A stretch of DNA of 46,524 nt. Origin: Gammaproteobacteria bacterium (lineage in GTDB: Bacteria; Pseudomonadota; Gammaproteobacteria; UBA4575). The stretch spans positions 1 to 46,524 of the forward strand of contig CBDCTA010000023.1 in the NCBI GenBank assembly GCA_965221955.1, in the 5' to 3' direction. Positions 1 through 46,524 of the stretch are shown piece by piece; within the stretch, counting starts at the first letter, position 1; each line of letters opens with the position of its first letter. Under the pieces are notes generated by a model, which was not told the origin of the DNA, made no database searches, and saw nothing but the letters and a program-made list of their open reading frames with translations. The position numbers were made by a program, and so were the translations under genes.

Positions 1-528
1 AGACAAGAATACTACAAAGGTATTTAACACACCTTGTATCAGTCCCATCGTTACCATATCACCATTTGCGACATGACTAATTTCATGCGCCATGACCGCT
101 TCCGCCTCATCATGACTCATAGCATTTAATAAGCCAGTACTTACTGCAACTAAAGCATTGTTACGGCGCATTCCAGTCGCAAACGCATTCACTTCAGGAG
201 TATCAAAAATTCCAACTTCCGGCATACCAATATTGGCTTGTTCTGCTTGACGTTGCACCGTATCCATCAGCCATTGTTCAACTTGGTTAGAGGGCTGCTC
301 AATCATGCGTACACCCATTGATCTTTTTGCCATCCACTTAGACATGGCTAAAGAAATAAACGAACCGCCAAAACCAATAATTAAAGACATAATAAATAAA
401 CCAGTTAACTGGCCTGACATGCCATTTTGCGCCATGATTTTATCCAGCCCAAATAGCTGTGCAGCGATACCCAATACAACAATTACTGCAAAGTTAGTCG
501 CGATCAGTAGAAAAATTCGTGTAGCCAT
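1..528 (-). CDS. htpX: Zn-dependent membrane protease HtpX (5' part; runs off window start)
   Basis: Manual translation from ATG at 528: [20 protein letters not shown]..., contains [14 protein letters not shown] (HExxH motif typical of HtpX); GAGGA RBS upstream. Not in the ORF track because truncated. Confidence 0.92.
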
Positions 529-620
529 TCATCAGTCCTCAAAAATTCTTAGATAATGCTAATTTAGTCTTTATATATGTTATCAATATATGGAGCCTAA
601 CTTTAATAAATTCAAGCGCC

Positions 621-2888
621 TTATTCCTCATCCTCTTCTATGTGTACCTCAATTGCATCCACACTTCGATACCCTTGTGAAAGCTTCAACCCTCTTTGAC
701 CACGCTCACCTACAAAAGTGTCAATCTCATCGCCCTTCATTTTCTTAGTACGTTTACCTGCATATATAGTGATGGTTTCTCCATCTTGCACTAATGCAAT
801 CGCACGCATGGATTCTTCGCCACTGACCACTTTCTTGCTTGGAATATTAATGATTTTATTACCCTTTCCTTTTGGCAATATTGGGATTTCATTCAATGGA
901 ATCACCAGCATATTTCCTGCAGAACCAATGGAAATAATCCAGTCTTCTTCAATATCACGCACCCGTATAGGTGGCAATGCTTGTGCGCCTTTAGGTACTG
1001 ATAACATCGCTTTACCCGCACGATTACGTGTAAACATATCTTCAAGTTTAGCTACAAACCCATAACCTGCACTGCTAGAGAGCAAGTAATAATCGGCAGG
1101 TTCACCCATCATTACCCCTACAAATTGCGCACCATCAGCTGGTTTTAGTTTGCCACTGAGAGGCTCACCCTGGCCCCGTGCCGAAGGTAGTGTGTGCGCA
1201 GGCAAAGCATAACAACGACCACGTGAATCAATGAACAATGCATTTTGGTTTGATTTTCCATAAGCATGGTCCTGATACGCATCGCCAGACTTATAATTTA
1301 ACTCACGCGCATTCACATCATTACCCTTAGCTGCGCGTACCCAACCTTTTTGTGATAGCACTACGGTAATGGCTTCTGAAGGCACTAATTTGGATTCATC
1401 AATTGCCGTTGCTGCTTCACGTTTTACTAATTTAGAACGACGCTCGTCTCCAAACTCTTCAGCATCTTGTTTAAGCTCTTTTTTAATTAAGGTTTTCAAA
1501 CGTGCATTTGAACCTAGTGTTTGTTCTAGTGATTTTCGTTCTGCTGCGAGTTCTTTTTTCTCGGTTTTTATTTTTATTTCTTCAATTTTTGCTAAATTGC
1601 GTAACCTTAAATTTAAAATATATTCAGCTTGCTCATCGCTAAGCTTGAATTTTTTCATTAACTTAGCTTTAGGATCATCTTCATTGCGAATAATCTTAAT
1701 CACTTCATCAATGTTTAAATAAGCAATCAACAAGCCGTCTAATTCATGCAAACGTTTAGCCACTTTATCTAAACGCCACTGCAAGCGTTTCTTTACAGTG
1801 TCTTTTCTAACCTCTAACCATTCTTTTAGCAGATCACGTAGATTTTTTACCTGCGGACGCCCATCGACACCAATTACATTGAAATTAGCACGATAATTTT
1901 TTTCTAAATCAGTGGTAGCAAAAATATGCGACATTAAGTCATCAACATTGATGCGATTATTGCGCGGAGTGATCACGATGCGAATTGGGTTTTCGTGATC
2001 AGATTCGTCACGCAAATCTTGAACCATAGGTAATTTTTTCGCCTGCATTTGTTGTGCAATTTGCTCTAACACTTTCGCACCAGATACTTGATGAGGTAAC
2101 GCAGTCACTACAATATCCGCATCTTCTTTTTGATACACTGCTCGCATGCGTACAGAGCCTGTACCTGTTGTATAGATTTCTTTGATTTCTTTCGGATCAG
2201 AAATAATTTCAGCACCCGTTGGATAATCTGGCCCTTTTATATGTTTACAGAGCTCAGCAACCGTTGCTTTAGGGTGATCAAGCAAATGCACACAAGCATT
2301 CACGACCTCATTTAAATTATGCGGTGGAATATCAGTAGACATGCCTACTGCGATACCCATACCTCCATTCAACAAAACATTCGGCAAACGCGCAGGTAAA
2401 ACACATGGCTCCGATAACGTTCCATCAAAGTTAGGAATCCATTCTGTCGTACCCTGATCCAGCTCTTGCAATAAAGCTTTAGCATATTTAGTTAAACGCG
2501 ACTCGGTATAACGCATTGCAGCAAATGATTTTGGATCGTCCGTTGAACCCCAGTTCCCTTGCCCATCAATCAATGGATAACGATACGAAAAAGACTGCGC
2601 CATAAGCACCATCGCTTCATAGCAAGCACTGTCACCATGTGGGTGGTACTTTCCGATAACATCACCGACTGTACGTGCAGACTTCTTATGCTTCGAAGCT
2701 GCAGACAAACCAAGTTCTGACATGGAATAAATTATCCTGCGCTGCACAGGCTTCAAGCCATCACCAATATTTGGCAAAGCACGATCCAGAATCACATACA
2801 TGGAATATTCCAAATATGCTTTTTCAGCAAATTCTTGAATAGGTAGTTTTTCGGACTGTTCAAAGTCCATTTCTAAATTATCACTCAT
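621..2888 (-). CDS. parC: DNA topoisomerase IV subunit A
   Basis: [44 protein letters not shown]; about 755 aa; downstream of parE. Confidence 0.97.
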
Positions 2889-2955
2889 ATTAAATACTAG
2901 TTAGTTCACTCGAGCTAAGTTTCCCTTTTCTCTAACCTGACCTCGCATAATATTT

Positions 2956-4842
2956 TCATACTCGCACCAAGTTTCCTTTTTTCTCCAGCCATTTCTTACG
3001 ATCCGCAGCACGTTTTTTTGCTAGCAACATATCAATTAATTGAACAGTTTTCTTTTGATCTGTTAATGAAAGCTGTACAAGGCGACGGGTATCCACCGAC
3101 ATTGTCGATTCACGTAACTGCATAGGATTCATTTCACCCAAACCTTTGAAGCGCGTAATGGTTATCTTACCTGTTTTCTTTTCAGCCTTAACACGATCTA
3201 ACACACCCTGTTGTTCTTCATCATCCAACGCATAGAACACTTCTTTGCCTACATCGATACGATACAAAGGTGGCATCGCCATATACACATGCCCTGCTTC
3301 AACTAAAGCGCGAAAATGTTGTAAGAACAATGCACACAGCAAGGTCGCGATATGCAATCCATCTGAATCCGCATCGGCTAACACACAGATTTTTCCATAG
3401 CGCAATCCAGACAAATCAGAGCTGCCTGGCTCAATACCAATCGCAACCGATATATCGTGCACCTCTTGTGAACCTAACACTTGCTCCGAAGCTACCTCCC
3501 AAGTGTTTAATATCTTCCCTCGCAACGGCATAATGGCTTGATACACACGATCGCGTGCTTGCTTTGCTGAGCCACCTGCAGAATCTCCTTCCACTAAAAA
3601 TAATTCGGTGCGCGATAAATCTTCAGAAGTACAATCAGCAAGCTTTCCAGGTAGAGCCGGACCGCTGGCAATTTTTTTACGTACCACTTTTTTGCTTTTA
3701 CGCAAACGTGATTCAGCATTACTAATCGCCAGTTGAGCAATTTGTTCCCCAGACTCAGCATTTTGATTCAGCCAATGACCAAATGAATCTTTAGCAACTC
3801 CCGCAACAAACACTGCTGTTTCGCGCGAACTTAAACGTTCCTTTGTTTGCCCAGCAAATTGAGGGTCTTTAATTTTGACGGATAGTACATAGCACAGTCT
3901 TTCCCAAACATCTTCAGGTGTAAGTTTTACACCGCGTGGTAAAAGTTTTCGAAACTCACAAAACTCTCGCAAAGCTTCGGTAAGTCCAGTACGCAAGCCT
4001 GAAACATGTGTGCCCCCTTGCGCAGTTGGCACAAGATTGACATAACTTTCTTTTAAACCCTCACCTTCTTCCAACAACCAGGTAATGGCCCATTCAACCG
4101 TTTCTTGTTCACCTTCAAAATGCTCACAAAATGAATCTTGTGGAATATGTTCAATACCTTCTACGGATTCCAACAAATAATCTTTTAAGCCATCTTCAAA
4201 ATACCATTCGTGCTTTTTCTTATTTTGCTGATCATCAAAAGTAATTTTTAATCCAGGACATAAAATGGCTTTGGCCCGCATGGTGTGCAGCAATTTTGGA
4301 ACCGAAAATTTATCGCTTTCAAAATACTTTGCATCTGGCCAAAAACGTATTGTCGTACCAGTATTTCTTTGTCCCACACTCCCCACAACTTCAAGCTTGG
4401 AACTTTTCTTACCGCCTTTAAAGGCCATGTTGTATTCTTTACCACCGCGACGCACCCAAATCTCAAGATTTTTTGATAAAGCATTGACCACCGAAACCCC
4501 TACGCCATGCAAACCACCCGAAAAAGAATAATTTTTATTCGAAAATTTACCGCCTGCGTGCAAAGTGCTGAGGATAACTTCGACGCCAGGTAGTTTTAAC
4601 TTAGGATGTTTATCTACTGGCATGCCACGGCCATCATCTGCAACCTCTAGCGAACCATCTTTATAAAGTTTTACGTCGATAGATTTTGCATGCCCCGAAA
4701 TTGCTTCATCGACACTGTTGTCGATCACCTCATGCGCCAAATGGTTAGGGCGCGTCACATCAGTGTACATACCAGGTCGCTTGCGGACTGGGTCTAACCC
4801 GCTCAATACTTCAATATCAGAAGCGTCGTATTTACCTACCAT
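2956..4842 (-). CDS. parE: DNA topoisomerase IV subunit B
   Basis: VRKRPGMY, EVIDNSVDE, GGLHGVGVSVVNALS, VEGDSAGGSAKQ, PLRGKILN, DADSDG; 628 aa, shorter than GyrB. Confidence 0.97.
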   Translation of the reverse strand: MVGKYDASDIEVLSGLDPVRKRPGMYTDVTRPNHLAHEVIDNSVDEAISGHAKSIDVKLYKDGSLEVADDGRGMPVDKHPKLKLPGVEVILSTLHAGGKFSNKNYSFSGGLHGVGVSVVNALSKNLEIWVRRGGKEYNMAFKGGKKSSKLEVVGSVGQRNTGTTIRFWPDAKYFESDKFSVPKLLHTMRAKAILCPGLKITFDDQQNKKKHEWYFEDGLKDYLLESVEGIEHIPQDSFCEHFEGEQETVEWAITWLLEEGEGLKESYVNLVPTAQGGTHVSGLRTGLTEALREFCEFRKLLPRGVKLTPEDVWERLCYVLSVKIKDPQFAGQTKERLSSRETAVFVAGVAKDSFGHWLNQNAESGEQIAQLAISNAESRLRKSKKVVRKKIASGPALPGKLADCTSEDLSRTELFLVEGDSAGGSAKQARDRVYQAIMPLRGKILNTWEVASEQVLGSQEVHDISVAIGIEPGSSDLSGLRYGKICVLADADSDGLHIATLLCALFLQHFRALVEAGHVYMAMPPLYRIDVGKEVFYALDDEEQQGVLDRVKAEKKTGKITITRFKGLGEMNPMQLRESTMSVDTRRLVQLSLTDQKKTVQLIDMLLAKKRAADRKKWLEKKGNLVRV

Positions 4843-4920
4843 TTACTTCCTTTAAATTTCAATTTTTGATTTATAAATATAGTAATTGTAGGAATCCCAT
4901 CACGTCAGTATGCTAACTGC

Positions 4921-7900
4921 ATGACGGGCTCCAATATTGAACAAACTAATAAGACTAAACGCGCCACAGACCCTTATGCAAATATTGCGGTATTTGCTTC
5001 GGCAGGCAGCGGCAAAACCTATCTTCTTGTTCACCGTATATTAAAACTTTTACTTAATGGTGTTGAACCCGCACATATTTTAGCCATTACGTTCACTCGC
5101 AAAGCTGCTGCGGAAATGCAGGAACGTTTGATGAAAGTATTGGCTGAATGGGCTTCTGCAGATGACTCACAATTAGAGACAACACTAAAAGATCTTTCAC
5201 ATTCATATAACAACGCAAGCATAGCAAAAGCGAGGAAGTTATATGAAGAATTATTATTTGCAGAACATGAGATACGGATTACTACTTTTCATGCATTTTG
5301 CCAGGATATTCTAAAACGCTTCGCAATTCATGCTGGTGTACCTGCAGGCTTTCGAGTTACAGAAAACACATTGACTCTCAAGCAGGAGGCGCGCAAACGA
5401 TTATTTAAACTCGCGCAATCTGAAAAGCATGAAAAATTAAACCAGACATTATTCAAACTGCTTGATCATTGCAATAGTGTCAATAATATCCATCAAGTCC
5501 TAGATACCTTTTTAGACTCCAGAAGCGATTGGTGGAGCTTTACCGAAAACCAAACTGATCCTACTGCATATGCAGAGCAATGCTTACACAAACTCTTATT
5601 TAATAAACCCTTTGATCAAGCAGCATTTATCACAACGATAACACCTCTAACACAAGAATATTCCTCATATCTATTTTTACATCAAACTGCAACCAATCAG
5701 CGTCATGGTGAATCTCTGTCTCGTTTTCTAGAACAACCTGATATTCAGCATCTCAATACCATTTTCTACGTTTTTTTAACCAGAAAATTTGAAAAACGTC
5801 AACTTAAAACTGGCAAAGCGTTAGAAAAAAGTTTGGGTACCGAGAAAATGCATAAGTTTCTTGTACTACACGAAACTATTTGCGAACAACTCCTGGAATA
5901 TATTGATTACACAAAGAAACAAGCTCTATTTGAGTTTAACCAAGCTTGGTATTATGCAGGCAAGCTATTATTAGACGAATATCAATCTCTCAAATTTAAT
6001 CAACATACTTTAGATTTTGATGATTTAGAGTGGTATACCTATCTACTACTCAATCAACATGAAAGTGCTGCATGGGTACAATACAAACTCGATCAACGCA
6101 TTCAACATATTTTAATCGACGAATTCCAAGACACAAATCCCACACAATGGAAGTTACTATTACCTTTACTTGATGAGCTCGCGATCGACGCTCACGACAA
6201 TCATAGAAGTTTATTTTTTGTAGGTGATGCCAAACAATCCATATACGGGTTTCGTCGCGCTAATTCAAAGCTGCAATTTACCGCGGCCGATTGGGCCAAA
6301 CAACACCTGAATGCAGATTTGCTTGAAACGGATGACTCTTATCGTTCATCACCCGCAATTATAAAATTTGTTAATCAAATTTTTTCTCAAGAAAAAATCG
6401 AACTGAGTAATTTCAACTCGCATTGTGCCATTCAGTCTAATTTGTGGGGTGAAGTGCATGTTGAGCCGCTCATCTCTATAGAAGACTTAGGCAACGACAA
6501 AGCCAAGCAAACTTCTTTTCGCAATCCGCTGATCAAAGGCAAGCAAGACATTGAATATGATTGTCACTTTATAGAAAGTCAGCAAGTTGCAAAAAAGATC
6601 ACTCGATTAGTAAACAGCACAACCAGTATTCTCAGTGATTCTGGTGCGCGTACTATTGAGTATCGCGACATTATGATCCTCGCCAGAAATCGCACTCATC
6701 TTGCACAGCTTGAGCTTGCCTTACGAGAACAAAGGATCCCCTATAACAGTACTTATGACAAAGATTTTTTATCGTCTTTGGAGGTTCAAGATATTTTGGC
6801 GCTGCTGACTTATCTTGTTCAGACTCATAATGATTTAGCACTAGCACAAGTATTACGCTCACCATTGTATGCCATCAGTGATGAAGAAATGATGCAAATA
6901 GCTATGCAGAAAGAACCTACGTGGCATGAAAAGCTTGAAACCTATTCCAAGCAAGCCAATAACTCCATTGCAAGACAAGCAGTTGAACAATTAGAAAGCT
7001 GGAGAAAAATTGCAAATTCATTACCGGTTCATGACCTACTAGATCAAATCTATTTTCAAACGAATCTACTCACTCGTTATTCTCATTGCATCAGCAATGA
7101 AGGCTCTGAGGAGTTAAAAATACAGGTATTGGAAAATTTAACCTCTTTATTACAACTGAGTTTAGATTTAGATGCAGGCAGATACTCAAGCATTCAATCG
7201 TTTCTACAAGCTTTACAAAATCCAAATGCCAGTAGTTCACTGTCAAGCAATAAACCACAACAGAGTGAAAACGCTGTACAAATCATGACGATTCATTCAG
7301 CAAAAGGCTTGGAAGCACCGGTAGTATTTTTAATCGACACTGGTCCACAAAAAAGCAAACCGCGTACTTATCAATCCATTATTAATTGGCCACCAAGCGC
7401 ACAACAGCCCGAGCAGTTCTTCATATTGGGACGTAAAGATGACATAGATAAAGATACACAAGCCATTATTAAGCACCAAACAAATAAGGATTATCTTGAA
7501 GAACTTAATTTGCTTTATGTAGCGCTTACACGCGCCAAACAATATTTATTTGTCAGCGGCACTGCATCGAAACACAATACATTTTCATGGCACTCTATCA
7601 TTCAAGATGCGTTTGAGAAAGCAGACGACGATGAGCCATTAGAGTTTAGTTTTGGCACTCCCACAACAGCAAAAAAACCAAATGATCAAACTAGTACAGA
7701 AGGGCCTCCAGAATTAGATCTAAACTTCGATCTAAGCCTACCCTTCCCTATAACGGATGTAACAAACCCTTCTACTGAACAACTTGCTGCAATAGATGAG
7801 CAGCAAGCAGATTATGGAACGCTAGTACATAAGATTCTAGAGCTCGCGGAACAAAAGCACTTCCAGAATCAAGATTATGAGGAATTAAAATTTGTAGTAG

Positions 7901-8307
7901 ATACTGCACTGGGCACCACAACAACATCACAAGAATTTGATCGCGCTCTTGATGAGGTTAAAAATTGTTTGGAAACCCCCAAGCTACACGAGTTATTTTC
8001 TGAAGCTCCTGGAAAAGAAATTTTAAAAGAAATACCTATCAGCTTCACCAACAAAGACAACGTTTTTTATCGCATCATCGATCTACTGATCATTACAGAT
8101 TCGACCGCTTGGGTCATTGACTATAAAACCACGAGCGATGTGGCTATTGAGACTATGCAAGAACATGCTAAACAATATCTAAATCAGATCAACACTTATC
8201 GTAATGCCGTAACGAAACTTTATCCTGAGAAAGCAATACGAGCTTCGATCTTATTTACGTCGATTCCAGCACAGTATGATTTTTCAGAGGAAGAGTTAAT
8301 TAATTAG
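4921..8307 (+). CDS. UvrD-family helicase with C-terminal PD-(D/E)xK nuclease (AddA/RecB-like)
   Basis: ASAGSGKT, AITFTRKAA, LIDEFQDT, VGDAKQSIYGFR, MTIHSAKGLE, LYVALTRAK; C-terminal IDLL..VIDYKT nuclease motif. Confidence 0.9.
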   Translation: MTGSNIEQTNKTKRATDPYANIAVFASAGSGKTYLLVHRILKLLLNGVEPAHILAITFTRKAAAEMQERLMKVLAEWASADDSQLETTLKDLSHSYNNASIAKARKLYEELLFAEHEIRITTFHAFCQDILKRFAIHAGVPAGFRVTENTLTLKQEARKRLFKLAQSEKHEKLNQTLFKLLDHCNSVNNIHQVLDTFLDSRSDWWSFTENQTDPTAYAEQCLHKLLFNKPFDQAAFITTITPLTQEYSSYLFLHQTATNQRHGESLSRFLEQPDIQHLNTIFYVFLTRKFEKRQLKTGKALEKSLGTEKMHKFLVLHETICEQLLEYIDYTKKQALFEFNQAWYYAGKLLLDEYQSLKFNQHTLDFDDLEWYTYLLLNQHESAAWVQYKLDQRIQHILIDEFQDTNPTQWKLLLPLLDELAIDAHDNHRSLFFVGDAKQSIYGFRRANSKLQFTAADWAKQHLNADLLETDDSYRSSPAIIKFVNQIFSQEKIELSNFNSHCAIQSNLWGEVHVEPLISIEDLGNDKAKQTSFRNPLIKGKQDIEYDCHFIESQQVAKKITRLVNSTTSILSDSGARTIEYRDIMILARNRTHLAQLELALREQRIPYNSTYDKDFLSSLEVQDILALLTYLVQTHNDLALAQVLRSPLYAISDEEMMQIAMQKEPTWHEKLETYSKQANNSIARQAVEQLESWRKIANSLPVHDLLDQIYFQTNLLTRYSHCISNEGSEELKIQVLENLTSLLQLSLDLDAGRYSSIQSFLQALQNPNASSSLSSNKPQQSENAVQIMTIHSAKGLEAPVVFLIDTGPQKSKPRTYQSIINWPPSAQQPEQFFILGRKDDIDKDTQAIIKHQTNKDYLEELNLLYVALTRAKQYLFVSGTASKHNTFSWHSIIQDAFEKADDDEPLEFSFGTPTTAKKPNDQTSTEGPPELDLNFDLSLPFPITDVTNPSTEQLAAIDEQQADYGTLVHKILELAEQKHFQNQDYEELKFVVDTALGTTTTSQEFDRALDEVKNCLETPKLHELFSEAPGKEILKEIPISFTNKDNVFYRIIDLLIITDSTAWVIDYKTTSDVAIETMQEHAKQYLNQINTYRNAVTKLYPEKAIRASILFTSIPAQYDFSEEELIN

Positions 8308-9031
8308 TCTTCTTAGCTTGTTCATCCAACATCGCAGCCAAATCTTTCGCCGGACGATAACCAGGAATTAAAGTCCCATCATCAAGTAACAATGCAGGTG
8401 TCCCAGTAACACCTAATTGTTGCCCGACATTAAATTGAGATGCGATAGGATTATCACAGTTCGCTTGAGGAACACTTTCGCCCGCCTTCGCTTTGGTCAT
8501 TGATACTTGTTGATCTTTAGCACACCAAACATTTACGGCCTTTTGGAAAGATGGGGTGTTGGGCCCACTACGTGGAAACATCATATAACGAATTTTCACA
8601 CCATAACTATTTAGCTGATCCATTTCTGCGTGTAATTTTCTACAGTAACCGCAATCAATATCGGTAAACACTGTAAGTGTATGACGAGGCTTTTCAGGAG
8701 AAAACACAATCATTTCAGACTCTTTTAGCTGACTCATCGCAGTTTTACGCAATGAAGCTTTTGTGGTCTCAGTCATGTTTTCATTGGTATCCAAATCTAA
8801 CAGCGCTCCTTGTAAAACATATCGACCATCAGAGGAAACATAAAAAATCTCCGAACCAAATACCACTTCATACAAACCAGCTACAGCTGTAGGTTTTACT
8901 GAATCTGGTTTCTCTTGCGGCGCTAGCTTTTCTAAACGCTCCATAATATTTGCAACATGTTCTGCCTGATCCGCGTAGGCAACTTGTGTGCAAAATAAAA
9001 CGAGCACGAAAGAAATGATCAACTTATACAT
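8300..9031 (-). CDS. dsbC: Thiol:disulfide isomerase DsbC
   Basis: Signal peptide, FTDIDCGYCRKLH, GVTGTPA; follows xerD as in other gammaproteobacteria. Confidence 0.93.
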   Translation of the reverse strand: MYKLIISFVLVLFCTQVAYADQAEHVANIMERLEKLAPQEKPDSVKPTAVAGLYEVVFGSEIFYVSSDGRYVLQGALLDLDTNENMTETTKASLRKTAMSQLKESEMIVFSPEKPRHTLTVFTDIDCGYCRKLHAEMDQLNSYGVKIRYMMFPRSGPNTPSFQKAVNVWCAKDQQVSMTKAKAGESVPQANCDNPIASQFNVGQQLGVTGTPALLLDDGTLIPGYRPAKDLAAMLDEQAKKTN

Positions 9032-9192
9032 TACTGTTAATTCCCTATTTAATATAAAATAAATATTATGGATTTTTAGATTATCGTAGGCCGATTACAG
9101 CCGTACTATATAGGACCCGAATCGAGAAGAATAATTTCAGCCTTTAGAATGGCCAAAATAGCCGCCCAGACACAGATTTAGCTAAGTTATAT

Positions 9193-10110
9193 CTATCCTC
9201 TGGGATGGTGCTGTCGGTGTAATTCCTGCAATCTAGCCTGCGCGACGTGCGTATAGATCTGGGTGGTAGACAAATCACTATGCCCTAATAACATCTGCAC
9301 CACGCGCAAATCAGCTCCATGATTCAATAAATGCGTTGCAAATGCATGTCTCAGCGTGTGTGGTGAGAGGTGTTTAGTAATCCCTACATTCTTAGAGTGC
9401 TTTTTTATCAAATGCCAAAATGCTTGCCTTGTCATTGCAGCACCACGATTGGTGATGAACAACGCATCACATTGGCGATTATTTTTTAATAAATCTGCAC
9501 GCGCTTCGTTTATAAACTTAGAAATCCACTCGTTGGCCTGTTCACCAAATGGAATCAAGCGTTCTTTGTTCCCTTTTCCAATTACACGAATCACGCCGTG
9601 ATTTAAATTAACCTGACTTAAAGTTAAACCAATCAACTCACTAACTCGCAACCCGCATGCATAGAGCACTTCTAACATGGCTCGATCACGTACACCTTGC
9701 GCCTTATTAGTATTCGGTGCAGCAAGCAGACGCTCAACCTCTTCTTCGGTTAACGTTTCGGGCAAAGGGCGTCCGAGTTTTGGAAACTCGATTTGTGCAG
9801 ACGGATCTTTTTGCACTGCACCCTGGCGCACTAAATAACGATAAAAACGACGAATACTGGATAACAATCTTGCCGAAGTGCGCGGCATACTGCCTTGTTG
9901 CACTCGATAGGATAAATAATCTAATAAATGATCCCTACGTGCCTCAGTAATATTGACCGTCATCTTGGACAGCCACTTAGAAAGCCCAAGCAAATCGTTT
10001 CGATACGCGGATAATGTGTTTTCACTTAAACCGTGTTCAACCCAAAGCGTATCTAAAAATGCTTCGATTACGGGTTGATCAGATGGTAATGTAAATGAGG
10101 AATCACTCAT
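9193..10110 (-). CDS. xerD: Site-specific tyrosine recombinase XerD
   Basis: LSENTLSAYRNDL, RDRAMLEVLYACGLRVSEL, GKGNKER, SPHTLRHAFATHLLNHGADLRVVQMLLGHSDLSTTQIYTHV, HHPRG end. Confidence 0.96.
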   Translation of the reverse strand: MSDSSFTLPSDQPVIEAFLDTLWVEHGLSENTLSAYRNDLLGLSKWLSKMTVNITEARRDHLLDYLSYRVQQGSMPRTSARLLSSIRRFYRYLVRQGAVQKDPSAQIEFPKLGRPLPETLTEEEVERLLAAPNTNKAQGVRDRAMLEVLYACGLRVSELIGLTLSQVNLNHGVIRVIGKGNKERLIPFGEQANEWISKFINEARADLLKNNRQCDALFITNRGAAMTRQAFWHLIKKHSKNVGITKHLSPHTLRHAFATHLLNHGADLRVVQMLLGHSDLSTTQIYTHVAQARLQELHRQHHPRG

Positions 10111-10201
10111 GTAATTGAAATCGGATTATTAACCTCATAAAGTTTAAGTTTATGAATTTCACATAATAAAATCAACTTTTACATCGTTATTAAAAACCAC
10201 A

Positions 10202-10630
10202 ATGAAATCTACATCCACATCTAATATTCAACATGTTTCTTTATTAAGGCGCTTTGGTGCAATTTTGTATGATTTCTTTTTGTTAATTACGGTTCTATTC
10301 ATTGCATCTTTCTTAGTAGTCGTTCCCTTTAACCTTAAACCTGAAAATCCTTTTTTCTTTTTATATCAAGCGTATATCTTTGTTGTTGCATTTATTTTCT
10401 TTGCTTGGTTTTGGACCCACAACGGACAGACATTGGGCATGCGCACATGGAAAATACAATTAGTAAACGATGATGATTCAGCGATAAGTTGGGGCACTGC
10501 ACTGATTCGCTACTCTGTAGCAACACTTTCCTGGCTTGCACTAGGACTCGGCTTTCTTTGGAGCTTATGGGACAAACAACACCGAACTTGGCACGACATC
10601 GCTTCGAAAACGAAATTGGTTCGTACTTAA
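10202..10630 (+). CDS. RDD family membrane protein
   Basis: RRFGAILYD, GQTLGMRTW, R.WHDIASKT.LV motifs. Confidence 0.9.
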   Translation: MKSTSTSNIQHVSLLRRFGAILYDFFLLITVLFIASFLVVVPFNLKPENPFFFLYQAYIFVVAFIFFAWFWTHNGQTLGMRTWKIQLVNDDDSAISWGTALIRYSVATLSWLALGLGFLWSLWDKQHRTWHDIASKTKLVRT

Positions 10631-10650
10631 TTTAAATATTTGCTTCGACC

Positions 10651-10800
10651 ACCATGGATGGCGGAAGTGCAGAAATTGCACGGCTGCAAGGATGCGGGAG
10701 GTAGAGTAACGCAGGAGCAGTTGCCGAGGAGCAAATTTCTGTCGGCCAATTAGTGAGTACATGGAAGTACGAATAAGAGCTACAACAAGGATGTTGTATC
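10651..10800 (+). other. Cluster of GGA-loop hairpins (nested small repeat or CsrA/RsmA-binding RNA-like element)
   Basis: Eight GGA motifs in about 150 bp, several in short stems: ccATGGAtgg, gcAAGGAtgc, gcAGGAgc, gtacATGGAagtac, acaacAAGGAtgttgt. Confidence 0.55.
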
Positions 10801-10805
10801 AGATT
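10753..10805 (+). repeat. Left terminal inverted repeat (53 bp)
   Basis: gtgagtacatggaagtacgaataagagctacaacaaggatgttgtatcagatt; 42/53 identical by manual alignment to the reverse complement of 23323-23375. Confidence 0.85.
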
Positions 10806-10823
10806 AAAGTCAGTCTAAATTAA

Positions 10824-10853
10824 AATGTCCGCTTTCGGCCAAAAGCGGTCATT
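10824..10853. repeat. 30-bp palindromic site 1 (form A)
   Basis: aatgtccgcttt cggcca aaagcggtcatt. Confidence 0.93.
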
Positions 10854-10905
10854 AACGCTATGGTTCATTCACAACACATGCAACGTAGCGGTTGGAACCA
10901 ACTTG

Positions 10906-11325
10906 TTAGTTTTTATTCTCACACGTTTGTTTAACTCTTTCTGCAGGGATCTTTAACTGGGCAAATAGGTATTCCTTAAAGGAGTCCAGATATTGTTGAG
11001 CGTCAATAGCCTTTTGCATACAAAGAAGCCACGCATCTCGCTCTGTTTCCCCAATAGCCAAATGTTTATGCACCCCAGGAATACTGATTCCGCCATAATG
11101 TTGGTGATAAAGTTTTGGGCCTCCCAGCCATCCACAGAGAAAGTATGTTAATTTTTTGCGTGATTCGGTTAAATCTTGTGGGTGCATTTCTCTGATTGTT
11201 TTTGCTTCAGGAAATGTATCCATGTTTGAGAAAAAATTTTCCACGAGACATGTGATGCCAGCAAGTCTACCCGCCGCATTGTAAGAGTTATCTCTTATGC
11301 CATAGCTGTGCTCATTAAATTTCAT
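10906..11325 (-). CDS. Group II truncated hemoglobin (trHbO-like)
   Basis: LVENFF..M, KLTYFLCGWLGGP..Y, H..LAIGETERDAWLLCM; start likely MKFNEH at 11325 (ORF track start 11397 overlaps the neighbour). Confidence 0.85.
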   Translation of the reverse strand: MKFNEHSYGIRDNSYNAAGRLAGITCLVENFFSNMDTFPEAKTIREMHPQDLTESRKKLTYFLCGWLGGPKLYHQHYGGISIPGVHKHLAIGETERDAWLLCMQKAIDAQQYLDSFKEYLFAQLKIPAERVKQTCENKN

Positions 11326-11365
11326 GGTTTTAATTATATCTCTACATGGAACATGTTGAGTTATT

Positions 11366-11683
11366 TCAGTCTGTATCAATGATGTGACGCTCTGCAAATT
11401 CTATTATTTCTCCACACTTTAAATCTTGAATGTGTTCAGGATTATCTTCTAGCTGCCCTAAGAATTTATTATCTTGTACTAATAGGATTTCAACCCACAA
11501 TTGCTCATTACTTGATATTTTAGGATTATCACTTTTAAAATTAAACATGAGCTTTACTTTATGACCTTTCTCTAGTGGTTCAATGACATCTTTTGAAGGT
11601 TTAGAAAATTTATGTGGAACCTCATCTACCAGCTTTTGTGCATCTTCAAGATTCCAACTTTTATCCATCACTGTTTCTCTCAA
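11366..11683 (-). CDS. Small protein, DUF2314/DUF2185-like
   Basis: EQLWVEI...FLGQLEDNP..IQDLKCGEIIEF...HI pattern; family call from memory of the motif. Confidence 0.55.
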   Translation of the reverse strand: MRETVMDKSWNLEDAQKLVDEVPHKFSKPSKDVIEPLEKGHKVKLMFNFKSDNPKISSNEQLWVEILLVQDNKFLGQLEDNPEHIQDLKCGEIIEFAERHIIDTD

Positions 11684-11726
11684 TTTTTAGGGCAAAAACA
11701 TAAATAGCTACTAATTACATAACGAT

Positions 11727-11756
11727 AATGTCAGTCTTGTGCCGTTAACGCTCATT
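11727..11756. repeat. Site 2 (degenerate form B)
   Basis: aatgtcagtctt gtgccg ttaacgctcatt. Confidence 0.6.
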
Positions 11757-11779
11757 AAACTATTTCTTTAAGAGTGCTC

Positions 11780-12112
11780 TTAGTTGAGTTGGACCCATCC
11801 ACGAATTAAATCAAAATATATGAATTCCGCACCAATTGACTCAACCCTACGAACGTCACCATTATTTGGCATGTCATATTCTTCCAAGCCTTCCAAAGCA
11901 AGTGCGTTAGCCATTGCGGATTTTGGCTGCCGCTGGCTGGGAAGCTGCTCGAGATGTAGCTCTTCTGCAGTCCAGATCATTCCATCTCGTTCCATAGGTG
12001 ATGCCTTCGCAAAATCTGCAGAGAGAAATACAGCAGATGTGCCAGCCATTTTTTTGTAGACAGATGCAATCATAAAGAGCTTGCCTAACCTAATAGTGAG
12101 ATATATGGACAA
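11780..12112 (-). CDS. Hypothetical protein
   Basis: 110-aa ORF in array orientation between sites 2 and 3; true start may be the internal M (MIASVY). Confidence 0.6.
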   Translation of the reverse strand: MSIYLTIRLGKLFMIASVYKKMAGTSAVFLSADFAKASPMERDGMIWTAEELHLEQLPSQRQPKSAMANALALEGLEEYDMPNNGDVRRVESIGAEFIYFDLIRGWVQLN

Positions 12113-12283
12113 ACGGAGATTAAGCTTTCCTAAGCTAAAGTTTCTTGTTCTACCTCAGCTAATTGTTGGTTTCAGGTATAGAAAGAATAAAAATTCAACA
12201 TTTATGGAGGATATTTGCACTTTTTAACCAACCTCTATCATATCTCCTGTGTGTAGCTGGCTAAAGTTTATTGAAATTCTATG

Positions 12284-12313
12284 AATGTCTGCTTTCGGCC
12301 AATAGCGGACATT
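12284..12313. repeat. Site 3 (form A)
   Basis: aatgtctgcttt cggcca atagcggacatt. Confidence 0.93.
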
Positions 12314-12338
12314 AACAATTATGAAATCTCTGCAATCC

Positions 12339-12614
12339 TTAAGTTAACAGAATAAATGCCATTAACCAGATGATTATCGAACCAAATAAAAAGAATGTTG
12401 TATTTATTCCTTTTTTTACCACTGATTTTCTGAATACAACAATACCCATGCTAATGGACGCAATAATGGGGAAACCAATACTGCTGAACAAACCAAAAGG
12501 TCCTGGGATCACACCCATGCCAAACGTTGCAGCTTCTTTAGGCATCAGCATAAAACCCGCTGATATAATAACCAAATAACAAACTGAGCTAATTAACTGA
12601 AGCTTCCATTCCAT
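12339..12614 (-). CDS. Small membrane protein (about 3 TM)
   Basis: Hydrophobic 91-aa ORF between sites 3 and 4. Confidence 0.65.
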   Translation of the reverse strand: MEWKLQLISSVCYLVIISAGFMLMPKEAATFGMGVIPGPFGLFSSIGFPIIASISMGIVVFRKSVVKKGINTTFFLFGSIIIWLMAFILLT

Positions 12615-12698
12615 GTGTAATCACAACCTTTATAGCTCAGAATCGACTATTATCTTGTTTAAATACATCTCTAACCTACTACCTCATAGGCAAACTAT

Positions 12699-12728
12699 AA
12701 TGTCCGCTTTGTGTTGAAAGCAGTCACT
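12699..12728. repeat. Site 4 (variant form B)
   Basis: aatgtccgcttt gtgttg aaagcagtcact; overlaps the stop codon of the OsmC-family gene. Confidence 0.8.
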
Positions 12729-13162
12729 CAAGCAGTGGTTATATTAGTTTTTAAATGTTTTTCTGATGTGAGTGTATTAGTAATTAGACAATTATTCTCT
12801 GCCTTTTCTAATATCTGCGCGGCTTTCTTCTCATCTTCTTGTGATTTAACTTTCAATGAGGCGTTGATGTGGATTTCTGTAAATTTAGTTTTACGATCTA
12901 CCATCTCTAATATGCCTTCAACATCACAAGATAATTCAGACCACTCTAATTTTGAGGCAGTAGCTATCGCGCGGAAGGTTAGTATCAAGCAGCTAGCCAC
13001 ACTTGCAACTAAAAGATCTTCTGGAGACCATTTATCTCCTGGTCCATCAAATTCTTTTGGTGCGGCAATATCGAGCTTTGTTAATTCACCTGATTGTATG
13101 TCGAGTGAACCCGTAGGTCGCCCATGTGCTTGCGCATGGTAATGGTGAGGAAACTTTTGCAT
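12728..13162 (-). CDS. OsmC/Ohr family protein
   Basis: PKEFDGPGDKWSPEDLLVASVASC ... KAENNCLITNTL, with two conserved Cys. Confidence 0.88.
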   Translation of the reverse strand: MQKFPHHYHAQAHGRPTGSLDIQSGELTKLDIAAPKEFDGPGDKWSPEDLLVASVASCLILTFRAIATASKLEWSELSCDVEGILEMVDRKTKFTEIHINASLKVKSQEDEKKAAQILEKAENNCLITNTLTSEKHLKTNITTA

Positions 13163-13216
13163 TTCTCGCTACCCTTTATCTGTTGCTCCGATGTTAAACA
13201 ATATTAGTTTCATTTA

Positions 13217-13246
13217 AATGTCCGTTTTCGGCCAATAGCGGATATT
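13217..13246. repeat. Site 5 (form A)
   Basis: aatgtccgtttt cggcca atagcggatatt. Confidence 0.9.
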
Positions 13247-13292
13247 CATGACAAATACACCTTCAAATAATATCCTGGAAGTTATGCATTGA

Positions 13293-14459
13293 CTATAAAC
13301 TATTAGCTTGACGTATCGCGATACGTGTAAATATAGGTCCGATTAATTCAAAAAAGATTGTAGTGCTAATGACTAAAGATATCAGCACTTGTTTATGCTC
13401 TGGAAAATAGTTGGATGCAACTAGCGCCATACCAATGGCAACACCTGCCTGAGGTAATAAAGCAACTCCCATCCAATTTTTAACAGTTTGATCAGACTTG
13501 CTTAATTGCCCGCCAACTCTTGCACCGATGACTTTTCCTATGCTTCTACTAAGTATATATACGATTCCAATCAGTCCAATGTCTGCAATCATTTTTAATT
13601 CAAGTGTAGCCCCTGCCAATACAAAGAAAATTACCATAAACGGCCATTCAATATTCTCAATTTCATGAAAAGCGTAGTCGTGATGCTTAGCAAAATTTGC
13701 AACGATTGCACCCATTACAATTGAAGCAATTAGAAAAGATACATCAAGCCAAAGTGCCAACCCTCCACAGATAAATACCAGGCCAAGCGCTTCTGTTAAT
13801 ATAGGCTCACCAGGTTTCAGTCTTCCCGTTAAATAGGCAGCAGGAAATCCGAGCAAGACTCCTAGAATAACAGCTCCACCAATATCTTTTAATGCTATGA
13901 CAATTAATGGACTGTCTGAGATCTCTCCACTAATTGACGTGGCTACTGCAACCCCTAAACCAAATAATATTAGCGCCCATGCATCATCCAAAGCGACAAT
14001 TGAAATTAGTAAATTACTAAATGGACTTTTATCATTAGATTCCATTACTACATCTAACGTAGCTGCTGGAGCAGTTGCACTCGCAATACAACCTAGCAGT
14101 ATGGATAGCTCTATTGGCAAACCGAGCCACATAAGGCCTATGGTCACAATGACTACTGTGAATACAGCAGCGCTTATTGAGATGGTAAGAATATTTTTTA
14201 TTCCGTGCGTGAGAGATTCTCTAGTGAGCTTTCCTCCTATCAAAAAACCAACCATTAATAGAGTCATCTCAGCAATAATTTCAAATTGTTGAGTAAAAAT
14301 TGGTGGAATAATATTGAAAGCTTCCTTCCCAATTAAGATACCAAATAACAAAAGAAGCGTAACACGTGGTAAAAATGTTCGACGGCCAAGAGTACTTATT
14401 ACTTGCCCAAAAAGAAGAATACCACCAAGTGATAAAAGAAATTGGTAGGCTGATTCCAT
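13293..14459 (-). CDS. Cation:proton antiporter (CPA/Na+/H+ exchanger family)
   Basis: About 12 TM; ASATAPAAT, VALDDA, FFVLAGA, LLPQAGVAIG motifs. Confidence 0.88.
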   Translation of the reverse strand: MESAYQFLLSLGGILLFGQVISTLGRRTFLPRVTLLLLFGILIGKEAFNIIPPIFTQQFEIIAEMTLLMVGFLIGGKLTRESLTHGIKNILTISISAAVFTVVIVTIGLMWLGLPIELSILLGCIASATAPAATLDVVMESNDKSPFSNLLISIVALDDAWALILFGLGVAVATSISGEISDSPLIVIALKDIGGAVILGVLLGFPAAYLTGRLKPGEPILTEALGLVFICGGLALWLDVSFLIASIVMGAIVANFAKHHDYAFHEIENIEWPFMVIFFVLAGATLELKMIADIGLIGIVYILSRSIGKVIGARVGGQLSKSDQTVKNWMGVALLPQAGVAIGMALVASNYFPEHKQVLISLVISTTIFFELIGPIFTRIAIRQANSL

Positions 14460-14486
14460 TTCACTTTTTATTCTAACAAGTTTCTA

Positions 14487-14516
14487 AATGTCCGCTTAGG
14501 GCCGTTAGTGGTCATT
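14487..14516. repeat. Site 6 (form B)
   Basis: aatgtccgctta gggccg ttagtggtcatt. Confidence 0.88.
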
Positions 14517-14542
14517 TTGAAGCTTTGTTTTGAAGATTCCAA
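14514..14542 (-). promoter_or_regulatory. Putative sigma70-like linker promoter
   Basis: Minus strand TTGGAA-17 bp-CAAAAT. Confidence 0.4.
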
Positions 14543-14569
14543 CTTTGTTTCTCCTTAAATTATTTTAAT

Positions 14570-14599
14570 TATGTCCGCTTTCGGCCAATAGCGGACATT
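14570..14599. repeat. Site 7 (form A)
   Basis: tatgtccgcttt cggcca atagcggacatt. Confidence 0.95.
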
Positions 14600-14623
14600 T
14601 ATAAAACTAAACATTTATTCTTA

Positions 14624-14839
14624 TTATGGACGTTTTACACCATCACAATATTCATTAACTTTTGAAGTTAATCCTTGTATATCACATTTAGTTTCTAGAT
14701 TTTTTTCAAGTGAAATAATAAAAGGATACACAGTATCAATTTCATATTGAGGTGGACTACAGCCCATACACCAGTAATCATGTCTAAATTCAGCATTACC
14801 TTTATAAGATTCACGAAAATCGAAGTAGTTTTTGACTCC
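14624..14839 (-). pseudogene. 3' remnant of a cassette gene
   Basis: Open frame GVKNYFDFRESYKGNAEFRHDYWCMGCSPPQYEID...EYCDGVKRP* ending about 25 bp from site 7, blocked upstream by an in-frame TAA. Confidence 0.4.
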
Positions 14840-14972
14840 TTATATATACATACTAATACCTATGAATTACATCAGCTTTTTTATTCCAGTCAGTGTAAGT
14901 GGCCTCCCATCTTTTTCAATCGAATATGTAACTTCAGAGGTTGATAAAGATCAACTTTGACCTTACTTAAGG

Positions 14973-15776
14973 CTAACAGTTTGGCCTCTTGCCTTTTCCT
15001 CGTGCTTTTTTATAGGACAATAATGCCTGCGGCATGCGCGCATTTAAATCATTAATCCGAGATTGATTTGCTGGATGTGTGGACAGAAATTCAGGTGGTT
15101 GCTCACTACCTTGTTTAGACATGTTTTGCCACAATAAAACACTTTCACGAGGATCAAAACCTGCCATAGCCATATAGTCTAAACCCAAGATATCAGCTTC
15201 ACTTTCTTGCCCTCGCCCATAAGGCATCAATACGCCATATTGAGCACCTACACCAAGCAATCCCACTAAACGTTGTTTACCGGGTGTAGTTGCGCCTGCC
15301 ATAACTTCCACTAATTTTAAGCTTGCGCCTGTCGCATAAGCTGCAGATACACGTGCATTTGCATGTTCTGCAAGTACATGTGCTACCTCATGAGCAATAA
15401 CAGTAGCCAATTGATGTTGATTTTTTGTTACTTCCAATAATCCGGTATACACACCAATTTTGCCGCCCGGTAAAGCAAAAGCATTAACTGCCTTGTCTTG
15501 AAATACAATCACTTCCCATTGTGTATTTAGTCTTACTTCACGAGTAATTGCACTTGCTATACAACTCACATATCGATTTATTATTGCGTTTTTAGATTGT
15601 GGTGTTTTTTTCTTTAGATCTTCAAAAGCCGCAACGCCCATTTTATCCATTTGTTCTGCAGGGATAAGATGCAGTTGTGATCGACCAGTGGGCGAAGTCG
15701 CACAAGAATATATAGAAAGAATTAGTAAGAAAATTAATACAAGATATGTACTCAACGTACCTTTCATTACAAACAA
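14973..15776 (-). CDS. M48 family metallopeptidase (lipoprotein-like)
   Basis: Lipobox-like YSC, NAFALPGGKIGVYTGLL, AHEVAH (HExxH), ESEAD, FLSTHP. Confidence 0.92.
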   Translation of the reverse strand: MFVMKGTLSTYLVLIFLLILSIYSCATSPTGRSQLHLIPAEQMDKMGVAAFEDLKKKTPQSKNAIINRYVSCIASAITREVRLNTQWEVIVFQDKAVNAFALPGGKIGVYTGLLEVTKNQHQLATVIAHEVAHVLAEHANARVSAAYATGASLKLVEVMAGATTPGKQRLVGLLGVGAQYGVLMPYGRGQESEADILGLDYMAMAGFDPRESVLLWQNMSKQGSEQPPEFLSTHPANQSRINDLNARMPQALLSYKKARGKGKRPNC

Positions 15777-15777
15777 A

Positions 15778-16128
15778 TTAAGCGCTTAGTTTTTGAAATA
15801 CTTCGGCATGATATTTTAACCGTACATGCAGTTCTCTAGTTGGGTCCTCCAGGATATTACCAGTTAAAAACATTTCATCTTCATCATACTCACCTACTAA
15901 TTTGAGAATAAATTCCTCTAGTTTCCCAAATATTGGATTATATACACCATGATAGTGCTTTATATTAATAGTAGCATTGAAATTATTTCCCTTTAGATCA
16001 TAACTACCAACATAAAAATAGTTGTTATCACCCCCCAATATTTTCTTTTTCTCTAGAACGACAATTCCACCTCCTTCTGCGCTCATTTTTGAAACGAATT
16101 CTAGAGACCACAACTGCTCTAATGCCAT
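15778..16128 (-). CDS. GrlR-like small beta-barrel protein
   Basis: LWSLEF.S....GGGIVVL....ILGGD..YFY.GSY resembles the GrlR family pattern. Confidence 0.55.
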   Translation of the reverse strand: MALEQLWSLEFVSKMSAEGGGIVVLEKKKILGGDNNYFYVGSYDLKGNNFNATINIKHYHGVYNPIFGKLEEFILKLVGEYDEDEMFLTGNILEDPTRELHVRLKYHAEVFQKLSA

Positions 16129-16164
16129 TTTACAATTACCATGTTCACAATCATTGGTATCTAA

Positions 16165-16743
16165 CTAAGCGCTTTTAACTTCGATTGATCGCTTATTGCT
16201 TTTAGCCTCAATTGTTTTAGGTAGGGAAATATTTAGTACGCCCTTGGAATAGTTTGCATCAACTTTATTGTTATCCACACCGTTAGGCACACGAAATGTG
16301 CGTTGAAATGAGCCATAACTCCTTTCGCTTACGTGATAATTTTTCTTCTTTTCCTCACGCTCCGCTTTTTTCTCACCTTTTACAGTCAACGAATCATCAT
16401 TGAGAGACACTTCAATATCTTTTTCAGTCATGCCCGGCAATTCAACTGCTATCTCATAAGAATCATCACTCTCACTGACATCCACTCGTGGTGTTATGTC
16501 GAGTTTTGGCAACTTCAAATGACGTTCAAGATCTGCCATTGGATAGGTCCACCCTTTGCCAAATACTTTAGGTAAGCTTGGCCAATCTTCAGCAAAACGA
16601 TCAAAAATATTGTCCACTTCTTCACGCAATGTTACTAAAGGCGATATGACATCACCTTTTTTAGCAACAGACTTTCTAGATCTGGTCTTTCTCTTAGATG
16701 TTTTCTTCTTTTTTACAGGTACTTTTTTTGCTCTGCGCGCCAT
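16165..16743 (-). CDS. Small heat-shock protein (Hsp20/alpha-crystallin)
   Basis: PRVDVSE, VELPGM, LTVKGEK, ERSYGSFQRTF, A.YSKGVLNISLPK; start MARRAKK at 16743 with GGAG RBS. Confidence 0.92.
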   Translation of the reverse strand: MARRAKKVPVKKKKTSKRKTRSRKSVAKKGDVISPLVTLREEVDNIFDRFAEDWPSLPKVFGKGWTYPMADLERHLKLPKLDITPRVDVSESDDSYEIAVELPGMTEKDIEVSLNDDSLTVKGEKKAEREEKKKNYHVSERSYGSFQRTFRVPNGVDNNKVDANYSKGVLNISLPKTIEAKSNKRSIEVKSA

Positions 16744-16814
16744 TACTGCTTCTCCTTTTGATTGTTTGTAACTAATAATTTTGTCGTAATTTAGGGTTAC
16801 AGCATTGATCTTAG

Positions 16815-17060
16815 TCAAATTAATACATTGTTTTTCCATAAAACGAATAAATGACAATTTAATAACATTTCCATCATTGGCACGCACACCTTAGATATTT
16901 CTGATTTTTCATTTTCAGGTGGAGTAACACTAGGTGGAAGTGCGGGTATTACATTCATTGGAGATATTTCTACAGGTACAGAATCCGAGCTTGGTTGATC
17001 TGTGAAATAAACTTCCCCATTAGGCCTACATGTCTTTACAATTGATGCGCACAGGCGCAA
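16815..17060 (-). pseudogene. DUF4124-like fragment
   Basis: KTCRPNGEVYFTDQP followed by a Pro-rich linker; no signal peptide, TTG start, appears truncated. Confidence 0.4.
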
Positions 17061-17120
17061 TGACGCGACACACCGAGTGAACCTGTCTGAGAAAATCTTT
17101 AGTATTTTTGAAATTTTGAA

Positions 17121-17150
17121 AATGTCCGCTTTCGGCCAATAGCGGACATT
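17121..17150. repeat. Site 8 (form A, consensus)
   Basis: aatgtccgcttt cggcca atagcggacatt. Confidence 0.96.
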
Positions 17151-17596
17151 TACTTTTTCTGAATGTCATGTTCCAAGATAGCCAAAATGGCAGCTTCTAC
17201 TCTCGAGTCATCGTTCATATGAAATATATTATTCTTTTCTCTATGCTCAGTTATTTCAATGACACCATCAACATCATAGACATTATATGAAGGACGATCA
17301 TTCTTTCTTCCTAAGGACAAATCATCAAGATAATATGGACGTGTACCAATTCTTTGCCCGGTTACTTGATTAACTTTCTTATTGTTTAAATATATTTTGA
17401 ATACTGCTTCTGTGAGATAGTAATCAACTGATACGCTAATTTTATCGCGATCATTTTCTTCAGCTATTTCATCAAAGAACTTTGGTACTCGAGAATCATC
17501 AGCTAAATCGAAACTAGACTCGGGGAAACACCCAAATAGCGTAATAACCAAGAAGATTATTAAATATATTTTAATATTTAATTTTATATAAAACAC
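17150..17596 (-). CDS. Putative lipoprotein
   Basis: Hydrophobic N-terminus with LFGC lipobox; fills the interval between sites 8 and 9. Confidence 0.75.
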   Translation of the reverse strand: MFYIKLNIKIYLIIFLVITLFGCFPESSFDLADDSRVPKFFDEIAEENDRDKISVSVDYYLTEAVFKIYLNNKKVNQVTGQRIGTRPYYLDDLSLGRKNDRPSYNVYDVDGVIEITEHREKNNIFHMNDDSRVEAAILAILEHDIQKK

Positions 17597-17615
17597 TATA
17601 AGTATGACTTAAAGA

Positions 17616-17645
17616 AATGTCCGCTTTGGGTCGTTAGCAGTCATT
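17616..17645. repeat. Site 9 (form B, consensus)
   Basis: aatgtccgcttt gggtcg ttagcagtcatt. Confidence 0.96.
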
Positions 17646-18210
17646 CAATAGATTTATTGCCGTAATATGGCACTAAGCATTCATTTTTCATTGCATCTAA
17701 TGCATAGGAAAGGCCTTTGAGGCTGTAAGAGTACTCATGTAACCCGTTTTTATCACGATATCTAACATTTATAATTTTTGCATTTATCATTTCTTTAATG
17801 AGCCATCTTGATCTAACTGTGCTGATTAAATTTGGTGAGTAATCATTAACAAACCATTCTAAATTTAGTGGCGCTTGTTCATCTAGCTGAATAACCATCG
17901 GCACAACTTCTGGATCTATTAATTCAATAGGTTGGCCATTATTTAAATGTATATCATATCCTTCGTGTTGACTTATTCCTGAACTACAATAAATTTGCAG
18001 TATTGGGAGATTATTTGGATTCTTAAGTTGTGGTACTGCAATCATCGCCTGATTAGGGAAAGCAGGATTTAGCATTAATGACCAATCAGTTTGCGTCGCC
18101 CAATCATTTTCAAGACCAGGATCAACAGGTTGATTATTTTGATTAGTCTCAGTGCTTGCAGAACATTGGAATGCACACATAAAAAGAACAAAAAATAATA
18201 GTATTTTCAT
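17641..18210 (-). CDS. Secreted hypothetical protein
   Basis: Signal peptide MKILLFFVLFMCAFQCSA; TGA stop lies inside site 9. Confidence 0.78.
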   Translation of the reverse strand: MKILLFFVLFMCAFQCSASTETNQNNQPVDPGLENDWATQTDWSLMLNPAFPNQAMIAVPQLKNPNNLPILQIYCSSGISQHEGYDIHLNNGQPIELIDPEVVPMVIQLDEQAPLNLEWFVNDYSPNLISTVRSRWLIKEMINAKIINVRYRDKNGLHEYSYSLKGLSYALDAMKNECLVPYYGNKSIE

Positions 18211-18227
18211 ATATCCCTTAATTAATT

Positions 18228-18257
18228 TATGTCCGCTTTGGGTCGTTAGCAGTCATT
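18228..18257. repeat. Site 10 (form B)
   Basis: tatgtccgcttt gggtcg ttagcagtcatt. Confidence 0.95.
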
Positions 18258-18527
18258 CTAGACTTTGACTGTTTTTGCAATGTCATAGTATTTACCAGTC
18301 AAGTCCGTGCTCAATTTTCCAGTTTCAACCGCATTTAAAAATTCTTCTGGAAACTTATCTTTACCAAGAATAAATAATTGACTATTAATATCCTGCAAAT
18401 ATCTATCTCTAACTTTTTCAATTTTATTCTCATCATGCTCCATCCATGCGGCTTTTTTATCGTTATAGAAACATAATTCGTTGAGTAGCTTCATTAGCTT
18501 TCTTTTCTTGAAATAGCTAATAATCAT
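18258..18527 (-). CDS. Hypothetical protein
   Basis: 89-aa ORF exactly filling the interval between sites 10 and 11. Confidence 0.7.
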   Translation of the reverse strand: MIISYFKKRKLMKLLNELCFYNDKKAAWMEHDENKIEKVRDRYLQDINSQLFILGKDKFPEEFLNAVETGKLSTDLTGKYYDIAKTVKV

Positions 18528-18537
18528 TTATCAAAGG

Positions 18538-18567
18538 AATGTCCACTTTGGGTCGTTAGCAGTCATA
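18538..18567. repeat. Site 11 (form B)
   Basis: aatgtccacttt gggtcg ttagcagtcata. Confidence 0.92.
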
Positions 18568-18593
18568 TTAAGTTTATGTTTCATTGATTCCAA
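18565..18593 (-). promoter_or_regulatory. Putative sigma70-like linker promoter
   Basis: TTGGAA-17 bp-TAATAT. Confidence 0.45.
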
Positions 18594-18596
18594 CCT

Positions 18597-18626
18597 TATG
18601 TCTCCTTTCGGCAAATAGCAGTCATT
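18597..18626. repeat. Site 12 (degenerate form A)
   Basis: tatgtctccttt cggcaa atagcagtcatt. Confidence 0.82.
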
Positions 18627-19095
18627 CAGTAAGTGAAACTTTTTCACCATTTTTGAATAAGATATCAGTGCTTCCATCTCTATTTCGATCAAGCATTTCT
18701 AGTACGTCGCCTTGTTCATTCTCGACAACATTTACTATTTGCTCAAAATACCCATCCCCATCTATGTCACTAACAGAGATAGCATCACCATCTGAGAATC
18801 TCACTACGACATAGCTATCAGACAATGTAACCGAGTAGTCTTCATCGTAGATATAAAGCATTTTAGGGCCACCAGCTTTCTTTGGCCCATATAATTTCAA
18901 ATCGCTAATTTTGGTAGTGATCAAATCACTCAGTTGATAATCGAGGTGCATAGAACTTGAAAGCTCTTTTTTATTACGCTCGCTTAACTCTTGCCAGTTA
19001 ACATCATTTTGATTTTTACCATATATCCAGCCACCAACCGCAGATATACCTGAAACTGAAACTAAAACTAGTGCAATTATATTGATTGTTTTCAT
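18622..19095 (-). CDS. Membrane-anchored/secreted hypothetical protein with DxDGDG-type motifs
   Basis: N-terminal TM; DIDGDG and DRNRDG motifs; stop inside site 12. Confidence 0.72.
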   Translation of the reverse strand: MKTINIIALVLVSVSGISAVGGWIYGKNQNDVNWQELSERNKKELSSSMHLDYQLSDLITTKISDLKLYGPKKAGGPKMLYIYDEDYSVTLSDSYVVVRFSDGDAISVSDIDGDGYFEQIVNVVENEQGDVLEMLDRNRDGSTDILFKNGEKVSLTE

Positions 19096-19104
19096 TTGAT
19101 CTGC

Positions 19105-19134
19105 GATGTCCGCTTTGGGTCGTAAGCAGACATT
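19105..19134. repeat. Site 13 (form B)
   Basis: gatgtccgcttt gggtcg taagcagacatt. Confidence 0.93.
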
Positions 19135-19153
19135 TTAGAACAATATGTATGAA

Positions 19154-19284
19154 ATTTTCAGAAGCGTCTGAAACTTCTCACGCCTAATTAACGCAGTAAC
19201 TTACGATGCTTTCCTACCTCACACTGTGACATTAGGATACTGCAATGAATAACAATGAACTTCATTGTGACACATTTTGGTCAC
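19154..19284 (+). repeat. 131-bp imperfect direct repeat, copy 1
   Basis: attttcaga..taattaacgcagtaacttacgatgctttcctac..acttcattgtgacacattttggtcac; aligns to 20460-20590. Confidence 0.75.
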
Positions 19285-19319
19285 TGCAACCCATTGTCTA
19301 AGAACACTTCACTCAAAAG

Positions 19320-20312
19320 TTAATAGCCATTATTTAACATCCAGTTATTCAATGGGAGTACCAATACTTTTAAATGCTCGTGATTGACTGTTTTAGCAAG
19401 TACTTTTTCAGGATAAGGATAGACGGCCCATGCACGATCAAAGTACTCTTGAGCTTCTTCTTTGTTTGGTGAACTTTCTAAAAGTTTCGCCCACTTAACA
19501 AACAAAGCACAACCAAGTGTAAAACGTGCACCACCATAGTTCATGCGTGTTAATGCTTCCTCAGCATATTCAATTGCTCCATCAATGTCTTGGTAAGTAA
19601 AAAGTAAAAAATTTGCATAATTTCCCCATATCCATGCAGAGTTAGGATTATTCTCAAGCTGATTTCTATAAGCTGTATCAGTACTATCATAATCACCCAT
19701 CTTCCAATATGTGCTTGTAATACCTTCTAAAGCTCCTGCATAAGCTTTTTCATTATTAGTCCCTTTTTCAATAACATTTTGGTAGCGTTCTAATGCTTCA
19801 GAATATTTCCCTTGTATATCTAAAAGCCGTGCCCAGTTAATTTCCAGCCAAGGTGATTCTGTGCCAATACGCTCTGCACTCGTTAGTGATAAGTCTGCAT
19901 AACCAAACTCTTTCATCGCAATATAAACGGATGCTAATAAAACATATGCGTCTGCGTAATGAGGCTCGATTTCTAATGCCCTTTTGACAGATTTTTCAGC
20001 AGCGAGCAGGCTCTCTTCTCTATAATTATCATAATTAATATAGCCACTCATTAAGTGGAGCCTTCCATACTCTCTATGTACAGGCGCAAATTGCTCGTCT
20101 TTAGCAAGAATTACTTCGAGCATAATATACGCCTTTTGGAGATCCTCTCTCCTTCCAGTGTAAGAATTTATAAGTATTCGCGCAGCATCATAGCTTTCAA
20201 ATAATTCAGGACTTTTTTCTCGATATTTCTGATCGATTGGGGAATTCCAAAATTCAGCACTTGCTGAAGTGACGCATAGAATTAATAGTAATACTAAGAA
20301 TTTACCAGCCAT
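19320..20312 (-). CDS. Secreted tetratricopeptide-repeat protein
   Basis: Signal peptide; repeated A...Y..ALE..P..A.A patterns. Confidence 0.82.
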   Translation of the reverse strand: MAGKFLVLLLILCVTSASAEFWNSPIDQKYREKSPELFESYDAARILINSYTGRREDLQKAYIMLEVILAKDEQFAPVHREYGRLHLMSGYINYDNYREESLLAAEKSVKRALEIEPHYADAYVLLASVYIAMKEFGYADLSLTSAERIGTESPWLEINWARLLDIQGKYSEALERYQNVIEKGTNNEKAYAGALEGITSTYWKMGDYDSTDTAYRNQLENNPNSAWIWGNYANFLLFTYQDIDGAIEYAEEALTRMNYGGARFTLGCALFVKWAKLLESSPNKEEAQEYFDRAWAVYPYPEKVLAKTVNHEHLKVLVLPLNNWMLNNGY

Positions 20313-20459
20313 AAATACTCCAACCTAAATTAGGCTACTAGAAGAATAATAAGTCCAACTCATAAAGATTTAAAGATTTGTATAAAAAAGTTTAAAAATA
20401 CGACTGGTGGATGAATTACAGATAAGCGTTTTCAAAGTTTATATAAACGAGATACGAGG

Positions 20460-20590
20460 ATTTTCAGATTTTTCTAGAAATACTCACATTTAATTAACAC
20501 AGTGACTTACGATGTTTCCCTACTCACAACTGAGTCAATAACGCACAATAATGAGTATGAGTGTACTTCAGTGTGACACAATTTTGGCAC
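20460..20590 (+). repeat. 131-bp imperfect direct repeat, copy 2
   Basis: attttcaga..taattaacacagtgacttacgatgtttccctac..acttcagtgtgacacaattttggcac. Confidence 0.75.
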
Positions 20591-20597
20591 AACTTTA

Positions 20598-20627
20598 AAT
20601 ATCCGCTTTCGGCCAATAGTGGTCATT
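20598..20627. repeat. Site 14 (form A)
   Basis: aatatccgcttt cggcca atagtggtcatt. Confidence 0.9.
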
Positions 20628-20631
20628 ACGT

Positions 20632-21009
20632 TTATGCGAGTTTCTTTGCTACAAATGGAGACAATAATAATGACATGCCTAACAATAAATACTTGAATAT
20701 TGGTGTACCAATTAACTCAAAGCCTTTATGCCCAATAAAAGGTAACAACAGAACACTACCAAGCATCCAGATAGCAAAAGCTAACGTGAAACAAGCTAAT
20801 ATAATCTTAAACACTCTAAAATTACCATTCTTCTTGTTTGAGCCTTTGCTAAGCAATACACCAATTATAGCTATGCCCATCAAAACAATGCCAAATGTAG
20901 AATATAATAAGACATTTACTTGTTCTGGATATTTAAAATTTAGGAACGAAATCATTAACAGATAAGAAACTGCCAATGCAGCAATAAATATCAGATTTCT
21001 TTTATTCAT
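20632..21009 (-). CDS. Membrane protein (about 4 TM)
   Basis: Hydrophobic ORF filling the interval between sites 14 and 15. Confidence 0.75.
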   Translation of the reverse strand: MNKRNLIFIAALAVSYLLMISFLNFKYPEQVNVLLYSTFGIVLMGIAIIGVLLSKGSNKKNGNFRVFKIILACFTLAFAIWMLGSVLLLPFIGHKGFELIGTPIFKYLLLGMSLLLSPFVAKKLA

Positions 21010-21020
21010 TACAGAAACAT

Positions 21021-21050
21021 AATGTCCGCTTTGGGTCGTTAGCAGTCATT
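21021..21050. repeat. Site 15 (form B, consensus)
   Basis: aatgtccgcttt gggtcg ttagcagtcatt. Confidence 0.96.
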
Positions 21051-21076
21051 TTAAATTTGTAGCTCATTGAATCCAA
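21048..21076 (-). promoter_or_regulatory. Putative sigma70-like linker promoter
   Basis: TTGGAT-17 bp-TAAAAT; last 3 nt of the -10 lie in site 15. Confidence 0.5.
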
Positions 21077-21093
21077 CCATATTTGTTTTGAAT

Positions 21094-21123
21094 TATGTCT
21101 GCTTTCGGCCAATAGCGGACGTG
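21094..21123. repeat. Site 16 (form A)
   Basis: tatgtctgcttt cggcca atagcggacgtg. Confidence 0.9.
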
Positions 21124-21154
21124 TAATACTCTCCTTTAATTGGCACTATTAATT

Positions 21155-21397
21155 TTACAAATTTTTGTTTTTTCGTGAACCCTCAAACAAAATAAGTAAT
21201 GCCATAGCCGCCCAAATAATGGTTAATAAGATAAATGCTCCACGGTTAGAATTGAAGCATGCTATATCATCACTTCTCCAATTGGGTAAGCTAATGCAAA
21301 AATCATTGTAATCGTCATAGGAAAGAAAAATAACAAAAACGTACACTGCTACAGCGAAAAGAAATCCTATAATATTTCTTTTCTTAGGAATCTTCAT
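21155..21397 (-). CDS. Small membrane protein (2 TM, loop with two Cys)
   Basis: 80-aa ORF between sites 16 and 17. Confidence 0.7.
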   Translation of the reverse strand: MKIPKKRNIIGFLFAVAVYVFVIFLSYDDYNDFCISLPNWRSDDIACFNSNRGAFILLTIIWAAMALLILFEGSRKNKNL

Positions 21398-21415
21398 AAT
21401 CTATAAATCTTTCAA

Positions 21416-21445
21416 AATGTCCGCTTTGGGTCGATAGCAGTCATT
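21416..21445. repeat. Site 17 (form B)
   Basis: aatgtccgcttt gggtcg atagcagtcatt. Confidence 0.95.
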
Positions 21446-21471
21446 TTGAACGTTTGTTTTGAAGTTTCCAA
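21443..21471 (-). promoter_or_regulatory. Putative sigma70-like linker promoter
   Basis: TTGGAA-17 bp-CAAAAT. Confidence 0.4.
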
Positions 21472-21498
21472 CCTGACTTCCCCTAAATTGATCTTAAT

Positions 21499-21528
21499 TT
21501 TGTCCGCTTTCGGCCAACAGCGGACATT
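21499..21528. repeat. Site 18 (form A)
   Basis: tttgtccgcttt cggcca acagcggacatt. Confidence 0.92.
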
Positions 21529-21534
21529 CATGCG

Positions 21535-21894
21535 TCATTGATCAGATGTGTTTGCAGGACGAAACTCTTCAAAAATCTGCTTGTAGTGTTTGGCCTTATC
21601 TTCGTTTATCTCAAAATACCAACAACCTTTTAAATAACAAAGCGCGAGTACATGAGCAGCCCTATAGTTATTTAAATCTCCTGCTTTAATCAGCCATTCA
21701 CGTGCTTCATCCATCTCATCTATTGTAGGAGGTGTTTGGCTATCTACACGTTCTGCAACACCTAACCACAAATTATACATCGCTTCTGAATTGCCTTGAT
21801 TAGCAAGATTAATTAAATGCTTTGTATCTTTATCATCATGAGAATTACTCGCTAATGGAATACAAATTAAAATTAGAAATAAAATAAATTTCAT
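21535..21894 (-). CDS. Secreted Sel1-like repeat protein
   Basis: Signal peptide; LANQGNSEAMYNL, AREWLIKAG, LALCYLKG, KAKHY. Confidence 0.75.
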   Translation of the reverse strand: MKFILFLILICIPLASNSHDDKDTKHLINLANQGNSEAMYNLWLGVAERVDSQTPPTIDEMDEAREWLIKAGDLNNYRAAHVLALCYLKGCWYFEINEDKAKHYKQIFEEFRPANTSDQ

Positions 21895-21914
21895 CTAACT
21901 AATCTAAAATTACT

Positions 21915-21944
21915 AATGTCCGCTTTGGGTCGTAAGTGGTCATT
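21915..21944. repeat. Site 19 (form B)
   Basis: aatgtccgcttt gggtcg taagtggtcatt. Confidence 0.93.
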
Positions 21945-21970
21945 TTAAGTTTGAAGTTTATTGATTCCAA
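21942..21970 (-). promoter_or_regulatory. Putative sigma70-like linker promoter
   Basis: TTGGAA-17 bp-TAAAAT. Confidence 0.5.
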
Positions 21971-21987
21971 CACTTTGCACCCCTAAA

Positions 21988-22017
21988 TTTGTCTGCTTTC
22001 GGCCAATAGCGGACATT
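21988..22017. repeat. Site 20 (form A)
   Basis: tttgtctgcttt cggcca atagcggacatt. Confidence 0.92.
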
Positions 22018-22022
22018 CACAG

Positions 22023-22487
22023 CTAGAGGACAATATCTTTCTCCATCACGGATACTGAATGACCTTGCCACTCGGTACGTTCTCGCACAACCCAATTAAG
22101 TTTAGAATAAAATTCTTCTGAATCGGGCGTGTAAAGAAATAATTTGCTCACTCCTAATCGTGCTGCTTTATCCTCAATAGCAAAAACAAGCTTTTTACCA
22201 ACCCCCTTTTTTCTATGCTTTGTATCTACATACAAACCCGCCAACCATGGACTTAGGTTTGGGCGTGATCCAAGATCATTTGTCTTTAAAGCAATCATCC
22301 CTATTGCTTTATCGTTTTCAAATGCTACTAAACAAAGTGGTATTTTCTCTTTATTGGATCTCTCCAGCATTAATTGCTCGACATCTGAAAGTGTTCTTTC
22401 AGGATGAAGATTTGACCATTCGTTATATGACCAGTTAGCAAGAGTTGGAATGACGTTTTTATGATCTGCTAAGTACTCTATTTCCAT
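22023..22487 (-). CDS. GNAT family N-acetyltransferase
   Basis: PWLAGLYVDTKHRKKGVGKKL (acetyl-CoA motif A), LFLYT...FYSKLNW. Confidence 0.9.
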   Translation of the reverse strand: MEIEYLADHKNVIPTLANWSYNEWSNLHPERTLSDVEQLMLERSNKEKIPLCLVAFENDKAIGMIALKTNDLGSRPNLSPWLAGLYVDTKHRKKGVGKKLVFAIEDKAARLGVSKLFLYTPDSEEFYSKLNWVVRERTEWQGHSVSVMEKDIVL

Positions 22488-22530
22488 TGCTTGTTATTGA
22501 AACAATTATATGTGTAAAAACTGTCAGTTG

Positions 22531-22560
22531 AATGTCCGCTTTGGGTCGTTAGCGGTCATT
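22531..22560. repeat. Site 21 (form B)
   Basis: aatgtccgcttt gggtcg ttagcggtcatt. Confidence 0.95.
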
Positions 22561-22612
22561 AAACTATGTTGTTTTGAGATTTCCAACCTGATTTCCCTTT
22601 AATGAATTAAAT

Positions 22613-22642
22613 TATGTCAGCTTTCAGTCAATAGCGGACATT
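22613..22642. repeat. Site 22 (form A variant)
   Basis: tatgtcagcttt cagtca atagcggacatt. Confidence 0.85.
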
Positions 22643-22653
22643 ATTGGATTACT

Positions 22654-22863
22654 CTAGTCGCTAATTTTTTGCTTCTTCCTAAAATACCATTCAGCAACAA
22701 ACCAGATAGCAACTCCAATAATTACTAAATAAAGATTATCGAGAAATCCCGCATAAGTTCTTACAGATTCACAGCCAGAATCATCGCATACAATTTCACT
22801 AGATTTAATGAATACTCCTATACAGATAAGAATAAATATTAGTAATCTGCTTAGAACTTTCAT
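22654..22863 (-). CDS. Small membrane protein (2 TM, CDDSGC loop)
   Basis: 69-aa ORF filling the interval between sites 22 and 23. Confidence 0.68.
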   Translation of the reverse strand: MKVLSRLLIFILICIGVFIKSSEIVCDDSGCESVRTYAGFLDNLYLVIIGVAIWFVAEWYFRKKQKISD

Positions 22864-22880
22864 TACTTTAAAGTTTGTTC

Positions 22881-22910
22881 AATGTCCGCCTTGGGTCGTT
22901 AGCAGACATT
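22881..22910. repeat. Site 23 (form B)
   Basis: aatgtccgcctt gggtcg ttagcagacatt. Confidence 0.93.
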
Positions 22911-22936
22911 TTAAGTTTATAGATCATTGAATCCAA
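22908..22936 (-). promoter_or_regulatory. Putative sigma70-like linker promoter
   Basis: TTGGAT-17 bp-TAAAAT. Confidence 0.5.
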
Positions 22937-22953
22937 CACATTGTGTCCATTGT

Positions 22954-22983
22954 TTTATCCGCTTACGACCATAAGCGGACATC
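22954..22983. repeat. Site 24 (A orientation, hybrid core)
   Basis: tttatccgctta cgacca taagcggacatc. Confidence 0.85.
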
Positions 22984-22994
22984 TGTTATTAGTT

Positions 22995-23264
22995 TTATTG
23001 ATTGAAAATCTTATAGCAAACATAGGCTGCTATTAACCATATATAGAAAGCTAATAAAGAGACGTTATAAATCTTACGTGCTTTTTGGCCTGTTTCATTT
23101 AATGCATCGGTTTTAAAAATTGGCAAAATATTAATGACAGCTAAACCTTTTTGTTCATCGACATTATTTAAAACAGTCAGGTAAGCACTGAAATATGAAA
23201 CAGCGATAATTATTAATGAAATAGCAAATAGTCCTATTAATATCGTTGAAATTAAATCAATCAT
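22995..23264 (-). CDS. Small membrane protein (2 TM)
   Basis: 89-aa ORF filling the interval between sites 24 and 25. Confidence 0.68.
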   Translation of the reverse strand: MIDLISTILIGLFAISLIIIAVSYFSAYLTVLNNVDEQKGLAVINILPIFKTDALNETGQKARKIYNVSLLAFYIWLIAAYVCYKIFNQ

Positions 23265-23274
23265 AGATTAGATA

Positions 23275-23304
23275 AATGTCCGCTTTGGGTCGATAGCAGT
23301 CATT
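23275..23304. repeat. Site 25 (form B)
   Basis: aatgtccgcttt gggtcg atagcagtcatt. Confidence 0.95.
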
Positions 23305-23322
23305 CTATTAAAAGAAATATTG

Positions 23323-23375
23323 AATCTGAAGCAACCTCCTTGTTACATCTCATGTTCGCCCATCCATGTACTCAC
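23323..23375 (-). repeat. Right terminal inverted repeat (53 bp)
   Basis: Reverse complement gtgagtacatggatgggcgaacatgagatgtaacaaggaggttgcttcagatt matches 10753-10805. Confidence 0.85.
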
Positions 23376-23398
23376 ACTTTGGGTCGTTAGCTATCATT
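23369..23398. repeat. Site 26 (form B, left arm truncated by the terminal repeat)
   Basis: (tactca)cacttt gggtcg ttagctatcatt, followed by a linker giving TTGGTG-17 bp-TAAAAT on the minus strand. Confidence 0.75.
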
Positions 23399-23501
23399 TT
23401 ATAAAAGTAACTTAAATCCACCAACATACCTATTTTAATTCCACCTAACTTTAATTTGTTCGCGCCATCTAGACGCGACTCATATTCGTATATCCTTATA
23501 C

Positions 23502-23846
23502 TCACGCACTATCCAAGCGCTTACCAAGTAACAAAGCCCTAGGGTCTCCATTCGTCTGATAAGTCGCATACAAAATATAGAGAAACCCGAACATTCCACC
23601 TAGAAAGATACTTAAAAAACCAAATATATAACTCTTAGGAGTAAAGCCTTCACGCCATGCGATCCAAGTTGCTAACAAAAATAGATGAATTAAAAAATCA
23701 ACATTGAATTGTGAACGCCAGTTTAGATCAAGAATGTCGCCAAAAAATACGCTTGGCCAATTGACACCATTTGCTGTTAATACAATGAATGTAATTACAA
23801 AGATAACCACTGATGAAAATATTAAAAACAATCTAAATAACGCCAT
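23502..23846 (-). CDS. Small integral membrane protein
   Basis: 114 aa, about 3 TM, directly downstream of lptG. Confidence 0.75.
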   Translation of the reverse strand: MALFRLFLIFSSVVIFVITFIVLTANGVNWPSVFFGDILDLNWRSQFNVDFLIHLFLLATWIAWREGFTPKSYIFGFLSIFLGGMFGFLYILYATYQTNGDPRALLLGKRLDSA

Positions 23847-23879
23847 GAAATTTTCCTGATACAGACAATTTAAATAAGA

Positions 23880-24989
23880 TTACGCCATCCTCTTTATCGC
23901 AATCGTGGCAATCGTAATGACAATCAAGGTTGGTAAAAATGCCCCCAATATCGGCGGTATGTCGTATACTGCACTAGAATTTGCTAACACTTTACTTGAT
24001 ATATTAAATGCAAGTGCAATGACTGCGCCTAAGATAATTCGTTGCCCTAACCCTCCTGTACGCGCTGATCGAAACACAAATGGTAATGCAATCAACAACA
24101 TTGCTATACCAGACAATGGAATTGCGAAACGATTGTAGTATGCAAGCTCATAACGTTGCGCATCAAGTTCATTACCTTCTAAATAATTAATATATTTTTT
24201 AAGCTTTGCAGCCCCCATATATTCCGGTTTAACAGTGATCACATCAAATAGGTCAGGTGAAACCAATCTTTCCCAATGTTCTTCTTCCGCCGCAACGGTT
24301 TCCACGCCATTTTGGGAAATTAGACTATGTTTAATATTTGATAATTTCCAAACTTCATTTTCATAAACCGCTTGTTTGATGAAACTTGCACGTTTTAATT
24401 TGTATTGTTCATCTAATTCATACACCCAAATATCACGCATGCGATAATCAGGATAAATTTCTTGTGCATTCACATAACGCTTACCATCACGTACCCAAAC
24501 ACCGTATTTTGAACGTAATGATATTTTTTTAAGGTCACTGACTTGCTCGCCATCACTATTAGTATGTCTTACCTGGCTCTTACTTAAGCTGTTCACATAA
24601 CCTTGTGATGTGGGAACCACCATTTCTCCTACCCAAACACTCAACGCTACAAGCACAATTCCAACTTTTAGCGCAGACCAGATGATTCTCATTTTGCTGA
24701 TACCAGCAGAACGTAAAGCAACTAACTCGCTTTTGGCTGCAAGCTGCCCTAGCCCGATGAGCGCACCCAACAACAGAGCAGTGGGCATAAATTCATAAAG
24801 ACGTTGAGGCATGCCATAAAACAATCTCAACAACACATGGTTAAATGTAAAGCCACGATCATCTACAGATTCCACATCATCAATAAAATCGATAATGGAA
24901 TCAATTGAAAACAACACGAGTAACGCAAACAAGGTACCGATGAACACGGTTCTTCCTAAATAACGATCATAGTGCTTGAACAAAATCAC
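23880..24989 (-). CDS. lptG: LPS export ABC transporter permease LptG
   Basis: P.ALLLGALIGLGQLAAKSELVALRSAGIS; YjgP/Q family, second of the pair. Confidence 0.92.
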   Translation of the reverse strand: MILFKHYDRYLGRTVFIGTLFALLVLFSIDSIIDFIDDVESVDDRGFTFNHVLLRLFYGMPQRLYEFMPTALLLGALIGLGQLAAKSELVALRSAGISKMRIIWSALKVGIVLVALSVWVGEMVVPTSQGYVNSLSKSQVRHTNSDGEQVSDLKKISLRSKYGVWVRDGKRYVNAQEIYPDYRMRDIWVYELDEQYKLKRASFIKQAVYENEVWKLSNIKHSLISQNGVETVAAEEEHWERLVSPDLFDVITVKPEYMGAAKLKKYINYLEGNELDAQRYELAYYNRFAIPLSGIAMLLIALPFVFRSARTGGLGQRIILGAVIALAFNISSKVLANSSAVYDIPPILGAFLPTLIVITIATIAIKRMA

Positions 24990-24990
24990 A

Positions 24991-26058
24991 CTAAGCTCCT
25001 AATCGTTGTCGCATCGTTAAAATAATAATTAAGACCAACATGCCAATATGCACTAGGAACATTCCAGGTATGGCAGGGAATTTTCCATCTGCTACCCATG
25101 CTTCCATCAAGATAAGTAAATTTGAATAAATTAAATAAATAACAATAGCAATTCCGAGATTGGCAAACCGTCCTTGTCTTGGACTAGACACACTAAGCGG
25201 AAAGGCCAGCAACACCACTAATATGGCTGCAATGGGTACAGAGATACGCCATTGAAATTCTGCCACATCACTTAATGCATTAGATTTCAGTAATGCAGTA
25301 GTTGATTTAAATTCCGGATCTTGATGATCTAGCTTAAGATCAAATTCAGGTATTCGCACCGCATGTTGATCGAACGTTAATACTGTAAAACCCCCTTCAC
25401 CTGGCATACCTTGATAACGCTGACCTTTCTTTAAGATTAGCGACTCACCTCCCAACTCCGATAAATTTTTCTGTTCCGCAAATTTTGCAGTTTCGATCGC
25501 TACTTTCCCTTCTCTACGATCTGAAATAAAAACGTTCTTCACTTCACCTGAATCTTTATCGGCCTCTTCAACGAACACCACCCAATTCCCTTGATTAGAT
25601 TCAATAAATTGTCCAGGTGTTAAACCATGGATATCGGTTAAGCCTTTCGCTCTGAGTTTTATTTTTTCGATTTGCTGGGCCGTCCAAGGTGCAGAAAAAA
25701 TCGACAGGAAAAATAACAATGTGACAATTGGAATAACCACCAAACTGGCGTAACGCAACAACGAAAATGAACCGATGCCGCTAGCCTTAATTGCGTAAAT
25801 TTCACTGTCACGATAATAACGCCCTAGCACTAGCATGATGGTGAGCAGTAATGCGAAGGGAACTAACAAAATCGCAGATTTTAATATTCCCAAACCCAGC
25901 AAAGACATCACCACATCTGACGGTAACTTTCCGTCCATAACTTTAGAAAGTAGGCTGACAAAAGATTTACCCACAATTACTACAACTAAAACCAAGCCCA
26001 CAGCGGCGAAAGTTTGAGCAAGTTCTTTAGAGAAATAGCGATTGAGTGTGGAAAACAT
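24991..26058 (-). CDS. lptF: LPS export ABC transporter permease LptF
   Basis: RYFSKEL, LGRYYRDSEIYAI, AEFQWRISVP, PRQGRF; divergent from pepA. Confidence 0.92.
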   Translation of the reverse strand: MFSTLNRYFSKELAQTFAAVGLVLVVVIVGKSFVSLLSKVMDGKLPSDVVMSLLGLGILKSAILLVPFALLLTIMLVLGRYYRDSEIYAIKASGIGSFSLLRYASLVVIPIVTLLFFLSIFSAPWTAQQIEKIKLRAKGLTDIHGLTPGQFIESNQGNWVVFVEEADKDSGEVKNVFISDRREGKVAIETAKFAEQKNLSELGGESLILKKGQRYQGMPGEGGFTVLTFDQHAVRIPEFDLKLDHQDPEFKSTTALLKSNALSDVAEFQWRISVPIAAILVVLLAFPLSVSSPRQGRFANLGIAIVIYLIYSNLLILMEAWVADGKFPAIPGMFLVHIGMLVLIIILTMRQRLGA

Positions 26059-26150
26059 CTAAGCTTTTTGCTGGAACAGATCAGATACAGTTACATTTAT
26101 CGCAATATTAGCAATAATGCAGCAAACACAGACAGTAAATTGAGGAAAAA

Positions 26151-27644
26151 ATGGAAACTATAGTCAAAACCGCATCGATTGATAAAGAATCTGCTGATTG
26201 CGTCGTAGTAGGCATTTTCAAGCCTAAGCGACTGAGCGAATCCGCTAAAAAATTAGACAAAATTTATCGTGGCAGTATTTCGAATGCATGCCAACGTGGC
26301 ACTGCCAGTGGCGGGCTAGGACAAGTGACCACTTTACACAACACTAGTCGTAGCAAACATCACAGCATCATCATTGTTGGCTGTGGTGATGAAGATCAAT
26401 TCACTGTCAGCGCATACCAGAAAGCGTTGTCTGCTGTGGCAAGTGAAATTAAGCGTAATAAAACCAGCAATATTATTAATTGCCTGATTGAACTACCTGT
26501 GAAAAATGCTGATGTACTCACTAAAGCCCAAGTCAGTGTAACTTCCATTTCGTCTGAGATGTATGTCTACAGCGAAACCAAACCCAAAGCGAAAACTAAA
26601 ACACATTTAAAAAAGCAAAAACTTATCACCAGTAGTCGTAAAGAACTTTCCGATATACGTGATGGCATAGAGATTGGTCAAGCAATCGCGAGCGGGATGA
26701 ATTTGGCAAAAGAACTTGGCAATTTACCTGGAAATATTTGTACCCCTACTTACCTTGCTGAGCAAGCTTTGGCACTGAAAAAAGAGTTTCGCAAATTAAA
26801 AGTTTCTGTACTCGAAGAAACACAAATGAAAAAACTGAGTATGGGTGCCTTGCTTTCCGTTTCTAATGGCAGCGTTGAACCTGCAAAATTAGTTTGTATG
26901 GAGTACACCGGTAGCAATGAGAATGAGCGCCCTATTGTTCTGGTAGGTAAAGGTATTACTTTTGATACAGGAGGCATCTCATTAAAACCTGGGGCTACCA
27001 TGGATGAAATGAAGTTTGATATGTGTGGTGCTGCCAGTGTCATTGGCACTATGAAAACCTGCTGTGAATTAGATCTTCCCTTAAATGTAGTCGGTGTAAT
27101 GGCTTGCGCAGAGAACATGCCAGATGGCAGAGCCACCAAACCGGGTGATGTAGTCACCACCATGTCCGGCCAAACGGTTGAAATTTTAAATACGGATGCT
27201 GAAGGGCGTTTGGTGTTATGTGATGCGCTTACTTATATTGATAAGTATGAACCTGAAGTAGTGATTGATGTTGCGACCCTAACTGGGGCTTGTGTCGTGG
27301 CGTTAGGACAAATTCCTTCAGGTGTAATGAGCAATGATGATACATTAGCTAAAGACCTTATCAAAGCAGGTGAACAAACTGGCGACCGTACTTGGCAACT
27401 ACCGCTATGGGACGAGTATCAGTCACAGCTCGATAGCAACTTTGCAGATATGGCAAACATTGGTGGACGCTGGGGAGGCACGATTACGGCTGCATGTTTT
27501 CTTTCTAGGTTTACGAAAAAATATACCTGGGCACACTTGGATATTGCGGGGGTAGCTTGGCATCAAGGAAAACAAAAAGGTGCGACAGGGCGGCCAGTGC
27601 CACTGTTAACAGAATACTTGATACACCAAGCCTATGAATTTTAA
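26151..27644 (+). CDS. pepA: Leucyl aminopeptidase
   Basis: VGKGITFDTGG, MKFDMCG, NTDAEGRL, WAHLDIAG. Confidence 0.96.
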   Translation: METIVKTASIDKESADCVVVGIFKPKRLSESAKKLDKIYRGSISNACQRGTASGGLGQVTTLHNTSRSKHHSIIIVGCGDEDQFTVSAYQKALSAVASEIKRNKTSNIINCLIELPVKNADVLTKAQVSVTSISSEMYVYSETKPKAKTKTHLKKQKLITSSRKELSDIRDGIEIGQAIASGMNLAKELGNLPGNICTPTYLAEQALALKKEFRKLKVSVLEETQMKKLSMGALLSVSNGSVEPAKLVCMEYTGSNENERPIVLVGKGITFDTGGISLKPGATMDEMKFDMCGAASVIGTMKTCCELDLPLNVVGVMACAENMPDGRATKPGDVVTTMSGQTVEILNTDAEGRLVLCDALTYIDKYEPEVVIDVATLTGACVVALGQIPSGVMSNDDTLAKDLIKAGEQTGDRTWQLPLWDEYQSQLDSNFADMANIGGRWGGTITAACFLSRFTKKYTWAHLDIAGVAWHQGKQKGATGRPVPLLTEYLIHQAYEF

Positions 27645-27656
27645 GTACGGAAGAAT

Positions 27657-28109
27657 ATGACAGAGCCTACACCGCGAATCGATTTTTACGTCAGCAAAGA
27701 CAATGCTCCGCAATTTGCCCTGCGTACCGCATGTCGAATTGCCGAAAAAGCTTTTACAGCTGGGCACCGCATTCATATTCATATGAGCACCGAGGTCGAT
27801 TGTGAAAAATTAGATGCTTTATTATGGACATTTCGAGATCGTAGCTTCATTCCCCATGAAATTTCACCCGTACCCATCACTGACTGTCCGGTCACGATTA
27901 GCGCAGAAAAAAGCCCAGATATGACCTCGGGGCATACTGATATGCTACTTAATGTATCGGATGAAATACCGGAAAATTTCAAGCAATTTCAGAGGATTGC
28001 AGAAATCATCGACAATCAACCCGAATCGCTTCGCGCTGGTCGCGAACGCTATCGCTTTTATCGTGAGAACGGCCTGGACCCCCAACACCATGAAGTATCC
28101 TCTGCTTGA
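27657..28109 (+). CDS. holC: DNA polymerase III chi subunit
   Basis: IDFY, LDALLWTF...SFIPH, GRERYRFYR; pepA-holC-valS order. Confidence 0.93.
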   Translation: MTEPTPRIDFYVSKDNAPQFALRTACRIAEKAFTAGHRIHIHMSTEVDCEKLDALLWTFRDRSFIPHEISPVPITDCPVTISAEKSPDMTSGHTDMLLNVSDEIPENFKQFQRIAEIIDNQPESLRAGRERYRFYRENGLDPQHHEVSSA

Positions 28110-28135
28110 ATTAATCAATAATCTCTCTCGCTTCT

Positions 28136-28528
28136 ATGGATGGAATCAGCGCAAAAAAAGCACCGGTTTTGGATCATTTGGTCGATACGAATAATGCTAT
28201 GACAAGCAAAAATACGACAGCTCAACCACCCCAAAATTTACCCCAAAGCCCCAGCCAAAATCCAACTAAGCCAGTTTTAGCTTCAATGAATGGCGCTTAC
28301 ACACCTAATCCAGCAGTAAAACCTCAGCCGGTTACTCCGCAAGCTGAATTACCTAAAGCTGAGAACACACCTCAAAATCGTCGTACAGATAAGTCAGAAT
28401 TTGAAATTGAGCTCACTAAAACTGTGAATAAGATTATGCTCAAGCATTTTGAAGACGCGAGCGAAGAAATCGTACAACAAGTGCTTAGCGAAGTACGCGC
28501 AAGGCTTCCTGGTCGTAAGAAAAACTAA
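28136..28528 (+). CDS. Hypothetical protein (Pro/Gln-rich)
   Basis: 130-aa ORF between holC and valS, same strand. Confidence 0.65.
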   Translation: MDGISAKKAPVLDHLVDTNNAMTSKNTTAQPPQNLPQSPSQNPTKPVLASMNGAYTPNPAVKPQPVTPQAELPKAENTPQNRRTDKSEFEIELTKTVNKIMLKHFEDASEEIVQQVLSEVRARLPGRKKN

Positions 28529-28691
28529 TCATTTTTTTTGGCCACATCGGCCATTACATTCCTGTATGATTAGCTGAGTTACTCACTCAGTCAGTTTATT
28601 TATTCAACCTTACAACCGTTTCTTACCTCACCGTTTTTTGATTTCTTTTTTAATTTCTTTTTCAATCTCAGGCTTTAACTAACTTCACGTC

Positions 28692-31457
28692 ATGGATAAG
28701 ACCTATCAACCTAAAGATATCGAACAAAAATGGTATCAATTTTGGAAAAACAATAATTACTTCGCCCCCTCAAGTACCAGCAATAATGCTTACTGCATTA
28801 TGATCCCGCCCCCCAACGTGACGGGTACGTTGCATATGGGGCATGCGTTTAATAACACCTTGATGGATTGCCTAACGCGGTATCACCGCATGTGCGGTTT
28901 TAATACTCTATGGCAACCTGGTACCGATCATGCAGGCATCGCAACTCAGATGGTAGTTGAACGACAATTGAATGCAGAGAACATTACCCGTCATGATTTA
29001 GGACGCGAAAAATTTATCGAAAAGGTTTGGCAATGGAAAGAGCATTCGGGCAATACGATTTATAGTCAACTCGAGCGCATGGGTTCATCATTGGATTGGT
29101 CGCGCGAACGCTTCACTATGGATGACGGATTATCCGAAGCAGTTAAACAAGTTTTCGTACGCCTGTATGACGAGGGTTTGATTTACCGTGGCAAACGCTT
29201 GGTGAACTGGGATCCTGAACTTCACACAGCAGTATCCGACTTAGAAGTCGTTTCGGAAGAAGAAAATGGTTACATGTGGAGCATCCGTTATCCTTATGCA
29301 GATGGTAGTGGTCATCTAGCGGTTGAAACCACACGCCCCGAAACCATGCTGGGTGACACCGCTGTAGCCGTTAACCCAGAAGACGAGCGTTATCAAGATA
29401 TTATCGGTAAAACGGTAAAGCTACCGTTAAGTGAACGTGAGATTCCCGTTATTGCTGACGATTATGTTGATCCTGAATTTGGTTCAGGCTGTGTAAAGAT
29501 TACGCCTGCACATGACTTCAATGATTATGAAGTCGGACAACGCCATGGCTTAGAAAAAATTAATATTTTTACTATAGACGCAAAAATTAATGAAAATGCA
29601 CCGAAGCAATATCAAGGTTTAGATCGATTCGAAGCACGTAAAAAAATTGTTGCAGATTTAGAAACACAAGGTTTACTTGCGGAAATAAAAGACCACAAAT
29701 TAATGGTGCCACGTGGAGATCGATCCGGCGTTGTCGTTGAGCCTTATCTAACCGATCAATGGTATGTAAAAATTCAGCCTCTTGCAGACCCTGCAATCAA
29801 AGCGGTTGAGAAAGGCGATATTCAGTTTGTTCCAGAAAATTGGAGCAAAACTTATTTCGAGTGGATGCGCAACATTCAAGATTGGTGTATCAGTCGTCAA
29901 TTGTGGTGGGGTCACCGAATTCCAGCTTGGTATGATAAAGATGGAAATATCTACGTTGCTGAAGATGAAGCTTCTGCTCGAGCGAAATACAAATTAGATA
30001 ATAGTCTTGAACTTAAACAAGATGAAGATGTTTTGGACACTTGGTTTTCATCTGCACTTTGGCCGTTCTCAACACTAGGCTGGCCAGAAGAAACCCCTGA
30101 ACTGGAAGCTTTTTACCCTACATCTGTTTTAATCACTGGCTTCGACATCATTTTCTTCTGGGTCGCACGCATGATCATGATGGGTTTGAAATTTATGGAC
30201 GATGTACCGTTCAAAAAAGTGTACATCCACGGCTTAGTTCGCGATGCCGATGGTCAGAAGATGTCTAAATCTAAAGGCAATGTATTAGACCCCATTGATA
30301 TCATTGATGGCATTGACTTAGAAAGCTTAGTGCAAAAACGCACTACAGGCCTCATGCAACCTGAAATGGCACCAAAAATTGAAAAAGCCACACGTAAACA
30401 ATACCCAGATGGCATAAAAGCATATGGCACGGATGCGTTACGTTTTTCTTTTGCTGCACAAGCCTCAACCGGACGAGATATTAAATTTGATTTAAACCGC
30501 ATCGAGGGTTATCGCAACTTTTGCAATAAATTATGGAATGCCACACGTTTTGTTCTAATGAACACCGAAGGCAAAGAAATTGCCAATGAAATTGACAAAC
30601 AAAAACTCACCCTTGCAGATCGTTGGATACTCAGCAAACAACAAGAAATTATCGACCTGATACATAAACATTTAAAGAATTATCGCTTTGATCTTGCTAC
30701 ACAAGCTTTATATGAATTCTCTTGGCATGAATTCTGTGATTGGTATGTAGAGCTATGCAAACCCACATTATTCAAAGATGATATTGATGAGAACATTAAA
30801 CAAAACTCGCGTAGAGTGTTATTAGAAGTTTTAGAGAATTTATTAAAATTATTACATCCAATCATTCCATTCCTTACTGAAGAGATCTGGCAACCAATCG
30901 CAAAAGAATTACAGCTTTCAGGTGACAGTATTTCTACACAGGCTTTTCCAAGAAGCAATAACGACTACGTTGATGTTGAAAGCTTACAAGACTTAGAATG
31001 GTGCAAAGAATTTATAAACGGAATCCGCAAGATCCGTTCTGAAATGGATATACCTCCCGGCAAACCATTAAATATTTTGCTACAAAATTGGTCCTCACAA
31101 GACCAAAATTATTTTGAAAGTAGCCAACACTATATTTATTCCTTAGCAAAAGTTGAAAACATCGAATGGATAAAAGATGATACTGCACCCGAATCTGCGA
31201 CTGCCTTAGTCGGTGAAATGAAAATTCTTATTCCACTTGCTGGATTAATTGACAAAGAAGCAGAGAGCGCTAGATTGAAAAAAGACATCAGCAAAGATGA
31301 AACCAATTTAGAAAAAACTTTAGCCAGGTTAAATAATCCAAATTTTGCTGATAAAGCTCCAAAAGATGTGGTTGAAAATGTTAGAAAAAGTTCTGAAGAA
31401 CTACAAATCAAAATAAAACAACTTAAAGAGCAATTAGAAAAAATTTCCAACCTCTAG
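28692..31457 (+). CDS. valS: Valine--tRNA ligase
   Basis: [31 protein letters not shown]-terminal coiled coil. Confidence 0.98.
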
Positions 31458-31547
31458 CCTACTTTTTAGGCCCAATCTCAGGGCTGATTTAGCCAACCTT
31501 TAACATAACCTAAGGAATTACTCGAAACGGAGTTTTTAGAAAACGAT

Positions 31548-32054
31548 ATGAATGATGAAGTAAATCAAGAAAAAAGATTATTTATGACACGTTTAATGAC
31601 ACCTGATATGGCTAACTTTGCTGGCAATGTTCACGGCGGAACTATATTAAAATTATTAGATGAGGCAGCTTTTTCATGTGCTTCTCGATATTGCAAAACT
31701 TATGTAATGACAGCTGCCCTTGATAATGTGATGTTTAAAACACCTATCAGAGTTGGGGATCTTGTTATATTTAAGTGCAATGTGAACTATGTTGGGCGCA
31801 GCTCAATGGAAGTAGGTATACGAGTAGAAGGCGAAAAAATCAGAGAAAAACTAAAATATCATGCCATCTCTTGTTATTTCACAATGATATCTGTAAACGA
31901 AGACGGTGTTCCTCAAGCTGTTCCAGAATTACAGATTGAGTCTGAAACTGAAGAAAAACTATTTGAAGCTGGAAAGATGCGTCGCGAAATGCGTAAAGAA
32001 ATAAATGAAAGAAACCTTCAGCTTCACGTTGGCCTTGACACTACTGTTTCTTAG
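31548..32054 (+). CDS. Acyl-CoA thioesterase (hotdog fold, YciA-like)
   Basis: P..ANFAGNVHGGTILKLLD, VNYVGRSSMEVG. Confidence 0.9.
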   Translation: MNDEVNQEKRLFMTRLMTPDMANFAGNVHGGTILKLLDEAAFSCASRYCKTYVMTAALDNVMFKTPIRVGDLVIFKCNVNYVGRSSMEVGIRVEGEKIREKLKYHAISCYFTMISVNEDGVPQAVPELQIESETEEKLFEAGKMRREMRKEINERNLQLHVGLDTTVS

Positions 32055-32375
32055 TCAGCTCCGTTTCACTTCTGAACCACAGTTCCAGCATATATTAAAA
32101 TAGCCTTGAATATTTTCTCCGCATTTCTCACATATCCAATCTTGAGGATTAGATTTTATCGAGCTTAAAAATTCATCAACAATTTTCTTAGCAGGTACCT
32201 TGTCTTCTTGATTAACCAACCAAAGCTCGGGCCATACTTCAGTCGGTGGAAGTTCTCCGACCCCACCGGAGAGAAATTCGTTTTTGATGATAGATTGAAT
32301 GCCTTTTTCTTCTAGCAGATCTTTAATCTGATGTATAAAGATAGGACTTGGCTCACTATAGATACGCTTCATCAA
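32055..32375 (-). CDS. DUF2007-like protein with C-terminal Zn ribbon
   Basis: LLEEKGI...IKNE, GELP...WPELW, WICEKCGE...F.ICWNCG. Confidence 0.8.
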   Translation of the reverse strand: MMKRIYSEPSPIFIHQIKDLLEEKGIQSIIKNEFLSGGVGELPPTEVWPELWLVNQEDKVPAKKIVDEFLSSIKSNPQDWICEKCGENIQGYFNICWNCGSEVKRS

Positions 32376-32407
32376 CGCATTATAACAAACACCTTAGTTT
32401 AATTGGT

Positions 32408-32764
32408 TTAACGTAATTTTAATGTGTAACTTGCTTTGCTTTCGCCTGTTTTAGAACAAACCGCGACAATCGTTACTTCGCCCACCTCACTAGGTACACT
32501 TAAACCCAATAAAGTACGAGTGAAAGGTTGTTCATCAACATGCGGATGATAAAGCACACGCTTACCAATTAATTTTCCATCAGGTGAATAAATATGCCAT
32601 GCATTGGCATAATGATCCCAACCTTCATCGACATGTTCTACGGTAACGGAAATATTAAATTTTTGCGCTGGAGTAAGCTCAGCAGATGCTTTAATAATTT
32701 TTGCCTCACTAGCAAAAGCTATTACAGAAAAAAATGTTATTAAAATGAATACAAAAATTTTCAT
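32408..32764 (-). CDS. Secreted hypothetical protein
   Basis: Signal peptide; VTVEH.DEGWDHYAN.W, RVL.HPHVDEQPFTR. Confidence 0.8.
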   Translation of the reverse strand: MKIFVFILITFFSVIAFASEAKIIKASAELTPAQKFNISVTVEHVDEGWDHYANAWHIYSPDGKLIGKRVLYHPHVDEQPFTRTLLGLSVPSEVGEVTIVAVCSKTGESKASYTLKLR

Positions 32765-32790
32765 AAATACTTTCCAATCTTTCAGATCAT

Positions 32791-33214
32791 TTATTCTTTA
32801 GCAAAAACTTGACCCATGTCTTTAAAAGACTTGAATTCTAGATAATTATTGCTTGGATCTTGAATAAACATCGTAGCTTGTTCGCCGACCTGGCCTTTAA
32901 AGCGGATACATGGCTCAATGTGAAATTTGACATGTTCGCGCTTTAAACGTTCCGCTAAATGCTCCCACTCCCCCCAATTCAACACCGATTCCAAAGTGCC
33001 TAACCGGAACATCATGTTCATCAACTGGATTCGATGGCGTAAACATATCATCATGGTCATATAAATGCGCACTGATCTGATGCCCATGAAAATTGAAATC
33101 GATCCAACGTGTATCCTCACGCCCAACCGTACAACCTAATGTCTCAACATAAAATTCACGCGTTTTCTCGATGTCATACACTGGAAATGCTAAGTGAAAA
33201 ATAGCGGTAGCCAT
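32791..33214 (-). CDS. VOC/glyoxalase family protein, split by a +1 frameshift near 32985
   Basis: FHLAFPV..., [17 protein letters not shown] joins VLNWGEW...[19 protein letters not shown] in the adjacent frame. Confidence 0.82.
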
Positions 33215-33216
33215 AA

Positions 33217-33909
33217 TTAAAATACCATTTTATTTTTTGGTTTTTCTGCAACATCATCCCGCAAATAAACAGGTAACGCTTCTACAGCAGAAACACTTTC
33301 ACCTTGTTGAAAATACACTTTAGCTAGTTTAGCTACATACTCAGCTTGCGGATATTTTTCAGCATCGTATGAAACCGGATTGCCTAAAACATTTTGCAGA
33401 ATTTCAGCATAGGTTCTCCAACCAGAACCTACGCCATAACAGTGATCACTTACCTTTACATCTATTAAACTAGGCGCAAGCACTTTTTCCTTGCCTGTTA
33501 GTTGCATCATTTCATTTGCATTAACTTGATATAAACCATAGTAAATTTCTTGCATACGTGCATCGATACAGGCAAAAACTTTTACCACTTGTTTTTCTTC
33601 ATAAGCAGCTTGTGCTAATGCAGCTAAAGATGAAACTGGTACTACAGGAAGATCCTGACCCATGGCTATGCCTTGTGTCACACTTGCGGCTAAACGTACA
33701 CCGGTAAAGGCACCTGGCCCTCGACCAAAAGCAATAGTATCTAATTGATTAAGATTGATTTCAGCTTGCGCTAATACTTGTTCACACATGCCTAAAATGA
33801 GTTCATTATGCTGGCGAGGGGCAAGCTCGCTTAGACTAAAGATTTCGTTATCTAACAATATCGCCACAGAGCAAGATTCTGTTGCTGTTTCAATGGCTAA
33901 CAATTTCAT
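33217..33909 (-). CDS. tsaB: tRNA threonylcarbamoyladenosine biosynthesis protein TsaB
   Basis: [46 protein letters not shown]. Confidence 0.94.
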
Positions 33910-35869
33910 TGTCTGGCTCACGCAATTGAAGAAACTGTATTGCATCGTCTAAGTTAGAAGTCAGAAGCATATTGGGCAAGCTATTAATAAAGGTCTTGCC
34001 ATACGGTTTACTTAGCATTCTTGGATCACAAATCACCACTACGCCGTAATCTTCTTCGTCTCTAATTAAACGCCCCACACCCTGTTTAAGTGAAATAACG
34101 GCCTGCGGTAGCTGATATTTCATAAATGGGTTCTCTCCCGTTTGCCTTAGCGCTTGCAGACGGCCGCTTAGCACTGGATCATCTGGTGCAGCGAAAGGTA
34201 ATTTATCAATTACTACACAACTTAACGCATCCCCACGAATATCTACACCCTCCCAAAAGCTACTGGTTCCAAGCAATACAGCATGATCGGTCTTAGAAAA
34301 TGCAGAAAGTAATTCTCTACGCGGCGCTTCACCTTGTACGAGTAAATTGAATTCATCATGGTCAACTAAATAGTTTGCTGCGATGCGTAAAGCGCGGTGA
34401 CTAGTAAACAATAAAAAAGTACGCCCCTGATTGATTTCCAAAATAGGCAAAACTGCATCAATCACTTTATTGGTAAAACTGCGATCATTAGGTTCTACAC
34501 CAAGTGCAGGCAAATACAAACGCGTATTATTTTGGTAATCATAAGGACTATCCAACATCAACGTTTCGGCCTCTATTAAGCCTAACTGTTGCTGAAAATG
34601 GTCAAATTTAGAATTTACAGTTAACGTCGCCGAAGTGAACACCCAACTACATTTATACTGCTGCATAAATTCTTGAAATGAATCTGCTACAACTAAAGGC
34701 GTACTATGTAATTTAAAGCCGCGCTCAAAAGACTCTAACCAGTTTATACGCTCATCATTTCCTTCCGAAATCAAATACAGTCCTTGCTCAATACGTTCAC
34801 AACGCTCTACGCACTTCGCCATTGTTTTACCGCGGTCACTTAAAGGAGCAATCACCTCGTAACAGTCATGCGTAGCTTTACACAGTTCTTCAAATTGATC
34901 TTCAATTTTTGAGACAGAGATCATTTCAAACCATGGAAATCTTCCAATTTTACCTGCGAGTGCAAGTAGGAAATCTGCAGCAGCTTTCTTCAGCACTTCA
35001 ACTGCTGGCTGTACTTCTTTTATCTCTGGAGCTTCTTCTAGTTGCGCGGCAATTGCATCTTCCGCTAAATCATTTATTTGTCGACTACTAATTGAATTAG
35101 CTAAGAACGTACTTGCAAGCTCAGGCAATTGATGCGCCTCATCAAAAATCACCGCATTGGCACTCGGCAGCAATTCACCAAAGCCTTCCATCTTCAATGC
35201 TAAATCAGCAAAGAATAAATGGTGGTTAATAATCACCACATCGGCTTGTTGCGCTTTTTGTCTCGCTTTAATTACATGACATTTTTCATAGCTAGGGCAT
35301 TCCGACCCTAAACAATTATCGATCGTAGAAGTAACACTCGGCCAAACCGAATCGTTTTCATTAATTGCTGTAACTTCAGCAATTTCGCCCGTTTTTGTGA
35401 AATGTGACCATTCCTTAATGATATTTATTTTCTTAGCGAGTTGCCGGTTATGCATTTGTACAGTAGGCGCATGGTGCTCTAAACGATGTAAGCAAAGATA
35501 GTTTGTACGCCCCTTCAATAAAGCGGTTTTAACTGGCAACTTAAGAAAATCAAGAATGGTTGGCAGATCTTTAAAATAAAGCTGATCTTGCAGATGCTTG
35601 GTGCCGGTTGAGATGACTACTTTTTGTTTTGAAAGCAATGCAGGAATTAAGTACGCAAAAGTTTTCCCAACCCCAGTACCTGCCTCAACAATTAATTGAC
35701 TGTAGTCTACTAAAGCAGATTCAACCGCCTGACTCATTGCCAGCTGTTGAGGACGATAACGAAAGTTTTCTAGATATTCTGAAAGTAAGCCTGACTCGCT
35801 AAAAATACTTTCGCTAGCAGCTTTTGGCGCTGAAAGTTCAACAACATCTATATCTTCATCTAACAACAT
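33890..35869 (-). CDS. yoaA: DinG/YoaA-family Fe-S DNA helicase
   Basis: EAGTGVGKT, LKGRTNYLC, IFDEAH, SFWEGVD, KLPFAAPDDP, QGVGRLIR; adjacent to tsaB. Confidence 0.88.
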   Translation of the reverse strand: MLLDEDIDVVELSAPKAASESIFSESGLLSEYLENFRYRPQQLAMSQAVESALVDYSQLIVEAGTGVGKTFAYLIPALLSKQKVVISTGTKHLQDQLYFKDLPTILDFLKLPVKTALLKGRTNYLCLHRLEHHAPTVQMHNRQLAKKINIIKEWSHFTKTGEIAEVTAINENDSVWPSVTSTIDNCLGSECPSYEKCHVIKARQKAQQADVVIINHHLFFADLALKMEGFGELLPSANAVIFDEAHQLPELASTFLANSISSRQINDLAEDAIAAQLEEAPEIKEVQPAVEVLKKAAADFLLALAGKIGRFPWFEMISVSKIEDQFEELCKATHDCYEVIAPLSDRGKTMAKCVERCERIEQGLYLISEGNDERINWLESFERGFKLHSTPLVVADSFQEFMQQYKCSWVFTSATLTVNSKFDHFQQQLGLIEAETLMLDSPYDYQNNTRLYLPALGVEPNDRSFTNKVIDAVLPILEINQGRTFLLFTSHRALRIAANYLVDHDEFNLLVQGEAPRRELLSAFSKTDHAVLLGTSSFWEGVDIRGDALSCVVIDKLPFAAPDDPVLSGRLQALRQTGENPFMKYQLPQAVISLKQGVGRLIRDEEDYGVVVICDPRMLSKPYGKTFINSLPNMLLTSNLDDAIQFLQLREPDNEIVSH

Positions 35870-35880
35870 TAAATAACTTT

Positions 35881-36354
35881 TTATAGCAAGGTCACCACAA
35901 CATAAGCCGCAATTCCTTCGCCTCGACCGATAAAACCCATTCCTTCATTCGTGGTTGCTTTGATATTTATATTTTCTAAAGAAGCTTTTACTAGCTGACT
36001 TATATTTTTTTGCATGAATGGAATATGAAGAGCTAGTTTTGGTTTTTCCAAAATAACAGTGCTATCGACATTTCCTACTTTATAATTTTTTTCGTCAAGT
36101 TTTTGTATGGCACTTTTTACTAATGTGCTGCTATCGATATTTTTATATTTTGGATCATTATCTGGGAAGTGTTTACCTATGTCTCCTAATGCAGCAGCAC
36201 CCAACAATGCATCACACAAGGCATGTAACAACACATCTCCATCAGAATGTGCATCTATAGCTTTTTCATGAGGGATTTTTTCTGCCCCTAGAACGATATA
36301 TTCACCTTTTTTAAAGCGATGAGAATCGTAACCAAAACCTACTCTAATCGTCAT
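35881..36354 (-). CDS. ispF: 2-C-methyl-D-erythritol 2,4-cyclodiphosphate synthase
   Basis: RVGFGYDSH, HSDGDVLLHALCDALLGA, GDIGKHFPD, KATTNE. Confidence 0.96.
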   Translation of the reverse strand: MTIRVGFGYDSHRFKKGEYIVLGAEKIPHEKAIDAHSDGDVLLHALCDALLGAAALGDIGKHFPDNDPKYKNIDSSTLVKSAIQKLDEKNYKVGNVDSTVILEKPKLALHIPFMQKNISQLVKASLENINIKATTNEGMGFIGRGEGIAAYVVVTLL

Positions 36355-37073
36355 TGCATTATCTTTTTTAATATCGTTTCAGCAATTTTTAAGTCATCTT
36401 GATGAGTGATTTTAATATTATCAGCGTGTCCTTGTATGAGTTTTACTCGCAACCCCAGCGCTTCTATCGCTGAAGCATCGTCAGTAATAGGTATATTACG
36501 TTCAAAGCAATGACTTAACGCTTGTTTTAACAGCTTTAGGCGAAACATTTGCGGGGTAAATGCTCTCCATACGCTATCACGATCTACTGTTTTACTTATT
36601 GTGTGACTGGATTGTGTTTGCTGATCAGCTAATTTTAAAGTGTCACTAACGGGTGATGCGAGAATCCCTCCAACTTCATCATCTTTTAATTGAGTCATAA
36701 GCAAATCCAAATCACTGCATCTCAAACAAGGTCGAGCTGCATCATGCACTAAGACAAAATCATTTTCTTTAGCAGAGGTGTTTTCTAAATATTCCACTGC
36801 ATTTTCTACCGACTTCGCTCTTGATCCACCACCTACTACAGTATGAATTTTCTCGTTTCTTGTAATGCCTAGCGTATTCCAGTGTTGGTCATCTGCATTC
36901 AGCGCCACAATGACACCGCTGATATCAGGATGATTTAAAAAACAATGTAAAGAAGCTTCAATCACGGTGGTATTGCTGATGGGCAGATATTGTTTGGGTT
37001 CATCAGATTTCATGCGCCGACTTGTTCCAGCAGCAGGAATGATAGTCCAGTATCGCAAGGAAGCGCCCATCAC
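36351..37073 (-). CDS. ispD: 2-C-methyl-D-erythritol 4-phosphate cytidylyltransferase
   Basis: IPAAGTSRRM..PKQY, LVHDAARP, TDDASA, NIKIT. Confidence 0.95.
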   Translation of the reverse strand: MMGASLRYWTIIPAAGTSRRMKSDEPKQYLPISNTTVIEASLHCFLNHPDISGVIVALNADDQHWNTLGITRNEKIHTVVGGGSRAKSVENAVEYLENTSAKENDFVLVHDAARPCLRCSDLDLLMTQLKDDEVGGILASPVSDTLKLADQQTQSSHTISKTVDRDSVWRAFTPQMFRLKLLKQALSHCFERNIPITDDASAIEALGLRVKLIQGHADNIKITHQDDLKIAETILKKIMQ

Positions 37074-37366
37074 TGGGCTGCAATATCTTTCGAGTCGCCT
37101 TCTACAATATGAATAAAGGTCTCATCTTTTTTGATCATGCCTAATTCACTTCTAGCACGTTCCTCAATCGCCTCAAGACCCGTTTTTAGATCTTCAACCT
37201 CTGCTGCCAGTACGGCATTGCGCTGCCTCACTTGCTCGTTTTTAGAGCGCTGTTCTGTTATTGACTGCTTCAAATTCATAACATCTCGCACGCTTGCATC
37301 ACCAAACCACAGTTTGTATTGCATTAACAGCAAAAGAACACTCAAAATGACAATAATGACCTTCAC
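37070..37366 (-). CDS. ftsB: Cell division protein FtsB
   Basis: TM + QYKLWFG, coiled coil, AIEERARSELGMIK.DE; eno-ftsB-ispD order. Confidence 0.93.
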   Translation of the reverse strand: MKVIIVILSVLLLLMQYKLWFGDASVRDVMNLKQSITEQRSKNEQVRQRNAVLAAEVEDLKTGLEAIEERARSELGMIKKDETFIHIVEGDSKDIAAQ

Positions 37367-37375
37367 AAATAATAC

Positions 37376-41254
<3,879 letters not shown>

Positions 41255-41415
41255 TTAGCCCTCGCAAACACTGACCTTATACACCAAAACAAACGAGCGA
41301 TTAGTGCAAAAAGATGAGTAGAGAATGTATTCAAGACGGGAGAAAAGCGTATCATAATGAAGCGCTTAACCACAATCGGCCTATAGAAATAGTCAAAATA
41401 AAAGGGTTTCACGGG

Positions 41416-42699
41416 CTATGGCGAGGTTTCACATCGTGGCCCAATACTCCAATAACCGAGCACCGAAATTAGTTGATCCTGATGGTACAAAAGAGGAATT
41501 CGAGTGCGCTCCCAGGGAGGAACCCCTGCTTCGTTAAGTAAGTTTTTCAATGACCTATGCTGCTTTTGTCCAATTGGCTTTAGACGCTCTCCACCCTCAC
41601 GAAAGCGCACGGTGATTTCTTTAATCCCCTTAGGTAGTTCAATATGGTTATCTTTTAACTCATTTGGCATCAATGTTCGATTGAGACTTTCGATAAAAAG
41701 TGGTTGATCAATATTCCATCGAAATACTTGGTTTGGGTTATGTGGATGTAATGGCCGCATTAAATATAATTGGTTTTGATAGCGTCTAATTTCACCCTCT
41801 TTCCAAGTCTGTACAGGCGAAGTTTCAATATCTTGTTTGCGCACAATATCAGAAACGATATGCCGCAAAACTTTTCTGCTTGGTACGCGAATTTGGTGCG
41901 CTTGAATCCAATAGCGCAAAGCATTATTTAAGCGCTCGCCACTCAAACGCTGAAAATTTTGAACATCTAAAACCTGACTTCGATCCGTAGAAGCCGCTTG
42001 TAGGTCTATCTCAGCAAGCTCTTGCAAACAATGTAACGCTTCTGCTTGCAATTGAGCTGACCTAGATAAGGTTTGTTGAGATGCAGGCCATCGTTCTAGG
42101 AGCTTGGGCATAATTTCATTACGTAAATAATTACGATCAAAATCATTATCAAGATTGCTTGTATCCTCAATCCACTCCAGTTGATGTTCGTTAGCATACT
42201 TTAATAATTCAGTGCGACTTACTGCAAGCAACGGTCTTAGATGAATACCTTTGTTAAGACTTTTACATGCTGGCATGGCTGCAAGACCTGCGGGCCCCGC
42301 ACCTCGCAGCAACTGCAATAATATTGTTTCAGCCAAATCATTTTGGTGATGTGCTGTAACTAAGGCAGAATGATTATCTAATTGCGACTCAAGAAATTGA
42401 TATCTTGCATCACGCGCAATATCTTCGATACTTTTTTGTGGGAGTTTTTGAATATCTGCATGATAAACGGAACATGTAACTCCCCACTCCTTACATGTCT
42501 GTTCACAAAATTGTTGCCAATCATCACTTTTTTTTTGCAAATGATGATTCACATGCACTGCATGGATTGGTAATGCAACCTCACACATAGCATGCAATAA
42601 AACTGTTGAGTCTAACCCGCCACTGTAAGCGACGTAGTACTTGGTAAGATCAGGATAAGTAGCAAAAAAATCTTGCAGTTGTTTCAAAATCAGTGGCAT
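41416..42699 (-). CDS. tilS: tRNA(Ile)-lysidine synthetase
   Basis: AYSGGLDSTVLL, ARDARY, TAHHQND.AET, RPLL, DRNYLR. Confidence 0.95.
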   Translation of the reverse strand: MPLILKQLQDFFATYPDLTKYYVAYSGGLDSTVLLHAMCEVALPIHAVHVNHHLQKKSDDWQQFCEQTCKEWGVTCSVYHADIQKLPQKSIEDIARDARYQFLESQLDNHSALVTAHHQNDLAETILLQLLRGAGPAGLAAMPACKSLNKGIHLRPLLAVSRTELLKYANEHQLEWIEDTSNLDNDFDRNYLRNEIMPKLLERWPASQQTLSRSAQLQAEALHCLQELAEIDLQAASTDRSQVLDVQNFQRLSGERLNNALRYWIQAHQIRVPSRKVLRHIVSDIVRKQDIETSPVQTWKEGEIRRYQNQLYLMRPLHPHNPNQVFRWNIDQPLFIESLNRTLMPNELKDNHIELPKGIKEITVRFREGGERLKPIGQKQHRSLKNLLNEAGVPPWERTRIPLLYHQDQLISVLGYWSIGPRCETSP

Positions 42700-42749
42700 T
42701 TGCTAATTGCTAGGAAATGACGATGTTCGATACAAATAAAAGCGATTGC

Positions 42750-43712
42750 CTAGTTTGATTCTTTGAACTCTCCATAAGAAGTAAGTCGCTGGTAACGACT
42801 CGACAAAAGTTCATCGACAGATTTAGACTGTAATCGATCCAAACTATTAATCAAGGATGCACGCACATTATCACAAGTCGTTTCGATATCTCGATGCGCA
42901 CCTCCCAACGGTTCCTCGATAATTTCATCAATTAACTCTAACTCTTTCAAACGTGGCGCTGTAATACCCAGTGCTATCGCGGCATCTTCCGCTTTTGCAG
43001 CATCTTTCCACAAAATCGAAGCACAACCTTCAGGCGAAATCACAGAATAAGTACTGTAACTAAGCATGGACAGGTAATCGCCTACCCCAATCGCCAAGGC
43101 ACCACCTGATCCCCCTTCACCGATCACAGTACAAATAATAGGAACGCGCAATGATGACATGCGCTGCAAATTAACCGCAATCGCTTGGCTTTGACCTCTT
43201 TCTTCTGCACCAATGCCTGGATATGCACCTGGAGTATCAATAAAGGTCAGAACGGGCATCTTGAATCTCTCTGCCAATTCCATGATGCGCAATGCCTTGC
43301 GATATCCTTCAGGTCTAGGCATACCAAAATTTCGTTTGATATTTTCTTTAGTATTACGGCCTTTTTGATGACCAATTACGGCTACTGACTTACCTTCAAA
43401 CTTTGCAATGCCAGATACAATCGCGGCATCATCTGCATACATGCGATCGCCATGTAATTCAACAAAATTAGTAAACAATCTCTCTACATAATCTAAAGTG
43501 TAGGGTCGTTTAGAATGACGTGCTAATTGCGCAACTTGCCATGGGGTTAAATTTGAAAAAATCGACTCAATCAAGCCTTGTGACTTGGTTTGTAGTTTTG
43601 TGATTTCTTCATTGAGATTGAATTCATTATCACTTTCGACTAAGCGTAGTTCATCAATCTTAGCTTCGAGCTCAACAATAGGCTGCTCGAATTCGAGGTA
43701 ATCAGGATTCAT
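42750..43712 (-). CDS. accA: Acetyl-CoA carboxylase carboxyltransferase alpha subunit
   Basis: [38 protein letters not shown]. Confidence 0.97.
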
Positions 43713-43742
43713 TCTAGTCTTTAATATTCAAGATACCGGCAA

Positions 43743-46524
43743 TTATGCATTAATACTCTGTTTCTTGTATACGACACTGGTGTTTAAAACTTCAGAAACT
43801 TTGCTCAAACGCTGTAATAATTTTTCATCCAGCTGAATATTCCAATCTTCAGGAAATTTGAACTGCGCCGCCATAGCGTTATTTTGATATTCCACAGTAA
43901 TGGAACAGTTGCCATCTTTGAAAGGCAGCAAGAGTTGTTGCAAATCTTGCACCCAAGCTAGTGAGTCCCCACTCGATTTAATCCGAATATTTAATAAGGC
44001 ACCAAATTGTTTCAAATATTCATCAAAACTCCAAATATGGTTTGCACGCAGACGGACTCGTCCTGTGTATTCATCCCAACCTAAACTACCTTTAATAATC
44101 AAAATTGCGTCTTTAATTAACACATGATCAAACTTTCGCATAGTCATCCGCAAACACAGCAATATCAATACGTCCGGTATTATCATCTAAGCTTAAAAAC
44201 GCAATACGGCCTTTGGGACTATTACGCAAACGAATTTGATCTAATAATCCGGCTACCAAAACTGTTTTTGACTCATCACGGGCTTGCCAAGATTGGCGTG
44301 GAGCTAAATCATTACCCGATGCAAGCAATTCTTTAATGTTCTTACTGGTAATTTTACTAAGTTCATCATGATAGCGGGTAATAGGGTGGCCCGTTAAATA
44401 CAAACCCAAAGTCTCGCGTTCGCCAAGTAATTTTCTTTCATCCTCCCACTCGGGGACTTCTTGCACCTTACTAGACTTCATACTCACTTCAGCATGGCCA
44501 AACATATCATTTTGACCCGTAGTCACTATCGCGCTGTCTTTGTTCTGCAAAACGTAATGATTTATCTAAATGTTGAAATAAACTTGCCCTTGTGTAATCC
44601 AAAACAATCCATTGCACCCGCTCTGAATTAACGCCTCAATGCACCGTCGATTTACTTTTTGCGAACCCAAACGCAAACAGAAATCATCTAAGTCTTGAAA
44701 CTCGCCATTTTCTACACGCTCGCTTCACCATTTCTTCCACGGCAGCTTGACCAACACCTTTCAGTGCACCCAAACCATATAAAACAATGTTTTCTGCCGG
44801 TACCGTGAAGTTGTAATTTGAGCTATTTATATTAGGCGATTGCACTTCTATACCCATTCCACGGCATTCATCAATCAGATTTACTACTTTGTCAGTATTA
44901 TCGAGATCAGAAGACATCACCGATGACATAAACTCAGCTGGAAAATGCGTTTTCAACCATGCAGTTTGATAGGCTAACAAAGCATAAGCAACGGAGTGTG
45001 ATTTATTGAAACCATAACCTGCAAATTTTTCCATCAAATCAAAAATGTGACTTGCAAGTTTTTCTGCCACCCCCCTTTCAACCGCACCGCTAACAAAAAT
45101 TTCACGCTGTTTTGCCATTTCTTCAGGTTTCTTTTTACCCATCGCACGACGCAGCAAATCAGCACCACCCAATGTATACCCTGCTAACACCTGAGCAATT
45201 TGCATCACTTGCTCTTGGTATAAAATCACCCCATAAGTCTGTTTTAAAATATGCTCAATATCAGGATGGAAATAATCTACACGCGCTCCGTGTTTACGTA
45301 AAATAAAATCATCAACCATGCCTGATTGCAGAGGACCAGGACGATACAGCGCAACTAAAGCAACAATGTCATCAAACTTATCCGGTTGCAGGCGTTTGAT
45401 GATGTCTTTAATACCACTGGACTCTAATTGAAACACTGCTGTTGTTTTTTGTTGCTTTAACGTTTCATAGGTAGCTGGGTCATCGAGAGGTAAATCATCC
45501 ATATCGATCGTGGTTTGATTTTGTTGTTTTAGCTTTTCATTTACTAAGCGTACGGTATTATCGATGATGGTCAGTGTACGTAGACCCAAGAAATCGAACT
45601 TAACAAGGCCAATCGCTTCTACATCATCTTTATCTAATTGTGTAACCACATTAGTGCCACCCGCTTCACAATAAAGTGGTGTGAAAGCGGTGAGTTCGGT
45701 CGGTGCAATCACTACACCGCCCGCATGTTTTCCTGCATTACGTGCCAAACCTTCTAACGTACAGGCCATATCTATGACACTTTTTACATCCTCTTCATTC
45801 TTATATTGTTCTTGAAGAGCAGGCTCTCGCTCTAACGCTTTATCAAGCGTCATACCTACTTCAAAAGGAATCAACTTCGCAATACGATCGACAAATCCAT
45901 AAGGGTGGCCCAACACACGGCCCACATCACGCACCACCGCCCGCGCCGCCATGCTTCCATAAGTAATAATTTGACTTACACGTGTACGTCCATATCTTTC
46001 TGCAACATACTCGATGACACGGTCACGATTATCCATACAAAAGTCGATATCAAAGTCTGGCATAGACACACGCTCAGGATTAAGAAAACGTTCAAATAGC
46101 AAATCGTATTTCAATGGATCCACATCGGTGATTCCCAAAGCATAAGCCACTAATGAACCTGCACCGGAACCACGACCTGGCCCTACTGGCACGGCGTTTT
46201 CTTTTGCCCAACGCGTAAAGTCTGCAACGATAAGAAAATAACCTGCATACTCCATTGAGTTAATGACATCTAATTCGACATCTAAACGCTCTTTATAGGT
46301 TTGGATCGTGGTTTGATCATTAATTTGGAGTTTAGCTAAACGTTGTTGCAAACCCTTTTCTGCTTGCTCACGCATATACTTTGACGGGGTATGTGAATCT
46401 GGGATGGGAAACTCTGGCAGGACGTTATCACCAAAAGTGAGTGTGACATTACAACGTTTCGCAATTTCTACGCTATTGGTAATAGCTTCAGGAATATCTT
46501 CAAACAGCTGTAACATTTCGTCAT
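43743..46524 (-). CDS. dnaE: DNA polymerase III alpha subunit (3' part; begins beyond window; several frameshifts at about 44130-44730)
   Basis: [39 protein letters not shown]; later frames give [11 protein letters not shown] and the OB/C-terminal domain; dnaE-accA-tilS order. Confidence 0.95.

What the first reader, a model, noticed from the sequence alone, without database searches (positions are those of the whole stretch)
10753..23398. Candidate new gene-cassette system: about 20 co-oriented genes partitioned by 26 copies of a 30-bp palindromic site
Seen: 26 copies of AATGTCCGCTTT-N6-WWAGCRGWCATT start at 10824, 11727, 12284, 12699, 13217, 14487, 14570, 17121, 17616, 18228, 18538, 18597, 19105, 20598, 21021, 21094, 21416, 21499, 21915, 21988, 22531, 22613, 22881, 22954, 23275 and 23369. 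I saw none elsewhere in the window. Nearly every long interval holds one unrelated ORF, and all credible ORFs are on the minus strand. Known: integron arrays have this one-gene-per-site layout, but attC sites need RYYYAAC...GTTRRRY ends and an IntI, and neither is present. RDD and lptG are neighbours in other gammaproteobacteria such as Pseudomonas, so the array interrupts core synteny. Inference: a gene-capture and shuffling platform that uses a non-attC site and a recombinase supplied in trans.
Basis: partly seen in the sequence, partly recalled or inferred. Interest (0 to 1): 0.95.

Follow-up and report, generated by a model that had tools for sequence, protein, structure and literature searches.

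The report
Palindrome-bounded single-gene cassette arrays, no integrase
A stretch of about twenty small accessory genes, each boxed in by copies of a conserved 30-base palindrome, sits between two core genes; it is one of about 49 such loci in this genome, and no known recombinase goes with them.

Summary
The other two are a degenerate copy and a half-site. Chance expectation is 0.

It is not one platform. The genome holds 188 sites in 49 clusters, and this is the largest.

- Sites come in two types, A and B, often as B-spacer-A doublets.
- The usual unit in gene sense is B'-ORF-A' (48 of 70 cassettes). The median gap is 30 nt from site to start codon and 8 nt from stop codon to site.
- The whole array (10753-23375) is bracketed by inverted copies of a 53-nt two-hairpin element. 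I call it the C element; the genome has 62 copies.
- Two co-assembled haplotypes of this locus, and of a second locus, differ by whole cassettes with breakpoints at sites.
- The RDD-lptG gap is 23 bp in one congener and 13.2 kb here.
- The same cassettes lie at other loci in relatives.
- The site core recurs in Alpha-, Beta- and Gammaproteobacteria, and in genome bins labelled Udaeobacter and Terriglobales.

None of the families I searched tracks the sites: integron integrase, RAYT/Y1, IS110, TnpB, rve, DDE_Tnp_1, Transposase_31, or extra tyrosine or serine recombinases.

Best reading (0.5): a REP/MITE-like modular cassette system recombining at the sites, enzyme unknown. Main rival (0.3): REP-like regulatory repeats plus homologous recombination.

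The parts
9193..10110 (-). xerD, a core flank gene and not part of the element
   Evidence: NCBIfam TIGR02225 XerD, 402 bits against a cut-off of 330. dsbC lies next to it at 8300-9031.
10202..10630 (+). RDD-like membrane ORF; left core flank
Evidence: ORF. Its relatives (58-74% identity by tblastn) adjoin the variable interval in 7 congener stretches (in G007 the contig ends before lptG).
10733..10752 (+). Left half-site: degenerate left arm plus an A-type loop, abutting the tip of the left C element
   Evidence: Read directly from the sequence. The same arrangement occurs at other modules.
10753..10805 (-). Left C element, a 53-nt two-hairpin repeat in inverted orientation; its outer tip begins the module
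   Evidence: nhmmer E 3.2e-12. Its tip is the exact reverse complement of the right-hand tip.
10824..10853 (+). Site, type A
   Evidence: 0 mismatches.
10906..11397 (-). Cassette ORF, bacterial-like globin
   Evidence: PF01152, E 2.4e-22.
11366..11683 (-). Cassette ORF, DUF2314
   Evidence: PF10077, E 9e-8.
11727..11756 (+). Degenerate B-like site
   Evidence: the repeat finder family D1, 63% identity. Below the mismatch thresholds.
11780..12112 (-). Cassette ORF, 110 aa, no family
12284..12313 (+). Site, type A. Haplotype breakpoint: the homology with C14 ends here.
12339..12614 (-). Cassette ORF, 91 aa, no family
12699..12728 (+). Site, type B with a variant loop; overlaps the OsmC stop codon
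12728..13162 (-). Cassette ORF, OsmC-like. Homologous cassettes lie at other loci in G007, G014 and G011.
   Evidence: PF02566.
13217..13246 (+). Site, type A
13293..14459 (-). Cassette ORF, Na+/H+ exchanger family
   Evidence: PF00999.
14487..14599 (+). Doublet: B (14487-14516), spacer, A (14570-14599)
14973..16887 (-). Three-ORF block with no internal site: M48 peptidase (14973-15776), 116-aa ORF (15778-16128), HSP20 (16165-16887)
   Evidence: PF01435 and PF00011. The block is conserved at other loci in G002, G004, G022 and G015.
17121..17150 (+). Site, type A
   Evidence: 0 mismatches.
17150..17596 (-). Cassette ORF, 148 aa
   Evidence: no family above cut-off.
17616..17645 (+). Site, type B
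17641..18210 (-). Cassette ORF, 189 aa
18228..18257 (+). Site, type B
18258..18527 (-). Cassette ORF, 89 aa
18538..18626 (+). Doublet: B (18538-18567) and variant A (18597-18626), 59-nt spacing
18622..19095 (-). Cassette ORF, 157 aa
19105..19134 (+). Site, type B
19320..20312 (-). Cassette ORF, TPR protein, flanked by a 131-nt direct repeat (19154-19284 and 20460-20590)
   Evidence: Pfam TPR families; repeat family D7.
20598..20627 (+). Site, type A
20632..21009 (-). Cassette ORF, 125 aa
21021..21123 (+). Doublet B + A, 73-nt spacing
21155..21397 (-). Cassette ORF, 80 aa
21416..21528 (+). Doublet B + A, 83-nt spacing
   Evidence: Folds either as two local hairpins or as one long hairpin.
21535..21894 (-). 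Cassette ORF, 119 aa
21915..22017 (+). Doublet B + A, 73-nt spacing. The spacer holds the only hexamer pair in a doublet that passed the promoter scan (minus strand, 21970-21942).
22023..22487 (-). Cassette ORF, GNAT acetyltransferase
   Evidence: PF00583. A homologous stretch lies at G022:C1:2082557.
22531..22642 (+). Doublet B + A, 82-nt spacing
22654..22863 (-). Cassette ORF, 69 aa
22881..22983 (+). Doublet B + variant A, 73-nt spacing
22995..23264 (-). Cassette ORF, 89 aa; not scanned against Pfam
23275..23304 (+). Terminal site, type B. Haplotype breakpoint: the homology with C14 resumes at 23272.
23323..23375 (+). Right C element; the module ends at 23375
   Evidence: nhmmer E 4.5e-11.
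23369..23398 (+). Right half-site: B-type loop plus right arm, following the C tip.
23470..23505 (+). Partial extra C element copy
   Evidence: nhmmer E 1.7e-5.
23502..23846 (-). 114-aa membrane-like ORF outside the module. No relative was found in the six congener intervals.
   Evidence: no tblastn hit; no NCBIfam hit.
23880..24989 (-). lptG; right core flank
   Evidence: TIGR04408, 350 bits against a cut-off of 240.

Best explanation
Window 10753-23375 is the largest of about 49 loci built from one family of repeats.

**What it is (shown).** Each accessory gene is packaged as a module. In gene sense the module is a B-type palindrome, a short leader, one ORF, then an A-type palindrome right after the stop codon. 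Modules stand alone or in head-to-tail arrays. Isolated modules and many arrays are bracketed by inverted copies of a 53-nt two-hairpin 'C element'. The whole thing sits in intergenic gaps between core genes.

**How it works (inferred).** Modules are gained, lost and moved between loci by recombination at the A/B palindromes. The palindromes act as portable, sequence-specific joints. Their arms are kept nearly invariant across classes and phyla, probably because a trans-acting factor recognises them, either as duplex or as a hairpin. That factor has not been identified. It belongs to none of the recombinase or transposase families searched.

The conserved spacer upstream of B' may also give each module its own promoter, and A' may act as a 3' end hairpin. 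This is inferred and weakly supported.

The system is integron-like in outcome (single-gene cassettes in co-oriented arrays). It is REP/BIME/MITE-like in its parts.
For: **The sites are real and non-random**
- The window holds 36 strand matches against 0 in shuffles.
- The genome holds 188 sites in 49 clusters, against 0 in the shuffled genome.

**Module anatomy**
- In 76 of 85 inter-site intervals the longest ORF is antisense to the site orientation.
- 48 of 70 single-ORF cassettes are B'-ORF-A'. The median is 30 nt from site to start codon and 8 nt from stop codon to site. In 43 of 70 the stop-to-site gap is 15 nt or less.
- 27 of 32 doublets run B then A, mostly at 73 or 83 nt spacing.

**C elements**
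- There are 62 copies.
- Both stems show compensatory changes. Pair 12-21 is AT in 17, TA in 15 and GC in 2 of 35 sequences. Pair 38-47 is AT in 10, GC in 9 and CG in 7 of 35.
- 15 two-ended modules span 179 bp to 12.6 kb.
- 27 of 49 clusters have a C element at or near an end.

**Variation at the sites**
- Contigs C14 and C23 are 99% identical in their flanks but differ by whole cassettes, with homology ending at sites.
- The same holds for C10 against C29.

**Insertion into core synteny**
- The RDD-lptG gap is 23 bp in G001, 0.8 to 6.1 kb in five congeners, and 13.2 kb here.
- At a second locus (C22, about 23.3-25.7 kb) the interval is 2.4 kb here and 0.3 to 1.4 kb in five congeners. G011, G007 and G014 show no site and no C element there.

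**Modules recur elsewhere with homology limited to site-ORF-site**
- The OsmC module is in G007, G014 and G011.
- An M23-like module is duplicated within G000 at 90.6% amino-acid identity.
- Five cassettes or blocks of this array are scattered over the G022 chromosome.

**Conservation**
- The motif is in 14 of 14 congeners and 20 of 24 genomes of the family.
- Exact matches occur in at least 118 stretches from other classes and phyla, which also show A-like and B-like loops and B-then-A doublets.
- A complete alphaproteobacterial chromosome carries 87 sites, with about 29 in one 43-kb stretch.
- Congener G013 has 1 good site, and degenerate copies at the RDD-lptG locus. This fits a constraint that can be lost.
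Against: **No enzyme found**
- IntI is below cut-off.
- Y1/RAYT: 0 in G000, 8 of 56 in the family, and 0 of 5 in other site-bearing genomes. There are no sites near six Y1 genes.
- IS110 C-terminal domain: 0, searched in G000 only.
- Serine recombinases are in 14 of 56 genomes and are absent from site-rich complete genomes G001 and G014. The copy in G000 sits next to a terminase gene.
- rve is in 3 of 15 genomes of the genus, and DDE_Tnp_1 in 2 of 15.
- Transposase_31 and the TnpB Zn-ribbon domain are in 0 of 15.
- The site-rich complete genomes G010 and G074 have 3 and 2 tyrosine recombinases. In G010 two of the three are the XerD and XerC relatives. For G074 this is presumed, not checked.

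**No direct sign of a site-specific mechanism**
- No circular or excised form was seen. The joints in laid contigs have sides of 22-35 nt inside the repeat and are not usable.
- The arms show almost no compensatory change. Pair 5-26 has A-T in 6 of 170 sequences, and pair 7-24 has T-A in 8 of 170.
- There is no covariation within doublets: 11 compatible against 13 incompatible.
- The one informative junction places the crossover in the right arm, not the centre.
- No target duplication is visible at module ends.

**Regulatory roles are weakly supported**
- The generic promoter scan is not enriched: 35 found against 49 expected. Terminator-like sites are 8 against 6.7 expected.

**A simpler route exists**
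- Sites of 30 bp and doublets of about 110 bp could serve as substrates for ordinary homologous recombination.
Confidence: 0.5

Rival explanations
1. These are ordinary REP/BIME-like extragenic palindromes with a regulatory or structural role, such as mRNA 3' end protection, termination or promoters. They pile up in hypervariable intergenic regions. Cassette-level differences arise from RecA-dependent recombination and horizontal transfer that use the repeats as portable homology. There is no dedicated recombination system.
For: - The distribution is genome-wide, with 15 single sites and 17 pairs.
- A' lies a median of 8 nt after stop codons.
- A conserved motif sits 24-25 nt upstream of B' in 28 of 84 B sites, against 2 of 74 A sites. 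It has promoter-like spacing.
- In Alphaproteobacteria the sites form BIME-like tandem sets at 45-nt spacing.
- None of the recombinase families searched co-occurs.
- The one mapped crossover lies in an arm, as homologous exchange would allow.
Against: - The same 22 specified bases, and the same two loop types, are kept from 38% G+C gammaproteobacteria to 57-65% G+C alphaproteobacteria and beyond. A generic hairpin function does not need that.
- The distribution is patchy. Only 10 of 400 sampled genomes of the phylum have 3 or more sites per strand, and 1 has 10 or more.
- Modules recur at unrelated loci with homology confined to site-ORF-site. That leaves only about 30 imperfect bases of homology per side.
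- Generic promoter and terminator scans are not enriched.
- No RAYT is present, unlike classical REPs.
Confidence: 0.3
2. The modules are mobile insertion cassettes. The inverted C elements are the terminal repeats of a non-autonomous transposon that carries passenger genes. A transposase supplied in trans, or now lost, moves it. The A/B palindromes are internal features.
For: - 15 modules are bounded by inverted C copies, with exactly complementary tips in this window.
- 'Empty' modules of 179 and 216 bp exist.
- At the second locus, G000 carries a C-bounded module while G011, G007 and G014 show no site and no C element in the same interval.
Against: - No target duplication is seen.
- None of the transposase families searched (rve, DDE_Tnp_1, TnpB, Transposase_31, Y1; the IS110 domain in G000 only) tracks the sites in the genus or in site-rich complete genomes.
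- Only 56 of 188 sites lie inside two-ended modules, and 22 of 49 clusters have no C element nearby.
- Within-genome duplication and between-haplotype variation occur at A/B sites, not at C ends.
- C elements were not looked for outside this family.
Confidence: 0.1
3. This is an atypical integron remnant: a cluster of attC-like sites without an integrase. Each A'-spacer-B' doublet (about 89-125 nt) is one attC-like folded site. An integron integrase acts from elsewhere, or acted in the past.
For: - The layout matches: one ORF per cassette, co-oriented, with the site starting right after the stop codon.
- The doublet has two 'simple sites' that can pair into one long imperfect hairpin. That fold was the minimum-energy fold for 1 of the 3 doublets folded in gene sense, and for the plus-strand fold of a second.
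- The outer arms are better conserved than the inner arms: C-G in 23 of 27 doublets.
Against: - No IntI is present in G000: the best score is 83 bits against a cut-off of 265.
- The attC end motifs are absent by inspection.
- 124 of the 188 sites stand as single 30-nt sites, too short for an attC by recalled size limits.
- There are 49 loci rather than one platform.
- Inner arms do not covary within a doublet.
- The attC covariance model of IntegronFinder could not be run here.
Confidence: 0.05
4. These are XerC/XerD-dependent modules, like the dif modules of Acinetobacter plasmids. The palindromes would be dif-like sites used by the host Xer recombinases.
For: - XerC and XerD relatives are the only tyrosine recombinases shared by the gammaproteobacterial genomes checked.
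- xerD lies next to this array.
- The sites have a layout of two arms and a 6-10 bp centre.
Against: - The genome has one canonical dif at C4:89618. Single canonical dif sites are also in G010, G014, G001 and G019. The A/B arms share nothing with dif.
- The sites are co-oriented, not alternating.
- xerD-dsbC is ordinary core synteny. The other 48 clusters are not next to xer genes.
- G013 keeps both Xer genes while its sites decay.
Confidence: 0.05

Closest known systems
Integron cassette arrays, including sedentary chromosomal integrons and integrase-less attC clusters (CALINs)
   Same: - Single promoter-poor ORFs sit head to tail, all co-oriented.
- A recombination-site-like repeat starts within a few bases of each stop codon.
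- The cargo is diverse: GNAT, OsmC, globin, small membrane proteins.
- The array interrupts core synteny and differs between close strains.
   Different: - No integron integrase is present.
- The sites are 30-nt sequence-conserved palindromes of two types, not structure-defined attC sites with the RYYYAAC and GTTRRRY ends.
- There are about 49 loci per genome instead of one platform with attI and Pc.
- Arrays have inverted terminal elements.
REP / BIME / REPIN elements with RAYT transposases
   Same: - They are short extragenic palindromes in about 100-200 copies.
- They combine with fixed spacers into mosaic doublets (triplets in Alphaproteobacteria).
- They lie just after stop codons.
   Different: - No RAYT is found in G000, in 13 of 14 congeners, or in 5 other site-bearing genomes.
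- Doublets are same-polarity B then A, not inverted pairs.
- The core sequence is shared across classes and phyla, whereas REPs are usually lineage-specific (recalled).
- The sites are tightly tied to the boundaries of accessory genes.
MITEs and mobile insertion cassettes (MICs)
   Same: - Inverted terminal repeats (the C elements) bracket short empty units or units with passenger genes.
- No transposase lies inside.
   Different: - No target duplication is seen.
- None of the transposase families searched tracks the sites.
- The internal A/B sites, not the termini, are where content varies.
- The termini are two covarying hairpins rather than plain repeats.
dif modules (XerC/XerD sites flanking gene modules on Acinetobacter plasmids)
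   Same: - Sites of about 28-30 bp, with two arms and a short centre, cut DNA into small gene modules.
- The recombinase would be supplied by the host.
   Different: - The sites have no likeness to this genome's own dif.
- They are co-oriented rather than alternating.
- They are chromosomal and in many loci.
IS200/IS605-type elements and their palindrome-associated derivatives (PATEs)
   Same: - Each unit has a hairpin at each end with the same polarity.
- There are no terminal inverted repeats at the unit level and no target duplication.
- Orientation is biased with respect to replication: 80 of 99 sites in G010.
   Different: - No Y1 transposase or TnpB co-occurs.
- The Y1 genes present in the family have no sites nearby.
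- The orientation bias may only reflect gene strand bias.

Membership tests
Integron | Integron integrase (IntI) in the genome | tested here: not met
   TIGR02249 best hit 83 bits against a cut-off of 265. The hits are XerD, the XerC-like gene and a phage-type integrase.
Integron | attC sites with RYYYAAC and GTTRRRY ends, recognised by fold | tested here: not met
   By inspection of the sites, the nearest is a 5-of-7 match inside the B site. The attC covariance model was not available. The motif definition is taken from the finding and from recall.
Integron | One co-oriented ORF per cassette, with the site directly after the stop codon | tested here: met
   76 of 85 intervals are antisense to the site orientation. 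The median stop-to-site gap is 8 nt in 70 cassettes.
Integron | A single platform with an attI site and a common promoter | tested here: not met
   49 clusters are spread over 18 contigs.
REP/REPIN-RAYT | Short extragenic imperfect palindromes in high copy number | tested here: met
   188 sites.
REP/REPIN-RAYT | A RAYT (Y1_Tnp) gene in the genome, flanked by the repeats | tested here: not met
   PF01797: 0 in G000, 8 of 56 in the family, 0 of 5 other site-bearing genomes. No sites lie within 1.5 kb of six Y1 genes.
REP/REPIN-RAYT | Doublets made of two inverted repeats (REPIN) | tested here: not met
   27 of 32 doublets are same-polarity B then A.
XerCD dif modules | Sites resemble the host dif (XerC arm, 6 bp, XerD arm) | tested here: not met
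   A canonical dif lies at G000 C4:89618, and single canonical dif sites were found in four relatives. The A/B arms are unrelated.
XerCD dif modules | XerC and XerD present | tested here: met
MITE / mobile insertion cassette | Terminal inverted repeats around a unit without a transposase | tested here: met
   15 modules are bounded by inverted C elements.
MITE / mobile insertion cassette | Target-site duplication | tested here: not met
   No direct repeat is visible at the 15 pairs of module ends. This was by eye only.
MITE / mobile insertion cassette | A cognate transposase somewhere in the genome or lineage | tested here: not met
   In the genus: rve 3 of 15, DDE_Tnp_1 2 of 15, Transposase_31 0 of 15, TnpB Zn-ribbon 0 of 15. 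In G000: IS110 domain 0. Other transposase families were not searched.
IS200/IS605-type (PATE) | Y1 HUH transposase acting on end hairpins | tested here: not met
Curated RNA families (Rfam 15) | A match to any covariance model | tested here: not met
   The only match is a chance-level one, E 0.29. There are no matches at gathering scores in the window or in six alphaproteobacterial loci.

The most novel reading that the evidence does not exclude
This would be a previously unrecognised gene-cassette system with no integrase.

- It has two conserved site types, A and B, and structured terminal elements.
- It is spread patchily across Proteobacteria and beyond.
- It is served by an undiscovered site- or hairpin-specific recombinase or host factor.
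- It moves single genes between dozens of small chromosomal platforms per genome.
Probability: 0.3. Interest if true: 0.9.

Novelty: new variant of a known kind. Interest (0 to 1): 0.7.

Why it matters
Integrons are the textbook way bacteria stockpile and shuffle single genes. Here the same outcome appears without an integrase and without attC sites. The joints are a sequence-conserved palindrome that recurs from marine gammaproteobacteria to soil alphaproteobacteria.

If a dedicated factor recognises these sites, it would be a new recombination system. It could also become a new tool. If none does, the system would show how far simple repeats plus general recombination can go towards modular genomes.

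Either way the sites mark accessory-gene hot spots directly in raw sequence. They also break assemblies: several arrays here lie at contig ends or in haplotype bubbles.

Tried and rejected
**Leads that gave nothing**
- Rfam: only a chance-level match (E 0.29) and none at gathering scores.
- Literature, search listings only:
  - Two sequence-string searches returned only unrelated papers.
  - 'gene cassettes + extragenic palindromic + integron' returned clinical typing papers.
  - 'mobile insertion cassette / passenger gene / MITE' returned papers on known MICs. None was opened.
  - My statement that this system is not in print rests on these four searches alone. Supplements were not seen.
- Sequencing runs: no RNA holder was listed. 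The laid runs are low-depth contigs. Their joints have sides of 22-35 nt inside the repeat, and loose ends at sites are what any dispersed repeat would give. I draw nothing from them.
- Plasmids: no match to a doublet.
- Viral contigs: 21 stretches carry the motif, mostly within a few hundred bases of a contig end. I read these as host flanks or assembly breaks and did not follow them up.

**Ideas considered and dropped**
- Serine recombinase. From memory, the arms resemble resolvase-type half-sites, and the 26-28 bp symmetric layout would suit a serine recombinase. I dropped this because serine recombinases are absent from site-rich complete genomes.
- Hybrid-site model (A and B as attL/attR-like products of two parental sites). 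The type-level asymmetry fits: the T-G variant is in 23 of 80 A sites, and the C-A variant in 38 of 90 B sites. There is no within-doublet covariation, and the predicted parental loops are not among the common loops.
- Mini-ORF reading of the sites. Judged coincidental.
- Replication-strand bias as evidence for a single-strand mechanism. 80 of 99 sites in G010 are oriented so that cassette genes run with the fork. The sites are clustered, and ordinary gene strand bias may explain this.
- Search for a recurrent enzyme gene near the sites:
  - Clustering ORFs from 118 foreign loci gave ABC substrate-binding paralogues and spurious repeat-encoded ORFs, but no recombinase.
  - The large ORFs in and beside seven G000 arrays showed no recurrent family by all-against-all BLAST. 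They were not scanned against Pfam.

Full report
**1. The observation**

All matches lie between 10824 and 23304. None appeared in 100 dinucleotide-preserving shuffles.

A scan of the 28-nt core at up to 4 mismatches finds 24 sites on this contig. Of the other two:
- 11727 is a degenerate copy.
- 23369 is only the loop and right arm of a site, fused to another repeat.

All interval-filling ORFs are on the minus strand. No site lies elsewhere in the window.

**2. Anatomy of the sites**

The sites are of two types.
- Type A is a near-perfect palindrome. Its commonest 10-nt centre occurs in 38 of 80 A sites.
- Type B has the same left arm, another centre (the commonest in 42 of 90 B sites), and a right arm that often differs at two positions.

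There are 32 doublets in the genome. 27 of them run B then A on the strand where the conserved left arm reads first. Start-to-start spacings cluster at 73 nt (11 doublets) and 83 nt (10 doublets).

Genes lie on the opposite strand.
- In 76 of 85 inter-site intervals of 200-3000 bp, the longest ORF is antisense to the site orientation.
- Of 70 intervals with one ORF filling at least half, 48 read in gene sense as B', ORF, A'.
- The median is 30 nt from the upstream site to the start codon and 8 nt from the stop codon to the downstream site. In 43 of 70 the second gap is 15 nt or less.
- The median interval is 518 bp and the median ORF 122 aa.

The cargo in the window is diverse. It includes a globin, DUF2314, OsmC, a Na+/H+ exchanger, an M48 peptidase with HSP20, a TPR protein, a GNAT and many small ORFs without a family. 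G+C in the array is 34-38%, against 39-43% in the flanks.

**3. A third repeat brackets the array**

A 53-nt element has 62 copies by iterated nhmmer. I call it the C element. It stands in inverted orientation at 10753-10805 and 23323-23375, and the 12-nt outer tips are exact reverse complements.

It has two short hairpins with compensatory changes.
- Pair 12-21 is AT in 17, TA in 15 and GC in 2 of 35 distinct full-length copies.
- Pair 38-47 is AT in 10, GC in 9 and CG in 7 of 35.
- Both loops read TCCN. On the other strand this gives a GGA-containing loop. From memory, this is the kind of motif bound by CsrA/RsmA. I did not test it.

Fifteen modules are bounded by inverted C copies. They range from 179 bp with no good site to the 12.6-kb module of this window with 25 sites.

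Of the 49 site clusters, 27 have a C element within 400 nt of an end or inside. Among the 17 clusters with three or more sites, 12 do.

Outside each C tip there is often half of a site: arm plus loop on the left, loop plus arm on the right. No target duplication is visible by eye.

**4. It is genome-wide**

The assembly is 2.69 Mb in 29 contigs, 38.6% G+C, 96.6% complete and 4.3% contaminated. It holds 188 distinct sites at 12 bits or more, against 0 in a shuffled genome.

The sites form 49 clusters when gaps of up to 3 kb are allowed:

| Cluster size (sites) | Number of clusters |
|---|---|
| 1 | 15 |
| 2 | 17 |
| 3 | 6 |
| 4 to 25 | 11 |

The window's array is the largest. So this is not one platform. 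Most sites nevertheless still flank small ORFs rather than simply trailing core genes.

**5. Variation and mobility**

The assembly contains two versions of this locus. Contig C14 matches C23 at 98.7-99.5% identity over three stretches:
- 1-10848
- 10824-12315
- 23272-27587

Each homology block ends at a site. C14 has one extra cassette after the first site. It has two other cassettes where C23 has 11 kb.

At the first junction, the C23 site combines the centre of one C14 site with the right end of the next. That places this crossover in the right arm.

A second pair, C10 against C29:132-136 kb, behaves the same way.

Among congeners the interval between RDD and lptG varies widely:

| Genome | RDD-lptG interval |
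|---|---|
| G001 | 23 bp |
| G002 | 0.8 kb |
| G013 | 1.75 kb |
| G010 | 2.9 kb |
| G011 | 5.4 kb |
| G014 | 6.1 kb |
| G000 (this window) | 13.2 kb |

At another locus G000 has a C-bounded module. G011, G007 and G014 show no site and no C element in the same interval.

Cassettes of this array have relatives at unlinked places.
- In the complete genome G022, five cassettes or blocks lie at five separate positions.
- The OsmC cassette aligns in four genomes from the B site to the A site and not beyond.
- An M23-like cassette is present twice in G000, at 90.6% amino-acid identity. The DNA homology is limited to B', ORF and A'.

**6. Distribution**

- With up to 2 mismatches, the motif is in 14 of 14 other genomes of the genus and 20 of 24 of the family.
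- It is in 2 of 16 genomes from other families of the class. One of those has a single hit.
By record title these come from Pseudolabrys, Xanthobacteraceae, Hyphomicrobiales, Rhizobium, Agrobacterium vitis, Sphingomonas, Lysobacter soli, Pseudomonas, Nitrosomonadaceae, Coxiellaceae, Thiotrichales, Candidatus Udaeobacter, Terriglobales and others.
- In the high-G+C genomes the arms are the same and A-like and B-like centres recur. Sites stand in tandem sets at 45-nt spacing, B before A.
- A complete alphaproteobacterial chromosome has 87 sites. About 29 of them lie in one 43-kb stretch at 1-2 kb spacing.
- By a crude coding-strand call, 35 of 50 intervals in such loci are antisense to the sites.
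- In an even sample of 400 other genomes of the phylum, 40 have at least one arm match and 10 have three or more per strand. One has ten or more. The reversed control pattern hit about 15 genomes once each.

The family is therefore patchy but very widely spread.

Congener G013 has a single good site. It has degenerate copies beside an intact C element at the RDD-lptG locus.

**7. Search for the enzyme**

- **Integron integrase.** None in G000.
- **Tyrosine recombinases in G000.** The four are XerD (window 9193-10110, beside dsbC), its haplotype copy on C14, an XerC-like gene, and one phage-type integrase.
- **Tyrosine recombinases in site-rich complete genomes.** G010 has three and the alphaproteobacterium G074 has two.
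- **Y1/RAYT.** Absent from G000. Present in 8 of 56 genomes of the family, and in 0 of 5 other site-bearing genomes. Six Y1 loci have no sites.
- **IS110 domain.** PF02371 is absent from G000.
- **Serine recombinases.** They occur in 14 of 56 genomes and not in G001 or G014. The G000 copy is a 540-aa enzyme near a terminase gene.
- **Other transposase families in the genus.**
  - rve is in 3 of 15 genomes.
  - DDE_Tnp_1 is in 2 of 15.
  - Transposase_31 is in 0 of 15.
  - The TnpB Zn-ribbon domain is in 0 of 15.
- **Multi-copy insertion sequences.** None shows up in the self-comparison.
- **dif.** The genome has a canonical dif unrelated to the sites.
- **Recurrent neighbour genes.** No recombinase-like family recurs in the foreign loci. 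No family recurs among the large ORFs beside the arrays.

**8. Structure and expression clues**

The arms pair over nine positions but show almost no compensatory change. Doublets can fold as two hairpins or as one long hairpin.

A conserved motif lies 24-25 nt upstream of B' in 28 of 84 B sites, against 2 of 74 A sites. A hexamer resembling a -10 box follows 17 nt later, at the edge of B'. The generic promoter and terminator scans are not enriched, and only one doublet passes.

In G010, 80 of 99 oriented sites place the cassette genes co-directional with replication. I inferred the replichores from dnaA at 1.976 Mb and dif at 0.624 Mb. The sites are clustered, and this may reflect ordinary gene strand bias.

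**9. Reading**

Shown:
- A modular, repeat-bounded packaging of single accessory genes.
- Many loci per genome, with cassette-level variation at the repeats.
- Insertion into core synteny, and recurrence of modules elsewhere.
- Cross-phylum conservation of the joint sequence.

Inferred:
- Recombination at the sites moves the modules.
- A trans-acting factor constrains the sequence.
- The spacer and sites may also drive and end transcription.

I put 0.5 on a site-directed cassette system with an unknown enzyme. I put 0.3 on REP-like elements plus homologous recombination. Smaller weights go to a C-bounded transposon, an attC-like remnant and Xer use.

I file it as a new variant of known kinds (REP/BIME/MITE parts with an integron-like outcome). 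It is not a member of any family listed, because a defining feature of each was tested and not met.

Noticed in passing
window 10640-10752: Downstream of the RDD-like gene lies a G+C-richer stretch with several short hairpins whose loops contain GGA. The same place in G002 has a similar stretch. It could be a CsrB/Rsm-type small RNA or decayed C elements. Rfam gave only a chance-level match nearby (E 0.29).
   Followed up: partly
G000 contigs C14 vs C23, C10 vs C29, also C8/C18, C11/C26, C12/C13, C1/C25/C29: The assembly holds pairs of contigs at 97-99.8% identity. It therefore mixes at least two close strains. This fits the 4.3% contamination estimate. Repeat arrays sit at several of these bubbles and at contig ends.
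   Followed up: partly
window 19154-19284 and 20460-20590: A 131-nt direct repeat (70% identity) flanks the TPR cassette on both sides. It is a different repeat from the A, B and C elements.
   Followed up: no
window 14600-14972: About 370 nt between the A site at 14570 and the M48 gene hold only short broken frames on both strands. This may be a decayed cassette.
   Followed up: no
G000 C2:220260-220330 and G007 locus L151: Another dispersed repeat, about 70-90 nt and G+C-richer than its surroundings, occurs next to a site in G000 and in the 'empty' C22 locus of G007.
   Followed up: no
G000 C26:24488-25642 and C29:202067-203222: A 384-aa membrane protein is present twice at 99.7% DNA identity. 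From its histidine motifs I take it to be desaturase- or alkane-hydroxylase-like; it was not scanned against Pfam. An ABC-type substrate-binding protein is also duplicated (C26:55534, C29:454582).
   Followed up: no
loci L013-L130 (high-G+C genomes): The ORF family found most often beside the sites in soil alphaproteobacterial bins is an ABC-transporter substrate-binding paralogue (45 ORFs in 26 loci). The tandem sites there also produce spurious ORFs with a recurring peptide.
   Followed up: partly
G013 (congener), locus L142: This genome keeps a well-scoring C element (E 1e-15), but its A/B sites are degenerate, and only one good site was found genome-wide. It could serve as a natural negative in a search for the factor.
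   Followed up: partly

What the first reader, a model, noticed from the sequence alone, without database searches (positions are those of the whole stretch)
10824..23304. Sites have 12-6-12 tyrosine-recombinase geometry and alternate in orientation
Seen: inverted arms of 11-12 bp flank an asymmetric 6-bp core. Form A has core CGGCCA (reverse complement TGGCCG) and form B has core GGGTCG, so A is essentially B flipped. The order is ABABABA-ABBBABABABABABABAB(B), alternating except at two places. Most genes have B at their 5' end and A at their 3' end. Known: 11-6-11 is the geometry of dif/Xer sites, and pdif modules in Acinetobacter plasmids are genes between alternately oriented dif-like sites. 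The arm sequence here does not match the XerC/XerD consensus. Inference: a pdif-module-like logic with a different recombinase specificity, where A-A or B-B exchange would excise or insert gene+linker units and the A/B core mismatch would suppress inversion, explaining the uniform gene orientation.
Basis: partly seen in the sequence, partly recalled or inferred. Interest (0 to 1): 0.85.

Follow-up and report, generated by a model that had tools for sequence, protein, structure and literature searches.

The report
Palindrome-bounded gene cassette arrays
A 12.5-kb stretch of small genes is cut into swappable units by a conserved 28-base palindromic site that comes in two versions, which looks like a gene-cassette system different from integrons and has no recombinase gene of its own.

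Summary
The sites are real. The genome holds 177. There are two types: A (core CGGCCA) and B (core GGGTCG). The arm spacing never varies. Genes lie between A and B on the opposite strand, with B at the 5' end and A at the 3' end. B-linker-A composites of 101-111 bp join the units.

Two pairs of 99%-identical contigs, apparently strain variants, differ by whole units, and the breakpoints fall in the sites. A related species has a different array at the same locus, and two have none. Homologous cassettes at different loci are alike only from site to site. The same two cores occur in another proteobacterial class, where A is clearly an inverted B; in this genome that reading is ambiguous.

It is not an integron: no IntI and no attC signature. 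It is not REP/RAYT, not dif-like (a canonical dif lies elsewhere), and does not match the published Ssn motif. No recombinase is encoded nearby or co-occurs.

My best reading is a pdif-like or integron-like cassette system served by an unidentified trans-acting enzyme. The module logic is supported. The enzyme and the chemistry are not shown.

The parts
10641..10750 (+). About 108-nt hairpin-rich repeat ('part 1') that ends in an A-like half-site (about 10733-10750)
   Evidence: Other copies at C3:28538, C17:40248, C22:41256 and C22:168241. In G010 it flanks the array on both sides, inverted.
10751..10824 (+). Left 'X' platform element next to the first A site
   Evidence: Inverted partner at 23304-23369 (I1). 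X pairs bracket arrays and single modules genome-wide.
10825..10852 (+). Site A
   Evidence: 2 mismatches. Breakpoint against C14.
11728..11755 (+). Degenerate B-like site
   Evidence: family D1. Above the 6-mismatch limit.
12285..12312 (+). Site A
   Evidence: Breakpoint against C14 at 12315.
12700..12727 (+). Site B (5 mismatches)
13218..13245 (+). Site A
14488..14598 (+). Composite B (14488-14515), 55-nt linker, A (14571-14598)
   Evidence: Folds as a long hairpin.
17122..17149 (+). Site A
   Evidence: 0 mismatches
17617..17644 (+). Site B
   Evidence: 0 mismatches
18229..18256 (+). Site B
18539..18625 (+). Composite B (18539-18566), 31-nt linker, A (18598-18625)
19106..19133 (+). Site B
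20599..20626 (+). Site A
21022..21122 (+). Composite B, 45-nt linker, A
21417..21527 (+). Composite B, 55-nt linker, A
21916..22016 (+). Composite B, 45-nt linker, A
   Evidence: The only linker that passes the promoter scan on the gene strand.
22532..22641 (+). Composite B, 54-nt linker, A
22882..22982 (+). Composite B, 45-nt linker, A (A has 6 mismatches)
23276..23303 (+). Last site B
   Evidence: Breakpoint against C14 at 23272.
23304..23397 (-). Right 'X' element (inverted copy) plus outer B-like half-site (23370-23397)
23398..23505 (-). Second, linker-like segment plus another inverted X copy
   Evidence: read from the sequence
10906..23264 (-). About 22 cassette ORFs, all on the minus strand: globin, DUF2314, OsmC, Na/H exchanger, M48 peptidase, HSP20, GNAT, TPR, and several with no family
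   Evidence: Two tested ORFs have no close homologue in 36 relatives.
9193..10110 (-). xerD, a housekeeping neighbour. Not shown to act on the sites.
   Evidence: TIGR02225, 402 bits against a cut-off of 329.6. dsbC lies next to it.

Best explanation
The 28-bp sites are the borders of mobile gene cassettes in a chromosomal cassette-array system that is neither an integron nor a Xer/dif system. Each unit is one gene, sometimes a few, with a B site (core GGGTCG) at its 5' end and an A site (core CGGCCA) at its 3' end. In the wider family A is an inverted copy of B with 2-3 core changes, so a unit is bracketed by inverted sites, as a pdif module is. Units are strung head to tail through 31-55-nt linkers. 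B-linker-A forms a composite, in most copies 101-111 bp long. The whole array sits between inverted copies of an 'X' element of about 70 nt. I infer that units are gained, lost and replaced by conservative recombination inside the sites between partners of the same core type (A with A, B with B). I also infer that the enzyme is encoded elsewhere in the genome and acts in trans. Shown: the sites, their fixed geometry and grammar, strain-level and species-level turnover with breakpoints in the sites, site-to-site limits of cassette homology, wide taxonomic spread, and the absence of the known dedicated recombinases. Inferred: that the exchange is site-specific rather than RecA-driven, the like-with-like rule, and the kind of enzyme.
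For: Sites: 24 in the window, 177 in the genome, 0 expected. Spacing is invariant. Grammar: 125 of 130 adjacent site pairs lie on the same strand. There are 60 A-to-B intervals of 235-2159 bp and 31 B-to-A composites of 59-83 bp start to start. In 68 of 89 same-strand intervals the longest ORF is on the strand opposite the sites, with a median coding fraction of 0.86. Turnover: C14 and C23 are 99.0-99.5% identical in their flanks. C14 has an extra 1059-bp A-A unit and 1.5 kb where C23 has 11 kb. The breakpoints are at 10824-10848, 12315 and 23272, which is in or within 4 nt of sites. C10 and C29 are 98.7-99.7% identical in their flanks, yet their arrays (1.4 kb against 4.0 kb) are wholly different from terminal site to terminal site. 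At the same locus G010 has a different 5-site array and G001 and G019 have none. Unit of homology: C5:749-1508 and C26:69642-70402 are 86% alike, and C5:3077-3642 and C17:16509-17077 are 77% alike. In both pairs the likeness starts at the A site and stops at the B site, in different surroundings. Spread: a 22-nt exact match occurs in at least 106 stretches from Gamma- and Alphaproteobacteria, Nitrospina and other MAGs at 35-67% GC. It is in 14 of 14 genomes of the same genus and in 44 of 401 sampled genomes of the phylum. The same two cores flank genes in the same way in another class. No cis enzyme: among 993 ORFs around the sites in 106 loci no family recurs in more than 5 loci, and the top two are GGDEF and MBL-fold proteins.
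Against: No recombinase was identified. IntI, Y1 transposase and IS110 are not found in this genome. Serine recombinases are in 3 of 14 same-genus genomes and the third integrase in 2 of 14. The assembly is 96.6% complete. No excision product or junction was seen: the laid runs are contigs, and every joint has only 22-35 nt on one side, which is just the repeat. The one mappable crossover (C23 site 10825 against C14 sites 8376 and 7317, sequences) falls between positions 19 and 25 and needs extra base changes. That fits homologous exchange or gene conversion at least as well as a central-core crossover. There is no compensatory covariation within sites or between B and A of a composite, so a folded-DNA substrate has no support beyond simple complementarity. 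The array order rests on a metagenome assembly across repeats.
Confidence: 0.6

Rival explanations
1. REP/BIME-like extragenic palindromes. The hairpins serve transcripts or chromosome structure (3' stabilisers, terminators, protein-binding sites). The arrays vary only because repeats give RecA portable homology after ordinary gene transfer.
For: The copies are dispersed and intergenic, about 180 per 2.7 Mb. A follows stop codons within 0-53 nt. Paired inverted copies occur, as in BIMEs and REPINs. The mapped crossover is off-centre. No enzyme was found.
Against: REP families are known (established knowledge) to be specific to a species or genus and tied to a RAYT. Here a Y1 transposase is found in 1 of 14 same-genus genomes and not in G000, and the 28-mer is conserved across classes and across 35-67% GC. 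B sits at gene 5' ends with only 10-44 nt before the start codon. Cassette homology stops at the sites on both sides. 28 bp of homology is very short for RecA. There is no T-run after A on the gene strand, and terminator-like hits are not enriched (8 against 7.0 expected).
Confidence: 0.2
2. True Xer substrates: host XerC/XerD recombine the sites, as proposed for Acinetobacter pdif modules.
For: The geometry is of the 11-6-11 kind. There are two arm types, ATGTCCGCT and ATGACTGCT, placed inversely around genes in L132. XerD and a XerC-like gene are the only tyrosine recombinases present in all five site-bearing or related genomes checked. No enzyme is encoded in cis. One array lies next to xerD in G000 and G010.
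Against: The genome's own dif (ACTTCGCATAATATATATTATGTTAAAT at C4:59807) is canonical, and the A and B arms share only 3-5 of 11 positions with its arms (my alignment by eye). A high-GC host with A/B-like sites also keeps a canonical dif, and a filamentous prophage has used it. Site-free relatives also have XerC and XerD (G017). The other arrays are not next to xer genes.
Confidence: 0.12
3. Targets of a small site-specific single-strand DNA nuclease, like the Neisseria NTS/dRS3 repeats cut by the GIY-YIG enzyme SsnA. These would shape what incoming DNA is integrated after transformation.
For: Chenal et al. 2025 (PMC11893778; I read Results and two Methods sections) describe hairpin repeats of about 30 nt, in hundreds of copies, clustered around genes, in many phyla. 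G000 has one single-domain GIY-YIG ORF of 82 aa. Homologues are in 13 of 14 same-genus genomes and in all other site-rich genera sampled. They were not found in the site-free genera g3, g4 and g10.
Against: The published SRM search motif gives 7 hits in G000 (3-7 in shuffles) and none on an A or B site. The GIY-YIG gene has no A or B site within 1.5 kb. Its nearest solved relatives are UPF0213 proteins, a family the paper does not mention. Homologues also occur in genomes without sites (g5, G047). A nuclease alone does not explain units bounded at both ends.
Confidence: 0.1
4. An integron remnant: a cluster of attC sites without an integrase (CALIN).
For: Arrays of small, diverse, co-oriented, tightly packed ORFs. 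The composite is in the attC size range and folds as an imperfect hairpin.
Against: No match to the integron-integrase model over its cut-off (best 83 bits against 265). 0 of 31 composites have a complementary RYYYAAC...GTTRRRY pair. Isolated units carry half a composite at each end rather than a whole site at the 3' end.
Confidence: 0.02
5. Cargo flanked by terminal inverted repeats and moved in trans by a DDE transposase (a mobile insertion cassette or MITE).
For: In the wider family the two sites are inverted repeats around the gene. The arrays themselves lie between inverted X elements.
Against: The units abut conserved linkers rather than random targets, and I saw no target-site duplications at the unit ends I read. 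The discrete A and B cores and the fixed spacing are not typical of transposon ends.
Confidence: 0.04

Closest known systems
Acinetobacter pdif sites and dif modules (XerC/XerD)
   Same: 28-bp sites with two arms around a short centre. Genes lie between sites. In the wider family the flanking sites are inverted. The same module appears in different contexts. No recombinase is carried in the module (PMC9455709, passages read).
   Different: The arms are unlike dif. The system is chromosomal, with about 180 sites per genome. There are two fixed core classes tied to the gene's 5' and 3' ends. Conserved linkers and an X platform are present. It occurs in several classes rather than one genus. Xer binding is untested.
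Integron cassettes with attC sites
   Same: Arrays of small, diverse, co-oriented ORFs. Content varies between strains. Composite sites of about 100 bp are imperfect palindromes. Many ORFs have no known family.
   Different: No IntI and no AAC/GTT boxes. There are many small arrays and single units across the chromosome rather than one platform. Each unit carries a site at both ends.
Neisseria dRS3/NTS repeats (NIME arrays) and the Ssn nuclease family
   Same: Short palindromic hairpin repeats in hundreds of copies, clustered around and between genes, with orientation. NTS-like repeats are reported in distant phyla (PMC11893778).
   Different: The sequence does not fit the published SRM motif. 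The stem is 9 bp with a 10-nt centre, against a shorter loop. The units between the repeats here are whole genes. An Ssn-clade enzyme is not shown.
REP/BIME/REPIN elements with RAYT transposases
   Same: Extragenic palindromes, often in inverted pairs 60-80 bp apart, many copies per genome.
   Different: RAYT is not found. The sequence is conserved across classes. There is a strict link to gene ends, and whole genes turn over at the sites.

Membership tests
Integron (IntI/attC) | Integron integrase gene | tested here: not met
   TIGR02249: best hit 83 bits against a cut-off of 265, and that hit is XerD.
Integron (IntI/attC) | attC with complementary R'' (RYYYAAC) and R' (GTTRRRY) boxes | tested here: not met
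   0 of 31 composites, against 0-1 in 20 shuffles. IntegronFinder's own model could not be run.
Integron (IntI/attC) | Array of co-oriented, mostly promoterless small ORFs | tested here: met
   Promoter-like hits are not enriched (35 against 48 expected).
pdif / dif modules | Sites resemble chromosomal dif, with XerC and XerD arms | tested here: not met
   The genome's own dif was found at C4:59807. The A and B arms share 3-5 of 11 positions with its arms (aligned by eye).
pdif / dif modules | Two arms around a short centre, fixed 28-bp length | tested here: met
pdif / dif modules | Modules flanked by inversely oriented sites | tested here: inconclusive
   In G000: 6 mismatches unflipped against 7 flipped. 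In L132: 3 flipped against 8 unflipped.
pdif / dif modules | XerC/XerD bind and recombine the sites | not testable with these tools
   The genes are present. Binding needs a bench test.
REP/RAYT | Cognate Y1 (RAYT) transposase in the genome | tested here: not met
   PF01797: none in G000 (96.6% complete), and 1 of 14 same-genus genomes.
REP/RAYT | Dispersed extragenic palindromes | tested here: met
   177 sites on 19 of 29 contigs.
NTS/SRM-Ssn | Repeat fits the SRM search motif of Chenal et al. | tested here: not met
   7 hits, none on a site; 3-7 in shuffles.
NTS/SRM-Ssn | Single-domain GIY-YIG nuclease of the Ssn clade (cd10448) | tested here: inconclusive
   An 82-aa GIY-YIG ORF is present. 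Its nearest solved relatives are UPF0213 proteins. CDD could not be run.
NTS/SRM-Ssn | Nuclease gene flanked by its repeats | tested here: not met
   No A or B site near C28:159142.

The most novel reading that the evidence does not exclude
A third kind of bacterial gene-cassette system, besides integrons and pdif modules. Genes are bracketed by an inverted pair of one 28-bp site whose 5' and 3' copies carry different fixed cores. They are stored in many small chromosomal arrays inside a palindromic platform. They are exchanged across proteobacterial classes by a conserved host-encoded enzyme that has not yet been recognised as a recombinase, or by XerCD acting on a site unlike dif.
Probability: 0.35. 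Interest if true: 0.9.

Novelty: new variant of a known kind. Interest (0 to 1): 0.8.

Why it matters
If the sites are recombination sites, this is a widespread route by which marine and soil Proteobacteria store and trade small adaptive genes without an integron. It would be invisible to integron finders. It would also pose a clear question: which enzyme reads a 28-mer that is conserved from 35% to 67% GC genomes? It gives a natural test bed for how two core variants impose gene orientation and block inversion. For genome annotation, it explains a class of strain-specific islands and of assembly breaks in these MAGs.

Tried and rejected
- **Integron:** rejected.
- **RAYT/REP, IS110 and resident serine recombinases:** none tracks the sites.
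- **The 431-aa integrase at C29:2613:** found in 2 of 14 same-genus genomes.
- **Serine recombinases:** I recalled that the arms look somewhat like a resolvase-binding motif, and that the central dinucleotide differs between A (GC) and B (GT). Complete genomes with 44 sites each (G001, G014) have no resolvase-family gene, so I dropped this.
- **Recombinase encoded next to the sites:** none recurs in 106 loci.
- **Viral contigs:** 60 stretches match. A group of up to 16 related contigs (16 share the commonest ORF family; 15 were aligned to L138) turned out to be host flank beside a filamentous prophage (Zot-family assembly protein, Rep_trans) integrated at a canonical dif about 2 kb from the sites. 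That says nothing about the enzyme.
- **Plasmids:** no match.
- **Rfam:** one hit well below its gathering threshold (SNORA63, E=0.29).
- **Linker as a promoter:** on the gene strand the 73-class linker reads TTGGAA-17-TAAAAT, but only 1 of 8 window composites passes the scan and the region is not enriched. This stays a lead only.
- **Folded-DNA substrate:** the composites fold (z -3.1 to -4.5), but I found no covariation.
- **Sequencing runs:** no RNA holder is listed. The joints in the laid contigs have sides of 22-35 nt and are repeats, not evidence of recombination.
- **Literature:** six searches found no description of this site. That covers open-access text only. I could not see the supplements of PMC11893778, which list genomes and motifs and may bear on the Ssn rival.

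Full report
**The sites**

The region holds a family of 28-bp palindromes. A degenerate pattern gives 26 matches in the window against none in 100 shuffles. A Hamming scan finds 24 sites between 10825 and 23303, all in one strand orientation. Two degenerate copies lie at 11728 and 23370. There are two types:
- A: ATGTCCGCTTTCGGCCAATAGCGGACAT
- B: ATGTCCGCTTTGGGTCGTTAGCAGTCAT

Genome-wide there are 177 sites, 89 A and 88 B. Every core base is at least 88% conserved within its type. The distance between the arms does not vary: 154 arm pairs have the 28-bp spacing, against 10-26 at each of 12 other spacings.

**Grammar**

125 of 130 neighbouring site pairs lie on the same strand. Two kinds of interval dominate:
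- 60 A-to-B intervals of 235-2159 bp.
- 31 B-to-A intervals of 59, 71-73 or 82-83 bp start to start.

The long intervals are filled by ORFs on the opposite strand. This holds for 68 of 89 intervals, with a median coding fraction of 0.86. Of the 21 exceptions, 16 have a coding fraction below 0.6. So a typical gene has B 10-44 nt before its start and A 0-53 nt after its stop.

The short intervals are conserved linkers with a shared ATTGAWTCCAAC box. B-linker-A can fold as one long hairpin.

The window's ORFs encode a globin, DUF2314, OsmC, a Na/H exchanger, an M48 peptidase, HSP20, a GNAT, a TPR protein and several proteins with no family. The flanks are housekeeping genes: xerD-dsbC on one side and lptG-lptF-pepA on the other.

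**Is A an inverted B?**

In this genome the question is open. The consensus sites differ at 6 positions unflipped and 7 flipped. Both have the same left arm on the same strand. Asymmetric A sites carry the B-like arm on the same side as B does (19 against 3).

Other evidence favours inversion. The array ends are mirror images: A-like half-site, X, A on the left, and B, inverted X, B-like half-site on the right. In genomes of another class (L132, L133) the same two cores occur with clearly asymmetric arms. There A is 3 mismatches from B when flipped and 8 when not. The gene lies between them as it does here.

**Turnover**

The assembly contains apparent strain variants.
- **C14 and C23 (the window).** C14 matches the window at 99.0-99.5% over 10.8 kb and 4.3 kb of flank. 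C14 has an extra 1059-bp A-A unit, and 1.5 kb where the window has 11 kb. The alignments end at 10824-10848, 12315 and 23272, in or within 4 nt of sites.
- **C10 and C29:123675-138671.** The flanks are 98.7-99.7% alike, and the arrays are entirely different from terminal A to terminal B.
- **Other species at the same locus.** G010 has a different array of five sites. G001 and G019 have no sites there, and in G019 only 180 bp separate the two flanking genes.
- **Cassettes in relatives.** Two window cassettes have no close homologue in 36 relatives.
- **Cassettes within the genome.** Two cassette pairs at different loci are 86% and 77% alike from the A site to the B site and unrelated outside. 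One copy sits between linkers and the other between X elements or other DNA.

This is the strongest evidence that the sites delimit the mobile unit.

**Spread**

A 22-nt exact match of B occurs in at least 106 stretches of the species collection. These include Thiotrichales and other gammaproteobacterial MAGs, Woeseiaceae, Lysobacter, Billgrantia, Caulobacteraceae, other Alphaproteobacteria and Nitrospina, at 35-67% GC. The sites are in 14 of 14 genomes of the same genus, patchy in the family, and in 44 of 401 sampled genomes of the phylum. In an alphaproteobacterial locus they separate co-oriented 1-kb genes in the same relative orientation.

**Search for the enzyme**

- **Tyrosine recombinases in this genome.** There are four tyrosine-recombinase loci: XerD twice (the two alleles), a XerC-like gene, and one 431-aa integrase. 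That integrase is found in only 2 of 14 same-genus genomes.
- **Integron integrase.** No match reaches the model's cut-off.
- **Other recombinase families in the genus.** Y1 transposases are in 1 of 14 same-genus genomes, resolvase-family genes in 3 of 14, and IS110 in 2 of 14. The complete genome G010, with 89 sites, has only XerC, XerD and one weak integrase.
- **Neighbouring genes.** No protein family recurs next to the sites across 106 loci.
- **dif.** The genome has a canonical dif at C4:59807, to which the A and B arms bear no real likeness. A high-GC host with A/B-like sites also has a canonical dif, and a filamentous prophage has used it.

So XerC and XerD are the only site-specific recombinases common to the site-rich genomes, but nothing in the sequence says they read these sites.

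**Comparison with known systems**

- **Integron.** Excluded as a family: no IntI, and 0 of 31 composites have attC boxes.
- **REP/RAYT.** Excluded as a family: no RAYT, and the sequence is conserved across classes.
- **pdif modules** (PMC9455709, passages). They share the logic but not the defining likeness to dif.
- **Neisseria NTS/dRS3 and the Ssn nucleases** (PMC11893778; Results and two Methods sections). These are hairpin repeats in hundreds of copies around genes, cut as single strands by a small GIY-YIG enzyme. The published motif does not hit the sites. The genome's 82-aa GIY-YIG protein is UPF0213-like and is not flanked by sites. Its distribution only partly follows the sites.

**Weak points**

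- No recombination event was seen directly.
- The one crossover I could place lies at positions 19-25 of the site and needs extra changes.
- There is no covariation to support a folded substrate.
- The contig-level read laying was uninformative.
- The array order depends on a metagenome assembly.

I therefore hold the cassette-boundary reading at about 0.6, and keep RecA-driven exchange at REP-like repeats as the main rival.

Noticed in passing
window 10751-10824 and 23304-23369; also C17:16414-16508/17154-17215, C2:192610-193201, C29:312322-312939: An 'X' element of about 70 nt with two small hairpins brackets every array and many single-gene units as an inverted pair. Half-sites lie on its outer sides. 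An almost empty platform (X, one hybrid-looking site, inverted X) lies at C22:45680-46000.
   Followed up: partly
window 10641-10750: A separate repeat of about 108 nt, made of stacked hairpins with CATGGA-type loops. At least five other copies are in the genome. In G010 it flanks the homologous array on both sides in inverted orientation. No significant Rfam match; the one hit overlapping the nearby X element (SNORA63, window 10766-10872, E=0.29, 28.6 bits against a gathering score of 90) is taken as chance.
   Followed up: partly
G000 contigs C14 and C23, C10 and C29, C11 and C26: The assembly holds pairs of contigs 97-99.8% alike that differ mainly in the cassette arrays. They look like co-assembled strains (contamination is estimated at 4.3%). 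Arrays appear to be where the assembly breaks.
   Followed up: partly
G000:C4:59807-59834: Canonical dif site. A/B sites lie 5 kb away (C4:64595-65790). In an unrelated high-GC host the sites also lie 2-3.5 kb from dif (L138).
   Followed up: no
L138 (viral contig), 5803-5830 and 5830-13436: A filamentous (inovirus-like) prophage with Zot-family and Rep_trans genes is integrated at a canonical dif. The phage part varies between otherwise identical host flanks in up to 16 related contigs (15 aligned).
   Followed up: partly
G000:C28:159142-159387: An 82-aa single-domain GIY-YIG (UPF0213-like) gene. Homologues are present in all site-rich genera sampled and were not found in three site-free genera, but they also occur in some genomes without sites.
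   Followed up: partly
G000:C26:76340-91280: A 15-kb segment with a 544-aa large serine recombinase. The allelic contig C11 has 4.4 kb at that place. Orthologues are in G010, G011 and G019 only.
   Followed up: no
G000:C22:1-1926: A tandem repeat with a 339-bp period at a contig end, seen in the self-comparison.
   Followed up: no
window 14571-17122: One 2.5-kb A-A unit holds four co-oriented ORFs: an M48 peptidase, a 116-aa ORF, an HSP20-domain protein and an 81-aa ORF. So units can be small operons.
   Followed up: no
window 11000-24000: The array is 34-38% GC over most of its length against about 39-45% in the flanks.
   Followed up: no

Follow-up and report, generated by a model that had tools for sequence, protein, structure and literature searches.

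The TCCAAC box that lies between B and A sites belongs to a composite intergenic repeat, and our results suggest that the box serves as a recognition element within this repeat, a mosaic of the REP/BIME/NIME type with neither an integron integrase nor a RAYT. We assign this reading a probability of about 45%. A promoter role is conceivable, but the linkers that carry the box rather resemble an integral component of the repeat.

Composition of the repeat and position of the box

The repeat has the general form B-L-(R)-A, with 28 nt for each of B and A and a total length of 87, 101 or 111 bp. L is T-rich, variable at positions 0-18, and ends in a near-invariant box; A is preceded by the variable tail R (3, 17 or 27 nt). 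The sites are palindromic, with a 10-nt centre and 9-bp arms beginning AT, and they start with ATGTC. A, B, L/R and two hairpin elements, X and Y, are members of a mosaic family that fills the intergenic spaces in arrays of small co-oriented accessory genes, both in this genome and in its relatives. The X elements are covarying hairpins with loops that show GGA when the complementary strand is read.

Seven B-linker-A units, all on the plus strand, were analyzed in the window, i.e., the whole stretch of 46,524 nt. Unit 1 (14488..14598) consists of B at 14488-14515, a 55-nt linker at 14516-14570 with TCCAAC at 14538-14543, and A at 14571-14598; its putative promoter points leftwards into the gene at 13293-14459 (Na+/H+ exchanger family). 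Unit 2 (18539..18625) is a short form, with B at 18539-18566, a 31-nt linker at 18567-18597, TCCAAC at 18589-18594 and the next gene at 18258-18527; the centre of its A-like site (18598-18625) is A-type and the right arm B-type. In unit 3 (21022..21122), B (21022-21049) is followed by a 45-nt linker, TCCAAC at 21072-21077 and A at 21095-21122, and the next gene is at 20632-21009. Unit 4 (21417..21527), with B at 21417-21444, a 55-nt linker, TCCAAC at 21467-21472, A at 21500-21527 and the next gene at 21155-21397, has a 96% identical copy at C22:40090-40201. Unit 5 (21916..22016) has B at 21916-21943, a 45-nt linker, TCCAAC at 21966-21971 and A at 21989-22016, next to the gene at 21535-21894. 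Unit 6 (22532..22641) combines B at 22532-22559, a 54-nt linker, TCCAAC at 22582-22587 and A at 22614-22641, and faces a GNAT acetyltransferase gene (22023-22487). Unit 7 (22882..22982) has B at 22882-22909, a 45-nt linker, TCCAAC at 22932-22937 and a degenerate A at 22955-22982; the next ORF (22654-22863) encodes 69 aa.

The array ends in other members of the family. On its right end, a terminal full B site (23276-23303) is followed directly by an X element (23276..23377 in total, plus strand) with two hairpins that carry TCC loops. Site 26 is a B-L-X unit (23378..23505, plus strand), made of the right part of a B, a linker-like stretch and a copy of the X element in place of A. The left end (10640..10852, minus strand) comprises A at 10825-10852, a minus-strand X at ~10735-10810 and a Y-type insert with TCC hairpins at ~10640-10735, and it lies downstream of an RDD-family gene (10202-10630).

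The sequence-only reading had noticed that all seven linkers share TCCAAC at a fixed offset from B while the remainder diverges, and both observations were confirmed. The gap between the 28-bp B and TCCAAC was 22 nt in 7/7 linkers (21 nt in the earlier count, which corresponds to a B of 29 bp). The ACCAAC described after site 26 is present at 23420-23425, at the matching offset from the degenerate B that ends at 23397. The hexamers listed for the coding strand were also as described: TAAAAT four times (site 26 included), CAAAAT twice, and TAATAT and TTTAAT once each, the latter, without an A at position 2, in unit 6. Across the window TCCAAC was observed 30 times against 20.4 expected, hence the signal lies in the fixed position rather than in the count. 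Linker length is 31, 45 or 55 nt, but the distance to B is constant at 22 nt, so that it is the distance from the box to A that varies.

The same position is kept outside the window. In the whole genome, TCCAAC was exact in 27/31 B-linker-A units, and the other four had a one-letter variant at an unchanged offset. At loci of related genomes the box was exact in 46 of the 58 units; six had one mismatch, two a one-base shift, and four belonged to other linker families. At loci of more distant genomes it was exact in 22/41 units and had one mismatch in five, the rest showing a one-base shift or having unrelated or very short linkers.

Conservation and distribution of the box

The conserved block spans 10 nt, G-W-W-TCCAAC-C, at linker positions 19-28 after B. 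Mean pairwise identity was 0.857 in this block, close to the values for B (0.888) and A (0.866), and dropped to 0.53 at linker positions 0-18 and to 0.53-0.56 in the distal part R (random expectation, 0.26). Since the copies of the repeat are homologous, conservation beyond chance here has to be read as constraint. Among 83 units, the frequency of the prevailing base was 89% for G19, 98% for T22, C23, C24, A26 and C27, 100% for A25 and 88% for C28. On the coding strand, these values correspond to G (98%) and G (88%) at the two bases upstream of the TTGGAW hexamer and to C (89%) two positions downstream of it, and the G and A within the hexamer that depart from the promoter consensus are ~98% invariant. 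A second conserved TCC(C) is found 9-13 nt past the box (positions 36-38). Secondary structure prediction detected no conserved fold in the linkers, which favours recognition of the box as sequence rather than as structure.

The earlier proposal that the linkers are independent, portable modules was not borne out. Of the 70 copies of the extended box in the genome, 25 adjoin B, and the other 45 lie in unrelated sequence, close to the ~41 expected from composition. Junctions in which B-L is joined to X instead of A also occur, mostly with CCCAAC at the same offset, and again tie the box to B. The sites themselves, ~177 dispersed over many of the 29 contigs, do not need the box to exist, because about half of the junctions have just one site, A or B, and no box. 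When 2.7 kb of the array was compared at the DNA level with 41 genomes of the family, nearly all listed matches were B-L-A units of ~100-115 nt (73-96% identity), with only one gene among them. The conserved entity is therefore the unit and not the cassettes. The B-A pairs of more distant taxa have quite different linkers.

The array differs between two haplotypes of the locus (C14 and C23), with breakpoints at repeats. In C14, an A site stands on each side of the extra cassette, and the polymorphisms in common locate the exchange between positions 19 and 25 of A; where cassettes are shared, they extend to the outer edge of A or B. The L and R halves of the linker meet in several combinations at TCCAAC(C), one L type being found with an R of 27, 17 or 3 nt.

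This genome (96.6% complete) gave no match to Y1_Tnp, IS110, rve, DDE_Tnp_1 or Transposase_31, and no RAYT was found in it; Y1_Tnp was present in 1/14 genomes of the genus. An integron integrase scored above the cut-off in only 6/41 relatives and was absent at that cut-off from this genome and from 12/14 genus genomes; it was not found in three complete ones (G001, G010 and G014). Most of the carriers searched have no match to an integron integrase or a RAYT. Among 1034 ORFs adjoining arrays in many genomes, no recurrent recombinase or DNA-binding candidate was detected.

Possible promoter activity and other proposed roles of the box

The sequence-only reading had interpreted the linker as an outward promoter of the sigma-70 type, in which TTGGAW is followed after 17 nt by a hexamer completed by B. 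The gene behind each B would then have its own transcription start, the junction units would be promoter modules in a cassette array, and promoter function would be what is selected. The geometry, the spacing and the direction hold. TTGGAA (58) or TTGGAT (17) is found in 75/83 units, 17 nt from a -10-like hexamer whose last two bases are, on the coding strand, the first two of the 28-bp B. The spacer, fixed by the constant 22-nt offset, is kept in other genomes (46/58 related units with an exact box). The -10-like hexamers include TAAAAT (28 of the 83), CAAAAT (24), TAATAT (6) and GAAAAT (5), and A2 and T6 are both present, 17 nt from TTG, in 67/83. An ORF of at least 50 aa begins within 120 nt in the promoter direction in 32/41 units, and the next gene is 11 to 44 nt away in the seven units of the window. 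By a rough estimate made by hand, an arbitrary conserved box would show this arrangement of TTG, hexamer and ORF only ~5-8% of the time. The promoter reading, however, is statistically unsupported, and its agreement with the sigma-70 consensus is weak. Scored out of 12, the 83 units gave sums of 6 (1 unit), 7 (10), 8 (42), 9 (28) and 10 (2), with a median of 8, and only 30 reached the scan threshold of 9. The scan listed just one of the seven window linkers, that of unit 5 (TTGGAA-17-TAAAAT, 9 of 12), and it detected 35 promoter-like sites in the array, fewer than in shuffled versions (49 +/- 8.5). The proposed alignment was strictly the best within its own element in only 16/83 units, and its median match was no better than that of other alignments there. 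A2 is missing from the hexamer in 16/83 units (13 TTTAAT and three others). Moreover, the conservation covers 10 nt: it extends to bases that flank the hexamer, and within the hexamer even the bases that depart from the consensus are invariant, neither of which a -35 box needs. An ORF lies behind a B site just as frequently when the linker is missing (31/42), and a homologous cassette was found both with and without L; two of the 41 units face the 3' end of a convergent ORF, and seven face no clear ORF. A transcript starting ~7 nt past the hexamer would begin in the first arm of B, and the B hairpin would consequently be missing from that RNA. We consider it doubtful that promoter activity is the selected function. 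A TTG located 17 nt upstream of an A-rich hexamer that ends in B may nevertheless allow many copies to start weak outward transcription, and a detectable activity of this kind, as in Correia elements, is a plausible secondary function, which we propose tentatively.

Three further explanations of the box were weighed. The box could lack a role of its own, either because it survives from a recent burst of copying and decays only slowly, or because gene conversion between copies keeps it uniform. The copies are indeed homologous and fall into few subfamilies, and spacer T positions 8, 10 and 14 are also ~90% conserved with no obvious role. Yet the flanking 19 nt and R have fallen to ~53% identity while the box stands at 86-98%, in several genera, and such a contrast within 55 nt is unexpected from age or conversion alone; we regard this explanation as quite improbable. 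Even less probable, in our view, is that the box, GTTGGAW on the coding strand, is the crossover site of cassette recombination, like the core site of integrons, with cassettes that run from box to box, start with L-B and end with A-R. The combinations in which L and R meet at the box and the breakpoints at repeats in C14 and C23 agree with it, and GTTGGAT fits, and GTTGGAA nearly fits, what we take to be the integron core consensus. The breakpoints seen so far, however, lie in or at the 28-bp sites and not in the box, as do the ends of the shared cassettes, and the box is missing from half of the junctions. Near the box we found no complementary inverse-core partner, no attC-like fold was predicted, and the integron integrase was not found in this genome or in the three complete ones. 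A similarly low probability is given to a role in RNA. A read-through transcript would carry GGGA and GUUGGA, 10-14 nt apart, as possible binding sites of a CsrA-type regulator or as a processing signal. CsrA recognizes GGA presented in hairpin loops; the second conserved TCC(C) and the GGA loops of neighbouring X hairpins are consistent with such a role. On the other hand, no conserved hairpin presents the box, no Rfam match was obtained, and the next start codon would be 60-90 nt downstream of the motifs, behind the B hairpin.

Known systems and the proposed recognition element

The unit resembles BIME-1/RIP of enterobacteria, in which a conserved linker, the binding site of a host protein, is enclosed by two REP palindromes. 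Both have two related palindromes and a short, partly conserved linker, are intergenic at gene ends, and occur in many copies, single or paired. In our units, however, the palindromes are 28 bp with a 10-nt centre, the centres are in direct and not inverted order, and there is no GTAG tag; a RAYT was not found, the units are embedded in arrays of small, variable genes, and only one linker subfamily resembles, by eye, an IHF site. The Correia repeat-enclosed elements (CREE) found in Neisseria belong to the MITEs; they carry terminal inverted repeats and duplicate a TA target. They share with our units the intergenic location, a length of ~100-150 bp, terminal repeats and a conserved core, but the ends described here are themselves palindromic, also occur singly and bound gene cassettes, and no target duplication was seen. 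Integron cassette arrays, with attC sites and a single Pc, likewise hold small co-oriented genes, mostly of unknown function, between imperfect palindromic elements of 60-140 bp, and their content differs between close genomes. They differ in that no integrase above the cut-off accompanies the arrays in this genome or in 12/14 genus genomes, that there are many arrays per genome and not one, that half of the junctions need no more than one 28-bp site, and that the site sequence, unlike attC, is highly conserved across taxa. The Xer-dependent dif modules (pdif) of Acinetobacter plasmids also have 28-bp sites, and ours can be parsed as 11-6-11; in both, genes move as site-bounded units. Nevertheless, our sites share no arm with the canonical dif-like site of the genome (C4:59827), all sites in the array have one orientation instead of alternating, and there were no plasmid matches.

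PMC2649163 reports that CREE can create an outward promoter with a hexamer completed at the element edge. It provides the nearest precedent for the promoter idea. According to Di Nocera et al. 2013 (PMC3733652), palindromic repeat families in several phyla "apparently lack a dedicated transposase", and certain of these families are grouped in mosaic intergenic regions, interleaved with other repeats. The CGTC/TGTC-tagged REPs and the Neisseria dRS3 repeats in mosaic regions are like our sites, which begin ATGTC, in being palindromic and mosaic, with no dedicated transposase apparent. Compared by description and not by consensus, those families differ in that their loops measure 4-5 nt and their tag is unpaired, whereas here the centre is 10 nt and TGTC is paired.

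In the reading that we favour, a protein presumably reads the box, which would be a recognition element that works together with B and extends this site asymmetrically. Whatever maintains A and B, be it a host architectural protein or a recombination/mobilisation factor, would also maintain the box. Such shared maintenance would explain why conservation of the box equals that of the palindromes, why its distance to B is fixed while that to A varies, and why it was found beside B only.

The array and its palindromic sites

The source genome is a draft of 2.69 Mb in 29 contigs, the window being contig C23, with 38.6% G+C, a completeness of 96.6% and a contamination of 4.3%. The array in the window spans 12.5 kb and is bordered on one side by xerD (9193-10110, minus strand) and an RDD-family gene (10202-10630), and on the other by a 114-aa ORF with lptG/lptF. 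The array genes are small and all lie on the minus strand; genes for hypothetical and membrane proteins are among them, and the named ones code for an OsmC-like protein, a Na+/H+ exchanger, an M48 peptidase, Hsp20, a TPR protein and a GNAT protein. They are parted by two related 28-bp near-palindromes, site A (ATGTCCGCTTTCGGCCAATAGCGGACAT) and site B (ATGTCCGCTTTGGGTCGTTAGCAGTCAT), each with 10 matches in the window at up to 3 mismatches, all on the plus strand, where none was expected. Both sites have 9-bp arms that begin with AT and contain a paired TGTC, around a centre of 10 nt. About 177 A/B sites are spread over many of the 29 contigs, and 31 B-linker-A doublets (hereafter, units) were found in the genome. 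Two gapped copies of one ~130-nt sequence, at 19154-19284 and 20460-20590, flank the TPR gene (19320-20312) in direct orientation; they are distinct from the A and B sites, their linkers and the hairpin element X described below. The xerD gene is followed by dsbC, as is also the case in E. coli, and lies ~700 bp from the first array site in both haplotypes of the locus. Since many other arrays of the genome are on contigs without xerD, this proximity was treated as a coincidence.

The second haplotype of the locus is on contig C14 (1-19227, corresponding to window 1-27587). Its flanks are 99-99.5% identical to those of the window, the array measures 4 kb vs 12.5 kb, and the gene content differs; the breakpoints fall at the first A site and at the B site that ends the array. 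C14 has one additional cassette, with an HxlR-like regulator and a divergent ORF as judged by eye; it lies between two A sites whose shared polymorphisms indicate an exchange between A positions 19 and 25. A cassette common to contigs C5 and C11 is 97% identical, with homology up to the outer edge of each of its two A sites. From these comparisons we conclude that strain-variable units are delimited by the 28-bp sites.

When 2.7 kb of the array was used as a query against 41 family genomes, the DNA search returned almost only B-L-A units (73-96% identity), where L is the linker part from B through a conserved box. The lone gene among the listed matches was a GNAT gene (83%, genome G022), which there has an A-like site on one side and a degenerate B on the other. 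Homologues of the other array cassettes turn up one at a time in various other genomes (65-87% identity), and sites accompany some of them but not others.

Hybrid sites, which combine the centre of one type with the right arm of the other, were observed at window 18598-18625 (A-type centre, B-type right arm) and elsewhere in the genome, and all four right-arm variants were each found with both centre types. Exchange between A and B would lead to such mixing; the left- and right-arm variants, tabulated against the A and B centres, were too mixed to locate a crossover. In the A site at C14:5857-5884 the 10-nt centre is inverted relative to the window copy at 12285-12312.

The conserved box beside B

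In all seven B-A linkers of the window, TCCAAC starts 22 nt past the last base of the 28-bp B, and ACCAAC stands at the same offset after the degenerate site at 23378-23397; the sequence-only reading, which counted B as 29 bp, had described both motifs at 21 nt. Over the whole genome the motif is exact at this offset in 27 of the 31 units, and the remaining four carry a one-letter variant there. Conservation of the spacing in homologous arrays, a check which that reading had proposed, was positive: of 58 distinct units from loci in related genomes of the same family, 46 carry the exact motif, 6 differ from it in one letter, 2 have it one base out of place and 4 possess other linkers, at linker lengths of 55 nt (31 units), 45 (18), 31 (4), 54 (4) and 56 (1). 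Units were also taken from loci of more distant genomes that contain an exact B 21-mer; of these 41 units, 22 match the motif fully and 5 in all but one letter, and the rest are shifted by one base, belong to other linker families or have linkers only 3-19 nt long.

A conservation profile was obtained from 83 units of this linker family, aligned on the end of B. The first 19 nt of the linker are T-rich and variable (pairwise identity 0.53), and the stretch from the block to A is similarly diverged (0.53-0.56). Between them, positions 19-28 form the block G-W-W-T-C-C-A-A-C-C (G19 89%, T22 98%, C23 98%, C24 98%, A25 100%, A26 98%, C27 98%, C28 88%), whose identity of 0.857 equals that of the palindromes (0.888 for B and 0.866 for A). 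The feature is confirmed as real and strongly constrained, with the geometry first described for it.

The linkers had also been regarded as portable modules, and this was not borne out. The block keeps a constant distance from B; from A it is 3, ~17 or ~27 nt away. The source genome has 70 copies of the extended block; 25 copies lie beside B, and the 45 copies away from it, vs ~41 expected by composition, lie in unrelated and apparently mostly coding sequence. B-L is also joined to element X in place of A, mostly with CCCAAC at the same offset. Since the constant distance, the location and the B-L-X units all tie the block to B, the linker is an appendage of B and not a free module. Our preferred reading, to which we assign a probability of about 45%, is that the repeat has in this block a third recognition element, which is tied to B and recognized by a protein.

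Promoter and other explanations of the box

The sequence-only reading had taken each linker for a promoter directed into the next gene, with TTGGAW, a 17-nt spacer and a hexamer completed by B. The geometry, the spacing and the direction were upheld. On the gene strand the block reads GGTTGGAWWC (TTGGAA in 58 and TTGGAT in 17 of the 83 units), and in all units of the linker family the TTGGAW-type hexamer within it is followed, 17 nt on, by a hexamer whose last two bases belong to the 28-bp B: TAAAAT in 28, CAAAAT in 24, TTTAAT in 13, TAATAT in 6, GAAAAT in 5, and rarer forms besides. The hexamers first listed for the window were correct. The −10-like hexamer has both A2 and T6 in 67/83 units, and at 32/41 B-L sites an ORF of at least 50 aa starts no more than 120 nt downstream of B.

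However, the evidence does not single out a promoter. Against the sigma-70 criterion of hexamers near TTGACA and TATAAT, 17±1 nt apart, the units match in 6 (1 unit), 7 (10), 8 (42), 9 (28) or 10 (2) of the 12 positions, with a median of 8; the best rival alignment on either strand of the same ~100-nt unit scores equally (median 8), and the proposed alignment is strictly best in its own unit in 16 of 83 cases. A consensus scan lists one of the seven window linkers, and it finds fewer promoter-like sites in the array than in shuffled sequences (35 vs 49±8.5). The conservation takes in bases that no −35 hexamer uses and fixes non-consensus bases inside the hexamer, and 16/83 units have a −10-like hexamer without A2. 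B sites without a linker precede ORFs as often (31/42), one cassette shared by C5 and C26 (86% identical) is preceded by B-L-A in one copy and in the other by a bare B that directly adjoins the next gene, 2/41 units would fire into a convergent ORF, and 7/41 face no clear ORF. A search of sequencing runs listed no RNA run with the array sequence, and DNA contigs from four runs showed only joints with short sides at the repeats, none of them usable as a junction. Judged from these motifs, a putative promoter is a doubtful explanation of the box; detectable outward transcription from many of the copies may nevertheless occur, at a chance that we would place somewhat short of even.

A crossover core within the box would place the exchanges there, but the observed breakpoints lie in the 28-bp sites, away from the box, and we consider this explanation very improbable. 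We attach just as little weight to a motif acting at the RNA level: in alifold predictions B pairs with A and the linker is left open, and no conserved secondary structure is predicted within it. That the box is a relic is quite improbable; it stays conserved where the linker sequence on either side of it has diverged.

The mosaic repeat family and its distribution

Element X has ~46 copies in the source genome and consists of two hairpins parted by a conserved CTCATATTCGC-like stretch. The stems covary (anchored pair counts in hairpin 2: AT 12, GC 8 and CG 2 at pair 3; CG 13 and TA 8 at pair 4), and the loops read TCC(C/A/T), with GGA on the other strand. In the window, X is present at 23304-23377 and 23440-23505 (plus strand) and at about 10735-10810 (minus strand), so that it lies at both ends of the array, pointing outwards; it often comes after a B site or an inverted A site. 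Element Y, of ~100 nt, has several TCC-containing hairpins. One copy is at the left end of the array (about 10640-10735), and another (C22:41243-41370) is inserted exactly in the centre of B, between GGG and TCG, which suggests that the centre of the site is itself a target for insertion or exchange. Rfam gave no match to X, and for the window nothing at the gathering threshold, with one chance-level match in the array (E 0.28). Together, A, B, L, the tail R before A, X and Y make up a mosaic repeat family, which is similar to the BIMEs of enterobacteria and to the mosaic intergenic regions known from Neisseria. Di Nocera et al. (PMC3733652) link the latter to palindromic repeats that "apparently lack a dedicated transposase".

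The family shares with REPs and REPINs the short palindromic repeats and the many intergenic copies, often in doublets, and B can pair with A; unlike RAYT-associated REPs, it is found in a genome that gave no match to a cognate Y1 transposase. CGTC/TGTC-tagged REPs, as described in Di Nocera 2013, have a terminal tag, an 8-9 bp stem starting with AT, a loop of 4-5 nt and a CCA tail; compared by this description, the 9-bp arms from AT with TGTC are alike, whereas the 10-nt centre and the paired tag of A and B differ. In BIME-1/RIP, two inverted REPs surround a linker with a site for a host factor (IHF). Here the linker has a conserved box, A and B have their centres arranged directly rather than inverted, and likeness to an IHF site was seen, by eye, only in CATTGAT-type linkers. 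Correia-type MITEs have terminal inverted repeats, a target-site duplication and experimentally shown outward promoters; the ends here are related palindromes, and inspection of the 31 units revealed no duplicated flanks.

Integron and Xer sites were also considered. The box agrees in 6-7 of 7 letters with what we take to be the integron core or inverse-core consensus. An attC site has core and inverse-core sites that pair around an imperfect hairpin; no complementary partner was seen near the box, alifold leaves the linker unpaired, and this reading was rejected. A Xer/dif reading was rejected as well: the one dif-like 28-mer of the source genome with a full XerD-type arm (C4:59827) shares nothing with the arms of A and B.

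At least 108 DNA stretches, from many different bacterial groups, contain the exact 21-mer of B; their records bear labels such as Gammaproteobacteria MAGs, Woeseiaceae, Thiotrichales, Alphaproteobacteria, Nitrospina, Lysobacter, Halomonadaceae and others. This spread is far wider than is usual for species-specific REPs. Plasmids gave no match to the B-L-A unit or to B-X, and viral contigs gave 17 single matches to a 16-mer of B. No paper was found to contain 13-14-nt pieces of A or B, and a search for Xer and cassette systems returned only dif-module and integron papers.

The search for a responsible enzyme covered several classes. Four tyrosine recombinase genes were found in the source genome: xerD in each haplotype, a second Xer-type gene, taken to be a putative xerC, and an integrase gene with a 437-aa frame at the start of contig C29. 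No integron integrase was found in this genome, the IntI model TIGR02249 not being above cut-off. A/B sites are present in 27 of the 41 relatives, including 14/14 of the genus; TIGR02249 is above cut-off in only 6 of the 41, and not in the complete, site-rich genomes G001, G010, G014 and G019. Within the genus, G013 alone has an integron integrase above cut-off, and it alone is almost without A/B sites (1 match), a single case which hints that the two are complementary in distribution. Integron integrase and A/B sites are both present in G015. Y1_Tnp (PF01797, RAYT) gave no match in the 96.6% complete source genome; it was found in 1/14 genus genomes and 4/24 family genomes, unrelated to site counts. 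Models for IS110, rve, DDE_Tnp_1 and Transposase_31 had no match in the source genome either, and its single serine recombinase lies in a prophage, beside terminase and methylase genes. Among 1034 clustered array-adjacent ORFs there was no recurrent recombinase; the clusters were of ordinary genes only, named by eye as an MBL-fold protein, a GGDEF-EAL protein, a helicase-nuclease, UbiB/E/J and cytochrome c. Since integron integrase and RAYT gave no match in most of the carriers searched and no recurrent recombinase lies beside the arrays, we conclude that the system is neither an integron nor a RAYT-driven REP family.

In a broader view, which we regard as unlikely, the A/B palindromes and the L box would constitute an integrase-independent cassette system of marine Gammaproteobacteria, with a putative promoter at each junction overlapped by a B operator; genes would be individually expressed yet jointly controlled by a site-binding protein, and the same sites would serve as points of exchange between strains. 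If the box is a promoter, the expression of captured genes would be solved unlike in integrons, with a small promoter unit at every junction in place of the single Pc. If it is a recognition element, it would be the best handle on the factor that maintains this repeat family, by which cassettes that vary between strains are delimited with neither an integron integrase nor a RAYT. On both readings, units can be searched for easily by the fixed box, which is also an obvious place for mutations in binding or reporter assays.

Follow-up and report, generated by a model that had tools for sequence, protein, structure and literature searches.

The window, the whole 46,524-nt stretch of gammaproteobacterial DNA analyzed here, carries between lptG and xerD a ~13-kb stretch of small genes, each tightly boxed in by copies of a conserved 28-nt palindrome. 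The copies fall into two types, A and B, which occur alone or joined by a spacer as composites, and E is a further repeat at the array ends. C14 is a contig of the same assembly with another haplotype of the locus. Coordinates, strands and features are as follows.

9193-10110, minus: xerD, housekeeping (TIGR02225, 402 bits against a cut-off of 330), then dsbC
10202-10630, plus: RDD family protein, directly after lptG in relatives
10740-10752, plus: truncated A-type half site (..CGGCCAATTA), immediately preceding the terminal E element
10753-10824, plus: E element, inverted terminal copy pointing into the array
10825-23303, minus: cassette array, 24 sites in one orientation, all long ORFs on the minus strand
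10825-10852, plus: A site, the array's last in gene sense; extra 1.06-kb unit here in C14
10906-11397, minus: bacterial-like globin (PF01152), first gene of a three-gene unit
11366-11683, minus: DUF2314 protein
11780-12112, minus: 110 aa, no Pfam or NCBIfam family
12285-12312, plus: A site, boundary between sequence shared and not shared with C14
12339-12614, minus: 91 aa, no family
12700-12727, plus: degenerate B-type site, 5 mismatches, abutted by the OsmC stop codon
12728-13162, minus: OsmC-like protein
13218-13245, plus: A site
13293-14459, minus: Na+/H+ exchanger family
14488-14598, plus: composite of B 14488-14515, spacer and A 14571-14598, 111 nt, one long imperfect hairpin
14973-15776, minus: M48 peptidase, in a multi-gene unit with 15778-16128 and 16165-16887
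15778-16128, minus: 116 aa, no family
16165-16887, minus: HSP20 family
17122-17149, plus: A site, stop codon 17150-17152 abutting
17150-17596, minus: 148 aa, sub-threshold DUF6694 match only
17617-17644, plus: solo B site, gives the TGA stop to ORF 17641-18210
17641-18210, minus: 189 aa, sub-threshold VasI match only; distant homologues in genomes G009, G025 and G026
18229-18256, plus: solo B site, stop of ORF 18258-18527 1 nt off
18258-18527, minus: 89 aa, no family
18539-18625, plus: short composite, 87 nt, B 18539-18566 and degenerate A 18598-18625, the latter providing the TGA stop of ORF 18622-19095
18622-19095, minus: 157 aa, no family over cut-off
19106-19133, plus: B site
19320-20312, minus: TPR repeat protein, unit flanks long (286 and 186 nt)
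20599-20626, plus: A site
20632-21009, minus: 125 aa, no family over cut-off
21022-21122, plus: composite B-spacer-A, 101 nt
21155-21397, minus: 80 aa, no family
21417-21527, plus: composite B-spacer-A, 111 nt, ssDNA fold with A paired to B
21535-21894, minus: 119 aa, no family
21916-22016, plus: composite B-spacer-A, 101 nt, spacer with TTGGAA-N17-TAAAAT on the minus strand (21970-21942)
22023-22487, minus: GNAT acetyltransferase, 79% identical homologue with site remnants in genome G002
22532-22641, plus: composite B-spacer-A, 110 nt
22654-22863, minus: 69 aa, no family
22882-22982, plus: composite B-spacer-A, 101 nt, degenerate A at 22955
22995-23264, minus: 89 aa; look-alike solo unit at G000:C29:103085-103430, 89 aa (sequences compared by eye)
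23276-23303, plus: B site, the array's first in gene sense, boundary of C14-shared sequence
23304-23376, minus: E element, short form, TTCAGA-N17-TAGAAT just before the first B site
23377-23397, minus: truncated B site, first 21 nt in gene sense, ..CCCAAAG joined to TGTGAG of E
23398-23505, minus: E element, long form, promoter-like spacer; first bases hold the stop of ORF 23502-23846
23880-24989, minus: lptG

Sites, spacers and E elements

A degenerate 28-nt pattern matched 26 times in the window, four A sites being scored on both strands, and had no match in any of 100 shuffles. With up to six mismatches allowed we found 24 sites, 12 A and 12 B, that span 10825-23303 between lptG and RDD/xerD and are all in the plus orientation. 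The whole genome contains 177 sites per 2.7 Mb, grouped into 48 clusters that are spread over 18 of 29 contigs, and 159 of them lie in clusters of at least two (manual count); the orientation bias of clusters towards a replication strand is modest (31/46). In gene sense the B site reads ATGACTGCTAACGACCCAAAGCGGACAT and is positioned 10-50 nt 5' of the gene start, while the A site reads ATGTCCGCTATTGGCCGAAAGCGGACAT and lies at or on the gene's stop. Out of the 90 same-orientation site-to-site intervals of 150-3500 nt in the whole genome, 78 have their longest ATG ORF antisense to the sites. The composites come in discrete lengths of 87, ~100 and ~111 nt, with A before B in gene sense in 31 of 33. 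Sites are conserved above the genes that they enclose, paralogous units being 77% identical and their sites matching at 26-27/28 positions. Terminal inverted repeats and target duplications are absent at unit level. Stems of single sites display no compensatory change, so covariation gives no support to base-pairing of the single site.

The E element at 10753-10824 starts with GTGAGT, contains two hairpins and ends with CAGATTAAAG. Truncated sites are fused to E at ..CCCAAAG/TGTGAGC and ..GGCCAAT(T)AG/TGAGC in ~14 of ~40 E copies (manual count). Arrays occupy intergenic landing places that are bracketed by inverted copies of this structured 75-110 nt element.

Packing of the genes and properties of the composite sites

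An earlier note on this DNA had described ORFs trimmed to the sites with some stop codons supplied by them, and the coordinates bear this out. The stops at 12728-12730 and 17150-17152 abut the sites at 12700-12727 and 17122-17149, and that at 18258-18260 lies 1 nt from the B site 18229-18256. The stop 17641-17643 is located within the B site 17617-17644, where it is the TGA of the site's ATGAC on the gene strand, and 18622-18624 is likewise the TGA of the site at 18598-18625. The nine start codons cited in the same note are indeed close to a B site, although the gaps run from 10 to 21 nt and the 9-20 given there was off by one: 20 nt for 17596, 18 for 18210, 11 for 18527, 10 for 19095, 12 for 21009, 19 for 21397, 21 for 21894, 18 for 22863 and 11 for 23264. 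Site-to-start and site-to-stop distances measured over the whole genome show the same tight packing. In 51 of the 78 antisense-ORF intervals the ORF covers 80% or more of the length, and these 51 single-gene units have a median start gap of 21 nt (0-50 nt in 44) and a median stop gap of 5 nt. In 22 of the 51 the stop overlaps or abuts the site (-11 to +1), 11 using the site's own TGA. The evidence supports genes and sites having arrived together, as had been proposed, and not repeats landing between resident genes, but packaging as ORF-only units does not extend to all: 14599-17121 holds 3-4 genes and 10853-12284 holds three, and about a third of units are not tight single genes (51/78 are).

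Start regions were also said to leave no room for a native promoter and often to have no clear Shine-Dalgarno sequence. The second point is correct but nothing special, because the signal is weak throughout the genome: an SD-like tetramer precedes 6/51 cassette ORFs versus 204/935 long ORFs in a crude test that takes the first ATG as start. The first point is not supported, as the repeat unit itself brings a sigma-70-like module, TTGGAA-N17-TAAAAT, just upstream of B with the -10 hexamer ending on B's first two bases. With a match at 8 or more of its 12 positions as threshold, this promoter-like module was detected at 47/75 B sites versus 9/74 A sites and 90/5000 random places, and by eye ahead of 7 of the 9 cited genes. 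The A'-spacer-B' units (87-111 nt) are predicted to fold like attC as ssDNA. In 24 of the 33 composites, A and B are paired at 12 or more positions in the minimum-energy fold. A median energy of -14.8 kcal/mol compares with -8.3 for two local hairpins; for the composite 21417-21527 the minimum is -18.7 kcal/mol (z -3.3). Both the promoter and the fold counts exaggerate the support, since repeat copies are not independent of one another.

Strain-to-strain turnover and joint movement of genes and sites

In six relatives that lie beyond the genus or at its edge (G019, G006, G002, G001, G051 and G044) lptG is directly followed by RDD-xerD-dsbC, and it adjoins xerD in three more (G003-G005). Consequently the whole block is an insertion. 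Members of the genus (G020, G008, G009, G016 and the window) have this gap filled by 1.75-13 kb of differing content. Haplotype C14 differs from the window only between sites: it is 99-99.5% identical over 1-10848, 10824-12315 and 23272-27587, contains one additional 1.06-kb unit, bounded by two A sites, and carries 1.5 kb of unrelated units in place of the window's 11 kb. All breakpoints are at sites. The loop of the A site at 12285 is inverted in C14, and the two haplotype junctions disagree on a single crossover point. Array content turns over between strains.

The check on cargo homologues proposed in the earlier note, whether they are flanked by the same sites in other contexts, came out positive. 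A homologue of the GNAT cassette with 79% identity occurs in only one of 55 other family genomes (G002, a different genus), where its stop is abutted by an A-like site and a truncated B site is located upstream of it. In G009, A and B sites flank the distant homologue of the 189-aa gene. Together with a paralogue inside the array C29:609666-610784, these cases show genes moving along with their sites. Many other Proteobacteria also have genes bracketed by this palindrome, with zero-mismatch sites in genera whose LptG is 67-70% identical, and in soil Alphaproteobacteria it occurs in pairs or triplets 45-46 nt apart with gene-sized gaps between them. The near-identity of the 28-mer across Proteobacteria classes suggests a sequence-specific protein partner.

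Candidate mechanisms and comparison with known systems

We looked for integron integrase, Y1, IS110, TnpB, RT and DDE genes and found none. The best match to the IntI model TIGR02249 is XerD, with 83 bits against a cut-off of 265, and the attC consensus was not found at the sites; lacking both, the region is by definition not an integron. The recombinases of the own genome (96.6% complete) are only XerC, XerD, one P4-like integrase, which is present in only 5/56 family genomes, and one large serine recombinase. In G008, a complete genome rich in sites, XerC and XerD are accompanied by only one further integrase, and site-rich genomes share no tyrosine recombinases except XerC and XerD.

We give an even chance to the region being an integron-like mobile gene cassette array made of different parts and served by a postulated trans-acting recombinase. 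A unit would mostly be one small minus-strand gene with B before its start and A at its stop, and between genes A, a ~45-nt spacer and B would form one imperfect inverted repeat of 87-111 nt, which as ssDNA may adopt a long bulged hairpin in the position of attC. Units would be excised and inserted by site-specific recombination within the sites, by a recombinase acting in trans and probably with crossover at the inner edge of the conserved GCGGACAT arm. The spacer would carry a promoter with its -10 hexamer ending on B's first bases; each unit would be transcribed singly, with the B hairpin at the RNA 5' end. In favour of this reading are the orderly layout of the sites, the inserted nature of the block, turnover at the sites, genes moving with them, the strong site conservation, the attC-like predicted fold, the recurrent junctions with E and the promoter-like module. 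Against it count the failure to find a recombinase that could be named, the dissimilarity between the sites and the dif candidate of this genome, the lack of covariation in single-site stems, the disagreement of the two haplotype junctions and the units that are not tight single genes; circular or excised forms were not seen.

Among the closest known systems are sedentary chromosomal integrons and CALINs, the latter being clusters of attC sites that lack an integrase. Shared with these are arrays in which small genes, mostly single and of mixed or unknown function, are closely packed in a common orientation, each followed by an imperfect inverted repeat of ~60-140 nt with a bulged-hairpin fold. 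Stop codons overlapped by sites, strain-to-strain turnover at sites and a promoter-bearing platform where the array begins are common to both as well. The attC consensus is RYYYAAC...GTTRRRY, whereas the site ends here are ATGTCCGC...GCGGACAT and IntI was not found. Each half is a 28-nt palindrome that also occurs alone, and conservation across classes concerns site sequence and not structure alone. Most units bring their own promoter-like module, and a genome holds dozens of small arrays and solo units where an integron would have a single platform.

The main rival, possible though on balance doubtful, is that the sites are REP/BIME-like extragenic repeats, structural or RNA-level elements gathering in variable islands. 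They would then act as terminators, mRNA stabilisers or promoter carriers, and cassettes would come and go through ordinary homologous recombination among the many 28-110 nt repeats, or through slippage, DNA uptake being one possible occasion. This reading makes a dedicated recombinase, searched for and not found, unnecessary, and recombination between repeats would equally be expected to place breakpoints at sites. Like REPs, BIMEs and REPINs, the sites are imperfect palindromes of 20-40 nt that occur outside genes in high copy number (177 per 2.7 Mb), may have RNA-level roles and form mosaics with other short modules, here spacers and E. Two inverted-like units with a linker look like a BIME, in which REPs alternate in orientation according to a passage of PMC2817692. 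Clustering of 159 of the 177 sites and near-identity of the 28-mer across classes nevertheless speak against it. So do the strict polarity towards genes and the distinct site types at 5' and 3' ends, 0-20 nt from start and stop codons and bounding swappable genes. B sites in particular occupy 5' leaders, 10-20 nt away from the start codon, where REPs are not usually found. Read by eye, the sites have neither the GTAG nor the CGTC tag of REPs (described in a part of PMC3733652). The first acquisition of sites by a gene is left unexplained as well. Finally, Y1/RAYT genes (Y1_Tnp) are absent from the own genome and from the complete site-rich genomes G006, G008 and G020, and present in 8/56 family genomes with no relation to site number. 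This absence also counts against the sites delimiting non-autonomous single-strand transposons of the IS200/IS605 kind, with B as left-end and A as right-end hairpin and a Y1 HUH transposase in trans. Two related subterminal hairpins in direct orientation around cargo would fit such elements, as would units free of terminal inverted repeats and target duplications. The search for TnpB was negative, however, and the replication-strand bias is only modest, which makes this origin highly improbable.

Scarcely more credible is the reading of the 28-nt sites as Xer sites (11-6-11, two 11-nt inverted arms around 6 nt) with units moved by the housekeeping XerC/XerD encoded beside the array, either as a chromosomal counterpart of Acinetobacter plasmid modules or on ssDNA hairpin substrates like those of CTX-type phages. 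XerC/XerD are the sole tyrosine recombinases common to site-rich genomes, and the pdif modules, as far as an excerpt of PMC7399989 describes them, likewise consist of single genes or small sets between 28-nt Xer sites in varied contexts. The arms of A and B, however, match only 4-5/11 positions each (manual count) of the canonical dif candidate of the own genome (C4:59807, ACTTCGCATAATATATATTATGTTAAAT), and site-free relatives have XerC and XerD too. All sites within an array share one orientation, whereas those of the Acinetobacter modules alternate, and the units here are chromosomal, in long arrays, with composite double sites and a spacer. Although xerD lies 700 nt from the array end, its closeness looks accidental, given the ancestral lptG-RDD-xerD adjacency and the arrays elsewhere.

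Neisseria dRS3/RS mosaics and Correia/ERIC-type MITEs are intergenic short-repeat mosaics at variable spots with no genes between the repeats. They resemble the present arrays in combining short inverted repeats with repeat units at variable intergenic spots, but the repeats described here box in ORFs.

Organization of the array and packing of genes against the sites

Between 10.8 and 23.3 kb the window carries 24 copies of a 28-nt imperfect palindrome in uniform orientation, 12 of type A reading ATGTCCGCTTTCGGCCAATAGCGGACAT on the plus strand and 12 of type B reading ATGTCCGCTTTGGGTCGTTAGCAGTCAT. A degenerate pattern gave 26 matches in the window (four A sites being counted on both strands) versus none in 100 shuffles. 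Every long open reading frame between the sites lies on the minus strand. In gene sense, with sites read on that strand denoted A' and B', the order is leader, B', 10-50 nt, ATG to stop codon, A', a spacer of about 45 nt, B' and the next gene, and a final A' closes the array. Seven such A'-spacer-B' composites occur within the window. The whole source assembly (G000, 2.69 Mb) contains 177 sites with up to 6 mismatches, distributed in 48 clusters over 18 of its 29 contigs. Unit ends read ATGTCCGC and GCGGACAT, and the site consensus starts with ATGTCCGC and finishes with GCGGACAT; the arm beside the following gene is nearly invariant and the other arm is variable. A link between site orientation and local GC skew was discarded: gene sense coincides with the G-rich strand in 31 of 46 clusters, a share that the ordinary bias of genes towards one strand would produce as well.

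The cargo with recognizable families consists of a globin, a DUF2314 protein, OsmC, a Na+/H+ exchanger, an M48 peptidase with HSP20, a TPR protein and a GNAT protein, and about 10 small proteins belong to no family; this is the mix usual for accessory cassettes. The G+C content of the array (0.34-0.38) is slightly below that of the flanks (0.39-0.45). At the gathering score Rfam gave no family match in the window or in 9 loci of other taxa, and the only match on 20500-23700 was at chance level (E 3.2). A 131-nt direct repeat, 70% identical between 19154-19284 and 20460-20590, lies just inside the sites flanking the TPR gene and is neither a normal spacer nor a copy of E, the structured repeat described below.

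The earlier note had proposed that the genes are trimmed to the sites, some of which supply the stop codon. Inspection of the stop codons bears this out: those at 12728 and 17150 abut sites, the one at 18258 is 1 nt off, and those at 17641 and 18622 are the TGA within the ATGAC of the site. The nine start codons said to lie 9-20 bp from a B site are indeed close to it, at a measured gap of 10-21 nt. Measuring the same distances over G000 showed that tight packing is a property of the whole genome. Of 90 intervals between sites of the same orientation, 78 have a longest ATG-initiated frame that is antisense to these sites, and 51 of these 78 are single-gene units, with a median gap of 21 nt at the start and 5 nt at the stop; in 22 of the 51 the stop codon overlaps or abuts the site, and in 11 the TGA of the site itself is used. 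The description of the units as ORF-only does not fit all of them, as three or four genes are found in some. Shine-Dalgarno sequences are weak as had been noticed, although this is not special to the array, the whole genome being poor in them.

In contrast, the statement that the units leave no room for a native promoter was not supported at the level of sequence. A conserved GTTGGAA is found just upstream of B', followed 17 bases on by a TAAAAT-like hexamer whose final two bases are the first two of the B' site. Of 75 B' sites, 39 are preceded by GTTGG at -32 to -21; the corresponding numbers are 1 among 74 A' sites and 47 among 5000 random places. A match of at least 8/12 to the sigma-70 consensus in this register was counted 47 times at the B' sites, 9 times at the A' sites and 90 times at the random places. 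Since these counts come from copies of one repeat family, which are not independent, and from sequence rather than RNA, we infer only that a unit-borne promoter may lie upstream of B'. The site-anchored scan alone is informative here; a generic promoter scan of 10500-23900 revealed no overall enrichment (35 found, 51.5 expected), and terminator-like sites in the same interval numbered 8 for 7 expected.

Gene content of the lptG locus in relatives and in a second haplotype

The array separates lptG from the genes for an RDD protein and XerD. In six relatives (G019, G006, G002, G001, G051 and G044) lptG is directly followed by RDD, xerD and dsbC, and in G003-G005 xerD comes directly after lptG. 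Within the genus of the window the same gap measures 1.75 kb (G016), 2.9 kb (G008), 5.4 kb (G009), 6.1 kb (G020) and 13 kb (window), and it is filled with co-directional genes that differ from one genome to another. A second version of the locus in the same assembly, haplotype C14, shares 99-99.5% identity with the window over 1-10848, 10824-12315 and 23272-27587. Between two A sites it carries an additional 1.06-kb unit, and 1.5 kb of unrelated units take the place of 11 kb of the window; a site is located at each of the breakpoints. The two versions (window 1-27587 and G000:C14:1-19227) stem either from a duplication or from a mixture of strains in the sample, the contamination of the assembly being given as 4.3%.

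We then looked for cargo homologues flanked by the same sites elsewhere, and found them. Of 55 other family genomes, only one, belonging to a different genus, contains a homologue of the GNAT gene (79% identical); there an A-like site abuts the stop codon, and a truncated B site and the same 44-nt leader lie upstream; a GNAT paralogue is inside another array of G000. Distant homologues of a 189-aa gene are located between A and B sites in G009, near two B sites in G026, and with no site nearby in G025. Together with the lptG gap and the C14 haplotype, these contexts support the central proposal of the earlier note, namely that genes were packaged with their sites.

Contigs from four public sequencing runs (X1-X4) were also compared with the window. 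They show 9 joints, all ending at sites, which may be paths of the assembly graph induced by the repeats because their shorter sides are merely 24-31 nt long. Among the loose ends listed, 16 of 24 are at site edges, as contigs broken at repeats would also give. A loose end of X3 at 21053 was rejected as an alternative arrangement, for it matches the leader of a paralogous locus (C29:103085). The array is partly without cover in X2-X4, to which we attach no evidential weight. Contigs of X1, X2 and X4 depart from the window at 12621 and 16153, with the same foreign sequence each time; both points fall between genes of multi-gene units and at no recognized site.

Composite fold, E element and the search for an enzyme

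The 33 composites of G000 range from 87 to 122 nt in length. For 24 of these, the single-stranded DNA fold of lowest energy has at least 12 positions of A' paired with B', interrupted by single-base bulges and enclosing a central loop of about 50 nt, and the median fold energy is -14.8 kcal/mol versus -8.3 for two separate hairpins (z -3.3 for an example from the window). By our own count the A' consensus can form base pairs with that of B' at 21 of its 28 positions. In its predicted fold the composite has the architecture of an attC site, being an imperfect hairpin with bulges whose length is within the 57-141 nt of attC.

E begins with GTGAGC, contains two hairpins, ends with CAGATTAAAGTTAGG and is 75-110 nt long. 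G000 has about 40 copies, almost every one of which faces a site no more than 100 nt away, and they bracket arrays and solo units as inverted pairs; those of the window are at 23304-23505 and 10753..10824. Among 33 distinct copies the hairpins display compensatory changes, one pair being A-T in 11, G-C in 8 and C-G in 6, and another pair A-T in 16 and T-A in 10. At C29:575437-575640 one E, one degenerate site and an inverted E lie together in what looks like an empty landing place. Truncated sites are fused to about 14 E copies with a fixed break (..CCCAAAG|TGTGAGC and ..GGCCAAT(T)AG|TGAGC), which corresponds to the inner edge of the invariant GCGGACAT arm. The stop codon of a predicted 114-aa membrane protein without family (23502-23846) is within the first bases of E; among 14 lptG loci compared, this protein is found only in the two haplotypes of this genome.

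How the units move can be read in two ways. We see about an even chance that cassettes are recombined site-specifically by an enzyme acting in trans. The sites would then be substrates of a site-specific recombinase, as the attC-like fold, the fixed breaks of the E fusions and the one near-invariant arm suggest; crossover would take place near AG|CGGACAT, and a unit would consist of CGGACAT, the gene, the A' site with its spacer, and up to the first 21 nt of B'. Some features call for caution, however: we found no stem covariation in single sites (B pairs 4-25 and 6-23 are mostly mismatched), and the loop of one A site is inverted between the two haplotypes. As for the crossover point, only the junctions of truncated sites with E point to AG|CGGACAT; paralogous units have both entire sites in common, the haplotype junctions are mutually inconsistent, and at the extra C14 unit the positions that discriminate would place the crossover closer to the other arm.

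The other reading, that REP-like repeats have provided for homologous exchange, we consider less likely. The array has copy number, size (palindromes of 20-40 nt, here 28 nt) and mosaic build in common with REP/BIME elements, but no RAYT (Y1 transposase) gene accompanies its sites, and these are strictly polar and bound genes. REP sequences carry a GTAG or CGTC tag at one end according to one study (PMC3733652), and a tag of the kind described there is missing from the ends of our sites. Br-REP1 and Br-REP2 of Bradyrhizobium (PMC5082802) are unlike this palindrome in sequence.

For site-specific recombination a candidate enzyme was sought in G000 (96.6% complete). No protein exceeded the cut-off of the integron integrase model (TIGR02249, 265 bits), the best score being 83 bits, in XerD; the recombinase adjoining the array itself scores as XerD (TIGR02225, 402 bits), and xerD is an ancestral neighbour of the locus. 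The genome has no match to Y1 transposase (PF01797, 0 matches), IS110, TnpB, reverse transcriptase (RVT_1), rve or DDE_Tnp_1; neither the Y1 HUH transposase of an IS200/IS605-type element nor the TnpB that often goes with it was found. Across the family, 8 of 56 genomes encode a Y1 transposase, and the site-rich G006, G008 and G020 are not among them. The recombinases of G000 are XerC, XerD, one P4-like integrase and one large serine recombinase, and the complete, site-rich G008 has XerC, XerD and one other integrase. The P4-like integrase (C29:2613-3908) was rejected as the cassette enzyme because it does not track the sites, being found in only 5 of 56 family genomes. A canonical dif-like sequence with 4 mismatches to the search motif, G000:C4:59807-59834, probably serves to resolve chromosome dimers in this organism. 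The A and B sites are unlike it, their arms agreeing with it at only 4-5 of 11 positions by our own count. Arm sequence and site orientation also set the array apart from the Acinetobacter modules flanked by Xer sites.

Distribution of the palindrome and comparison with integrons

Matches to the pattern were found in 33 of 56 family genomes, a single genome having as many as about 230. They cover 8 of 11 genera and, in the genus of the window, every one of its 14 other species; a reversed version of the pattern, run as a control, had zero matches in family genomes. Scanning one genome per species led to the identification of at least 118 loci, 102 of those listed having 50% G+C or more. Most of the 118 listed are from soil Alphaproteobacteria (Pseudolabrys, Xanthobacteraceae, Sphingomonas, Caulobacteraceae), and others from Woeseiaceae, Frateuria, Onishia and Nitrospinaceae. 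At high-G+C loci the palindromes are grouped in twos or threes at a spacing of 45-46 nt, with gene-sized gaps between the groups, and 8 kb can hold as many as 20 of them; in soil Alphaproteobacteria, as at L027 (OY969102.1), groups of the same period are separated by 0.3-3 kb, and a third loop type (..TTTACCCCC..) stands between the two known here. Of 5426 complete E. coli genomes, 353 have a close, unannotated variant of the palindrome in a lambdoid prophage, flanked by a DUF977 gene and two hypothetical genes (L169, ATCC 11775 chromosome, 2722105-2722132), and a close variant is also located, unannotated, between genes on plasmids of Pantoea (52 records) and Klebsiella (28 records), as at L170 and L171. 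Searches of openly available full texts, also with site sub-strings, found no description of the palindrome or of palindrome-bounded cassettes.

To our knowledge, integrons alone are well understood among systems in which single genes are stored and shuffled as cassettes. The core consensus of attC, R''/R', is RYYYAAC / GTTRRRY. Integron cassettes are co-oriented and mostly promoterless single-ORF units; those of the array are co-oriented and, as the earlier note remarked, tightly packed, but a promoter-like module stands at 47 of the 75 B sites. The integron label needs correction: the array works like a sedentary integron or CALIN, yet IntI is lacking, and the sites are without GTT at their 3' edge and do not follow the R''/R' core consensus. 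It looks like a parallel solution to integrons: the sites are different, each genome offers many small landing places, promoters would be built in and no integrase is linked to the units, all this in genomes otherwise without insertion sequences. Possibly, although we would not bet on it, this is a second kind of integron across Proteobacteria, in which single genes would lie between conserved 28-nt palindromes, palindrome pairs would act as attC-like sites, each unit would have its own promoter, and the recombinase, housekeeping or unrecognized, would be encoded elsewhere, outside cassette-linked families; its range would then include Gammaproteobacteria of the sea and Alphaproteobacteria of soil, with relics left in prophages and plasmids of enterobacteria. 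Should recombination truly act on the sites, marine and soil Proteobacteria would have a hidden gene flux that IntegronFinder and finders of insertion sequences and transposons miss, the recombinase would be new and tool-like, with a target of 28 nt, and the trimmed units would form a natural data set on how ORFs acquire sites. If the repeats merely give homology, they are a clear case of REP-like elements organizing an accessory genome.

Reading of the frames near the palindromes identified one ORF family, a putative ABC-type substrate-binding protein, in 25 of the 118 loci listed. IS110-family elements target REP and attC hairpins. By the same reading, an ORF for a putative IS110-like transposase is located within 8 kb of the palindromes in 5 of the 118 loci listed, for instance L062.
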